A stretch of DNA of 64,000 nt from Hyphochytrium catenoides (GCA_900088475.1 FLMG01001044.1:9272-73271); one strand, 5' to 3'. Counted from the stretch's first letter, positions 1 through 64,000 are shown. Program-made: numbers and translations. Notes: generated by a model from the letters alone, not told the origin.

Positions 1-29
1 AGAGGAGTTTATGTTGCTTGACCGCTGCT

Positions 30-1665
30 TCAGCAAAACCACCTCCATGTCATCATGATCATCAGAACCTGCCGCAGCCCACCCCTCTTCCATCTAACAG
101 GCAAGAAGTTTCGCAGTTTCTTTCTGGCATTTGGTCTCTTATAAAGTGCAGTAGTGTTGAGTGCAAGTGTGCATAAAATTAGAGTGCATGGCAACATGAA
201 CATGATGGAGCAGCCGGATCCTCCGGCGGAGGACAATAAAGCAGGCGGCATTCCGCAACAAGCAGTTACGGAGTAAAGAAAGTTGGATTTGCTGAGTGCC
301 AGAAGAGGACTCTCTGACGGCCAACTTTACAACAATAAGTTATGGTAGCGGAACCGGTGGTGTTGCCGCTTCTTTTCGTTTGCTTTGCGAGTTGAGAAGT
401 AGTGATATGCATGAAGTCCTTTTTGAGCTTATGGAGCTATTATTTTGAAGCTTTTGATATGAAGAACAACCATGAGTTGTCGCTGACTTCTCTTAACGAT
501 CGATGCTATGTTGCTAGAGCTACGTTTTCTTAATGCTGCTAGTGAGGAGCTGCTGCAAGAGGCAATCTCATCCGTACCCTGATGGCTGCGCTTCTGGCGC
601 TAAGCGGCGGTTAGGAGTTAACAAATGAAGTTTTAGAATTTGGACGCAAAGTGGATGGCTAAAGGAAGTAGTAAGCTAAAAATGCAGGGAGTATAATTAG
701 TAGAGAGAGAAGTGCGGCTGAATAGAGCGTGAAAAGATCCTGAGTTGTGGTGCTGAAGAAGTTGAAGAAGAAGGAAAGATATGCGTGGTCTCTCAGATAT
801 GGCCGTTTGCTGCTGGCTTTGTAGCCGATAAAAAAGCCAAAGTCCAACAGAGTTGGAGTTTCAGCTGTTGTCTTCTGCTGATGTGTTTTTGTTCTAGGAC
901 AGAGTGTCAGTGACAAGTCTATAGAGGGGATGTCGGCTCATACGTGGACACTCTAGAGGAATAGAATAGAATCAGTGTACCATGTATGGCTTATTATAAA
1001 AGAATCTATTATCATTCTAACCTAATTGGAAGTACGAAGGTCCCCGTCAGACTGTGGAGCTACAGTTTGTGCCAGTCCTCCGGGAGTCTTTTGGTGGTGC
1101 CATGCCCTACGTCCTGGCCTCTGTGCAACAGCTGGTAAAGCTTAAGTGTGATCGTTCCGCTCTTGAGGCCTCCGGTCCTCTTGATCATTGGTCTCGGTTG
1201 GCAAAGTCTCGGACTCTTCATACCAGAAGCTCTTTCGCCATCCATGAAGCGAATGCGCTACAAATTCTGAAGCGTATTCCTCTTCAGCAGTTGGGCCCCG
1301 CTCTAGCTCGCGATGATGATGATGGTCTCGGCGCCACATCCCTTCCTTCTTTTCCTCCTCCGTCTCCTATTATAATTATTTTGGAAAAGTTCGACCATAA
1401 TTCTCTTGTTCCTTATCCGACATTGATGGTGGCAGAGGAGGAGAACGCGTTAAAGAGTCCAGGGCTTTGTAGCTCTCCTCTCCTCTATATTTTCCTTCTT
1501 CCTCTCGTTCTTCTTTTCGTTCTTCTTCTCCTCCTCCTTCTTCTTCTTTTGCTTCTCTTTAGTTAGTTACAGAGGTCGCATTATATAGACAAATATAAAA
1601 CTTCTGACTTGTGTTGCGGATTTATGGGCTTGCACCAAAATTCCGACATAAATCGATTTTTACCC
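30..1665 (-). mobile_element. Decayed Mutator-like (MULE) DNA transposon remnant
   Basis: Minus-strand fragments, broken by stops and frameshifts, occur in MULE-transposase order: TWYTD (second catalytic D-like), TCH*H (CxWH with TGG>TGA), FSTTTQDLF..PAFLAYYF, PSGYG..SSIKK, then SWIM-like SCSCC..CTQH and LPVRW. A possible terminus GGGTAAAAATCG starts at 1665 on the minus strand. The other end is not in the window. Confidence 0.4.
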
Positions 1666-1859
1666 TACTAACTGTGAGAATAGAATGCTGCTAGGAGACG
1701 CTGTGTTGAAGCCGACGTGCTTGCGGCGATATACAATCTTTCGCTTCTTATTAGTAGAGAGGCTGAAGGGAGGGGTTCATTCGCCTTGGAACGAACACGT
1801 GATGAATTCCCTTTGAAACGCGATTAACGTCCCCACAGCAAACCTGCTGTTCACCAATC

Positions 1860-2857
1860 ACCCACGGGCCCTCTTGAAGTCAGGGATATCTGCTTGTGTC
1901 GTTCAACATGTGTCACCCGTTGAACCTACATTAGCTTACGGATTCGAAACCTCCAAGTCCAGCATAATAGATTCTGTCGAAGGTAAACGGACTCTGCACA
2001 GCCAATGCTCAAGGATCAGATGGCGCGCCTTGCTGTCAGTCTGTCATGAGGCGGTTCAGTAAGTGAGTGAGCGAAGATGAGTAGAACGAGATCCCTGGGT
2101 GCGAGTGCGGTACTCTCTTCTTTTCCCAGGTACTGAGACAACTCGATTTAGAAAGATGCTCACCGTGGCAAAAAAGTTACGATCCTGAATTTCAATTACC
2201 AGCTGCCGGGAGCTCGAAGCAAGGTATACAGAGAAACGAAGGGTGCCCCGCGACTCATTGCCGAAGACAGAAATTACCGCTAGGTGGCCGCTCACTCTCT
2301 GGCCTTTGCGACACAGGAGCTGCTCGTCCTCTCCTGATTGTTGAAAGAATGTTTTGAGGATAGAATAAGTTTCTGTCAACTCTTGGAGTTTCCTCTCCCT
2401 GCTTCGACTTTCTCTTCATCAAGAAACCCTTTTGTACTAACAAACTGAGAGGACCGCGGCCCGATACTCTTTCCTACCTGGGTGCCTTGACGTCTGCCCA
2501 CTGCGGGCAGAGTCAACAGACCGTGAACAACCATCTGTTCGCGGTGATGGGGCAGGTGGTGACAGGTGGGCGCTTCTTTTGTCTGTCTGTCCAGGAGTAG
2601 AGAAACCATGCGTCAGGGGGCGTAACTTATGCTCAAGGAGAGGAAAGCTCAGACCCGCAAGAGGTAATAAGACACAAAAGAATAGATGGAAGGGGAGTCA
2701 AGTGGCGCATTACCTCGAAAGCTTTCTGTTGAACGCCCGCGGCGGGCTCTTGCAGCTGATTGGAGCTAGGTCTCAGCTTCAAAGTCGGGACACCTGAGAC
2801 TTCAATCTCAATTTGCTGGGCTTCTGCCAGCCTTCTACGCGGGGTGGAGCAACTCAT
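1860..2857 (-). CDS. Hypothetical multi-exon protein (boundaries approximate)
   Basis: ORF pieces MSCSTPRRRLAEAQQ..KAFE, ..ELTETYSILK..LLCRKGQRVSGHLAVISVFG..LRFSVY..FFAT and TDSKARHLILEHWL.. end at GT donors (gtaatg at 2713, gtgagc at 2163, gtaagc near 1939). No family recognised. Confidence 0.4.
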
Positions 2858-4118
2858 TCTTTGTAGAACTCTGTGTTTCTGTTCATTCAAGAAATTTGAA
2901 GGCCTTTTTCTACCACAGAGTCTCCTCCGTCCTCCTCCTCTTGTTAAGAAAGCTAGGCCTATTAGCCGGCTCGGCTGGGCAGAATTGCACCAAAGGGAAG
3001 ACCAGCACACAATGTAGTTCGGTGGAGGATGAGGAGAGAGAGGATAGGTGGTGGCATCATGATGTCTGCGACCGCTATTGCTGATGTCGCCTATGGGCGA
3101 CCTAGAAGAAAGGTACCGGAAGTGCCACAACGCTTGCGAAGGGCTCATAAAGAGAGGAAGACGAGGGAGATAGACGAAGAACGGCGAGGAGTGAAGTCCA
3201 ATATAGAGTGGAGTCCAGAACAGCTCTCTGTACGATCCAAAAGTAGAGCCCTTAGAACTGCGAGCAAGCGATAAACGAGACTGCTGAGGAAACAGGAGGG
3301 CATAATGATGTCCCGAGAGAACAGCTAGCTCTCCAGACGCGCACTCAATGTGCTCATCCTTGTGGTTTTGCTAGGGCCGTCTCGCGGCGCAGGCTATTGT
3401 TACCGTGGAACTACTCGCTTCAGTTTCCTGAGTTGCAGCGTTTCTACTCTTCATCTGTTACCTCATTAACATCAGTACGTTGCTTGCCTAACTGCAGCGA
3501 TCCTACGGAGGAAGACGACTGGCTAAAGGTAGTAGGCTCCTCATCAGAAAGAACGGGTCAGCTCGCTCTAGGCTCCCTTCTGGTCCATCTGGATCCAGAT
3601 CACAGATCACACCTTCCACCCTTGTACTACATACTCGGCCAGGGGCAGGGTCCCTGGAGTGGGAGGAACCATCAATGCTCTCCCCTGCGGCTCTAGGAAC
3701 TACATACTGTACAAGCAGTAACGACCCAACCTAACTAGCGGTTAGCGGCCTCCGGTGGGCGTCTGTTCAGTGTCTCACTCACTTCCCTCCTCCTTCCTCC
3801 TCCTCAACAGTTCCTGTTAACCTGTAGAGAGGTTGTTCCCCGTCATCCCCGCCACTGTGACCTCGATCCCGTAAAGTCTGTCGGTGCGGCCATGGCCAGG
3901 GAACCTGCGGCAGGCAGGGCGACCAGGATTGAAGACTTTAGAAATCAGTGGCAAGAAGAGATAAATTGGACGCCCTGTGACCCCTAATAATCTCAAGCGC
4001 GAGGCGTGAGGGGTGGCCGGCCCAGCAACAACGAACCTAGACTTCTGCAGCACCAAAGATTAACCCATTGACGGATAAACAAAACTCCAGCAAGTTCTCG
4101 TTGCTAACGCTGGGAAAC

Positions 4119-4614
4119 ATGAGCGGCGCCACGCCCGTCATCAAGAGCTCCATGATGCCTTCGGACATGCAGAAGAAAGCCATTGACATTGCGATTGAGG
4201 CGCTTACGAAGGAGCAAACGCACACGGTATGCGAATTTTCCCCTCGGCGCATCGAAATTTCTTAGTGGGCGTTCGCCTGCGTGTCACTTGTTCGTATAAC
4301 TTGTCTGGCCACTCTGCCCTTCAGTAGGGACGGTTCTCCGGTCTTCACCTTCTTGAGTCTGAGCTACTCTACCGTTCGTCTTTCTTGTCTCCACATTGCG
4401 TTTTGGCGTTTCTGAGCTCTCCGTATCTATCCTTCGTCGATCACCTTAGGATGTGGCAGCCCACATCCGCTCCAAGTTTGTCGAGCACTATGGAGGCGCA
4501 CCATGGCACTGCTTTGTGGGAAGGAACTTCGGGTGCTTCGTGACTCATGAACGAAGTAAGTTCATCTACTTCTACGTTGGGCAGATTGGGATCTGCCTGT
4601 TCGCTAGCGCATAA
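4119..4614 (+). CDS. DYNLL: Dynein light chain, LC8/DYNLL family (exons 4119-4226, 4450-4614)
   Basis: Spliced product MSGATPVIKSSMMPSDMQKKAIDIAIEALTKEQTHT|DVAAHIRSKFVEHYGGAPWHCFVGRNFGCFVTHERSKFIYFYVGQIGICLFASA*. It carries the LC8 signature WHC.VGRNFG..VTHE..FIYFY and a phase-0 GT-AG intron. Orthology within the family is not established. Confidence 0.93.
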
Positions 4615-4798
4615 GAATCCGCCAGATGCAAGACAACCCCCTAAACAAGCAACCAAGTACTTTACACACCGGGAAGAAAAAGAGATTCTTCCTGCATAGA
4701 GCAAGTGCCTCTACTTCGCTTCTCTCTATGTCTTCCCTTTAAATAACGGGGTTCGGTCATGCATAAACTCTCTCCTTCCTACTTTCATGCTAAAACAA

Positions 4799-7700
4799 CT
4801 AAAGATTTTGCGGTAGACTTTCTACTTCCCCAGACTTCTCATCAATGAAGCGTGCAGCCTTTTCCCGTGGAAGCAACCTTCGTGTCTTCAACTTGATTCC
4901 GGCTTTGTCTGTCTGCCCGTCGGTTACTCCGCCCTCTGGAGCCACCCTACTGTTGGCCTCTCTTCGCGTAATGTCAGACAGGGCCGCTCTTTCTTTCTCC
5001 TTGACGCTTGAGGTGGAGCTCGACTTGCGCTTCTGTCGTGGCTCCTGCATCACCGTAGACAAGGTGGGGGTGTTAAGGAAGTGCATCTTTGGCATTGACG
5101 GCTCCTTGTGGTGATACTCGAGGGTACGGTTGTAAGAAGGGAACGGTTTTGCAAAAAAAGAGAACGAGGCAGAAGAGCTCGGTTATGATGGAGGGTAAAA
5201 GGAGGCAAGCCAAGCCATGAATTGAAAACTGAAAGATAACAACTCACTACACTGTTGAAATATGTATAGGGACAATACAGAGGGGATGAGATGATAGCGG
5301 AAGAACCGCAATGTTATGTACCTGCTCCAAGCCGGGCCGGTTTAAGCATCGCTCTGCATGACAACTGCAGTCTTCAGACAGACAGAAATTTCCGCTTTTT
5401 TTGCACTTACAGCTCTTGGTAGCGCATTTCCCTTTACATTCGCAGCCCTTGCAGCTTTTCAGTAACAAGGTGTCCAGCTCTTCCATTAGCTCCTACCCGT
5501 GCGCAGCAGGAGGCGTTTAGCCATGCGAACAGTACTTGGCTCGTTTTCATCAAATTTCACTCTTACCGTTTCGAAGGCTGAGGCGTTAGATTCCATTGAC
5601 TCCCTAGATTCTTGGGCTTTAGAGCTCTGCGTAGAAATTCGCTGTTTTCTATTGTTTCGCTTCGCCCCTTCAACCTTCTTACGCTTGCGGACTGGGCGCC
5701 GCGGAGTTTCCGTATAGCTTGAGTCTGAGTACCTTTCTTCCTCCTCCCCGTCCTCTTCCTCACTTTCCTCCGTTATCTCCTCTGCTGACTCATCCTTAAT
5801 CACCCTCTTTCTGTTGGTGCTTGGTTTCCTTCCCATGCTTGATTTTAGCGCTTCCTCAAGAGTAATTCGAATCTGATGAGTAACAGTTAGGTATGAGGAG
5901 TGCCCTACCGAAGGAAGAGGGAAGACTCACCTTCTCTTCGTATTCTTGTTGCTGCTGAACTAGCTCTCTCTCATGCCGCAATTTATCCGACTTCATGGTC
6001 GCCACGGTCTGGAGGCAGATAGGTATATGGCTGATCAGAGAGTGGAGCTAAAGTTGAACTACTTCTTTCGTCTGCCGTATATGTTACCTTGCTGAGTTGC
6101 TCCTCCAGCTCGATCAAGCGTTGTTCCACCCCCATCGCTCGATTCTTCTCAAGACGCTCACGTGCCCACTGGCTGAACAGCCACTGCATATGAGGAGTTA
6201 AGTTCTTTTTTTACATCGTCTAAGAGCAAGGTGGTTTGACTGACCTTCAGGACTGCCTTTGCCTCTAACGTACTTCGAATCTGTTCCCAGCGTTGGCTAA
6301 CTCCTCCCTGCAAAGTGTCTCCTCGCTCAATTGCAGCCAACTTACTTTGAAGCTCAGCTACATCTCTGGATCTCTCCTTCATCTCTTGAAGCGTCCGGCA
6401 CAACTCCTCACCGCGTAAGCCCGTGCTCTGGAGTAGTTCGGCCTTTTTCGCTTTGAAGTCGTTGACAAAACACAAAATGGCTGGTAAATATTCAATCTGC
6501 CTTCATTGCAGTCGCATTCACTTTTACTTAACATCAACACGACAAGACCGAAGCCGCAAGGTTAGTAGACCGATCGCCTTGATGGACTGAGAGAGACCTC
6601 TACACGCACACTAAAGTAGGGAAAAAACACCAAGACACCGGACCCTCACCAAGACTTCTTCTGGCTTCCATATGCTCCTTCAATGCGGCTTTCGCCTGTT
6701 GCACCGTGACCGAGATCTCCAATTCGCGCTCTAGGGCTGCAGTGAGTGCCTCTAGGTCAAAAGATGCACCCATCCGCATGGCGCTGGCATTCGACTTCTT
6801 CTGCATTAAGTCTTTCATTTTCTTTGTGACCTGTGAGACTTCCTCAGCCTTTCGCCGCAGTACGTTCTGTTGCTTGATATTTAAGGCCTGCCAGTGTCAA
6901 GGTCAATATAGGAGTACAACCGCAGATGGTGAGAAAGAGTGGGGCAGTACGGAAGGGAAAGATCGGCTCTTGACTAATACAGATAAGCGAGTAACGCGAA
7001 CCTCCAGCTTCTGAAGCTGATAGTCCTTCCGCTGACCCTGGCGCTTAAGATTCGCGATCTCTTTTTCTTTCTCTTTTTGATGATGTTTTAGACTCTCCAT
7101 TTCCTGTCGCAGCTGTCTTTGTACCGCAATCTTCTGCTTTTTCAGATTGTCCAGTTCTTGCTATCATAGCGTTTCAGCGATCACAATGCAAAGGGGAGAA
7201 AATGTTCCTGCAAAAGCACAATAAGCAACCTGGGCGTTACCTGGACTGACAAAACTTTCTGGTCACTTTTCTCTTTAAGCTTTCGCATTTTCTCGGCGTC
7301 AGCGTGATTCTTTTTCATGGCGCGAAGATCTTTTTCTAGGCTTGCAATCCTGGCAGGGTTCGGAAGGTGTGAAGAGTTAACAAGATCAATTTGGCGTTCT
7401 CTTCCCTATAACCTGAGCTCAGCGGAAGAACAGGGAGGGAATCTGGCAGTTCTGAGGAACATTATTCTTACTTTTCCTCATATTTCTGCAGTTTGTAGGT
7501 TTTCGGGTCATGTTCTAGCTGCTGCTTGGTACCACGAAGGTCGCGTTGTAACTGCTCTCTTTCTTTCTCCAGGTACATAATCTGCTGTTCCATCGTCTTG
7601 ATAGCTTCTTCGTAGTGCCGACTATATCGAAATAAGAATTCGCCTCACATTAACAAAGAGCAAGAAAAGAAGAAACACTCTTCTGTAGGTTTGTCATACT

Positions 7701-10700
7701 TACTCATTTAGACGAGAAAGTGCCTCATCAGTGTGGAACATTGTCTCCAAGAGCTTTTCCTTCTGCAAGATCGCGTCCGAGATGTTCTTTTGCAACGTAT
7801 TTTCATAAAAGGACACAGTGACGAACACATAAGGACAGTGCGTCCGAACGAATAGCAGATAGAGACGCAAACCTCCAGCTCAAACTCCAAGAGCTTTTGA
7901 TTCTCCTTAGACTCCATCTCAAACGAATCAGGTTCTGTTTCGACAGCTTGGGTCCATAAGTCAGAACGTCTAGATTCATTTTCAGCACTTACGTTCCCCG
8001 TCTTTCTTGGGGCTGCTTGCCTCCTCGTTCTGCTTATTATTGCTGTTGGTCAGCTGTATTTGCTCCTCCAGCTCCATAATTCGGCGGAGGTACGGCTCCA
8101 GCACGTCAACTCCCTGGGACTGACAGCAGCTATTGTGAATATTCATGGGTGCATCTTATTTGAGCTTTTCTCCTTATGCCCACCTGCTGACCATCTGATG
8201 ACTGAGCCTTTAAAGGGCCAGAACTTTCCACAATCAGCTTCAACTGTAAAACTTCTTCTGTGCGCATTTTCAGCATCTGTTCCATCTTCATAACCTTGGC
8301 CTTCAGCTCCAGTATCAACTCGTTCTTTGCTTGCTCTCCTTCCTGTTGGGGGATAGACACAATAAGGAAGAGGGCGAGAAGAAATGTAAGTGAGATTTGA
8401 TTCCTGCGGTACTATTGCTTTAAACGCAATTTGAAAGCTTACTCTGGATGAGATCACCCCTCTTGATTGCAGAAGCTGGAGCTGTAAGAGGTGAATTTGT
8501 TGTTTCAGCCGAAGCAGCTCCGCCGAGTTAGGATCACGGTTAACCTGACCACCACTTTCCGATGAGACTGGCTGTGCCAAAAAGGAGTGTGGTACATCTA
8601 TGCCCGAGACCTACCACAGCCTTGTTCTCAATATTACGCGCCCTGTTTGCGTAGCGGAGAGTGTTCACAGTCTCTTCAAAGTTGACATCAGCCGGACTGA
8701 CGCAGGCTAAACAAGGGCAAGGGCAGCAGTGTCATGGGACATCAACGGACTAGGTAAGAAGGGGATACGAGCGTGAACCTATCATAAGCGTCCGACTATT
8801 CCCTCCCAAGCTATCTTGTAACAATCTTGTAATCTTTGCATCTCTATAGGGCACATGTGTGGCTCCACCCTGGCGTTTTGGGTCACCCAGCGCTGATATT
8901 ACGTTTCCTAAGGCGAGTAGCCCCTTATTGATGCTGATGCCTGGATGAAGATCAGGTGGGGATGATGTTTAGAGGCAACTCCCTTCCTCAAGAGAGCTGA
9001 AGACTTCATTCGGTACTATCGTCTTTGGTCCCGCAATCAGAGTCCTCCTACCTTCCTTCATCCTGTCGCCCACGGCTTTCGTTCTCTTTGCCCGCTCTGA
9101 GCCTGCTAAGTCCACCAGATGCAGCTTCGAGAATTTGAAGTCATCTTGACAGCCAGCAGAGCCATATGGAATGATAAGTCGGTGTTACACAAGTGCGAAA
9201 GTGAGAGAAAAGCAAGATCACGGCTAAGAGAAATGATAAAAGTGGATAAAATTCCCGGTCTCATATTCACAAGCCTGTCGCTTATCAAGATCTGTAGAAC
9301 GGTGAACAGTTCTGCAAAAGAATTTCTCCTACCAGGATCATCCTCGGGCTGCTGCTGCATGGAGATAGTGCAAATGGCGTGCGAACGGGAGGAATGAAGG
9401 TTCATGGAGGTACTGCCTGTTGCCCTCAACATTGATCCCTGGCGCAGTAGGGTGGCCACTTCTTCCCAGGAGACAACTTCCCTCTCGGTCAAGCCTGCGA
9501 CGATGATGCCTAGCTTTGGGTCCTCTCTTATGGCTAAGGGCTTTGCTGATGGGCGCGAGGCAGGGGCAAGCAGATCCTTGATGTCTTCGTTGTGAATCTG
9601 GAGAGATATATTTTCGGTCGGAGTTAATTTCCCTGCTTAGAAGACTAAGATCTTATGACATAGGGTAGAAGCTATCAGCCTTAGGTGGTGGAAACCATAG
9701 AAGCTGTCGAACTCGAAGGTTTTAAAGAAGCGATAGTTACAGCAGGGGCTAACCTCAAGGTACGAAAGTCGCACCACGAAACGTGTGTGCGTCCGCCGTT
9801 GGTCAATGTCCGAGAATATCTATGGTGACAAAGAGGGGTCACGTGAGCATCATATCATTCAGAAGGATTCCTATATAGCGCCAGTAACTTCCAAATTCTT
9901 TCACGTATGCGTGAAGCCAGCCCTTTGTGCCTTTCTCTGTCCTGACACCGTCTCTCTTGCAGGCAACTGATATTTTGGTCAGTACTGCACCTGCATTAAG
10001 GCCTTTGGAATGACGCCATTATGCTCCGCTTCCGAGGCAAAGCCACTTCCCATCGTGAAGCTGTAGAAGAACCAAGCAAGCGCAGGCGTATATCAGGATA
10101 TAGGAGATTTCACAACGTTCATCTAACTTACGTCTTCCCAGAGCCTGTCTGACCGTAAGCAAAAATGGTGGCGTTGTAGCCCTGCATGAAGCTTCGGATT
10201 AAGGGAAGGGCCCCTTCGATGTAAACTCTTTCCTAATGTAAGTACCGCCGAGTTTTGGTAAGACGTTGAGGTAATGGAAACATAAGGCAAGATGAGTAAG
10301 CCTAAGAAGAGCAACGCTAGTGACATGTAATCTGTTTACTTCAACAAAGCTTATATGCTCCCTCTCACCTGGGAGGCGGACTGATCAAAGACCATGTCAA
10401 AGGTGAACCTCTGTTCACCCCTAAGGCAGATCTGACAACGAAAGTAAGATATTAAGTTAGATAAGGGCCATCGGATATCTTGGAAAGTTGCACGGAAGAC
10501 AGCATAATTGAGACAAGAAAGTACCCAAAGAAGATGCTCAGAAGGTGCGGGTAGAAGCAGATGCTGACGCACCTCCCGCCGGTTATGGTCCACCTCCACG
10601 CACTCTGCGCAACCTTCAGAAAGTTCTGAGGGAACCAGCGGGCGCACGCGCACGCAGACTTTCACGCAGGCACTGGCTTCCTCGCCCGTTCTACCAGGGA

Positions 10701-10730
10701 GTTGATGGGGCTGCTGCTCCTGTGGAGAGC
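4799..10730 (-). CDS. KIF4: Kinesin-4 / chromokinesin (KIF4-like), multi-exon; start exon not resolved
   Basis: Motor motifs [26 protein letters not shown] (P-loop), SSRSH (switch I), DLAGSER (switch II), [19 protein letters not shown] and [14 protein letters not shown]. These are followed by long coiled coils and a C-terminal CXC Cys cluster ([28 protein letters not shown]) typical of KIF4. Confidence 0.9.
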
Positions 10731-13700
10731 CTATGAGTTGAAATACTAGAAGGTAAGGTAATCAAAGCGGCCATACCTCCTCATCTGGAGGCCGAGTAGA
10801 GCTCAACATCTTATGGTCTTCTGCCACAGACATCCTTTCTGTTTGGTCCTGTCCTTCTCCTCGAAACTTGGAGTTCTTGGCGCTCGGATGGTGCGTCGTC
10901 TTGGTTAGAGGTTAATGACGTGAGGTTGAGGCCGCCACGTGGTCCTTACAATTCTGCCAAGTCTGTCTCCCTTCATTCCATTACCCTCCTGTGCCTAGCT
11001 AAGCTCCTGTTTTCGTTCTCCTTCTCTCCCGATTGTTCTGCTTTTCGGTAACTAGAGCTTCAAACGACCGGAGCATGTAGTTTCTGGAGCTGTGGCTGTG
11101 GTGCCCTGGTCTTCTGGCTCTTGGATTAGGGAAGGGGACGCAGTCCGTTACCAGGTGAGGCCGACGAGCGGTATATCCAGCACCAGCGTGTCTGATGAGG
11201 TCGGGGACTAGGAGCTTCGGAGTTAGCGAAGAACTAATAAACAGGCAGGGAAAGGGAGAAAGTTGGCGCGTCGATGCGGAGAGAAGAGGAGAGGAGGCAG
11301 CAGAAGGCAGGAGGAGGAATGGACGCAGCGGTGGAGAGAGAGAGAAGATGATGGTCCTGGTCCTGGCCCCGTTCGTTACCTTTATACTGTTCCCTCCTCC
11401 TGGGCTCCTGAGCCTGTCACCATCATCACCCTCGCTAGCCGTTAGAGTTTGAAATTCTAAAAATGGGATCCATTCCGGAATATTACACAGCCATATATAA
11501 CCGTATAGAGCCTTTTTATACCGACGCTTTCCGGACTATCGTTCGCACATAAAGGCCGGGTGGTCTGCCTCTTCTCCGCCTACAAGGGGTTTCTCTCTTT
11601 TGAAGTGAGGGCACTCTACTGCGACATCAGGAACCAGGAGTAATGATGGGCCAGAGGTAGAGACAAGACTCCCTCCCAGCTGGACTCCCTCCCCTCTGCG
11701 TGATGTTATACTCGAACAGAAGAAGAGGGAGTGCACAGCTTGCGAGTACAAGGAGACAAGGAGACATCAAGTGCTCTCATAAGAGAAGTTTCGTCCTAAT
11801 AATAAAGAAGAATTTGTCCGCTAGCCATCTTTTGTTATTGAGTCATCCTCAGTGCTCAAGGCGGCCAAGTCCAGCTAATTGTATCAAAGCGTCTGCCAGA
11901 CTGACGAGGTGACCTACTCTAGCACTAACCGAACAGAGCCAAAGCCCTTCATCAGCCATGAGCCGAAGGTACGGCAATTAGAACATTTGGCTTTCCCTAC
12001 AGCGAGTTATTGACAATCTGCGGGTTGCATATGCGTTCTGGTGGGCAATCTTTACCTTAGAAACATAATCAGCGGCGAAGGAGTGCCAGACGTCCCCGTC
12101 AAGCCCTCGTGTAAGGTAATGGAGTTTCTTGTTGTCTAGCTCCAGGAAAGGCAACTTAAAATCATCGCTATCACTCAATCTCAGATCGTAAGCGGGCCCG
12201 CGTCAAGTAAACTCTTTACAGCTGAAGAGACAACGACCCTCCCTGCTCCTAAGTCTACTCCATGGGTGGAAGAGGGACGCACCAGAAACACAGCAGGAAA
12301 CATTAATCTATTCAAGGAAGCTGAAGAAGGTGCTGCCTGCGCTCGACGAATTAGCAAACGATGGACTTCATCCGCTCCTGTATAAGCTTTATCTCTAACT
12401 GACCTCCGTCTCTGTGGCCAGTGCCTTTCCGACCCGGCAAGAAGATTCTCTCGCATAATCCTGCAAACGCATCCCGTATGTATGCACTTTTTAGAGTTTA
12501 CAACAACCTTGGCTTTCATCGAGAAGGCTCCTTGTTCACCTTGCATCTGCTTGCTCACAATATCTTAGCTATATACGTGTACGCCATCTTCGTTGATCTA
12601 TGCCATCTCAGTGGTGACTTTTGCAGGTGATGATGCAGACTTCAAGCCTTCGAAACCCATTTTGAACAAGATGCATGAAAGTCAGATTACTCTTTCGTAT
12701 GATGGAGAGGAGGTCAAAGAGAGTGCAGAGGGAGACAACGAAGAAAACGTGCCCATAAACTCGGAAGCTATGGCTAACAGGAGAAAAGTGATGGGAAGCA
12801 ATGTCCTCGGTATGTCAGTTACATTGTGTGCTCTCGAAAGTGGGCTCTGATGGTGCCAAACCAACAGGCAAGCACGAGAAGGAAGAAACTCCCGTTAAAC
12901 CCCTTCGCTCGAAAGGTCGCCAACATCTGAGTAGTGTTGGAAGCATCCTCTCCTGGCAATGACCGCCACGCTGGGCCTCCTAATTCCCTCAGCCTATGTA
13001 TACTAAAGAGCACGCGACCAACCAAACACAGCTGCCAAGGAAACGTCATTAGGTCTCTTGGGGAATGCATGGCCGATATGTCACCTTATGTTCACTACGA
13101 TCACTACCATCAGGCTTTTTCAGTGGTCAACAAAGCGTAAACTCAATAATCCTTTTAGATACCCCATACTCGGCCCAGGTAGTTGAGCGGATGACAGATC
13201 TCGTGGCAAGAAGGGCAAAGTCTCACACCTTGTGGCCCAGTATAAGGGTCATCCTCCTTTGCCCTGTATCCACAGTGCTGGTTCCCCTCCGCCAATTTCC
13301 TTCTTGTATCATACTCCACCTGCTATAATCTAGAGTATGGCTCCTTCCTTGCCCATCTTGGTGTCAGAGTCACATTTGATAGGTCGACTGTAGGAGACAA
13401 GCTAGAGGGAGAAATGTTTGAAGAGGCCGGACACAGTGGCTCATCCTCTTGTGTAGAAACCGAAGACAAATCAACAAGGAGGAGGTGGCCTCAAGAGGCT
13501 CCTCTGGAGCCTTCTATTCCGTCAATGATAGCAGAACTCGCCACAGCGAAGGGTTTGGTCAATTTGGCAGGCAATCACAAAAGGAAGGGAGGAGCGAGCC
13601 CTGTTGTCTAGGTATCACCATGTGGTCCTAGACATAGATATATACACATGGGCCTGTCGGTAGGGGAGACCCAAGCCGGAAATCTGCCAGTTAGGACATT

Positions 13701-14780
13701 GAGGGAGAGAGTAAGCCGCCAATCCGCGTCTAGTAAGCGATCCGACCTCTCATCCAAGGTATTGCTGGGAAATACTTCCTAGAATTTCCACCCTGTCACC
13801 TTGAGCGTGACGGCAAGATGCAAAGACAATTACGTTCCCGAGACTTGCTTGCTTAAGGCTGCGGCAAGGACCACGAACGAGTACTTGTAGTAAAGGATTA
13901 ACCTTCATTTATATTCCTTCGACCTCGGATCGAGTGTCGATATGTCCTTATGATATTACCCTTCTCCTCCCTATCCCTGCCTGTACTCCCGACTGCGGCG
14001 GTGTCTGAGGTGACGATGATGAGCGGTGATGGTGAGGAGACGAGAAGAGGAGAGGACTCTCCGGGTGGTGGTGTTCTGATTCTGATCCTCCTCCCTCCTC
14101 TCGCCCATCACCATCGCAAATTATCAAAAGAAAGCACCTTGGAATATCTTTCAGGTGGCTACCGTGATCTCTACTAGCTTTAGTGAAACCAACGAATAAT
14201 TTATGGTGAAACATTTCCGTTCTGGTTCTGAGGGCAGGAGGAGTGATGATGCAGATCGGAGCTTGAGTCTCAAGCTGGAAGCTTTCTCTCATAGCAGACA
14301 TAGACCACTCGGAGAGAGGGAGATGAATCAAGGCAAGGAAGATAGGGAGGCCCGGTCCTACTCGCACCCTCACTGGCTGGGGCAAGAAAGGATGGGCTTG
14401 ATGAAGAAGAGGCGAAGGAAAGCTTTGAGGAAGTTTCAGAAATGGATAGGACGCGGAGGAGAGCGAAGACGAGATCTAGAGGAATGCATCATAAAGCTAA
14501 TGATGCCGCTCAAAAGGCTAGAAGGAATAAGGAACGGAGTGGAGTTAGCCAAACCTTTCTTGTCTGTTTGGGACCGGCAGAGGTCTGCAACAAGAAGCTT
14601 TCTACTAAGGCGAGCACTGTTGGAGGATCGCTACAGGCCCAGGAGACTGTAATTTTCGTTCCCTCGCTCAGGCCTACCAGATCACTTTAGCAGAAAAGGT
14701 ACAGATAGCCATTTACTTCTAGGGCTCAGTGGAAGGAAGGAAGCATAGGATTGCAGCTATAGGACATCATTACGGGAAAT

Positions 14781-16900
14781 ATGGTCGTTGAGGGCTCCGA
14801 GAACTCTAGGCGACATTCCTTTCAAACTGTAAGGCAGAGGGTGTTAATTAGTCCGACTGCTGAGTACCAGAACCGCCAGAAATCTGAGCTCTTGGCACCA
14901 GAAGGCAAGTCACTGCACCTGTAAAGACCTATATATTGGTGTAGTCACCGCTTACCATCTTTTCCCAAACCCGGTGCCCCGGCCACTTCTATTCTGCCAT
15001 TATAGGTACGTGGTCCGCCACTGCCGCTGTAGAGGCGTACAAGACCGCTGATGCCACAGACAATCAGCTTGAACTTTCAGAACAGCAACTAGCTTCACTA
15101 TCTCTAGTCACTACTAAAAGCTCAGCCTCTAAAGCCAAGCTCTTGGAAGATAAAGATCCTACCGCCAGTAAAGTTCCCAGCCCTGGTCCGACATCAGTCA
15201 CAGAGAGAGAGCTCCATAACCTATCTTCAGTTCAGGCTGCAGCGTCCAGCCCGCAGCAGGTATTTGCGTTACATCCATCTTCCTATGCCAAACGTGGCAG
15301 CATCAACCCCAGGGAACGGTTGCGCAACCGCAGAAGTTTTGACTGTGGCAAAAGCAACTCAAACCTCGATGTGAAGGTAAGGACATGAGAATCCATAAAT
15401 GATCTAGTCACTTACCTAGGAATCGTTTCCCCTTTCTCCAGAAAGTTGAAGGACTGCTTCCTCCCCCAGTAGTACTCAGCAATGAGCTGAAAAGAGCGCT
15501 TCCCGTTGCTGTTGAGTTAGAGAAGCATAGTGTTCAGCCAACAAGTGGTTCAGGTGCTGCAGGTCTACCTGATTCATTGAGGACTGAGACCCATCCTCAA
15601 TCCATTCAAACAACTTCTACCAGTTCCGGGGTGCACGAACTCCAAAGCTTTGCCCTCGCTATTCCGGTGCTGGAATTCTTTGAGAACGAGTGTCATAGCG
15701 TAAGTGGCTGTTCGGATCTGCTACTTCTATCTCACTACTGACTACGTCTGATTCCCACCTGTTCTTCACGCTTCCCCGCTCTAGCCAAGAGAGGAACAGC
15801 ATGGGAACACGGCAATAGAAACTGATAGTGAACGCAGGCTCTGCTGCAAACAGTGCAGCATTCAGTAGCAAAGAGCGTCGCCAATTTCAGTTTTTGATTG
15901 ACGCTATTCTGTGTAGCAATAAAGCGGTGTACCGTAGTCGAACTAATAGTGGTGTCTCTTTTTCTCTTTGTAATATAGCTTTTAGCCCCACACGGCTAAA
16001 CCACTGCAAATGCTCTCATATCCTTTTCGCCAGCTCTTGCTCTGCTGATTAACACCTTCCAGTCCGAAGAAAGCCCTTCCTTGGTGAATAACACCTCGCC
16101 GGCACTGAAGTATGAAGCTCAATTCTCGTGAAGCAGCACGAGCGCGACCGCCGACAACTAAACATTACTCTGCCATGGAGGTCCTCGCCCAACGACTGGA
16201 GTTTGCAAGCAGGAAGACGCTCAGAAGCGTAGGTCGGCCGATGTGAAGTCTATACATGAGGTCGAGCTCAAGTGAGCCACACCGAGCTATGTGTCCAACC
16301 AGGACCATTCTCTGCCTTATCAGCCTCATGAAGCTTCGGTCTTCATCCACCAGCGCGTAGCAGTCTCCCATCCACCAGGCGTCATAAAAGGGAGCGACGA
16401 CAGCTCCTCTGAGACGCCAAAGCCCGGCGAAGTGGAACAGTTTTGTCGTGAGGATGGTTGGCGCCATGGTTCCTATGGCGTGTAACGGAGGGAGAAGGAC
16501 GAGAAAGCTCTTTGAAAAGCACAGAAAGGCTCATAAGGAGAGACTCGCACTCCGCACACCTTGCAACTGCAACTAGGCCCACCCATTTATGGCTGCTAAC
16601 GGCTAGCAATGACCCTTCCTTTTCGCCTTCTTCAAGGCTCCACAAGGAATCGCGGTGATGATAGCCGGTAGCGGCTAGCCCTCCAAAGGGCATGGCTCCG
16701 TCAATCTCTAGGTGGCGCGGCGGATAGGAAGCAAAAGTCTATCCGCTGCTTCTTCAGCTCACCGCATTCGGCGCCACCCCGTGGGCTCCGGCTTCAGTTC
16801 CAGAGCTGCCTAGCTGCCATGCTGCACGAAGAGGAGTGGGTTGGTCGACAGCAGCAGAAGGATGAGACTCTAATTGCACCGCGAAAGGCCAAACAGTAGT
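14781..16900 (+). pseudogene. Putative decayed multi-exon gene of unknown family
   Basis: ATG 14781; exon 1 ends AAG|GCAAGT (GC donor, 14905) and joins in frame to the exon from 15006. GT donors at 15377 and ~15700. The later frame (~16060-16550) continues in register but has several in-frame stops. Confidence 0.3.
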
Positions 16901-17042
16901 CCTGAAAGAGGTCTACAGGCTCCTTTAAGCTAAAGGTGCACAAGTCAGAAGCGATGGCCATTGCGGACAAGTCCAACTTACCATTTACCACTTCATGGGC
17001 CGACTGAGGGGCTCTGGGGTCAGAAGTGCCCCTATAAAGAAC

Positions 17043-20000
17043 ATGTCAAAGTGGACATTAACACAGTCATTTATTATTGTGGCCCACTGGCTCTCAGTGG
17101 GACGTTCTAGTGCTAGCGATGGGCAAGGTAGTGAAGCTATACTCACTGGGCTCAATCTCCACCTTCCGTTGTCTTTCTCCATTGTCCACATTTTACCGTT
17201 CAGGCACATAGGTTCGGCAGTTGTAAGGGCTAACTGCATATTTCCCTCCCGCATCAGGGCTCTTCTGGAGTGCCCAGCCACGTAGGCCAGCTAATCTCAC
17301 ACAAACAAACGTTTGGATGGACATCCCGGATGCACTGGTGCACCTCACCCTTGACAATGAGGCAGTGTCCGTAATACACTATCAGATACGTGCGACAGGA
17401 CTGCGTGCGCTCGCCGCAATTGGAGGCTTGGGAGACTCTGCACTAACCACCGGAGATAGAGATTTCCTCGCAACCAGAGTAACAGTTGATAGTACGCCAT
17501 TTCGGCAGTCAGGAGCGCTAACGCAACCGCGCTTCGATGGCGAACGCACGCAAAACACACTATCAGGGACACTTGTGACTACGTTACCACGGGGAAACCA
17601 TAGTGTCCGCTTGCAGTGGAAAAAGTTTGGCCCTAGCAGCATCAAATGGCTTGCTGGTCCCTCAATTCAGGCGAACCAGAGCTCAGAAGTGAGCCTTACG
17701 GTCCGAGGCAATCCAAAATATGTTTGGTCCCGTCAGCCTCTCACCCCTGCACGCTTGGACCGCAACTCCGAATGGCAAGATGTAGATGAGGAGCCTCTAC
17801 AGATTGATCTACCTCAGCAGACATCCTTAGAGTTCAAGTATCGGGTCCCACTCACGGCGGATGTGCCCTACTTTCCTGAAGGTATCACGTCCCGAGTGTT
17901 ATCTCCCAACTCTCAAAGGTGATTACTAATCTCTTCCATGTCACATAGGGAACTCTTTAGGGGATACCGTAACGTCAGTACTCTCAGTGGATGAGGTGAA
18001 ATACTACGAAACCCAGTCCACTTTTAGGTTGCTGACCAAGGGGTTACCAGTGGCTACTCTGCATGGCAGCATCCTGCTTACCCTCTCGGCGGGTCAGCAC
18101 CAGATCAGGCTACTCTGGAAGAAGGTTGGGAAAAATGTTAGGGCATGGCGCTCTGTCCCCTCCTTTCTGGATGGCTTCGTTAGTGGGCGGACATTAGTGG
18201 CAGAAAGCCGCGAGCTAGTGCACGCATCTAGACAACTGACTCAAGGGAGTGTCGTCCCACCACCTTACATTCTCTCGAGTAGGGATGAGCTTGATCTATT
18301 TGGCTTTCGGGATTGGATTGACATAGTACCTTCTCTCTTATCTTTCGAAATGCCGTCTTTGTCCATTGTACTCTTCCAATACCGGCTACCACAGCAAGCT
18401 GCTAGAGTGCTGCAGAAGACACAGACAGAAGAGGACGACCCGAAAACATCACCCATTCGTGTCGTCATTGACGGGGAGCCCTACCAGGAGCTTCCTGCTA
18501 CAAGAGCTTGGAAAAGTCAACCTGACGAGGGCATCAAGGGTGAGCTTGTCCTTAGCCTGCCCCCTGGCACGCACTCGGCAAAGCTTCAGATTCGGAAATC
18601 TGTCTTCGATGATCTTCAGAGGGACTGGCTGGGGGCTAGGGAGCTTCAGTCACTTAATAGATTGTCTAAAGGGGAGTACCTGACTTACGCCCTTAGAACG
18701 AATGTTCCAGCTGTTCGGCTCCCGTCTCATCTGAATCAGACGTTGGAAGACGTAAGTACTAGGATCCACGGCATTGAGGTTTTTGACAAGGAGGCTGGTA
18801 TGCCTCTTGATTATAGCGTCAGCGTGAGGCTTGCGGTACAGTATGGCACTTTGAGGTTTGCTCGCAACTACAGCGGGGTTCATTATATCCAAGGCACAGG
18901 GGAGGACGACGCAGTTCTTGTGCTTGCCGGTAGTATGCCAGCCATCAATGATGTACTGGCTGGAGCTCTGTACACGCCCTACCTCCACTATCACGGGCCA
19001 GAACGGCTGCTAGTCTCAGTCATGGATGGGGACAGATCATCAGCCACCGAGGCCAAGGAACACATAGCACAACTTGAGTTTGTTGTGAAATCTGTGAATG
19101 ATCCTCCATCTGTCGTGGTACCAGCAGCGCAGAATATGAGGGAGGACGAGCGACTCTCTATTCATGGGATCACGGTCTACGATGTGGATTGCATAGAGCA
19201 CCTAGACTGTCAACTGGAAATAACACTTAAGGTTACAGCTGGCAGATTGCTCATAATGGACTCATTCAGCCACTTACTGACAGAAGAAGAGTCTCACTTT
19301 GGGTCAAATGTCCTTCGCCTTTCTGGGCCAATCCAAACTGTGAACCAAGCCTTGCGAGAAGTTCAGTACCTACCCTTGCCAGACTACAACTACCGACACC
19401 ACCCAGAAGCGTTAGAGATTATTGTCGCGGACTTTCCGCTTGAAGGTAGCCAAAGACTGACAGCTTATGCCGTCATTCCTATCTTTGTCGCCCCAGTCAA
19501 TGATGCCCCAATTATCTCGAAAGCTTTGGAACAAAGTCTCACCCTGGATGGGCTAAGGCTGAAGGGGCCTTCCTCAGTCACTCTGCAAGCAGATTTGGTG
19601 GCAGGCCATGGAGGATTCTGCCTCTCCAACGCTAGCACTTCCGCTTCCAGTTGGACATTAAAGGGTTCCGCCGTAGAGGTCGGGGCGTTGGTGGAAAGGC
19701 TAGTGATGAATAACATTGACTCGAGCAGTGTAATGGGTTCAGTCCACTTCACCATTCATGATCAGTCCCTGCCAGTGCAATTGGCGGAGACATACATTCT
19801 GGAGTTCCGCCTGATGGAAAAGTCTGAACGTAAGTAATCTATTGCAGACTCACATACAGAAGCGGAGTTCTAACTCTCGTATTATTTCAGATCCACGTCC
19901 ATATCCGCGTATCTTGAGCGTCTCTCCTCAAAGCGGTACGTCTCAAGGCGGCACTAGGGTTGCAATTGAAGCCGAAAACCTGGGGAATGATACCATCTGG

Positions 20001-23000
20001 TGCCTATTCAACACCGTCAAAGTCCAAGCGACTACTGCCAATGGCACCGTCACTTGCCATACTCCTCGTTTGACTGAAGGTTCCCGTGTGCCACAAACAG
20101 TTCTGCTGCGACTCCTCACTTCTGAGGGTCTGCTTTCCAGCCGCGCCCTATACCGCTATGAAGGTAAGTAGTAAAGTTAGGCCGTGAAATCTGATTTGCT
20201 CTCACTTGTTGTAAATATCAAGTGGGACCAACTGTAGCGATGGTTACGCCGACCCTTCTGGACAGAAGAAAGCCCACTGTAGTCACAATTCACGGAAAGG
20301 ACTTTAAACCGAGGGTTGAGATGGCTTGCAGGGCGGGAGAAGCCGTGGTCCGCGGTCTGTGGCTAAATGACTCAGCCGTCACTTGTGAATTCCCGCCTAT
20401 GGGCTGGATGCCTTCACAGCTCCTGGAGTTCACTTCAAATGGCCGAGAGTTCATCAGCACTGGTCACACCTTGGCAGTTCCCGGTACAGTGAATAAATAC
20501 TTGATAACGTACAAGGCACTGCTTGGTTCTATTAGCACTCACCTTCTCCCCTCAGGCAACTGTACCGGGTACGTGATTTCTCCAGAGTCGCCGTACGAAA
20601 GGGATACCCTAGAGGTAGAAGTCATAGGAACCTTTTTGACGACGGGGATGGCCCCTGCTTGTCATATCGGTGGAACCAATGTTTCTGGCCGACCTCTTAA
20701 TGAGACGTTCTTCTCATGTAAGCTTCCGGAAGGGATGATAGGAGCAACAGATTTTCAGATCACCCTCCACGGGTCTGTCATCACTTCAGAAGGGTACCGA
20801 ACGTTACACATAAGAGGTAAGGAACACGTTATGGTTACGCGCAGAGATCAGTCCATCGTGCTAATTGTCCTTTTGTCGTTAACATGTAGAGCGCCTTTTT
20901 ATAGAAAGCATAAGCCCTGCCTTTGGGTTCTCCACCGGTGGCACTCTCGTGACGATAAAGGGGAAAGGTTTCCTAGATAGTCCTTCCATTACCTGTCAGT
21001 TTGGGCTTGCTGCAATACCTGCCCGGACTGTTTCTTCCTCCGAGCTCGTCTGCGAAGCCCCGCCGAATCATGCCGGGTTGGTAAATGTTTCTGTGGAGGA
21101 TTCGAACGGACTGAAGGTTTCTTTCACTGATGCCTATGAGTACATTGATGCCCCAGATATCTACACAATTAGCCCGCGCATGGTCCCTGCCGGTGAAGCC
21201 GGAGTGCTCAGGTTGTATGGACACGGCTTCCTTGACTCGCTTTCTACGGGTTGCAAGGTCAGCAACCAGCTATTTTCAGCAAAATGGATTTCTTCCAGTC
21301 AAGTTATCTGCATGGTAGACCCAGATATAACGTCTGGCCTCCATACAGTGGAGCTTACTCTCAACGGTGTGGACTACATCCCAGCTGGCGTCGACCTTCA
21401 TGTCTACAGAATTCCTGAAGTGCAAGGGCTTTCTCCCACCAAAGGGTTCGCAAACGGTGGAATGAGAATCCTTTTTCAAGGTGCTGGCTTTTTCCCGGCT
21501 CCAAACATTGCCTGCCGTTTTGGGTCCGCTATCATACATGCAGAGTACTTATCGCAGGGAGAGATAGCTTGTGTTGCACCTGCAACGACTTCTTTTGGGG
21601 AAGTGCCGGTCTATATCTCGATGGACGGCACGCACTTTAAAAGAACCGGGCATTCATACACCTTCGTTGAGGATCCTGAGATTGGGGCAGTTTTCCCTCT
21701 CAGTGGCCCCATTGATGGTGGGTCTAAGCTACACTTGCGCGGGAGGGGACTCAACAACTCAAACTACCTCTGTCTTTTTAGAAGTGTGAACAATCGCACT
21801 ATCCAAGAGGAAGTGCCTTCAACAGCATTCGCCGAAAACGAAATGACGTGCACGACACCACCTTGGCAAACGCCTGAAGATGTACACCTCAGCCTGATGC
21901 TTGTCGACACTGGGGAAACAGCGAGGTCGTTCGTGACCTTCTCCTATTCCGAACGCCCGGTGTTGACCTCTATTAGACCCGGCGCCGGGCTTACTTCTGG
22001 GAACACCACGTTAGCCTTATTTGGCTCGCATCTGCTAGCTCTGTCAGGGTCTATCCGTTGCGCTTTCTACTTTCCTTTATCAAATCAAACTATTACGGTT
22101 GAAGGGGTAGCATTGGATGCTGGATATGCAAGATGCTTGACACCTCCGAGTCCGCACAGTGCTACAACAGCGTTTGTTTCGATGTCTCTCAACAATCACG
22201 ACTATTCGAAGAACCAGGTTCGGTATCGATACCTTTCGGAACCGGACATCCATGAGTTGTCGCCAAATTTTGGTAGCGTGAGGGGTGGAACATATGTGAC
22301 TGTTCTTGGTAATAACCTTATAGCTGGGAATGACCTACTTTGCCTCTTCGGTCAAAGGGGCGTCCTCGCAACGATGATCCACGACAACATTCTGATTTGT
22401 GCAACTCCAGCTGCAGAGCATGAGGAAGAGGTTCCTTTTGCCCTTTCTCTCAGTGGAGTTGTGATCGCTCAAAGCAATCTTACATTTACCTACATCAAGG
22501 AAGCCCGAGTAACAGCCATCTGGCCTCCCATTGGCCCTGAGACAGGTGGCACTCTAGTAACGGTGACGGGTGGTGACTTTCTCAACTCTTCTACCATTCG
22601 TTGCAAAATGCATGAAGACCTAAAAGTGGGGCGTTTCGTTTCGTCGGAAGAAATAGAATGCATCACGCCGAACGGTACTAGAGATGAAGTTTCTATGCTT
22701 CAGGTTTCCTTAAATGGCATTGACTTTCTAGAATCTGCCCAGATCTTTCAATATGTTGCGGTCATTACTCTGTCGGAACTCGAACCCAATAGAGGCTTCG
22801 CAGCTGGCGGAACTCTTATCAATGTTTACGGCGACGGCTTCGAGGATTCTGACTCCTTCTACTGTCGATTTGGGAGTCAGCTTACACGGGCAAGGTGGCT
22901 GACGAAAACCCACGCCCAGTGCGTGGCACCTCAAGCGGAGGTCGTGGGAGTTGTTATCTTGGAGTTAACGGCCAATGGGGTCGATTTCACTGCCGACAAA

Positions 23001-26000
23001 CTCACTTTTGAGTATGTTGAGGACCCAGTTCTCATTGCCGCACATCCCAATCACAGCAGCGTCCTAGGTGGGGCCTTATTGACAGTGGAGGGTGCTAACT
23101 TCGTAAATTCGAGCGCGCTGAGTTGTACCTTTGGCAAGGAGTCTGTCCCAGCCGCATACCTGTCTCCTACTTCCCTGACGTGTCTCACCCCTCCACACGA
23201 AGCTGGACCAGTGCCTCTGGCGGTTGGGCTAGGCGGAAGTCTGATGCCACCCGATCAATCACTAACCATTTTATTTCATGAAGCCATGCTTGAAGATGAA
23301 AGAGATGCATCTGCAGAGGATGTACAAGGGAAGTTGGAGCAGGATTTCCGTATTCTTCTGCTTCAGGCAGCAGCGGAGGCCAAGACAAGAAGAAATCTTT
23401 TCGATCTGAACCCTTCCTATGGACCTAGAAATGCTACAACCTCTATCAGAATTTACGGACCGTTTACAACGTTGACTCGGCAGCTCCGCTGTCGATTTGG
23501 ATCGGATGAAAGACCGGCAGTAAGAATATCAAGCTCTGAGGTACATTGCGAAGCTCCACCCGTTAACAACAGTTTGAGTGCGTTGCCTCTTGCTCTCTCA
23601 TTCAATAGAGGGGAATATCTAGAAACTTCGCAGACGTTTTACTACTATGACGAACCGAAAATCAACTCCATAACGCCTGTGGCCGGGCCGAGGGATGGGG
23701 GTACCCGCGTCTACGTCTTTGGCTCAGGATTTATCCATAATGGCCTGTCCAGGTGTAGGTTTGGGACAGAAACGAGTCGTCCCACCTATATTTCTAGTCA
23801 GGAGCTGATGTGTGCTGCTCCTTCGCAGAAGTCTGGCGGAGCAGTTGCTTTTTCTCTTTCGATGAATGGGCAGCATTTCACAGATAGCCAACTACTCTAC
23901 CACTACTACTCTCCCCCAACTCTCCTAGATATCCTACCGCCTGCTGGGGTCATCACTCACATGAAGAGTTTCCACTTAGTAGGAGAGGGATTTGTTCCTG
24001 AACTACCTCTTTGGATTAAGCTCGGGGTTACTCTGGCTTCATGTAGTGCCCACAACTCTACTTCAGCCAGTTGTGGCCCCCCAGACACCGATCTAGCAGT
24101 AGGACCCCACGCAGTCAAGCTCTCACAAAATGGGCAGGACTTTGCCAGTGCAGTGCCTCTTTTCACGGCTATTCCGTCTCCTGTCATCTATTCAATCTTG
24201 CCGAAGATGGTTCCAGCTTGGACTGAAAGCGATCTTTATCTCGACATCCAATCTATCCCAGAGAGCGCGGAGCTATCATGTAAGGTTGGAGAGGCGTTGG
24301 TGCCGGCAATTGTACAAGCCAGGCATAGGATTTCCTGCAGAACTGATGCTACACTACTACCAGGACTTCACACCGTCCAACTTGTGATATATGGAGTAAC
24401 TTATGGCTCCAACCATAGCACTGTCCAGGTTTACAGCCCACCAGAGATAAGAGCCATTGAACCGAAAGAGGGGCCCTATGACGTAGTAACTAAAGTCACC
24501 ATACTGGGGGTCGGTTTCTTTTATTCTTCAGCGATGCTTTGTCGGTTTGGAGAGTTGCACAGCTATGCGGAATTTATCTCAGAGAATGAGATAGCTTGCC
24601 ACGCTCCTTCTAGCCCAAGTGCTCACGAAGTAGAGGTATCCTTCGCGCCAGATGGTGTACACTTTAGGTCTCCTGGGCTGACATTCACTTACACTCCTGG
24701 TATTGAGGTGTTGGATGTGTCTCCTTCCTTAGTGCTCACGAGCGGTGGTTCACGAGTAGTCGTTCGCGGCCGGGGCTTCTTCGCTGCAATGCATTGCCGG
24801 TTGAGTAGTCTGACAAACGCCAGTCTTTACAGCCTCGCAGCTGCTACAGTCCTGTCAAGTAATGAAGCAGAGTGCATCACCCCAAAATGGAATTATAGTG
24901 AAGAGGTCAGGCTTAATGTGGTCCATGCCCCGGAGGAGATTCCGAAAGGTTCAGGCGCGATTCTCCGCTATATTCCACAGCCTGAAGTAAGTCACCTGTG
25001 GCCCACGGCTGGGCTCAATACTGGTGGAACCTCCGTCACCGTCACTGGAGCTCATATTTGGGAACCAAGCGGGACGACGCGTTGCTCGTTCGCCTTCCCT
25101 GAAACAGGAAAGACAATTCTAGTGAATGGGCGCAGGTTGACGGCAGAGCAGATCGAGTGCATTTCACCTCCTGCCCCCACGAACGCCACCAAGGCCATGG
25201 TGGCTATCTCTCTGAATGGTGGTGTTGACTTCTCAAGCCGAAGTCTTCGTTACAGCTATCTAATCAAGCCCATAATAACTGGGACCACACCCACGTTCGG
25301 TGGAGCGGAAGGGGGTACTCCAGTGACAATCCAGGGCTCAGATTTTCCGCTGGCAGCAATCAACGTAATTTGTTCCTTTGGCGGTCAGATGAGCGCTGCC
25401 ATTCGCCTAACGTCATTCGCAATGGTGTGCGTATCCCCTCCCGCCGATAGTCTGGGGCAGATGAACGTTTCATTAGTTCTCGGTGATCTGGAGGCAACCA
25501 TTGGCTCCTTTATGTTTACCTACACCCCAACAGCTCGCATAAAGAGGATAAAGCCAGAGAGAGGCACGGCATCTGGAGGAACCCCGGTGATAGTCGAAGG
25601 CTCTTCATTCCGTAACTCTACAGCCTTAAGTTGCAGGTTTGGTGAGGAAACGAGGCCAGGGAAGTTAGTGACCGAAGAAACTATTGAGTGTTTAAGCCCC
25701 GCGGGTCAGCCAGGGTCTATGGTACCTCTACAGGTCTCTCTGAATGGGGTTGACTTTATTCAGTCATCGCGAGTATTTGAGTATTTGGCAGTCATGAACC
25801 TCGACAGACTTCATCCCACCCATGGGTCTCTCAATGGCGGTACCGTAGTAAATGTCTATGGCCATATTTTTGTCGATTCTGTCAGTTTGGAATGCAGCTT
25901 CGATTCGAACTTGGTCCCTGCAATCTGGATCTCTTCCTTTCACATACAATGCCTGTCACCTCCGATGACGACAAGTAGAGCTGTAATGCTTAAGCTGACG

Positions 26001-29000
26001 GAAAACGGCATAGACTTCACGTCGGTGGGACTATTATTCAACTACGTGGATGATGTTAAGGTGACGGGATTAACTCCTGTGCACGGAAGTGCTCTTGGCG
26101 GTATGTTGGTGACCGTGAACGGGGAGAACTTCCTTGACTCTGACGGACTCTCGTGCACCTTTGGAGAAGATGTAGTACCTGCTCGCTTCGTATCTTCCAC
26201 TTTACTTACCTGCCTCACTCCTGCTTGCACCCCTGGGCGAGTTCCATTTGGTATCTCGTTGAATGGCGTCGAGCGCTCTACAGCTCCTCTTTGGTTTGAG
26301 TTCCTGCATCCAGTGCAAGTTCAAAACATTCTTCCAGAAAGAGGACCCATCACAGGCGGGACGGACATCACCGTGTCTGGATATGGTTTTGTGAACGTTT
26401 CGACCCTATGCTGTATATTTGATGATATTCACTTGGTCCCAGCCCGTTTCGTGTCCTCAAAAAAAATTCTATGCCGTTCGCCCAAGACTGCCCGCCTTGG
26501 AAGGATGGCCTTAGAGGTATCGATCAACTCTCTAGAGAAAACGTCTGATCGTGTGACATTCGAAGCAACTCCTGAGATTGAGCTGTTTTCTGTATCACCT
26601 GCCAAAGGCTCTCCGTATGGCACCAGTCGCGTAATTCTGACAGGTTTTGGATTCGTCAAGAACTCCTACCTAGCCTGCAGAGTTGGCAGACGCACCGTGG
26701 TTACAGCTCACTGGTTGTCTCCCTCAAGTATCGAATGTGTTCTTCCACCTCCAGACAATCCCGGTAGCACATATATAGAAGTCACCAACAACCGTCTAGA
26801 TTATAGCACGTCTCAAGTCCGCTTTGACTACATTTTGCCGTTAGCACTTTCTTCAATATCTCCCACCGTCGGAGTGGCGAGTGGTCAAACCCCAGTGACG
26901 ATCCGAGGGGCCGGCTTCGACGACAGAAATGCACAACTGCACTGCCTTTTTGGGGCGGTCCTTGTTCCTGCTATTAAGATTACTTCACAAGGCCTGACTT
27001 GCATATCGCCTCCACACGTCCCTCGGGCCGTCAACGTCAGTATTGTTCAAGGTGGTCACATGGAGTCAAGAGTGAAGTTCCAGTTCAGCTATATACCGGA
27101 CCCTTTCATCACCCTCTTACGCCCGCGGGAAGTAGTGGAGAATACTGTGACGGAGATTTACGTTGAGGGAACCAACTTCATAGTAACAGAGGTCATCTAT
27201 TGCCGCTTTCAGGGCGAAACTCTAACTGAGGCCTTATTGGTAAGTCCAACTCAGCTTACATGTCTTACCCCGCCACTGCGAAGAGGCCATGTGACAGTTG
27301 ATGTGACTTTCAACGGAGTAGATTTCAGTAATATGGCTGACTTGAAGGTGATTCGGGCACTCCATGCAGTCAGTATTAGGCCTCAGCAAACATTCCCTGA
27401 AAGCGCGGCAATAGTGGTGACGATCGGCTCTAATAGCCCTGACTATTTGGATATCTGGTGTGAGTTCAATGGAGCTTATCGGTCTCTAGCCACGCACTAT
27501 TTAGAAGGGAAGCTCTCTTGCGAACGACCACGTTTGCCGCCCGGTCGACACAGAATAACCCTTGTCACCAATAGCGGTCATAGGGTAGCTTCGGCCTTGT
27601 ACTTCAAGGTCTACCCAACTCCGTTGCTGAGATCTGCTAGTCCGCCCGCAACGTCCACGGTAGGAGGGTCTCTGATTACCCTCAAAGGTGCTAACTTTCC
27701 CAATGAAATGGCTGTCACTTGTCATTTCGATGGCATAGCAAGTCCAGCTCATGTAGTCAACTCTACCACTTTACTTTGTACTTCTCCGGAGCGGTCCGTT
27801 GGTTCGGTACGACTTTGGCTGGCGTACGATGGGGTAGCAAAAACGTCGGATTTCGTTCAGCTCAGTGTCGTAAACCCTCCTTGGCTGAATAGCGTTGAGC
27901 CTCAGCGTCTTAGCAGTGCTGTGAGCTCATTCATACAAATCCAGGGGAATAACATCCCTGGGGAAGGGAATTGCTTCTGCATTCTCAAGTCAGGCCGAAT
28001 CCCAGGGGTATGTCAAAAAAATGGCTTTATAGAATGCTCTATGGAGCGACTAGAACCAGGCACGCACAGTATATGGGTGGAGGTCAACGGCGTGAAGTCC
28101 TTGAACTTCAAGACGTTTACTGTGGTCCATAGCCCTTTAATAACCGGAATATACCCAATGCAAGTTCCTGCCCTGGATGGCCTGCAGGTACAGGTGCTTG
28201 GTAGGCTATTTCCCAATAACAGCAATCTTGGGTGCACGATAGGTGACGCCCCGGGGGTGGCGTCCTTCGTATCTCAAGATCTACTTCTTTGTGGGATTCC
28301 CGCCATTATTCCCGGAAAGTACGAGGTAGCGGTGACAATGAACGGCCACCTCATGAGAGCGAATGAATTGTATCTAGAGGTACTCAGCCCGCCGCTGGTC
28401 ACTGATGTGGAGCCGAAAGGTATCAACAAGGCTGGAGGGACACGGCTGACTGTGTCGGGGTCCCACTTTGGTGATAACCCTTCCTTACTTTGCAGCTTCG
28501 ACGCCATCAGCATCCGTCCTACAGTATTAAGCAACCGCAAGCTCATCTGCATCTCTCCACCCACAGAAAGCAGCACGGTATCATTCACGCTGATGGATGG
28601 TGCGATCAAGCGCCATTTAACAAATCCGAGGCTACTACTAAGCCGCACCGCCATTCGTATCCATTCTATTTATCCCCTTGCTGGACCGACGGGCATTGAA
28701 GGAGAAGTAAATGTCACTATTGAATCATCTGGGTTGACAGAGAAAGTCTTTGTGCGGGTGGGAGACTATGGCCCGACAGAATGCCAACTCGTCGAATCCA
28801 GCATCGCACGTTGTGGCATCAAGTCTCACCAGTCAGGGTACATCCCTCTCGAGGTCTCAACAAATGGAAGAGACTGGTTCAGAGCACCCACGGAATACTA
28901 CTTCTATCCTGGCCTCCAGGTCGTGAGCGCGGAGCCTTCCACATTGCTAGAAGGATTGACTGCATCATTGACTGTCACGGGTTTGGGTTTCCAAAAGCAC

Positions 29001-32000
29001 CCACACCTGTTTGCACGGATAGGCGATGGTGGTGCCCCTTCTGAGTGTAGTGTTCTCTCACCTAGGAGAGCCATCTGCCAAATGCGCCCTCGTCGGCCGG
29101 GCACCTATACGTTATTTTTGAGTGGGAATGGAGTTAACTATCGAAAAGTAGAAGTCAGCAATGTCACCGTGGCGTCGCGTCCTGTCGTGACTGCTGTGAA
29201 ACCCTCCAAGGCAAGCATGGGAGGGGGAACGGTCGTCACGATTGAAGGCACGAACTTATTCTTTTCCCCGTTATGGAGTTGTTTATTTGGCTCAATATCT
29301 GTAAGGGCTGTGTTTGACGGCCAGACGAGAGTCAAGTGCCTCTCTCCCTCTCACCCCGTTGGTCTAGTTAATCTCACGCTAGCACTGGGCTTGGTAGTAG
29401 TGCCCTCGTCGCATACTTTCCGCTTCCAAATGCCCCCCACCATACACTCCATCTTCCCAACGCTTACTACGGTCAATCAGTCCATTCAAGTCTTAATCTC
29501 TGGATACTTTGGCGAGCAACTTGAAGACCTCGACTGTCGGTTTGGAGAGGAGGTGATCTCTGCGGTCTCTGCAATTAGTGAGAGTGAAACGCTGCGGTGC
29601 CAATCTCCTGTACACCTGCAACCTGGTCCGTATGCCGTCGGACTTGAATCACGGAGTTCCGGAGAAAGTTATAAATCGGCCTTCAAGTTCACTGTTATCC
29701 CAGGGTTCAAAGTGCTGACAGTTAAGGTGACAGAAGGTGCATCTGGAGGGGCAAGGGTTATTATAAAGGGTGAGGGCTTCGTCGACGTACCCAGATTATC
29801 CTGCCAGATGCGTGATTATGTTGTGCTAGGTGAATTCATGTCTTCACAAGAGGTGTCTTGCATGTTCTCAACCATAGTGAGGGGAGCCTCGATAGGCTTA
29901 TCCTTCAATGGACAAGACTTCGTCTCAGTCTACAATATCCCAAAAGTTAGTGAGCTATCCTTCAACACACTTTCGGTGCGGAAAGGGTATTTGAAGGGTG
30001 GTACGTTGCTTAACATTCGCGGTCGATTCCCAACCGCCGGGGAAAGGCTCTGGTGTCGTTTCGGCTCAAAGGATTCGCCAGCTTCTGTGCTCTCTTCCAC
30101 TGAAGCACAATGCAGATCTCCACCGTCGTCGGACCTGGGGAATGTGTCTCTGACGATGCATGGGCATGGATCTGGTGGTAATTTCAAGTTGCATGGGGCT
30201 GCTCTTTATGAATATACCGAGGATTTGAAGATACGCTCTTACTCGCCAAGTGTAATTCACCCATCCCAGACGTCCAATCTGATTGTAGAGGTCGAAAACT
30301 TAGACAGTTCCAATGCCCTCTGCCGTTTTGGCAACCTGATAACGGTGGGTATGGTTAACGGAGTCAATGTCTCCTGCGCGGCGCCCAACAATGTGACCAT
30401 TGGAAATGAGTACACCCTGGAGGTCTCTATAGGTCATGAAGAGTTCGTGTATGTTGGCCGGGTCCAAGTGGTTCAAACACCGGTCATTACAGACGTCTCG
30501 CCCTTGATCCTCTCGACCGCTGGCGGGGTCGTAGTCATGTTGAAAGGGGTAGCGTTCAGGCAGTCAGCCGACCTGATCTGTCGCTTTAATAGTGAAGTGA
30601 TCACTCCAGCGCTTTTCCTAGCAAGTGATGCTGTAGAGTGTGCATCCCCGAAACTGCCCAATGGACAGACATCCATAGAGCTCTCGGTTAATGGAAAAGA
30701 CTTTGTCTTGGCCCCGCAAATGCTTCGGACGATCCAGCCGCCTCGCATTCTCTCCATGGAGCCTGACTCAGGTCTAGTAACTGGAGGTACGAGAGTGGAG
30801 TTCGTCTTAGGCTCCTTGACCGACGCGTCCCCTTCTTGGAAGTGCTTGTTTGGGATCATACCGGCTGCTGTGACGGTCATCGGCCCTCATAAGCTGCTCT
30901 GTGTGGCCCCTCCACAAGTAGAGAGTCAAGTAGAAGTTCGTCTGCAAGTACACGACCAACTTGAGGCTGAGGGACCGTCGCGTTACTTTACCTACTTTGT
31001 GGCGCCAGAGGTCAGAGGATTAGAGCCATCACTCGGCAGCACTGCGGGTGGAACAAGGGTTACCATTATGGGGCAACATTTCCAGCTCAACCACTCTTAC
31101 ACCTGCCACTTTGGCAAAATATATGTGTCTGACGCCGTAGTTGTTTCTGGAGAAAAGATGGTTTGCAAAACACCGGCTTCGCCTAGGGGACTCTTACCTG
31201 TAGGAGTAAGCAGCAACAAGCACGATCTTCCAGAACAACCTTTACTATTCCGCTACGTTGCCCCCATGATTTGCCTAAGTTTCCACCCAATCCAAGGACC
31301 CGCAAAGGGTGGGACGTGGGTTACAGTCAATGGACTGCATTATCCGAACTCTATCCACATAGGTTGCAAGTTTGGGGATATACAGGCCACCAGGACGATT
31401 TGGATGTCTCACACTTCCATACAATGTCTGTCTCCACCCTCAAACGCATCTAGCGTAACTATCTCTGTGACGGCGAATGGGGAGGATTACGAGCCCGTGA
31501 AGTTCTTCCGTTATTACTACAACCAAGGTGATCCAGTGCTTCATTCCATTTCTCCTGCCCATGGTAGGATTGAGGGAGGTACCCAGGTGTACGTCAGAGG
31601 AAAGAACTTCATGAGCGCACACACTCTCTCATGTCAATTTGGTAATATGCTGGCGCCGGCAGGGTTCTACAATAGTACAACGCTTCTCTGCCGGTCACCT
31701 CCGACCTCACGACCAATGCGATTGCGCTTTCAAGTCAAGATCGAGGAGCAGACGGCGGAGAGCTTATCTGAAATTATCTTTCAGTACGTACTGCCAGTGC
31801 GGGTAGATGCTGTACATCCAGATGTCCTTACTATTGGCTCCATGCAATCGTTAGTCGTGACCGGCACGGGATTTCTAAACACCTCTTCTATAGTTTGCAG
31901 AATTGAAGGTCTCGGCATAGTGCCTGCAGAGTACATCACTTTCTCAAAGGTCCGCTGCAACAGCATAGCGATCCCTGCCAGAAGTACAATCTCCCAGCGA

Positions 32001-35000
32001 TTGGAAGTTGCGGTATCCCTTAATGGTCAAGAATTTTCTCCTTCGACAGCAACCATACGGGTGCAACGACACCTTCCTGGCATCACAGACATAACCCCAT
32101 CTATAGGACCGAGCACGGGAGGTACGATCCTCACCGTAAGTGGCTACGGCTTTCTTGACCGCCACCGAAGTCGTTGTCACTTCGGTAATGTTTCTGTGGA
32201 ATCCCTGTATATTTCACCCAGTGAAATGCTATGTCCAGCCCCCGAGCTACGCCCCGGAGCTTATCCCATTGCCTTCAGCTACGCAGAAGCTGATATCGGT
32301 GATGAGATTACCATGCAATCCCCACTACAATACAATGTCTACGGTATAGTTCGAGTAGTAGGGCTATCCCCGCTGTCAGGGTCAGAGAGGGGTGGTACTA
32401 CGGTAACTATAAAGCTCCACGGTGAGGTGTCAGGTTCGCTAAGACCCTTTTGCCGCTTTGGAGAGGTTACGGTATCAGCTTCTCTAATAGGGCAAAGCCT
32501 ACATTGCACCTCACCGCCATACAACCCTGGCGTGGCATCACTAGCCTTTTCCTTCAATGGGGCAGATTTCCATGAGGTACCTGCAAATTTCACGTATACT
32601 AAGGTGATGGATGTTAAGGCCCTGAATCCATCCCACGGGCCTATCAAAGGTGGGACTCCAGTGACCATAACCGGTTCTAATTTCCTGCCCAACGCTACCT
32701 GCCGCTTCGGCCCAATGCCCGCTAAGAGATCCACCTACATGAATAGCTCCCACCTAATCTGCATTACTCCAGCTGTGGAAAATCCGGGTACCAGGCTCTT
32801 GTCGATAAGCACCAATGGACTGGAATATATCAGCTTCCGTCCATACCACTATAGAGAAGAGCCGACCATCTCTGGACTGGCTCCCGCTGTCATAATGTCA
32901 GGACCGTATGCAGAGGTCTCTATCACCGGCGTGAACCTTGGAGTTTCTGAGGTTTCGTGCCGATTTAACTCAACAATGGTTGCAAAGGGCCGCCGTCAAT
33001 CGCCCGTGATGATCAGCTGTAGCCTCCCTGATGTTCCAGAAGGGCCTCTGGAGGTTGAATTGTCCACTAACGGGATCGACTATGTTCGAGCCCCTGAGCC
33101 TTTGAGGGTCCTCCGGGCGTTGCAGCTTTCACAAGCAGGACCCCTAGCTGGTCCAATAAAGGGCGGAACTATGATTACTCTATTGGGCACTGGTTTTAGC
33201 CGCTTTGGACGATTGCAATGTAAATTCGACCTGGTTGTAGTCTCGGGTATTATTGTGTCCGCCACTGAAGGGAGATGCCCCAGCCCACGAGGAGCTGTCG
33301 GCAAAGTACCGCTTGCGATATCCATCGACGGTGTGACGTTTGCCTCGTCTGGGTTTGAATTCGAATATACTCCAGATCCAAGAGTGCGCGTGCTAAGTCC
33401 AACGCATGGCGCTGTAGAATCCAATACCACTTTGACTCTTATCGGCGACGATCTCTCGATAAGGGGCTCAGCCTGGTGCAAAATGGGCAACTCAATTGCG
33501 CCAGCGAAAGCTCTAAATAATTCAAGCATTCAGTGCAGCTCACCGAAGGGACTTAGTCCTGAAATGGTGGAACTAGAGCTTTCAGTGAACGGACAAAACT
33601 TCGTACGTTCAGGATTCTTTTTCCGCTACTACCAAACTCCTTCCGTCCGCTCAATTGAGCCCTCACTGGGTAGCACACAAGGAGGTACCATAGTGACGGT
33701 TTCCGGTGCGGATTTTCCAAACGTGCTGCCTGTAACGTGCCGCTTTGGGCAAGTGGAGGTCGTGGGCTACTGGATTTCCGAGGTTCGTGTCACATGCCCG
33801 GTGCCACAGCTACGGCCCGGCGCTGTGTCTGTAGGCCTCAGTTTCAATGGTCAACAAACTTATGGCTCACTGAGCTTCCGCGTTCACGAGGTGGTAAGAG
33901 TTCGTACCGTAGCACCACTTACAGGCTGGAACATAGGTGGCAAGGAGCTGGTACTTCTAGGTCATTTTCCTTTCTCGTTTGCCCTATCCTGCAGACTCGG
34001 TGGCAACGATGTGGATGCCGTTTATATCAACAGTAGTTGCATCAAATGTATAACTCCACCCAACGCGCCTGGAAGGTACGCGGTCGAAGTATCGGCAAAT
34101 GGAAAGGACTACGTTCCCACCGGCTCTTATTTCCAATACGCCATGAAACCTCGGATCGAGACTGTTCAGCCCTCCGTTTTGGTCCGTGGCGTTTCTCACT
34201 CGCTTCTCATTAATGGAACACACCTTGAGGACACACTAGTATGTCATTTTCGTGCTGGTGATTATCTGATAGCCGTGACAAATGTGGAGATGCAATCTAC
34301 CGGACAAGTGACGTGCCCCAGTCCAAAGATTGGACCTGATGATGGCATGAAGGATCTTGAGTTGCGCTTGATGGATACTGCCGCGAGTGATGGTTCGAAC
34401 ACAATCTCTCTTAAGGTCACCTCTCAACCTTACCTTTCCTATGTGGAGCCTGACCGCGGGCCCGATACGGGCGGTACCCTGGTCAAGTTGCGCGGTTACA
34501 ATTTCCCAAACACTCCATCGCTACGATGCAGATTTGGCCATGTCCTTAGCCCTCAAGCTATATTTGTTGATGACAACACCATTACCTGCATAACTCCCAA
34601 AGGACAGGCAGGTCAAGTCGCTGTAGCCCTTCTAGATGAAACGACTTCAATGTCATTGGTCTCGCAAAGCGTTACATTCGCTTATCAGGTGGAAGTCACG
34701 GTGACCGATCTCTGGCCAGGAAAGGGTTCGGTCAAAGGTGGAACATTGGTTTATTTGGCGGTAGAGCGTGTAGAGATGTCCGTATTCACCTCTTGCCGAT
34801 TTGGGAAGGTTATTGGTCCTGCATCTCTTGTGTCGCTCGGAGTCATCTCATGCGTGGCTCCCAGAGCTGACTCAGCGCAAGTGATCCAAGTTGCAGTGAG
34901 CAATAATGGTAAAGACTTTTCTGCAACAAGCAAGCCCTTCCAATATGTAGAGCAACCGGCAGTGGATGGTATCGAGCCGCAAGAAGGTCCCATCACAGGT

Positions 35001-38000
35001 GGAACTTTGATAACCGTTAGAGGAGGGCCATTTGAGAATGACTCTATTTGCCAAATTGGAGAAACACGAATGGAACCAATCATCAAGAACGAGTCTGTTG
35101 TCATCTGTCGGACGGCCAAGGTGGAGACAGTTGGGTCACAAGCAGTGACTATCAGCTCTGTTACCACTGGGGTTGCCTACTCTACCTCATATTTCAGATT
35201 TCTACCCCCAGTTCGAGTAATCAGGGTATCGCCCACCTTTTCGTATGAGACCGGCGGAGGAATAGTGACCGTATCGGGTTATAACTTTCTGGAGAGTAAG
35301 GAACTACAGTGTAGGTTTGGAACGATGAGCGTTGTTGCTCTGCGCTTGTCCCAAGGTGAAGCTCTCTGTCGAGTGCCTCCTAGCAAGAGGACAAACACAA
35401 CTTTCAGTCTTTGGATGAACCCATCTACCCCTGGAACGGATCTAATCCCTTTCTCGTATCTTCCTACGCCGACCGTAGATTCGGTCAAAGCCTTGGACAC
35501 GAAAAGTCCAACAGGGGGTCTTCCAGTGGTCATCCAGGGTCGCGGCTTCGATAGAACGATCCAAAGTTGCACCTTCAATCACATCGTGGTAGCAGTCCAT
35601 CTAGTTTCACCGACCGAGATCGTCTGCCAAATACCGTCGGTGATGAAGGGTCTTCTAAGCGTGGGACTGAAGGGAGAGGCTTTGGAACTAGATCTTGGAG
35701 TACATTCACTTCAGGGCGAGATGCGTACTGCAGGAAGAGTGTTACAGGAGCAAGAAGCGGTTCCCAAGCTCCTGGAAGTCCAGCCATCCACTGCCCACAG
35801 CGCGGGTGGAAGTGAGCTTAGAGTGAAAGGCGAGGATTTCGCAAATCTGGTAACTCTAGCCTGTAGGTTTGGCCAGACAGAAGTGCCAGGAGCGTGGATT
35901 TCGGCTTCTGAAATTCGCTGCGTAGTCCCGCGGATGGAGCCCGCTATAGTACGTCTTGAGGTTGCAAATGACGGTGAAACTTTCAGTGCAAGCGGCTTAT
36001 TAGTCACTATAATCCCAGACCTTACCGTCACCTCAATTGAGCCTCTCCAGGGCCCCCTGGCTGGTGGAACTCTGGTCATGATTAGAGGGGTTAGCTTCAC
36101 GCCAGGAGACACCTACAGCGTAACCTTCGGCACAACCGTGGTATCGAGTGTCACGATTGTGTCTTCTCAGGCACTTCAAGTGCTCTCACCTCCACGATAC
36201 GAGGGCCCAGGATCTGTACCCATCCAAATAGCGAAGAACAACCAAAGCTACACAGAGCAACGAGTGTACTTTAGGTATGTAGAAACGCCCATCCTTTTAG
36301 GATCATCCCCAGATTGGAAAGGATCTGCGGGAGACACATCTGTGGTAGTCTTTGGCAGACACTTTCTGATGAATGAGGCCTACTCATGCCGATTTGATGA
36401 CCAGATTCTTCCAGCGCAAGTTGTTTCCTCTGAAATACTTCATTGTATTGCTCCTCCTGGGAACCCTGGTCGTGTGGATCTATCCCTTATGGCGTCAGGA
36501 CAAGATGTAGCTCTTCCCATCTCCTTCACTTACCGGAGCTTAACGATGGTCAAAGGGATCTTCCCTACGCTGGGGTTCAGCTTAACAGGAAGGTCTAGCA
36601 TTACGGTCATCGGTTCAGATTTTCCTAAATCAACGGACATTCAGTGCAAGTTTGGCAAAAAGACTGTCCCAGCGGTATATCTCGACAGCAGCAGTCTCGC
36701 GTGCCGCCCTCCTATTCATCGGCCAGACCTGGTCACATTCAGCGTAATTGCAGATGGGGTTCAGGTGTTAGGTGACGAGCTTCGATACCTGTATTTGGAG
36801 GATCCTTCCGTGTTCTCTGTGACACCATATGCTGGATCCAGCCGAGGAGGCCTGCCTGTGTATGTTAAAGGAGCCAACTTTGTGAACGTCACTTCCTTAG
36901 GCTGCAGGTTTGGGACCGTCCAAACTCGAGGTCTCTTCATTTCTCCAACTTTGTTGATGTGCCTCTCGCCTTCCATGGTTAGCGGAGGGCTACAAGTGGC
37001 TGGTAAAGTATCAGTAGAGGTAACCTTGAATGGGCTGGACTACACGGAGGCTGGAGTTCAGTTCGAGTACATGCAGCATCCAAGTCATGGGGCCTTTCTC
37101 AAAGGGGCGACCTTCCAGGCTTGTCCAAACGGCACGGCTTGTAGCTTGCAGAGCAACAATTTCACTCTGTGCGGTGTCGGCCACTTCCAGCCCCGAACTG
37201 GTCAGGGGACATGTTTGCAATGCCCAGTAGGCTTCTATTGCCCAGATGTGGGAATGTCCAAGCCCGTTGCTTGCCCTGCAGGCAGGATTTGTGACACGCT
37301 GGGCTTGGGAGTCCCCTTAAAAGCATGCCCCAAAGGCCACTACTGCTACCCCGGAACAAAGGCGATAGCGCCTTCTGCCCTGAACTTTACCAGCGGTTTC
37401 CTTCAGGATAGGGGCGACGGTACCATTCGTTTTTATCCCAACCTGCCCGAGGTGGCTGCACGGTGGCAGGTAATTCCACGTATGGCTCCTGAGCATCATG
37501 AATATCAGGTCGAGCACATCCCTCATGAACCTCCACTGGCAGAGACACCTTTTGTTTGCCCTAAAGGGACCTACTGTAGGCCTGGTACTACTACACCAGT
37601 AAGCTCACCGAAGAACTTCAGCACTCCACAGAAGTGCTTCGATGGCTTCTTCTGCCCGCAAGGATCGAGCACACCAGAAGGATCTGGTCCTTGCCCAACA
37701 GGTTATTTTTGTCCGGAGTATGACCGAGCGGTAAGGTGTCCTAAAGGGCATTTCTGTCCAGGAGTGGGTAATCTCAAACCCCGACAGTGCCTTCCTGGCA
37801 GCTTCAACCCACTGGAAACTCAGTCCAAATGCGAGCTTTGTCCCCTAGGTCATATTTGTCCCGGTTGGGGAAGAGAGTTACCAGAAACTTGCCCCGCGGG
37901 TTTCGTGTGTGCATCACTGGGCCTTTCGGTGCCAGTTGTAGAGTGTCCGCCAGGGTTCTATTGCGAGGAAGGCACAATGACGATGGATCCCTCCGATACC

Positions 38001-41000
38001 ATCCAAAAGAAGCCTAAGCCCTGTAAACCTGGAACCTTCTGTTTAGGAGGTGTGGCGCATGACACGACTATTGAGTGGGTACCTAATACTCCCTCGGGTT
38101 CTACTGCACCTCAGCCTTGCATAGAGGGCATGTTCTGCGCAGCGGGTACGGTGTCCCCACAGCCAACTAATGCATGCTATCCGGGTCACTACTGCCCTCC
38201 AAACACAGAGTACCCCATAGAAACACCTCTGGGCTCGTTCAGTGGGACTCACGGATCGGTTGTGTCAACCCTGTGCTTTCCGGGGACTTACGCCTCACTG
38301 ACTGGTATGGTGGCATGTGACCTCTGCCCAGCAGGCTTTTCTTGCAACGGATACGGCATTTATGAGCCAAGTGTGTGCCCTGCTGGAACATACCGCTCCA
38401 TGGCAGATTCGCTGTCCTGTGTTCCGTGTCCCCTTGGCACTTGGTCCCGAGAAACGGGATTGACGGATATTTCCCAGTGTGAGCCTTGCCTTCCTGGCCG
38501 CATCTGTGCTACGAAAAAGTTAACCAATTTAGAGGACTCTTCGCCATGCCCTGCTGGCTATGTCTGCGGCGAAGGAACGGACAGCTCTGGACAGTTTGAG
38601 CATCCTTGTCCGGCCGGCTACTTTTGCTATGCTCAGAGTACCAATCAAGATATTCTATCGCAGCCCTGTCCTGCTGGATTTTATTGTGAGAGAGGTACGG
38701 AAGGCGACCAGTATAAGAAGAATAAGTGTGGGAACAACTACTTTTGCCCTGTGGGCTCTAGTGTCGGAGAAAGTCCAGAAACAGCTTGTCCCAATGGCAC
38801 TACATCGGACTTGGGGTCTGCTTCTTTGAGCAGCTGCGAAATCAAGGTAGTGCCCGTGTGTAGCAAGAGCCCCTTGAAAAGTTACTACCCAAAGTTCTCG
38901 TACACTATCAACAACCGGACCATCAGCTTCGACTCCACGCTACAGACAGGTTACACAGGGGAGGTAGAAGTGGTGAAGAAGATCATGCCTGTCAATGTTA
39001 CCAGATCGAGTCCGCTATGGCAAAACGACACTGCTGACGTGTTGGATATCTGTCCTCGAGAAGGCAGGGGAGGAGGAAAGACAAACATCACTGTCATCGG
39101 CAAACATTTTGCTGACAGTCCATCGCTTACCTGTCACTATATCAGTGAGAAGAGTAAGACTGTGCACGTCAAAAGCGGCGTATACAATTCATCCACTCGA
39201 GTCATTTGCCCCTCTCCAGATGGAAGCGTGGGAGACACTTACACAGTTCATATATCAAACTACGGCCGCCGGGAAAGCACTGCGTTCAGCACCTTTCTGA
39301 TCCTGGATGACACTAATGAAGCTGTGAATCCTACCTGCTTAGAACGACGTTGGGAGGAAGAGCCCACAGACTTTGACACAGGATGGTACCTAATGAGAGG
39401 CATGTCGGAGGCACGCCTCCAGTTTGACTTTAGCCACATTCCGCCGAATATCATTTACGGTCAGCATTTCATGTTGGCGCTCTATGTGACACCAAGCATT
39501 TGCGAGGAGCAGGTATGCTCTGCTTCGAAGGACAAGATCACTACTAGAATGCAGCCATGTCAGCGTCCGATCGACTTAAGTCCATGGTTCAACTCTCCAA
39601 CTGTAGACAAGCACTCGGTCTTCAATATCTCCATCCTGGCCCTGGAAGATTTGCTTCTGAAGGTGGAAGTACAGATTCTTTTCGGGAAGTACCTACCACT
39701 GGAGCCTTACTTCTATAATACGGGCACGGTAATTATAACACATCCTGAAAGGGCCTATGTTTCTATGGGAACCCAGCCAGAGATGAGACCTCTCTCTCCT
39801 CTCGTGTCGCAAGAGGAGCTAGAAGTGCCCCAAGACTACTTCTTCGTAGCGTTTTTCAATCGCTTGGCGCTTCAGTACGTCACTCAGCCATACAACCTAC
39901 CTCCAAAGTTTGCTAAGCTAGAAAAAGGGAGAGTGTTGGTCCGTTACGGTGCTGATGAGACAGAGGACACTGTCATTGATCCTTCTCCTACCGTTAAGGA
40001 TCAAACGACCTACTGGAGCGCCCCAGGCGTGACAGGTGAAGACACAATCAATATGATCGACACATACAGAGAGACCTTCATGCAGTTGAAGGGGACTGAC
40101 TACAATCTTCAGACACTGACTCTTCCATATCTCCCCTTCATAAGCAACTGCAAGGGCTATGACAGCTTTATTCCACTTTTTTCTATTATGGAGAGTGAGA
40201 AGTGCAGCCTTCCCGAAGAGTCTCTCAGCTATCCAGGAGACTGGCAGAGGCGTCGGTATTCGGCACTTCCCCATTTGGATGACGTATATGTTGTCGGACC
40301 TCTTCAAGTACTGCAGGAGCCCATCTCTGACTGGTGTGAGGTGAAGATATCCTGTGCCTATGAAGAAGAGCTGAAACAGAAGGAGACCGAACCGAGGTGG
40401 TTCGAAGCTGAGCAAGATGCAATTCTTTTTGAGATACTCAACTTCCCCATTACCATGAGTCAATACGTCAGTGGTGGGGACCTTAGGGAGCAGGTTATCA
40501 AAGAGTATGGTCGGGATAACCTCATTCCTGTCAGAGTGGACCGAAACGCTGCGCTGGAGGTGGACGGAGGCTGCTCAACTGGCTGCTTTCCTCGTTCGGT
40601 CAAGCTTTCAGTGACCTACTATCAGATTACCGCGCGCACCAAGCGCATTATAAGTGCGAGTCTGGTGCTCAGCAAGTTTGACAAGAACATGCAGGACCGA
40701 AACTATGAGTTCGATGTTGACCTGCAGCCCTTGCCATGGATCGAGCTTGTGGTGAAGTTTGCCTTCGATCAGTATGTCTTCATCATCCTCTTCACCGTGA
40801 TGGGAGGCTTTGCGGTGGTGATAGCGGGAATCTTTTGGGCGTTGACAAGGTTGGTTTATCTCCTATTGGCCTCCCATTAGGCATTCTATCTGCCCTTCTC
40901 TTCATTTACCTGTCGCTAACTGTACCGATTAACACAAAGGTTGATTTGATTACTACTAGCCACCCATTACACATTCTGTCCTCCCCTTCTTTCCGGATAC

Positions 41001-43602
41001 CTGTCGCTGATTGTACCGACTGACACCTATCTCGCCTCCACTCAGGTTGACTACGCGATTGCAGTCACCTCCTCGCTTTCGGTTGTACTCTTACATAATG
41101 TTGGTAGCCCCGCCTTGCTTCTCAGGCGTCGTTCTTGCCCTGATCCCAATATCTATTGAGCTTTTTCTCCTATGGGCTTTCATCAACATGGACCGCGCCG
41201 CGGCTCTAATTGGTCTCTCCTTCGACACATCTCTCTCCTCCCTTCGGCACCGGTATACTCTCTCTTCCCCAGATACCGAGAACGTAGATAGTATCGTAAG
41301 AGGTAGAACAGGGATGGCGTTCATATTTTTCTCTCTCTACATGATGGTCATGAGCGCGAAGCTATACATTCTCAAGCCTGTGTCCATCGAGGAAAAAGAA
41401 GCTGAAGAAGAGGGCGAAGAGAGGGACGAGGAGCTGTGGCAGCCAACTGCGTGGAAGAGAATGCACTTCGTTTTGGTATCTCTCGGTGTAGCCCTCTACA
41501 TGGTCCTCTATCTTGAGTTCTCCTTCTGGAGTCAATTTCCAGACCATATCTGGTTGATCTTGGTTGCTTCAAAAGTGGTTTTCAAAGTCTATGAAAGCGT
41601 AACGGGGGCGCTGATGAAAGAAGATCTATTCACAACGGCCCTGAAAAGTGCTCACGCTATCACCTTTGAGGTGATGACCATGGCAGCCAACGACTTTTTA
41701 GATTTCATCCTTACTTTCTACGTAGTCCTAGGCTTCACAATCCTTGAGAGAGTTTTCGCCGACCCAGCGATTGACGATGCCACGGACTACGCTCAGAAAA
41801 TATTCAAAAAGGCGGCAGCGAAGGTAAAAGCGTTTGTTGCAAAGTTGAGGAAGAGGAAGTCAGGAATCAGAGAGAAAGCAAAGGAAAAGAAAGAAGCTGC
41901 CAAGAAAGGCGAGAATAAGTCAAAAGCAGGAGGAACAGATGAAAAAGAGACTGACGAAGAAGAGGAAGATGACAAAGAGGGAGAGACTGTGGAACCCATT
42001 CTCGATTCCCTCAACGGTTACGCTGCGGACGCTCTAGCTTCCATTTACGTGCCATTTCTCTTCGCCATTGTCATCTGGTTCGACAATGAGACGCAGTTTA
42101 CCGAGCTGTATAACATCAGAGATCAGGATATGATTTACTATCTATTGTTTGGAGTGATCATCATCCCGTTCCAATACGTTGTTGATGTCCTCATTCACAA
42201 CGGAGGAGAACTCTTCCATGGTTGGAAGGTGTACGACTATCTCGTCTACGCTCGTTATCGCTACCTTCAACGAGAGACGCGGTGGAAAGGCTTTGAGGAT
42301 ACTCAAGATGAATGCATAGAGGAGGGACTTCGGTCGCTTGACCAGATGTGCTTCTCTTCTCAGATGTATGCAATGTGCACCGTCCATACGACAGCCATTG
42401 TCTTCTTTACCCTTGGTATCGACATCATCATCCGATCGGACTACATACTCTTCGCCGATCCTGCTCTCCTCATAATTCTTCCTTATGTCTACGTGTCCTG
42501 TACGGTGGTCAAGCAACTAGTCATAGTCCTAGGCATTGTCCTACCTATCTGGAGGATCAAGCATCAAAAGACCGCGTGGCTCCAGGGAGAAGAAGAGGAG
42601 GAGTTGGGCCTTCCAACATTTGATGAACTGGAACAATTGAAAGGAGCTAGTCACGAGGAGTTCCTTATGAACCAGCGCCTAACCTCTGAAACGTTTAGGC
42701 ACAAATTCCTTAATTATAACCGGGCATGGCTAGTTTCACAGCTTCCCAACATCTTGACGCCTCGCACTCTACGCCGAGGCCGGCCATACCTCATTCAACA
42801 GCTATCCAAGATCCTGGGGTCTGTTAACCCAGACATCTCCGATGACTCAGAGGATGAGGGCATGAAGTTTGGTGCCGTGGCTCTGTCAGCTCCTGCTCGT
42901 ATTATGATTAGGCTCTGGCTGGCTAAGGCAAGGCGTCGGCGGCGTCTGATTGTCGCTGTGCAGCCAATTATAGCAGCCGCGCGGAAGGTGGAATGTGAGA
43001 TTTGTCTCAGTCGAAAGCAGCTGCAAGTGGAGCTTGTGACGCCTTTAGAAGAGTTAGGGGATAAGTTTGAACAGCAGTTTCCCTCTGAGGAGTTTGATCA
43101 GGTTGCATGGAAGCAATTTTTTCAGAAGCATGCCCGGATGCGAACCATATGTCTCACCTGTTCTGGCGTAGAAAAGACCAGAGAACAAACTGAAGTTGGG
43201 GCTGGCGGAGGCCGAGCAAGGCGCTCGGTTGGCAACGCAATGCCATCTGCCTATCAGCCACAATTTCCTCCAGTCTATCTCAACCCGACCTCGAAGCTCA
43301 TCATGCTCTCCTGGTACCGCAAAGCTCAAAGCCGGGTCTTCGGCGTCTTTGGCAAGAAGCGGGCCCAGGTCAACGTTAGCGATGACTCTGAAGACGACGA
43401 TGCAATCAACCAGTTTGAGTGGGCTAAGAGACCTCTTAATCTCAATCCAGCATCAGTGGCTATTGCCAAAAAATGGCTAGGAACTGCCCGACAGTTGACT
43501 AACCAGAAAGAAGTAAGAGCGAGCGAGGCATCTTTACAGCTGCCCAAGCAGCAGAGGAAGAAGCCTCCTAGCAAAGGGGGAAGCAAATTAAAGAAGAAGT
43601 AG
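17043..43602 (+). CDS. Giant (~8,630 aa) multipass membrane protein: signal peptide, 3 beta-sandwich repeats, cadherin-like repeats, ~55-60 IPT/TIG domains, GCC2/GCC3 Cys-rich repeats, ~10-11 TM, cytoplasmic tail
   Basis: Manual splice model with GT-AG junctions and compatible phases: 17043-17127, 17258-17881, 17949-19829, 19891-20163, 20223-20483, 20556-20816, 20890-40849, 41046-43602 (sum 25,902 nt = 8,634 codons including stop). It joins the 201, 616, 109, 252, 6643 and 863 aa ORFs. Motifs: IPT consensus P.I..I.P..G...GGT.V.V.G..F...L.C.FG..V.A..VS...I.C..P...V.V.VS.NG.DF, VNDPP/VNDAP cadherin-like motifs, CP.G.YC repeats. An in-frame upstream ATG at 16995 is an alternative start. Confidence 0.88.
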
Positions 43603-43811
43603 CTTTACCAGTAGGTTCTAACAGAAGTCTTCTCCCTAGATCGTTATATGTTTGCCATGGACGTCCATATTACCCTATGACACTGATCATTCCTTATCTA
43701 TAAATTTAAGCCATCCTCTGTCAATCCACAGTGTCCTGTCTCTTCCAAACTTTGCAAAGCCTAGCATGGACCACTTCCGCCACACACGGATACGTAACTA
43801 GTCTTGCATTA

Positions 43812-45669
43812 TTAATTAATGTTAGTCATCAATGCAACGTCCTCGGAGCTACGCCCTCTCGCTTTCTGTCCTCTGCCTCCACCTAAGAAGGACTTCGCAC
43901 AGTCTTTCAAAAGAGAATACTGCACGAGGCAAGAGGAGAATAGCGCGAGGAAAGGAAAGACTGCTGCAGATACGGGCGATGTCCAAATATCCTGGGTAAG
44001 CGCCCATACTAGCAAGAGGCAGCCACCAGACTTTACCACGCGCCAATATTGAGACGCAAAAAGCGACTCCGGAAAGCCAGATAAGATTAAAAGCATAGAT
44101 ATTAGCAGCAACATTCCTAGAGAATGGTAGCCAATGAAGAGAGCAAACGCAAAAGTAGGATGGAGATACGGCGGAACGCAGAGATAGCCCAGAGCGTACG
44201 CAAAGATGACACCTGCCATCGCAATGCCTTGGGAAGGCACTTTCTGTAAAAGCACAGAGCTTTGTGCTATGTAGCGCCTATAGGCTGGCGAGGACCGAGC
44301 CCGAACTGTCAGAAAAGGTATCAGCCCAAACAATGCGCACAGAATGCCTCCCCGGGAAAGGAAGAGAGGGTAAGGAGAATCGTTGGACAGTTCTATTCGG
44401 AACTTGTACCAGCGCCAGTGGAGGTTCCAATAGACGTAAGGGACCCAGTACCAAGGATACATCTTCCTAGCTGTGTATCCAAAGGAGAGAGAACGACCTG
44501 GGATGTCACCCTGCACTTCAGTGCAGACATAGATGTCGAAGCTCCTCCTCTCATAGTAGAAGAAGTGGTTGATGTTGTACCAGAAAGGCAGGCGCTTCAC
44601 GAGAGCAGACTCTCCTCCAATCGCAGTTTCAAGATGACTGCCTGCCTCGAAGAGAGGACCCATCTCGATGGCCGAAAACAGCCTGTTGGGCAGAAGTGAG
44701 ATTCCAGTCATGGACTCGTTTGCCTGCCAGGTCACTCCTCATCTCCTGCCCTCTATGTAGGCTGACACTATCATCCTTGAATTCACTCAAGACAAACCCT
44801 GTCTGTTGCCCAGTCTCTCTCCCGCCTCTTCCACCTATCCCGTCTGATAATGCCTCTACCCCGTCTCAATCCTTACTCTTACTCCGTAGAATCATTGTCC
44901 TGTAATACCTGGGAATAAATCCCTGATCAATGCCTTTAAGCAAAGGGTCTTGCGCTTCCATGTCGACTAGCGCACCTTTTACGAGGTCCAAGGTCGCATT
45001 GTGCCCCGGTGTGACGACCCAAAGACCGATCGCATACACGAGAGGGTTAATGTGAACCGCACAAAATGGCCCGCAGGTGAAAAGATCATCCATATTGTAC
45101 AGAACTAAGTTCTCTGGCTCCAGATACACAATCCGCTCGTAGTTGACAAGCTCCCAGAGCCTCAGCTTATTATACGAGTGCTCCAGATGGGCACGCCTGT
45201 CCGTCCTCGACGTCTAACAAGAAGGAGTATTAGGGTCATCGAAGGGGTTAACAACTGACTCCACCAAAAGTAACTGAGGTACTTCTAGGACAAAAGAAGC
45301 GTAAGCTCGACGACTTACTCGAGCAAACGGGTCTTTGATATTGAGCTTCACAACCTTGGCTCCATCGCGCGTCAGTACTTCCTCTGTCTCTGGCTTGGTG
45401 GCCTCAGGCACCAGTACGACCACGTCAAACCTCGTCTCGGTCTTTAGTAACGAGCGAAGCAACACTCGAGTAGCAAGCAAGAAACCTTCAGATTCACTGC
45501 CGGCATCGTAGTGAATCGTTGCGTAGGCGAAATGCCCTGTTCTTTCAGTGTATGGTGTCGCCTTGCCCTTGTGAATGGTCTTTGAACTGCACAGCAGGAC
45601 TAAGACGGCAAGAAAAACGAATGGGATCCGCCGATGGCAGCTATTTCGGCGGCAAGATGCTGGCGCCAT
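43812..45669 (-). CDS. GT8 glycogenin-like glycosyltransferase, plant PGSIP7/PGSIP8-like, with C-terminal multipass TM region (3 exons)
   Basis: N-terminal hydrophobic segment, then AYATIHY..F.LATRVLLRSL, DGAKVVK, NKLRLWELVNYERIVYL, DDLFTCGPFCAV.INP, G.DQGFIPR|LFS..PLF, RLPFWY and YPWYW. These follow PGSIP7/8 motif order, then several TM helices. The DxD position reads EPE. Confidence 0.82.
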
Positions 45670-46501
45670 TATGTTCCACTTCCTTCGTGGATGTACTATG
45701 TACTCCTAAGATGAACAAGTTTGCTGATCATGAGAGTCAGCGGTATTGCTTAGTGCCCGCAAAGGGGCATCAATGTTCACTCCTTCGCGACCATTTGCAG
45801 AGTTGATAGACTACACTGGGTAACAATAAGCAATCCCTATACTCAGTAGCTGCAGTGTCAGCAGAGGAGCTCGTAGACCCGCTTGTAGGCTGACGATGAG
45901 CCTGCGATGAGCCATGTTCTGTCTATCTGCCGCGCTGCTGACGGCTGCGGCTGCGGCAGTCGGCACTCGCTTGGGCTTTGTCTGCAGTCTGCACTCATCG
46001 CTGAAGAGCCCAAAAGCCATCTGTAAGAATCAGAACTGAAAGCGGCTATCATAGGAGGATCTGTTACATGATAAACCAACATTCAGTCCATTATAGTTAT
46101 CAAAACCGCCGAATCTCTGTTCTGTGTATTTTCTACAAGTACGAGGTACAGTCAACGACTTCTCCAACGGTAAAGCGACAATAACAGGAGAAGGTATACT
46201 ACTAATGCGTTTGTCATGCATAAAGCAATAATAGACTAGTTTAAAAGATGGTCCTTGTACTCTTACGAAGGGATTATGGTGATAATATTAGGCGCCTATC
46301 TGGAGGACCAAAATGTGACAGCAATGCGACGAGTGACAAGTGCGAGACAGAGTGATCAAGAGCGGTGATCAAGGGGTCACTAACGGCAAACCTTCGAACG
46401 AGACAGAGCGGCATGGAGGTGAGCCGGTGACCAAAAGACAAGGAATGAACGGACCAGAGAATAAGGTATCTTATCCATCATCTTTTTCTTCTTTCCAGTT
46501 G

Positions 46502-46503
<2 letters not shown>

Positions 46504-46546
<43 letters not shown>
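46504..46546. repeat. (CT)n microsatellite upstream of the peptidase gene
   Basis: Uninterrupted CT dinucleotide run. Confidence 0.95.
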
Positions 46547-46550
<4 letters not shown>

Positions 46551-46803
46551 TCTCGCTCTCTTTCTGTCCGCTTGCTCACTCTACTTCTCCTCTCCTCCTT
46601 TCCTCACATCCCGTCTTCACTGTCACTTACTTTCTCTTTATAACTCTTCTTCAACCAGGCATGACAAGCATTTCCTGCTGTTGAGATGAGGGTAAGGTAA
46701 GACGTCAAGCTCCCTCATCACCCAGAACAAGATTTGCCAGGCTCTAAACCTCTCACGGGCGGCTTGTAGCGCATACACTTGGTCCTCAGTCACTCCCACA
46801 GGC

Positions 46804-49800
46804 ATGAAGCTGCAAGCAGGACTCGCACTCACTGCGCTGCTTAGCCTTTGGGGAGCGACGTCGGCATGCACTTCCATTGGAGTGGGGAAGCTTGCCAGCA
46901 CGGACGGCTCAACGTTTGCCACTCATACCGCTGACAGCAAGACCGGAGACTTCCGAGCCATCAGAGTGCCACGAAACTATCATCTGGGTGCTGAGAGGCC
47001 TGTTTATCCGGGCTCTCTGACCTTTCCTAGATACGTCGGGTCATCTCGGGGAAAGAATAACTACAAGCCGCGGGATGGAGAGGAGCCAACAAAGCCAATC
47101 GGTTATATACCGGAGACCAACAGGAGTTATACGTATGCCTACTATGACGCTATCTATGGCGTCGTCAACGAGGCCGGACTAGGTAAGGTGAACCCTGGCG
47201 CCCTTTCTGTCTCCCTCGCCTGTATTCTTCTAAGCAGACTTACCTAGAGGGGCGTCGACCTCTCAGTGGTTAATCCTGCATATGAGCATCACAGTTCTGT
47301 CTCTCTAGTGTCTGACACGAAGGATCCTTTGCTTCTTGAAGAAAGAGAACACCCTCTCACATTTTCACTCCTCCATTGAACGCGTCGCAGGCATCGGCGA
47401 ATCCACATGTGGCGGAAAGATCTTTGCCGCTATTCGGCCCAATGGCAAGGCATTGATGACTATTGATGAACTTACGCGCACCGCCCTCGAGCGCTGCGCA
47501 ACGGCCCGTTGTGCGGTAGAACTTATGGGTGACTTAGCCTACAACTACGGCTTTGCTGCGGCCGAACCGGTGGCCGCGGAAGCAGGAGAAGCACTGGTGG
47601 TCAATGATAGGGAGGAAGTCTGGGTTTTCCACGTGACTGCAGGCGATTTCGAGGGCCGTCACGGCGTCTGGGTAGCTCAGAGACTGCCTCACGACCACAT
47701 CACGGTGGTGCCAAACTTCTTCGTCATCGGAAAAGTGAACCTGGCAGACACCGATAACTATCTGGCGTCTCCTAACCTCTTCTCAGCTGCCAAGGAGAAT
47801 GGGCTTTGGAAGGAGGAGGACGGAGAGTTTGAGTTCAACAAGGTGTACGGCAACGATCCCATGATCTATTCCTCCAGACGATGGTGGAGAGTCTTCTCCC
47901 TCGCTGCGCCCTCTCTAGCACTCCCTCCGACCCAAGACTACTATCCATTTTCTGTGAAGGTGGAGAAGAAAGTCTCAGCTGAGGATCTGATGTGGATGAA
48001 TAGAGACCACTTTGAGGGCACTCCCTATGATCTCACGGCAAGCGTAGGTGGGTAGTAGACAAGGAGTCCGGCAGGCTTCTGCAGCAGCAATTGGCATAAT
48101 TATTTCTTCTATTCTCTGCTTTGCCCTTGCGTTCAGGTGGAGGTCCTTTTGGAATGGCTGATCGATGGGAGAATGAGCCTCGCCTGTCCTGGGAACGTGC
48201 GATATCTATCCATCGCACACTGTATAGCACAGTGATACAAGCGAGACCTCACAAGCCAGGTAAAATGAGGAGAACAGCTAGAAGCCTATGCGCTCTCTAA
48301 AAGAGTTCTGGAGACGTTGTTTTGAAAGAAGGAATAAAGTCAGTTGCTAGGCTAGAGCTGGGAGGCGAAGAGGTTTTCATGAAAAGTACTCTTGGGAGAA
48401 TAGGGAGAATAGCCTTGTTATCTCAACCAGGGGGAGAAGAGAAAGATGACACGGGTCTCCCGATTGAGATCCTTATGCTGTCTTTCGTAGGCTTTTACGG
48501 CACTATCCTTTGGTTCGGCTTCGATTCCCCCCACGCGTCGGCTTACACGCCCGTATACGCGGGCAGCGAGGGAATGGGAAAGCCCTACAGCACAGGGTAA
48601 GTTTTGCCATCTAATAGTTCTGATCGTAGTACTGCCTCAATGTTCCACCCAAACAACTACCTTTGGTTCTGTTACTCTCGGCTTGGCTTGGGTGGCTCTC
48701 CTCACAGATGCACAGAGTTCGCTGACCGCTGCTTGGCCTCGACGGACGGTTACGTTTCCGTCTTCCTCGTTATTGTGTCCTTGTCTCTCTCTCTCCTCGT
48801 AGGTCCCAGCTGCTGTACACCTCTGACAGCATGTGGTGGGTGAACAACCTCCTCTCCAACTATCTTAACCTTCGGTATAAGTGTATCATTGGGGACATCC
48901 AGACGAAGATTAGGGAAGTAGAGACCCGGGCATTTCAAGAGATCGAGGAGGTGGATAGAAAGGTGGCCAAGGCGATGGAGAAGGATGAGGAGGTAAGGGA
49001 AACGAAGGAGAGCGTGAGGGGCAGTGAGATTGGGCAAAGAAGAAGGAGGTTACATGCTTCCTTGGAAAAGGCAATGAAGTGGTGCAGCATCGCACACTTG
49101 CCTTCCTCTTGGGAGGCCTTATTAGAGGTAGTCACAGGTCAAAGTAACGTCTAGCCAACTGGAGAGGGGAGGAGAGCGAGGACAGAGGAAACCTTTATGA
49201 AGACGTCATCCATAGTTATTATGTAGCGGAAGGGTCCCCTCATTCTGCTGAAAGGGTATTCTAAAGGAAGAAAGGGAAGAAGTTGAAGAGAGATAGACTG
49301 TAGGATGACTCTCACTTTCTCCTTTATTTCTCTGTTAGCATCTGGCTCGGCGGATTGTCTCAGAATACACCGAGCGGGCTGCCGTGCGCCTTCATCGGGA
49401 ATGGCAGGAGCTCTCATCGCTGGTGTTTACCAAGTACAATGACGGATATGTCAATCTGCCGACCGTGGGAGCAGACTCTTGTGCCTACCCCGTCTGGTGG
49501 CACGACCTACAGATCCAGGTAAGGGCACAACTTGGCAAGTTGACTCATTCCAAGACAGCGTTTTCAGCTCTATGGCTCGTAACTCCTTGCCTATACTACT
49601 TCTTCCGACTAGTAGTATTGAGAGTGTCTACTCTGGCAACTCTCTATCCCTGCATTCTTAGATGAGACCTTTCGGGACGCCTAACACAGCCGCCTTTCTC
49701 TGATGACGCAGTACGACGCTCAGAAACTGGCCTCTCCGACTCCATCTGAGATATCCGCAGAAAGTTCTTCCGTCGACATCGTCAAGCTCGCAAACAGCAG

Positions 49801-49915
49801 GTCTTCACATCTATTTGGATTCCTCTGCGCCCTCGTTGGACTCGTTGCAGGCGCGTTCTTAGGAGCTCACGTCTCGTCCAGGAGAAGTAGGTCAGGTTAC
49901 GCTGTCGTGCCCTAG
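46804..49915 (+). CDS. Peptidase family C69 (dipeptidase/secernin-like Ntn hydrolase), signal peptide plus C-terminal TM anchor, multi-exon
   Basis: Signal peptide followed directly by CTSIGVGKLASTDGS (N-terminal Cys nucleophile). Further motifs: YGVVNEAGL|GIGESTC, IDELTRTALERCATAR.AV..MG.LA..YG, GEALVVND.EE.W.FH, WVAQRLP, YSSRRWWRVF, RDHFEGTPYDLT, WERAISIHRT, TILWFG..PH...YTP. C-terminal TM LFGFLCALVGLVAGAFLGA and GYAVV tail. Confidence 0.88.
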
Positions 49916-50428
49916 AGTGATCTAAAGACTTTGCGTTGGAGGGAACAGACAATCGAAAGAGATAAATAGAGAAGAGTAGTGTCTGCGCCATTTGAGCCGG
50001 TGCAGAGTCAGGGACCTTTTGGAAGTAACAGCTAATAGAAGCTTGTGCTATCATCTGCGGTTGCCTTCTCAACTTTAGATGGTGGGCGCCTTGACTAAAA
50101 GCTGACCCGAAACGGCAATGGAGGACAGCGTAGGAGCTTTTGCTGATCTCTCGCTTTATAGCCCTTCTCATGGTGTCCTTTCCTGAGCCCAGGCATCGCA
50201 CAGAACACCTCTTCCTGCGTCTTCCTCTCTATGTCAATCTTTACCCGGAACATCTTCCTTTATGTCGCTCTGGAAACACTTTTTTTCCGATACAAGGAGG
50301 CAGCAGGATGTTGTGCGTGGGGCAAATAAATATAAGAGATATAGTACGTGGCCGTCTCTCACCCGCTATAGGCTAGGTTGGGACTGCCGTCAAGGTCTCA
50401 ATGGCTCTGTGCTTCCCTCTGGCCTAAC

Positions 50429-53400
50429 TCAATCTCTAACTGCTGCGCGGAGACGGTATCTAACATTGTCTATGAACTTCTCCAGCCCCTTTGTCTCTTC
50501 CCTCATATGAAGGAGAAAGGTCTCCACAAGGTCTCGCCCAACTACGTTATCAACGAAAAGCAAGCTCTCTTCTGCCAGACACAGAGCCCTTGACTTTTCT
50601 GCTTCTTGACTAGCATCCTGTACCTGCGTCTCCCGGGAGGAAGAGACGGGGAGCTTGAGAAGGATGTCTACTCCCACACCAGCAAGGATCGAGGAGAGAA
50701 TGCAAGGAAGATGGGCTTCAATTCTCATCCAACAATGCTTCAACAATAGCAGAAGAGTCTCTAAAGCCTCTTCTCTCACTCTTTCTTGAGGGCTGCGCAA
50801 GTAGTTTCCCTTCTCTAATGCCCTGAGTGCCGTCCCAAAGTACTTCACAAGCAGGAAAGACCGAGGCAAGCCCATTTCTATGACAAAAGGCCTGAGTCCC
50901 GCCAGCACTGAGACCTTTACTGACTGGGAGGTTTGGTATGGCATGTCCCTCAGTACTCGAAAGAAGAACTTCTCAAAGAAAGGAGAAGAGGAGGATCCTT
51001 GTAAGAGAGTCTCTGCATTCTTTGTAGGATTCTCTCCCAGGCCTCTCTCCTTAGTGCAGAACGCAGCAATTGTAGGTAGCAGAAGAGAGAGAACAGCAGC
51101 GTCTCGGGACGTAAGAGAGTCCTCCAGAATCTTTGAGATGACTGGCGCAAACCAACGAACCTCCGTGGTCGTAACTTGGTCGAGAGCGCTTGAAAGGACC
51201 CTAATCCCTGGGATACCCAGGGCATAGGAACAAAAAATTGGCAGGATAGGTGAGCGACCGGGTAGAGATGAAGGCAGCTTAGCTACGAGCTTAGTCTTCA
51301 ATAATCGGCCGGAAACAAATGCAGGCATAGATAGGAGAAGACTCCAACGAATATAACAGGACAGCGAAGGCAGCGAGCCAGGGGCAAATCTTGCCTCCTT
51401 TTCGAGAGTCGTGCCGTTCCAAGGGCAGAGAGGGTGAGCTCTTTGAAGTCGTAGCGAGTGGGAAAGAGGGGGAGACGGGAAGCAGCTAAGGAGACTAAGC
51501 AAAAGGCATTAAATAGAGCTAAAGCAAGGGCATTTACCTAGCAGCTGGTGGGTCTGGGACGTATAGTCATCAATCATTGGCCCACACAGAGGGAGAACCT
51601 TGCCCAGGAGGTTGAAGTCTTCCTCTTCGTCCCTCAATCCCTTGGATGCTAGAGAAACTACCCAGGAGCCGAAAGCAAACTTTGCCAGTTCGTTTTCTTT
51701 CTCTTTCCATTTCTCTCCTGAGAGCCTAGCGGCTAGGTTGTGAAAGATAGATGATAAGCTGCTGCCGACTGCCTTCACTGTTGAGCTCTCTTCTACACTC
51801 TTTGCTTGAGCACCAGTCCTCACTCTTTGAGAAAAGGAAGGACGAGAGGGCTTATTAACGAGACATTCAAGGAGTGTCCTGCTCGCTCTCTGTATCTTCT
51901 CTCCGGATAGCCCTCCCCATGGGGCCTGTTCCCCTTCATAGGAGAGAGCAAGCAGAAGCTCTACGAGTTTTGTCCTAAGTGACCGCAAAGAGTCAATCTG
52001 TTCACTCTCCGCTTTTTCGTTAACCTCGTCTTCTACTCTGGAGAGTCGAAAGACAAGAGGATGAGCCGAGATGCAGCGGAGAAGAATCTCTAGACAAAGT
52101 GAGGCAGCTGAGCGGGCGGGAGAGACTGAGGATGTCTCGCCATCTGAAGGCCGCTCTCCGACAGCAAATAAGGCGAGTTCTGTTGCGGAGACTAGCAGGT
52201 GGTGGAAAGAGGGGAAGAAGAGAGAAGGACCCGTGTCCTCCCCTTTAAGATTTGCTGGTTCTCTCTCTGTCCACTGTCCTTCGGCTTGGCCGTTCAGCAG
52301 TGCCTCTAAGACCTTCAGCGGGAAGACGAGCCCCCGCAGACTTTCAGTCTCGAATGTGAAGACAACGAGCCTCTGGACCGCGCGCAAAAGCTCTTCCTCC
52401 TCCTCTTTCACTGTATTTGAACCTGCCTGTCTTGCCGTTCTAGTTAGACCAGCAGCTACACGATGACAGAGCGGGAGAAAGTAGGAGAGATTGCGCTCGT
52501 CCTTCTCTTCTCCTCTTTCTTCTCTTCTCATTCTCTCCACCGTCACGCACACGACTTCCCAAAAAGAACCAGATAGGCCAAGAACAGGCTGCTGGGGAGA
52601 GGGAGAAAGAAGAGATAGTGCGGCAGGATGAAAGGCTCCCCTTAAAATAAGCGACGCGCGGGCGAGATCTGTAGCATTGTCTGTCATCTCTTGGAAGTGG
52701 CCCCAAGCTCGAGAGAGAATGGTCTCTGTTGCACTGGAGAGAATGCGAGGAAGAGGTGGAAGAGAAAGAGAGGATGCTGTCTCTTTCCATCTCCAGCTAG
52801 CCGTTTCCAAGGCTCTTACGGCCGCCAGAGCTGTCAGAGCTGCGTCATTGCCTTTGCGGTCCCTCTGTGTTACCTCTTCTCCTGCCAGCGCGATGTAAAA
52901 GAGAGACAAGGTGCCCTGCACTTCTCTTTCAAGTGCGCTGCAGAGTCTCTCTTGCATCTGTTGGCCTTCCTCTTCCACCGGCTGGGCTGCGTGAGATGAG
53001 AGGGAGAGAAGCTCAGAGGCCTCCCCAGAGCCAAATGGACAGAGACAACTCATTGCAATGTACAGGCCAACAGCTCCTGATGGGGAGAGAGAAGGATATG
53101 GAGCAACAGGGAGAGAAGAAGAGCAAGACGTGGAGCCTACTTCTCGCTCAAATATTGCCTTGCTAAGCCTCTCCCTCAATGCAGAAGAGAGAGGAGAGAA
53201 GGAGTTTAGGTAGATATCGAGCTCAGTCTCTTTCTCTTCCAGGTCCAGGACTGCAAAGCCTAAGAGCCAGAGCTGCAGGCCAAGAGAGACCGCAAAGAGA
53301 GAGAGGCCGAGGTTTCTCTCCCTACTGAAACTTCTGTTACGCTTCTCTTCTTCCTGTTTTAGCCACTGAAGTGCAAATGAGGAGACGGCCTGGAGAGCCC

Positions 53401-53842
53401 GGTAAAGATTTCTTCTCCTTGTTCGCTCTGTCTCATCATTCTCTCTCTTCTCCTCTCGGCTTCTGAGAGTATCCCGAACTTCTATCTTTAGCACAGAGAG
53501 AAAACAGTGGAGGAGCTCTAGTGCCCTGCCCTCGCTTTCTTCTTCCATCTTTTCTTTGCCCTCCAGCTCCTGCTTTCCTGACTGGTAAAGGTCCGTAACC
53601 ACCCTGAAGGAGAGAGACTCTGTCTCTCTCTGCGCCCAAATAAAGGAGAGCACTGCCCTAATGTTTAGCTCTGTCTCGTCGCTGAGGTTGGAGTCGCTGT
53701 CCCCTGTTAGCAGCTCTGTTAGACTGTCCTCGTCTTCTGACCATTTCTCATCACGCTCATGCTGCTCACTTCTCTGGCGCGTCCAACTCGCCTGCACAGA
53801 TTGGAGGAGATCTGGCAGCTGAAACAGAGGCACCTCTTCCAT
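50429..53842 (-). CDS. TTI2: TELO2-interacting protein 2 (Tti2)-like HEAT/ARM protein (one intron ~51224-51538)
   Basis: The 777-aa and 357-aa ORFs join across a GT..AG intron to give LGKVLPLCGPMIDDY..LL|GIRVL. C-terminal ALETLLLLLKHCWMRIEAHLPCIL resembles the Tti2 ILP..L..DD..K..G and CWPRI..H motifs. Leu-rich helical composition. Confidence 0.55.
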
Positions 53843-54057
53843 CCCTCAACCCCGTCTCCCCCAAGGGATGAGCACCTTGCGTTCTTTCACTCCTCAAAAT
53901 GTGGCCATGAACGAAGGTTAGTCCTGCCACACGCGACCCTCTCTCTGAAGCTGCAGCTAGACTTGAAGGGAGTAGTATCGTTGTGCCTGCTTCGTGTTCC
54001 CCAGTATTCCAGCTCTGTCTTTTCTCTCTTCCCGTTCTTCTCTCTCCCCCTCTCACC

Positions 54058-54066
<9 letters not shown>

Positions 54067-54115
<49 letters not shown>
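54067..54115. repeat. (CT)n microsatellite in the divergent intergenic region between TTI2-like and Acinus
   Basis: Perfect CT run, followed by a short (CTG)n at ~54132-54150. Confidence 0.95.
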
Positions 54116-54117
<2 letters not shown>

Positions 54118-54879
54118 CCCTCCCCTGTCACCTGCTGCTGCTGCTGCTGCTCTGTCCCATTCTGAAGCTTCATCATCGCCCGCAGACAAAGCCAAGAATC
54201 CATCAGAACAAAGTGACAACAACAGCGCATCTCAGAACTCCTCCAGAGGTATGTGAGGTATCCTCATTCAGAATGAGTGAATATGATGTTGCCGAATCAA
54301 GCTGACTATCACCAGATCTATTCTCAATGTATTTCGCCACACCTGAGAGACAGAGGGCCTAGAGATATGATTCGAACGTGAATAAGAGCGAGGTGACCGA
54401 GATAGAGTATTACTAGGTTTGGATACTGTACTTGCGAAGAGACATCGGGAGGGAGAGAGACAGAGACACGCCAATCTACGATAAATCAGTGTTTTGCCGT
54501 CGAGACAGAGACATGAAAAATGGAAGGAAGAGTCCCGATGGGTCAGGAAGATTAGGAGACAGAGAGAGAGACAGAGTCAGGGGGAAGATGTGAGACAGAG
54601 TTATGGAGAGAGGGAGAAAGAGACAGAGAGGGAAGCACTAGAGAGACAGACGAAGAAAGAGACAGAGAAAGAGTGAAATGAACGGCGCTGCGCCACTGGA
54701 ACCTCGAACCCTGGCCGCGTCTCCTCTTTCCACACATCTTCGCTTTCTCTCTGGCAAAGCCGGCCGCTTGCCTTCAGAAGAGACTCTCTCTCTCTCTCTC
54801 GCCTCTCCCCTCGTCTCTCACCGCCGGGCCGGCTGGTGGATCGCGTCTCTATGAAGCTCTGACTGCCAAAGAAGAAAAG

Positions 54880-57523
54880 ATGGAGATCGGGAAGTTGAAG
54901 GTAGAGAGGAGGTTTCTTTGTCTGTTGAATTCGCCTCTCCGTATCTTCTCATCTCAGTTGTATCTCTTTGCTGTGTGTCACTGTCCCTTTCTCTCTCGTT
55001 TTGCGTCCATTCCACATCCTGACGACTGTTTGCTGGTCAGGTGCCAGAGCTAAAGCGCAAGTTGAAGGAGCTCGGCCTAGACACGGAAGGAACCAAGGTT
55101 GGAACACCTCTTGTAGGAGAGAGAGTGTCATGAGAGAGAGAGAGAGAGAAGAGTGAAAGAGATGCTTTCATACGAGAGAAGCGGAGGAATTCAGAGAAGG
55201 AGAAAGCTTAAGGGAGATGAGGAGCAGGGAGAGGACGGCAAGAGGGCGCTGATGACCAAACAAAGCTGAGAACTCTTTGAAGAAAGACTATTTATTCGCT
55301 TTACCTGGCTGAGCCCCTGCCGAACGCCTCTCTCTCGGCCTTTCTCTCTCGGCCTCTCTCTCTTTTCCACGTTTGCATTACTGACGAAAGCCTGTGATTC
55401 CCCATCCTTGTCCTTCTCATCTGTCTTTCTCTCTCTGAACTTCCTGTGTACAGGCCGAGCTGGTGGCTAGACTCCAAGAAACCGCGACCCAGTCGCCCTC
55501 TGACCGAGAACAGAGAAAGGAAGGAGAAGGTGACAATGGGACAGCCAGTGAAGGCAGGATCAAGACAGAAGACGACACTAAGGAAGAGAAGGTAACTTCT
55601 GTCCTCCTCTCGTCTTCGATGTTTGAACTCTCTTCCTCGTTCCCTCTCTCTCCCTTTGTCCATATCGCCGTATCTCGCCTTACTTCAGTTTCTGCCTTAA
55701 CCTCCTTGTCTTGGCTCCCACTCTTCTAGCTCACTCTTGGTTTTTCCTTACTCCTTTAATGTCCCATTAGGCAGCCAGGACCATACCGAGAGCGAAGCGA
55801 GCAAGGACGCAGGAGGACAAAGAGCCTCCTTCTTCAAGGTAATATCATCGTCTCTCTCCCTCCCTGTGTCTCTCTATTCTTCTCGTCTGCGCCATATCAT
55901 CTCTTCCCCTGTGTTGTTCACCGAACTCTATCTTCCGAGAAGCTTGCTCTCGCTCCGCAAGAGATTAACAATCTAGGCAGTACTATCTGGTCACCTTTAG
56001 ACGCATCTTTCCCTTCCATCTCCTCTCTATTTGCTGTTTATTTGTCTCCCTTCTTTGCCCCTAGGCCAGGCTGCTCTGACCCTCCTCTCCTTCTTTGTTT
56101 GACTCGTGACTATTGCCCTCGACGCACTAACTCTCTTGCTGCTCTTTTAGCAAGCCCCCAAGCAGAACACTTCGAGTAGACAACTTTGTGCGACCGTTTC
56201 CTCTCCAGGAAGCTAAGGTGAGCTCTCAACATGGGATTGAGAACAAAGCACCGAGAGAGGGAGAGAGGCAGAGAGAGAGAGAAAGAAAGAGGGAAAGATG
56301 AAGAACCTGGGAAGGAAATGTGGGACGATGCATGGGACTCAGCTTCTGTCTCTCTTCTCTCAGCTGCTGATGGAGGAGTATGGCCAGCTGGTCGAAGAAG
56401 GATTTTGGATGGACCGCTTTCGCACACACTGCTATGCTACCTTCTCTAGCGTGGAAGAGGTACTGAATTGGTTCCCTTCTCTCTCTCTCTTTTCTCTGTC
56501 TTTATTTCCCTGCCCTTCCTTTTTGTTCACTGCTAGGTTACCAAGCTGCGAAGCTAGACCTCTTGCTCTCCCTCCCTGTCTCTATTGCACTCAATGGTCC
56601 TTTCATTTTTTCTTCTTGGCTCCTACGATGACCTATCTTCCCNNNNNNNNNNNNNNNNNNNNNNNNNNNNNNNNNNNNNCTCTCTCTCTCTCTCTCTCTC
56701 TCCCCACAAACACACCCCTTTCCACAGTATCGCTTAACATACCCTTTGTGGTGGCCGCCTTCGCTCTCTTTTGCTTCCTGTAGGCAGAGACAGCGCGACG
56801 CGGTCTCTACGGGAAAGTATGGCCTGTTCCCTTTGGCAAACCACTTGTGGCTGACTTCTCAAGTATCACAGCGATGGAGGTGAGCTATCGCGATGTAGCC
56901 TCCCTCCTATGACCTGAGGCTATTCATACTGTCGCTCTCTCTTCCTCCTTCCTCTTACGTCTATTCCTTATCTTGATGGGTAGGTATGGCTGCGCTCTAT
57001 CTTGCGTTCTTTCTCGCGCTCATTTGCTCTACACGAGCTCTCTCATTGGCTTGCTGACGGCGGCCCCTTGTCACATTTGCACCCTTTAGAAAGCTGCAGA
57101 ACCAGACGGAAGAGGGAGGGCTCAAGGCAGAACCGGGCAACGGGAGAGAGAAGCACTTAGGAAGAATGTTGAAAAACGAGAGTCAAGAAGAGGAACAGGT
57201 CAGTGCCACCATAAGCAGGCAAAGACGTAGAGGGATGTGTGAGAGGCGAGCCAGGAGAGTCGGAGGGGGGCTGCGAGGGGGGCGAAGTGCAAAGGAAGAA
57301 GCCCTCTAAAGCGAGCGAGACCTCCGGTAACTGACTCTTTGTCTACCTGGCAGTGGATCCTCCCCTGTCCTACACTATTGATGACTTGTTCCTGAAGACT
57401 GAGACAGAGCCGCCGCTGTACTTCCTCCCCCTCTCTGACGCACAAGTGGAGGACAAGAAGAAAAGGCGAGAGCAACAGAAAGCGAGCTCTGGACCAGAGA
57501 GTGGGAGATCACGGAGAGGATAG
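54880..57523 (+). CDS. ACIN1: Acinus (ASAP/EJC-associated splicing factor): SAP + RRM + RSB motif, many small exons
   Basis: Spliced SAP domain MEIGKLK|VPELKRKLKELGLDTEGTK|AELVARLQE. RRM TLRVDNFVRPF..K|LLMEEYG..GFWMDRFRTHCYATFSSVEE|AETARRGLYGKVWP..GKPLVADF. RSB motif TIDDLFLKTETEPPLYFLPLSDAQV. Stop TAG 57521-57523. Confidence 0.88.
56643..56679. other. Assembly gap (Ns) within an Acinus intron, adjoining (CT)n
   Basis: Run of n. Confidence 0.99.
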
Positions 57524-58793
57524 AGCTGCCTCTCTCGCTTTCTCCCCTCGCTTCCTCTTAAAGTGCGCTTCTCCCTACTCTATCCTTCGTCTCCGACGAC
57601 GCTTCAATGCAACGGGAGCTGTCGGTTAGTCTCCTGACAGACAGCGCCGGGCGACCTCTTCACCTTATCGAAGTTGTTTGAAGACGGGCAAGTAGGATAT
57701 TGAGAAAGGCCATTGGCAAACCAAAGTATAGGGAGAGCCAGGGTCCCATTGCTCTAAGCTCTTTCTCTCTCTCTCTCTTTATTTCTCTCCTGTGTGTCTC
57801 TCTCTTTCCCTTTGCTAGAGCTAGCAAGTAGAAGGCGGGGCTGCCAACGTCCATCCTCTCTCCCAAAAAGACATTTTGTGGGCCCTTCTTCTCCAGCTAA
57901 GGCGAAGGACTAAGGTCGGCTCCTGATGGCTAGCGTCATGCTCACTGGCTCCTCCTATCTACTTACGGACGCTTCATCGTTGAATGCTATCCATTTCTGT
58001 ACATAGCCCTTACCGCTTCTGTACTCAGCCCTTACCACTTTTCTGTGTGAGGACGTGGCCACCTTTCCTCAGGCCCGGCGACGCCTCAAATATCGCCTGT
58101 AGAAGACGGCAACGAGTGTCTTCATAAAAAGACATAGTAGACACAGGCAACCTCCTTCCCTTGCCAGAATTCTTCTCTCACCTACGTCTAAAGTAATAAT
58201 AAAAGCTCTTCCACACTGCAACGATCACCATGAAAAAGCAAAAGCAACTCCCTCTCTTTCAAGCAAGCAAGCAAGCATAGGTCTCGTTAATAGAGAGAGT
58301 ATAGAGCTTCTGGAATTGGGATTCGTAAGGAGGAGGGGGTTGACGATCGTGAACCGCAGTTATCGGGGCATTGAGACAACACTCTTGCTTGCCTGATCGA
58401 ATATGAGGATGACGATGTCTTGGCGTTCCATCCTCTCTTCCTCTTGTTATTACTGAGGGAGAGGAAGAAGAACGAGCAGACCAAGGAGAAGAAGAAAAGG
58501 CAACAAGAGCTACAAAGTCCGGTCTCTTCATCGGCTCTGCCTGCTCCACACTCAGTATCAGGCAGGGAAGAATCATACTTGACTTCCTCAACGATAAGAA
58601 GAGAAGAAGGAAGAGGAGAAGATAAAGCGCCGAGGATATTGCCGTCCTCATTTTTGACCAGGGAAGCAAGGAGAAGGGTCCAGCTGCTAAAGAGGAGTAC
58701 GCCTCAGATTTTGAGTAGCATTTTCTTTATGATTGGCCAAAAGAGACTCTGGAATAACAACGGCCTAACGCCATAGCTAGGCGCGCCACAACC

Positions 58794-58907
58794 AAGGACT
58801 CGCAGAGTACCAACAGCACCTTGTCAACAGCAAGAAAGCCCCACAACCAAGGACTCGCAACGCTTTCTTGCTGTTGACGAGGTGCTGTTGGTACTCTGCG
58901 AGTCCTT
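58794..58907. repeat. 46-bp inverted repeat (1 mismatch) with 22-nt loop
   Basis: 58794-58839 aaggactcgcagagtaccaacagcaccttgtcaacagcaagaaagc is the reverse complement of 58862-58907 except at one position. Confidence 0.95.
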
Positions 58908-59328
58908 TGTTGACGATCACTTCTCCGCAGGTTGAAAGAGGACTCCCACGCGTAGTAGGCACATAAAAAAAGCGAAGAAGTTCCAAGGCCATTGCTTGAC
59001 GCTTTCTTGCATCCGTCCATCGACCTGGGGACTTTGAACTCTCTTGTCCAATAACGTCAGAAAGACGGCGTCGTTCTTCTTCGTGGAGGATCCGAAGATT
59101 CAAAGATCCGCCAAAGACTCCTTGTAGAGACAACATCACGACGCATTGAGCGGCACGGAGAGCTGCACTCCATCCAATAACAGTGAAGATAAGGAGCTCA
59201 GTGGCCGTCACATCCTTCCTTGAGCCTTGAGACAGAGCGCGATTGTCTCCTCCTCCAGCTTCTGCCTGGCATCGGACTAGAGAATGAATGATTGAGTGAT
59301 GGAAAGCTGCGGCTTCCTCGTCCCAGCA

Positions 59329-59822
59329 GCTTTGGCGCTCTATCGCGGTAGAATTGCTCCCTAAATGCTAACGGCTCCCACACTCCCTCCTAAATAACAT
59401 CCTAGAAAGAACGCAGATTTTTTCTGATAGCGTAAGCTTTGGCGTTCTATCGCGGTAGAAAAGGCTGTCTAAATAACGGCTTCAACACTCCTTCCTAGAT
59501 ATTATCCTAAAACGCCAGATTTGCCTTGATAGTGTAAGCTTTGGCGCTCTATTGCGGTAGAATTGCTCCCTAAACATATTAACAGCTCCCTCACTCCCTC
59601 CTACATAACATTCTGGGATACGCCAGATCTTTCCTGATAGCGTAAGCTTTGGCGTTCTATTGTGGTAGAAATGCTCTCTAAATAACGGCTCCTTCCTAGA
59701 AAATATCCTAAAACGCCAAAATTTTGCAGATAGCGTAAGCTTTGGCGTTCTATGCGGAAGAAATGCTGTCTAAATAACGGCTCCAACACTCCTTCCTAGA
59801 TAATATCCTAAAACGCCAGATT
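59329..59822. repeat. Tandem array of five ~93-108-bp units (GCTTTGGCGyTCTAT...AACGCCAGAT...GATAGCGTAA)
   Basis: Units start at ~59329, 59436, 59538, 59646 and 59739; divergent copies in A-B-A-B-B order. Confidence 0.92.
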
Positions 59823-60130
59823 AATCGCAACAATCCCTAGAAATGTATTCCCTGAAGTTATATTAGCCCTTTGGCCCTTATTCAGTAAGAGGAAGGGTTC
59901 TGAATTATTGTGATTATTTTGAAGACAGTCTAAGCCCCCTTTTGACTCCTTTGTAGATCGATCTGATGGGGTCTTAGATTATGTTCCTAGTCCAAATGGA
60001 GGTTTGTATATAATAGTGTACAGTCTGAACACACTGCAATAACGCGGACAACGTGCAAGGGAGGGAGAGAGGATGGTTGGTGGGGAAAGGAAACTTCTCT
60101 AGTTTGAGATGTCAACAGGGAGAGAGAGAG

Positions 60131-60216
60131 NNNNNNNNNNNNNNNNNNNNNNNNNNNNNNNNNNNNNNNNNNNNNNNNNNNNNNNNNNNNNNNNNNNNNN
60201 NNNNNNNNNNNNNNNN
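60131..60216. other. Assembly gap (Ns) flanked by (AG)n
   Basis: Run of n. Confidence 0.99.
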
Positions 60217-60654
60217 AGAGAGAGAGAGAGAGAGGAGAGGGAGAGGAGAGGGAGAGGAAGAGAGAGGAGAGGGAGAGCGAGAAGGAAGAGAGAGGGGGGA
60301 GAGGGAGGGAGAGACCGAAAGGAAGAGCGAGAAGAGAGACAGAAAGAGAGAGAAAGAGAATGGAGAGGGAGAGAGAAAGAGGGAGAGAGATGATAGGAGA
60401 GGCATGGATGTGAGGGATGACCATTGGGACTGAATGAGAAAGCTCGGGGCCGTGATTCTGATGCTTCTGCGCTCTGTCTCCTGCGACCTTCAGAGTCTCC
60501 AATCTCTGCAGGAACTTTTCCAGATTTCTCTGTCAAGAGACAAAGAGCCAATACCTGCCAGGAGAGACGAGGATACAACGACATATTAAAGAAGCGTCGA
60601 GAGAAGAGAGAGCGAAGAAGCCAGAGAAAGAGAAAAAGAGAGAGAGAGAGAACG

Positions 60655-61095
60655 ATGGTGGGGCACACGGTGCTGCCCGCTGCGTTGGAAGCAGTTGATG
60701 ATTTGGTAGGAGAACTGACTCAGCGCCCGGAGGTAAGGCCTAGGGAAATTGATATCTTCTCAAAACAGCCTGGTGCACCTTGTGCATCTCTTCTCTCTCT
60801 CTCTCTCTCCCACACAAAAGTAACCTGGGTATATCTCTCTTCTTTCATTCCCTGTCCCTGTTGCTCTTCGTCCTTCCGTCTTTCTCACTTACACTCCGTG
60901 AGTTGGGGTATGCGTCTCTCCTCTTGCTCCCTTGGGTTTTGAAGTTGCACTCCCTATGAGTTTCTCAAATCTGTCTCTCTCTCACTCTCTCTCTCTCTCT
61001 CTGTCTGTCTTCCAAGTAAGACGCTTCCCTTCAGCTACAGCCGTCAGCCCATCTGTCATTTTATTCTCTTTTACTTCTTCGACTCCATTCTGCCT

Positions 61096-61130
<35 letters not shown>

Positions 61131-61131
61131 G

Positions 61132-61180
<49 letters not shown>

Positions 61181-63727
61181 CTCCTCTTGCTTTCTCTTTT
61201 CTTATATCTCTCTCTGTCTCTCTCTTCTCCCTCTCGCTCCTTCGTCATCTTCGCTCTCCCTTCTTGGTTTTGACGCCATCTTTTCTCTCAGATGCTCTTC
61301 TCGCCCTCCGCTGAAGTTATCGCTCGCCTCTCCACAGCCTTGAAGCTGGTGGTGGACAGCGGTAAGATCCCTCCCTCCGACGCCATACATCTCTCTCTCA
61401 CGCTCTTTTCTCTCTCTCTTTCTCTCTCTCTCTCTTACTTTAGGTCCCTCTCGCTCTCGCTCTCCCTGTCTCTCTTGCTGTGGCTTTTTCTGTCTCTATT
61501 TCCTGGGCATTTTTCTTCTACTCTGTCTCTCCACATCTGTTCTGTTCCGTGTGCTCGCATCTCTCTCTCCATTCTGTCTCGTCTCTCTTTCTCTCTCTCT
61601 CTCTCTCTCTGTCAGTGGCGCAGTTTCTCGGACGCTTTCTAGACCCTTCTCCTCATAAGTACAGCCATCTTATTCAGTTTCCCCTCTCTCGCTCTCGCTC
61701 TCTCTCTCGCTCTCTCTCTCGCTCTCTTCTCTCTCTCTCTTTTCTCTCTCTCTCTCTCTCACTGTATCTCTCCCACTGTCTCTCTCTCTCTCTCTTCAGC
61801 TAAAGGGCGTGAGTCATCAGAAATAAAGCTGGGGCCGCTGGAGGAACTGATCATTGAAGGAGTTGATGTCGATCAAGTTTGGGAACAGATCCAACTGAAC
61901 GTGAGGGACCGAATATCTTTCTTCCTGTCTCTCTCTACCCGTATTCCGTCTCTCTCTCTGGTTGTCTTTCTCTCTGTTGTGTCGTTGTTCTCTCTCTCTC
62001 TCTCTCTTTTTCTCTCCTTTTCTCCCTCTTCCTCTCTTCTTGTCACACCCACGAAATCTCATTTCTCACTGCCTTTCGCAGACCGCTATCTCCCTCTTAC
62101 TCTTTCTCTCTAAGGTGCAAAGAGACACACACACAATCTCTCTTTTGTCTCACTCACGCTTTCTCTCTTTCTCTCTTATTGTCTCCCTCTTTCACCATCT
62201 CTCTCTCTCGTTTCTAACTCCCATCTTTCTCTCTTTCTCTCTTATTGTCTCCCTCTTTCATAATCTCTCTCTCTCCTTTTTCTCACTCACACCTTTCTCT
62301 CTTTCTCTCTTATTGTCTCTCCTCTTTCTTCACTCTCTCTCTCTCTCTTTCCTCACTCTTTCTCTACATCTGTTTCCTGGCTTGTCTTCACCAGAATGAG
62401 CCTCTTCTAAAGACAGCCAACAAGAAACTAAGAAAATTGGAGAAGGAAGGAGGCGCGGCACAACTGAAAATTCTCTTCAATTCTGAGGAAGAGAGAGAGA
62501 GAAAACGACGGAAGAGAGGAAAGAAAGAGACACTTGACGAAGAGAGAGAGGAGGAGCTTCAGGCAGGGATGACGACGGTGGAAGAGCCATCAGAGAGCGA
62601 AGAAGACGATGAAGAGGAGAGAGATGACATGTTAGAAGAGAGCGATGGAGAAGGAGAGAGACTCTCAGACGAGAGAGAAACAGAAAGAAGCTTGGCACCA
62701 AGAAGAAGGAAAGCAAGCCTTGGCAATGACGAAGACGAGGAGGAAGAGCAGGAAGAAGAAGAAGAAGAAGACGAAGAGGAGAGGACGAAGGGAGAAAGAA
62801 AGGAGAGAGGAGAGAAAGGGAAGAAATCTGAAGATCGTTTCTTTGACTGGGACGAGATGGAAGAGTTTGCAGACAAGGTGAGGAAGCAGACAAGGACCGA
62901 CAGAAGGGAGCAAGACCCCAGGCTGTCTAGTTACCTGGAAAAAAAGATGAGAGAGAGAGAGCAAAAGAGAGAGAGAGCAGGTGGTGGTGAGAAAGAGAGA
63001 CAGATAGATAGATGGACAAATGGAGAGACAGAGAGAGCGCTGTGGGACAGAGGGGCTGCGCTAGTGTAAGATAGAGCTTGATTGAGAAGAGAGAGTGAGA
63101 GAGAGAAAATTAGCAAAAGAAGGGAGAAAGTGGGTATATATATATAGAGAGAGAGAGAGACAGAGAGACAGAGAGACAGAAAGATGTCCAAATTCCGTAG
63201 CGGACGAAGAGCAACTTCTCTCGCTTATTGCTGACAAACTCCCAACGCAGGGCGATGAAGAGGATGAAGAGGACGAGAGAGACGATGAAGAGGATGACGA
63301 CGAAGAAGACGAGTCGGAAGGGGAGATTCGCTATGACGATTTCTTCGGTTCAGGCCCCAGAGGAGAGAAGAAGATGAAGAAGAGAAGGAGAGGATGGGAC
63401 GATGAGCTGGATGAGATCGAAGGAGAGAAAGAAAGAAGCGAAGATGAAGCTGCAGAAGAGCCTGAGAACACGGAAGACGAGGAGGAGGAAGAAGGAGAAG
63501 AAGACGATGAAGAGGAAGAAGAGAGTTCGGAGAGAAGAAAGAAGAAGCGCTCATTTCTCGATGAGGAGGAGGAAGACGAAGAAGAGGAAGGAGAGGAAGG
63601 AGATGAGGAAGAGGGAGAACTAGGCGTACTTTCTAGTTTCCAGCGTCGGCAACAGAAGCTCGAGAGACAGATCCAAGACCTTGAACAGGAGAATTTATCC
63701 GAGAAGCCGTGGCTGCTGCAGGGAGAG
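60655..63727 (+). CDS. MPP10: U3 snoRNP protein Mpp10, 5' part (gene continues beyond the window)
   Basis: Exons MVGHTVLP..QRPE|MLFSPS..VVDS|AKG..LEELIIEGVDVDQVWEQIQLN|NEPLL..acidic..EDRFFDWDEMEEFAD|..IRYDDFFG..LSSFQRRQQKLERQIQDLEQENLSEKPWLLQGE. All are Mpp10 signature blocks. Confidence 0.92.
62160..62350. repeat. ~66-bp pyrimidine-rich minisatellite, 3 copies, in an MPP10 intron
   Basis: ctttctctctttctctcttattgtctc recurs at ~62160, ~62225 and ~62293. Confidence 0.8.
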
Positions 63728-64000
63728 GTAAGCTCAGGCTTATTCCCTTTCTTTCTCTCTCCTCTTCAAGCCCTTTCTTCTCTCCTTCTTTTTCTCGCTA
63801 TCTGGCCTTATCCGCGCCTCTCATTGCCCGGCTATGGCTTCTCCTTGTCTCTCTCTCTCTCTGGGCTTTCTCTTGCAGGTCCTATCTCCAATTTCGCTAT
63901 GTAGTATCCTCTTCCCTCTGGGCTGCCCTCATGCTGTCCCCCGCCATTATAACATATATTTCTCTCTGTCTCTTTCTCTCTCTCTCTCTACTTCTCTCTC

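What the first reader, a model, noticed from the sequence alone, without database searches (positions are those of the whole stretch)
17043..43602. Candidate undescribed system: an ~8,600-aa single-chain adhesin-tether-multipass membrane protein
Seen: six separate ORFs plus a signal-peptide exon splice into one phase-consistent CDS. Order: head repeats, cadherin-like repeats, ~55-60 IPT/TIG domains, GCC2/GCC3 Cys repeats, one more IPT, a membrane-proximal ectodomain, ~10-11 TMs and a cytoplasmic tail. Known: fibrocystin/PKHD1 carries TIG arrays but is single-pass; polycystin-1 couples a long Ig-like ectodomain to 11 TMs; alveolate CRMPs couple Cys-rich repeats to a multipass domain and act in triggered exocytosis. 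Inference: an extended tether, on the order of 200 nm if each IPT is ~4 nm, linking a distal adhesive head to a channel or receptor body, for contact or mechanosensing. I know of no characterised protein with this full combination, but uncharacterised homologs may exist in SAR protists.
Basis: partly seen in the sequence, partly recalled or inferred. Interest (0 to 1): 0.85.

Follow-up and report, generated by a model that had tools for sequence, protein, structure and literature searches.

The report
Giant TIG-array multipass surface protein gene
This is one real, intact protist gene for an 8,657-residue surface protein: a rod of 65 Ig-like (TIG) domains fused to an 11-helix membrane module that may resemble TMEM16/OSCA/TMC channels. 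It belongs to a widespread protist family that nobody has studied.

Summary
Seven exons (17043-43602, + strand) join through six GT-AG introns into one open 8,657-codon frame. The key junction, 40849^41046, aligns without gaps to nine homologs whose predicted proteins are continuous there.

Order of parts:
- a signal-like exon;
- three ~150-aa head repeats plus a weakly cadherin-like stretch;
- 64 contiguous TIG units;
- a 660-aa GCC2/GCC3 Cys-rich stalk, then a 65th TIG;
- a conserved 490-aa juxtamembrane domain of unknown family;
- TM0 plus a 10-helix body;
- a conserved cytosolic tail with a CxxC...CxxC finger.

The gene is not unique. The membrane module has 968 relatives (50%-identity clusters), many at the C-terminus of 5,000-7,900-aa proteins with the same architecture (Aphanomyces, Albugo, Phytophthora, Ectocarpus, Triparma, Cantina, Ancoracysta, Symbiodinium). 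All that carry a name are annotated as hypothetical.

The contact- or force-sensing function is inference. No RNA run was listed. The same scan noted the multipass domain on this window (s1-350005) and two other giant adhesin-like genes elsewhere in this genome (not checked).

The parts
17043..17127 (+). Exon 1: ATG plus a 28-aa signal-peptide-like sequence (MSKWTLTQSFIIVAHWLSVGRSSASDGQ). The donor is GCAAG^GTAGTG.
   Evidence: Sequence only. No homolog or RNA support. This is the least certain part.
17258..17881 (+). Exon 2: first ~150-aa head repeat.
   Evidence: Collinear tblastn match to the N-terminus of giant homolog P0040, and also to P0023. Internal repeat shown. Phase-1 introns on both sides.
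17949..19829 (+). Exon 3: head repeats 2-3, then a ~370-aa weakly cadherin-like stretch.
   Evidence: P0040 residues 197-657 and P0023 residues 165-713 align here. Cadherin_4 E 1e-3, below cut-off. Atlas neighbours are Cadherin_4/Big_9 clusters. No PDB sequence match.
19891..20816 (+). Exons 4 and 5 (19891-20163 and 20223-20816), holding TIG units 1-3. The phase-1 introns fall at domain boundaries.
   Evidence: Pfam TIG E 5e-8 on 20222-20977; self-HMM units at aa 871-1146; junctions.
20890..37058 (+). First part of exon 6: TIG units 4-64 with a period of about 87 aa. The whole 64-unit array spans 19911-37058.
   Evidence: Pfam TIG with 26 + 20 significant stretches, bit scores 1018 and 686. 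65 units by self-HMM. Units are old and diverged: median pairwise identity 23%, maximum 45%. No DNA tandem repeat.
37059..39038 (+). Cys-rich GCC2/GCC3 (ephrin-receptor-like) stalk of 660 aa with 53 Cys.
   Evidence: Pfam Ephrin_rec_like E 2.4e-6. Composition and CPxGxYC repeats. This is the most conserved ectodomain part across homologs, with E down to 1e-226.
39039..39290 (+). 65th TIG unit, lying between the stalk and the juxtamembrane domain.
   Evidence: Self-HMM iE 5e-19 at aa 7203-7286.
39291..40757 (+). Juxtamembrane ectodomain of about 490 aa. It is specific to this family and has invariant Cys, Asn, Tyr and Pro positions.
   Evidence: Conserved in all long homologs and directly abuts the TM module. 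Alignment A3. No Pfam or PDB sequence match, including GPS, GAIN and REJ. Atlas gives nothing usable.
40779..40835 (+). TM0: the first transmembrane helix, at the end of exon 6. Exon 6 ends at 40849.
   Evidence: Kyte-Doolittle peak 2.59. Conserved in homologs.
40850..41045 (+). Intron 6 (196 nt, GT...AG, phase 2). It contains the in-frame stop at 40878-40880 and a ~90-nt internal tandem duplication.
   Evidence: A 1-nt deletion allele at 40939 is tolerated. Removing the intron restores a gap-free alignment to nine homologs.
41083..42540 (+). Ten-helix membrane body (TM1-TM10 equivalents) with a variable K/E-rich cytosolic loop after the long sixth helix.
42541..43602 (+). Conserved cytosolic tail, including a CxxC...CxxC treble-clef/HNH-like finger at 42925-43188, followed by the stop codon at 43600-43602.

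Best explanation
Shown: a single intact seven-exon gene encodes an 8,657-aa membrane protein with its N-terminus outside the cell. Its parts run in this order: signal peptide; a distal head of three ~150-aa repeats plus a weakly cadherin-like stretch; a rod of 64 TIG (Ig-like) domains; a Cys-rich GCC2/GCC3 stalk; one more TIG; a conserved juxtamembrane domain; TM0 plus a 10-helix membrane body; and a conserved cytosolic tail with a zinc-finger-like module. It is the longest member seen here of an old, uncharacterised protist family. In that family the core (Cys-rich stalk, juxtamembrane domain, 11 TM, tail) is constant, while the TIG array varies from 0 to about 58 units in the relatives.

Inferred: the membrane body has the TMEM16/OSCA/TMC-type fold, in the OSCA-like arrangement (TM0 + 10 helices, N-terminus out, C-terminus in). 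The protein would then act as a contact or force sensor. Binding or pulling at the distal head would be passed along the rod, roughly 250-300 nm long if each TIG spans about 4 nm. The signal would pass through the stalk and juxtamembrane domain to the membrane body, which would open an ion or lipid pathway or signal through the conserved tail.
For: - Gene and junctions. Junction 40849^41046 is gap-free against nine homologs. The head exons are collinear with P0040 and P0023. 32 synonymous against 8 non-synonymous allelic differences in the modelled frames, and an indel allele found only inside intron 6.
- Domains.
- Family: 968 clusters, 302 of them at E<1e-30. The same architecture appears in about 50 long proteins, including Aphanomyces XP_008870714.1 (7,478 aa), Albugo CCA22724.1 (7,926 aa), a Cantina transcript (5,327 aa) and an Ancoracysta transcript. 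The tree places the window as sister to oomycete sequences (SH-aLRT 98), with ochrophytes next.
- Topology: OSCA1.2 has 11 TMs, an extracellular N-terminus and TM0 + TM1-10 (PMC6235563), which matches the topology predicted here.
Against: - Foldseek finds nothing significant in the PDB. The Atlas shape search is blank.
- No member matches the Pfam models Anoctamin, RSN1_7TM or TMC.
- Swiss-Prot AFDB instead gives weak TAPT1 hits (probability up to 0.84, TM-score 0.32-0.35, E above 0.2).
- No RNA run was listed, so expression, splicing and the 5' exon have no direct support.
- No localisation, ligand or transport data exist for any family member in the searched literature.
- The window protein departs from the family consensus at several near-invariant positions: P109L, L195F, P198A, G213A, F406Y, G450A and N467I.
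Confidence: 0.5

Rival explanations
1. Passive giant adhesin or surface fibre. The TIG rod and head mediate attachment or form a surface or flagellar hair. The multipass module only anchors and organises the fibre and links it through the tail to the cytoskeleton, as the C-terminal membrane domain of Chlamydomonas Mstax is proposed to anchor mastigonemes. In this reading nothing is transported.
For: The variable TIG number (0-58) around a constant core suits a spacer of adjustable length. The conserved cytosolic tail with a Zn-finger-like module suggests protein docking. The fold match to channels and scramblases is not decisive. Stramenopile flagella and zoospore surfaces carry hairs whose anchors are not fully known (own knowledge; mastigoneme papers listed).
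Against: An anchor does not need 10-11 helices conserved at this level. There are invariant R87, R409, W413, S437, Q439 and D471, and near-invariant acidic residues at helix ends, across 92 sequences. Known stramenopile mastigoneme proteins are EGF-type and lack TMs (PMC12223298).
Confidence: 0.25
2. CRMP-like contact receptor. A Cys-rich ectodomain plus a multipass core senses a target surface and triggers regulated exocytosis or another cytosolic signal without conducting ions, as proposed for alveolate CRMPs.
For: The order of parts is similar: ephrin-receptor-like or EGF Cys-rich repeats just before a conserved multipass core. Hydropathy alone gives 9 strong TMs here, and CRMPs are described with 9 (PMC9815656; PMC9670195). 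Dinoflagellate and ciliate relatives of this module exist.
Against: Twelve signature words of this family were searched for in the supplements that hold the CRMP sequences. Ten, including RWKG, HGWK, LFHG, CFSS and VEPI, do not occur there at all. The few FSSQ and YDYL hits shown lie in Cys-rich or N-terminal stretches; one file was cut when stored. No entry named CRMP appeared among the AFDB cluster hits. Homology was therefore not shown, but exact-word tests cannot exclude a remote relation.
Confidence: 0.15
3. Two genes or a dead gene. In this reading a single-pass TIG adhesin ends at the 40880 stop, and a separate or decayed multipass ORF lies downstream.
For: An in-frame stop follows TM0 by about 14 codons. 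No RNA evidence was available.
Against: A GT-AG intron of the correct phase removes the stop. The spliced product aligns gap-free to nine homologs across the join, including the conserved RLTTRLQxPPxFR motif that straddles it. The first Met of the downstream ORF lies inside the next helix. Purifying selection acts on both sides of the join. An indel allele occurs only within the intron.
Confidence: 0.03

Closest known systems
Uncharacterised stramenopile 'IPT/TIG domain-containing' giants (for example Aphanomyces invadans XP_008870714.1 of 7,478 aa and Albugo laibachii CCA22724.1 of 7,926 aa)
   Same: The same order of modules (TIG array, Cys-rich stalk, TIG, juxtamembrane domain, 11 TM, tail). 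Identity is 38-48% in the membrane module and tail, and each module matches with E of 1e-100 or better.
   Different: The window protein is the longest (8,657 aa, 65 TIG units against 58 or fewer). It carries a repeat head seen in only two relatives, P0040 and P0023. None of these proteins has a described function.
OSCA/TMEM63, TMEM16 and TMC (transmembrane channel/scramblase superfamily)
   Different: There is no detectable sequence or Pfam relation. Foldseek is not significant. The body lacks the large OSCA IL2 cytosolic domain and the TMEM16 N-terminal domain. Here the giant ectodomain is covalently attached.
Polycystin-1 (PKD1)
   Same: A very long modular Ig-like ectodomain followed by 11 TMs, with a proposed mechanosensory role.
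   Different: No PKD, REJ, GAIN/GPS or PLAT domain and no TRP-like last six helices were detected. The Ig-like units are TIG domains, not PKD domains.
Alveolate CRMPs (TgCRMPA/B, PfCRMP1-4, Tetrahymena CRMP1/2)
   Same: Cys-rich ephrin-receptor-like or EGF repeats directly upstream of a conserved multipass core, and a proposed contact-sensing role.
   Different: CRMPs have no TIG array. The signature motifs of this family were not found in the CRMP sequences. Homology was not shown.
Fibrocystin/PKHD1 and PKHD1L1
   Same: Long arrays of IPT/TIG domains on a surface or ciliary protein.
   Different: Fibrocystin is single-pass and carries G8 and PbH1 modules (own knowledge). No other Pfam family of that kind was detected here, and this protein has an 11-TM module.
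Chlamydomonas Mstax (mastigoneme axial protein)
   Same: A giant extracellular filament protein of about 8,000 aa, said to end in a channel-like (PKD2-like) membrane domain (own knowledge; papers listed).
   Different: Mstax is a hydroxyproline-rich glycoprotein, not a TIG array. Its membrane domain is PKD2-like, which was not seen here.

Membership tests
Uncharacterised protist family: TIG array, Cys-rich stalk, juxtamembrane domain, 11 TM, tail | Homologous multipass module and cytosolic tail at the C-terminus | tested here: met
   phmmer E 1e-242 to 1e-52 for the best 150 of 968 clusters. Homology starts at the residue encoded at acceptor 41046.
Uncharacterised protist family: TIG array, Cys-rich stalk, juxtamembrane domain, 11 TM, tail | Collinear Cys-rich stalk and juxtamembrane domain upstream of the TM module | tested here: met
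   All modules match in the same order in about 50 long homologs. The alignment across TM0 and TM1 is gap-free.
TMEM16/OSCA/TMC superfamily | Ten-helix core with the superfamily's connectivity and packing | tested here: inconclusive
TMEM16/OSCA/TMC superfamily | Sequence-profile match to Anoctamin, RSN1_7TM or TMC | tested here: not met
   None of the 92 family members matches these Pfam models, even at E up to 10.
TMEM16/OSCA/TMC superfamily | OSCA-type topology (extracellular N-terminus, TM0 + TM1-10, cytosolic C-terminus) | tested here: met
   TM0 follows the ectodomain, ten helices appear in the model, and the tail is charged. OSCA1.2 topology is taken from PMC6235563. The topology here is predicted, not measured.
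TMEM16/OSCA/TMC superfamily | Pore- or groove-lining residues, the TMEM16 Ca2+ site on TM6-8, and a dimeric assembly | not testable with these tools
   No residue-level superposition or multimer model was available. Conserved E316, D380 and E388 lie at or near the cytosolic ends of the helices equivalent to TM7 and TM8. This is only a lead.
Polycystin-1 | GAIN/GPS, REJ and PLAT domains and a TRP-like channel half | tested here: not met
   No such Pfam hits on the ORFs or on 33 juxtamembrane domains. No TRP or PKD structure appears among the fold matches.
CRMP (cysteine repeat modular proteins) | Cys-rich EGF or ephrin-receptor-like repeats upstream of a multipass core | tested here: met
   Ephrin_rec_like hit and 53 Cys in 660 aa.
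CRMP (cysteine repeat modular proteins) | Homology of the conserved 9-TM core | tested here: inconclusive
   Of twelve signature words of this family, ten do not occur in the supplements that hold the CRMP sequences. The few FSSQ and YDYL hits shown lie outside any membrane core. No named CRMP appears in the AFDB cluster hits. An exact-word test cannot exclude remote homology, and no CRMP sequence could be loaded for a profile or structure comparison.
Fibrocystin/PKHD1 | TIG arrays with G8 and PbH1 modules and a single C-terminal TM | tested here: not met
   The TIG arrays are present. No G8 or PbH1 hit was found, and there are 11 predicted TMs.

The most novel reading that the evidence does not exclude
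The membrane module would be a fourth, previously unrecognised branch of the TMEM16/OSCA/TMC channel/scramblase superfamily. It would be gated by force delivered through its own covalently attached extracellular tether of about 250 nm. That would make it a single-chain equivalent of the tip-link plus TMC arrangement, ancient in protists, with the tether length tuned by TIG copy number.
Probability: 0.2. Interest if true: 0.9.

Novelty: new variant of a known kind. Interest (0 to 1): 0.6.

Why it matters
Giant ectodomains fused to multipass modules (polycystin-1, adhesion GPCRs, CRMPs, Mstax) are how several lineages turn surface contact or force into a cellular response. This family would add a distinct version: its membrane module has no Pfam model in the copy searched and no solved relative.

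The module occurs in at least 968 sequence clusters across stramenopiles, including oomycete pathogens and brown algae. It also occurs in dinoflagellates, a green alga and a provoran. No study of it was found.

If the TMEM16/OSCA/TMC-like fold is confirmed, the family offers a natural tethered version of that fold. That would make tether gating directly testable, and it would widen the superfamily's known range. If the fold is not confirmed, the result is still a large new family of eukaryotic membrane proteins with a defined conserved core that can be expressed and studied.

Tried and rejected
- RNA evidence: no RNA run was listed for 39000-43800. Only DNA contig runs hold the region. Laying them on it showed no joints, as expected for DNA, and only alleles.
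- Sequence searches of the membrane module against Pfam and PDB gave nothing except a weak HNH-like finger.
- Foldseek against the PDB was not significant for either model. The Atlas shape search was uninformative.
- The Atlas feature lead to the fungal family PF28488 (SPCC553_12c; score 0.68) could not be confirmed. The profile search returned only stramenopile and Symbiodinium proteins.
- The juxtamembrane domain has no Pfam, PDB or Atlas assignment, and no GPS, GAIN or REJ match.
- For CRMP homology, only motif-word searches in a paper's supplement were possible, and these gave no support.
- The weak TAPT1 structural hits and one DUF747 hit (E 0.006) remain unexplained. No literature linking TAPT1 to the TMEM16 fold was found.
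- Assembly artefact or recent repeat expansion is rejected. The TIG units are diverged and there is no DNA tandem repeat.
- Identifying the organism through a homolog's contig gave nothing usable.


Full report
**Observation**

The + strand between 17043 and 43602 holds a 6,665-codon stop-free segment (20883-40877), flanked by shorter open segments in other frames. I searched for frame-preserving GT-AG pairs between neighbouring segments. This gave six introns:
- 17128-17257
- 17882-17948
- 19830-19890
- 20164-20222
- 20817-20889
- 40850-41045

Their lengths are 130, 67, 61, 59, 73 and 196 nt. They join seven exons into a 25,974-nt CDS of 8,657 aa with no internal stop. An alternative acceptor at 20905 would remove five residues. 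The first five introns are phase 1 and fall at domain boundaries; the last is phase 2.

**Support for the junctions**

No RNA run was listed for this region, so the support is comparative and population-genetic.

- *Junction 40849^41046.* The spliced sequence around this junction aligns without gaps across the join to nine homologs whose predicted proteins are continuous there. The alignment includes the motif RLTTRLQxPPxFR that straddles the join. In the exhaustive protein search, homology of the downstream ORF begins at residue 11-12, exactly where the acceptor lies.
- *Head exons.* Exons 2 and 3 are collinear with the N-terminus of the giant homolog P0040 and also match P0023.
- *Alleles.* DNA contigs from three runs carry allelic or strain differences. 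Of the 40 best-supported differences in the coding parts of 38600-44000, 32 are synonymous and 8 are non-synonymous in the modelled frames, on both sides of intron 6. A 1-nt deletion allele lies inside the intron at 40939. The runs may include the sample used for the assembly, so this shows selection on the frames, not independent assembly.
- *Weakest part.* Exon 1 (the signal-like peptide) and its junction rest on sequence alone.

**Anatomy**

| Part | Protein residues | Evidence |
|---|---|---|
| Signal-like peptide | 1-28 | Sequence only |
| Head: three ~150-aa repeats, then a weakly cadherin-like stretch | 29-870 | Self-alignment E 1e-9 and 3e-8; Cadherin_4 E 1e-3, below cut-off; Atlas neighbours Cadherin_4/Big_9 at 0.77 |
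| 64 contiguous TIG units, period ~87 aa | 871-6542 | Self-HMM; Pfam TIG finds 47 significant stretches |
| Cys-rich stalk, 53 Cys, many CPxGxYC motifs | 6543-7202 | Ephrin_rec_like; composition |
| 65th TIG unit | 7203-7286 | Self-HMM |
| Juxtamembrane domain, ~490 aa, invariant Cys | 7287-7775 | No Pfam or PDB sequence relative; no GPS, GAIN or REJ signal |
| TM0 | within 7776-7805 | Hydropathy |
| Ten-helix body and 353-aa tail | remainder to 8657 | Exon 7 |

The TIG units are old. Median pairwise identity is 23% and the maximum is 45%, with no DNA-level tandem repeat. The array is therefore neither a recent expansion nor an assembly artefact.

**Family**

The 863-aa C-terminal ORF finds 968 clusters (at 50% identity) with E up to 1e-3, and 302 below 1e-30. 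Many of these lie at the C-terminus of proteins of 5,000-7,900 aa.

Named members are all 'hypothetical', 'IPT/TIG domain-containing', 'transmembrane protein' or 'TNFR-Cys domain-containing'. They come from Aphanomyces, Thraustotheca, Albugo, Phytophthora, Ectocarpus, Chrysoparadoxa and Triparma. There are also transcripts from Cantina and Ancoracysta and a Symbiodinium fragment. The AFDB cluster hits add further unnamed entries (the organism column was blank). By accession, and from my own knowledge, these look like Micromonas, Symbiodinium and a ciliate.

I scanned about 50 long homologs with the window's own modules. The order Cys-rich stalk, juxtamembrane domain, TM module, tail is constant. 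The TIG count ranges from 0 to 58. The head occurs in only two homologs. The Ancoracysta protein also carries TIG and Ephrin_rec_like by Pfam.

A quick maximum-likelihood tree of 94 membrane-module-plus-tail sequences places the window as sister to an oomycete clade (SH-aLRT 98), with an ochrophyte clade next. This fits vertical descent. It also suggests the organism is an oomycete relative, which is an inference.

The window's own protein was not returned by any protein search. A full-length model of this gene therefore appears to be missing from those collections.

**The membrane module**

Two AlphaFold2 models were built from family alignments:
- the whole 851-aa exon-7 product (pLDDT 81; helices above 90);
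- residues 1-521 alone (pLDDT 90.2, pTM 0.90).

Both show ten long helices. Eight are strongly hydrophobic. Helices 165-190 and 193-213 form an amphipathic pair. The sixth helix is very long and extends into the cytosol, followed by a variable K/E-rich loop. With TM0 this gives 11 spans, N-terminus outside and C-terminus inside.

What did not match:
- Foldseek found nothing significant in the PDB.
- In AFDB clusters, Foldseek found only unnamed relatives, plus weak hits named 'TMEM16K, putative' (E 0.015) and 'TMC-like'.
- No family member matches the Pfam models Anoctamin, RSN1_7TM or TMC.
- Swiss-Prot AFDB gives only weak TAPT1 hits.
- The Atlas shape search is blank.

What did match:
- Most of these alignments span the whole body (for example model residues 1-518), with 207-291 aligned residues.
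- The only other membrane protein in the top 50 was BacA. Designed helical proteins scored 6-7 (similar).

The predicted topology equals that of OSCA1.2 (11 TMs, extracellular N-terminus, TM0 + TM1-10; PMC6235563).

Conserved residues cluster in two places:
- on the extracellular face: R87, E157, S159, D216, Y355, D361 and D471, where the juxtamembrane domain could dock;
- at cytosolic helix ends and in the pre-TM9 segment: E316, D380, E388, R405, R409, W413, D421, D432, S437 and Q439.

**Tail**

**Mechanism and rivals**

Shown: a giant ectodomain whose length is set by TIG copy number is covalently joined to a strongly conserved 11-helix module and cytosolic tail.

Inferred (confidence about 0.5 for the whole statement, about 0.9 for the gene and family part): distal binding or force is passed through the stalk and juxtamembrane domain to a TMEM16/OSCA/TMC-like body. 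That body opens an ion or lipid path or signals through the tail. At about 4 nm per Ig-like domain (general knowledge), 65 units give about 250-300 nm.

Rivals:
- a passive adhesin or hair whose membrane module only anchors it (0.25);
- a CRMP-like contact receptor that triggers secretion (0.15);
- two genes or a dead gene (0.03), which the evidence above largely refutes.

**Comparison with known systems**

- *Polycystin-1:* not a member. There are no GPS, REJ or PLAT domains and no TRP-like half.
- *Fibrocystin:* not a member. This protein is multipass and has no G8 or PbH1.
- *CRMPs:* they share the order 'Cys-rich repeats then multipass core' and a proposed contact-sensing role (PMC9670195, PMC9815656). 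However, twelve signature words of this family gave no match in any membrane core of the CRMP sequences held in the supplement. Homology is not shown and not excluded.
- *Literature:* searches found no paper on this family, including in Phytophthora zoospore membrane and vesicle proteome papers.

**Verdict**

The gene is a new, longest-so-far member of a widespread but unstudied protist family. As a kind of system it is a new variant of 'giant modular ectodomain fused to a multipass module'.

Interest is 0.6. It would rise sharply if the TMEM16/OSCA/TMC-like fold and tether gating were confirmed.

Noticed in passing
window 40847-41026: Intron 6 contains a ~90-nt tandem duplication (73-78% identity). 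It copies the exon end plus the donor (AAG|GTTG), leaving a second donor-like site at about 40939/40940. An allele with a 1-nt deletion lies at 40939.
   Followed up: partly
window 17128-20889: All five 5' introns are phase 1 and fall between structural units (signal/head, head repeat 1/2, head/TIG1, TIG1/TIG2, TIG3/TIG4). The next 61 TIG units lie in a single 20-kb exon.
   Followed up: partly
window 38600-44000: DNA contigs from runs X1-X3 show roughly 95 single-base differences over 5.4 kb. This suggests a heterozygous diploid or strain mixture. The single-A insertions at 39273, 41805 and 43467 occur only in the low-depth 2011 run X2 and look like homopolymer errors.
   Followed up: partly
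window 41047-42609 (exon-7 product residues 109, 195, 198, 213, 406, 450, 467): The window protein differs from the family consensus at several positions conserved in 75-95% of 92 relatives: P109L, L195F, P198A, G213A, F406Y, G450A and N467I. Its branch in the tree is long (0.86).
   Followed up: no
window 47336-48052 (+) and 63095-63901 (+): Neighbouring ORFs match Peptidase_C69 (E 3e-34) and the nucleolar protein Mpp10 (E 5e-16). ORFs at 43815-44735 (-), 50432-51502 (-), 51512-53842 (-) and 62245-63066 (+) have no Pfam match.
   Followed up: no
AFDB cluster hit A0A7S3NIH4: A 1,120-aa relative of the membrane module (39% identity over its residues 386-1119) is automatically named 'Ion transport domain-containing protein'. 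Its N-terminal 385 residues could not be inspected.
   Followed up: no
Swiss-Prot AFDB hits and one A2 member: TAPT1 homologs are the only Swiss-Prot models with raised Foldseek probability (0.57-0.84, TM-score 0.32-0.35). One family member hits Pfam DUF747, the TAPT1/Emp65 family, at E 0.006. A possible remote link was not resolved.
   Followed up: partly
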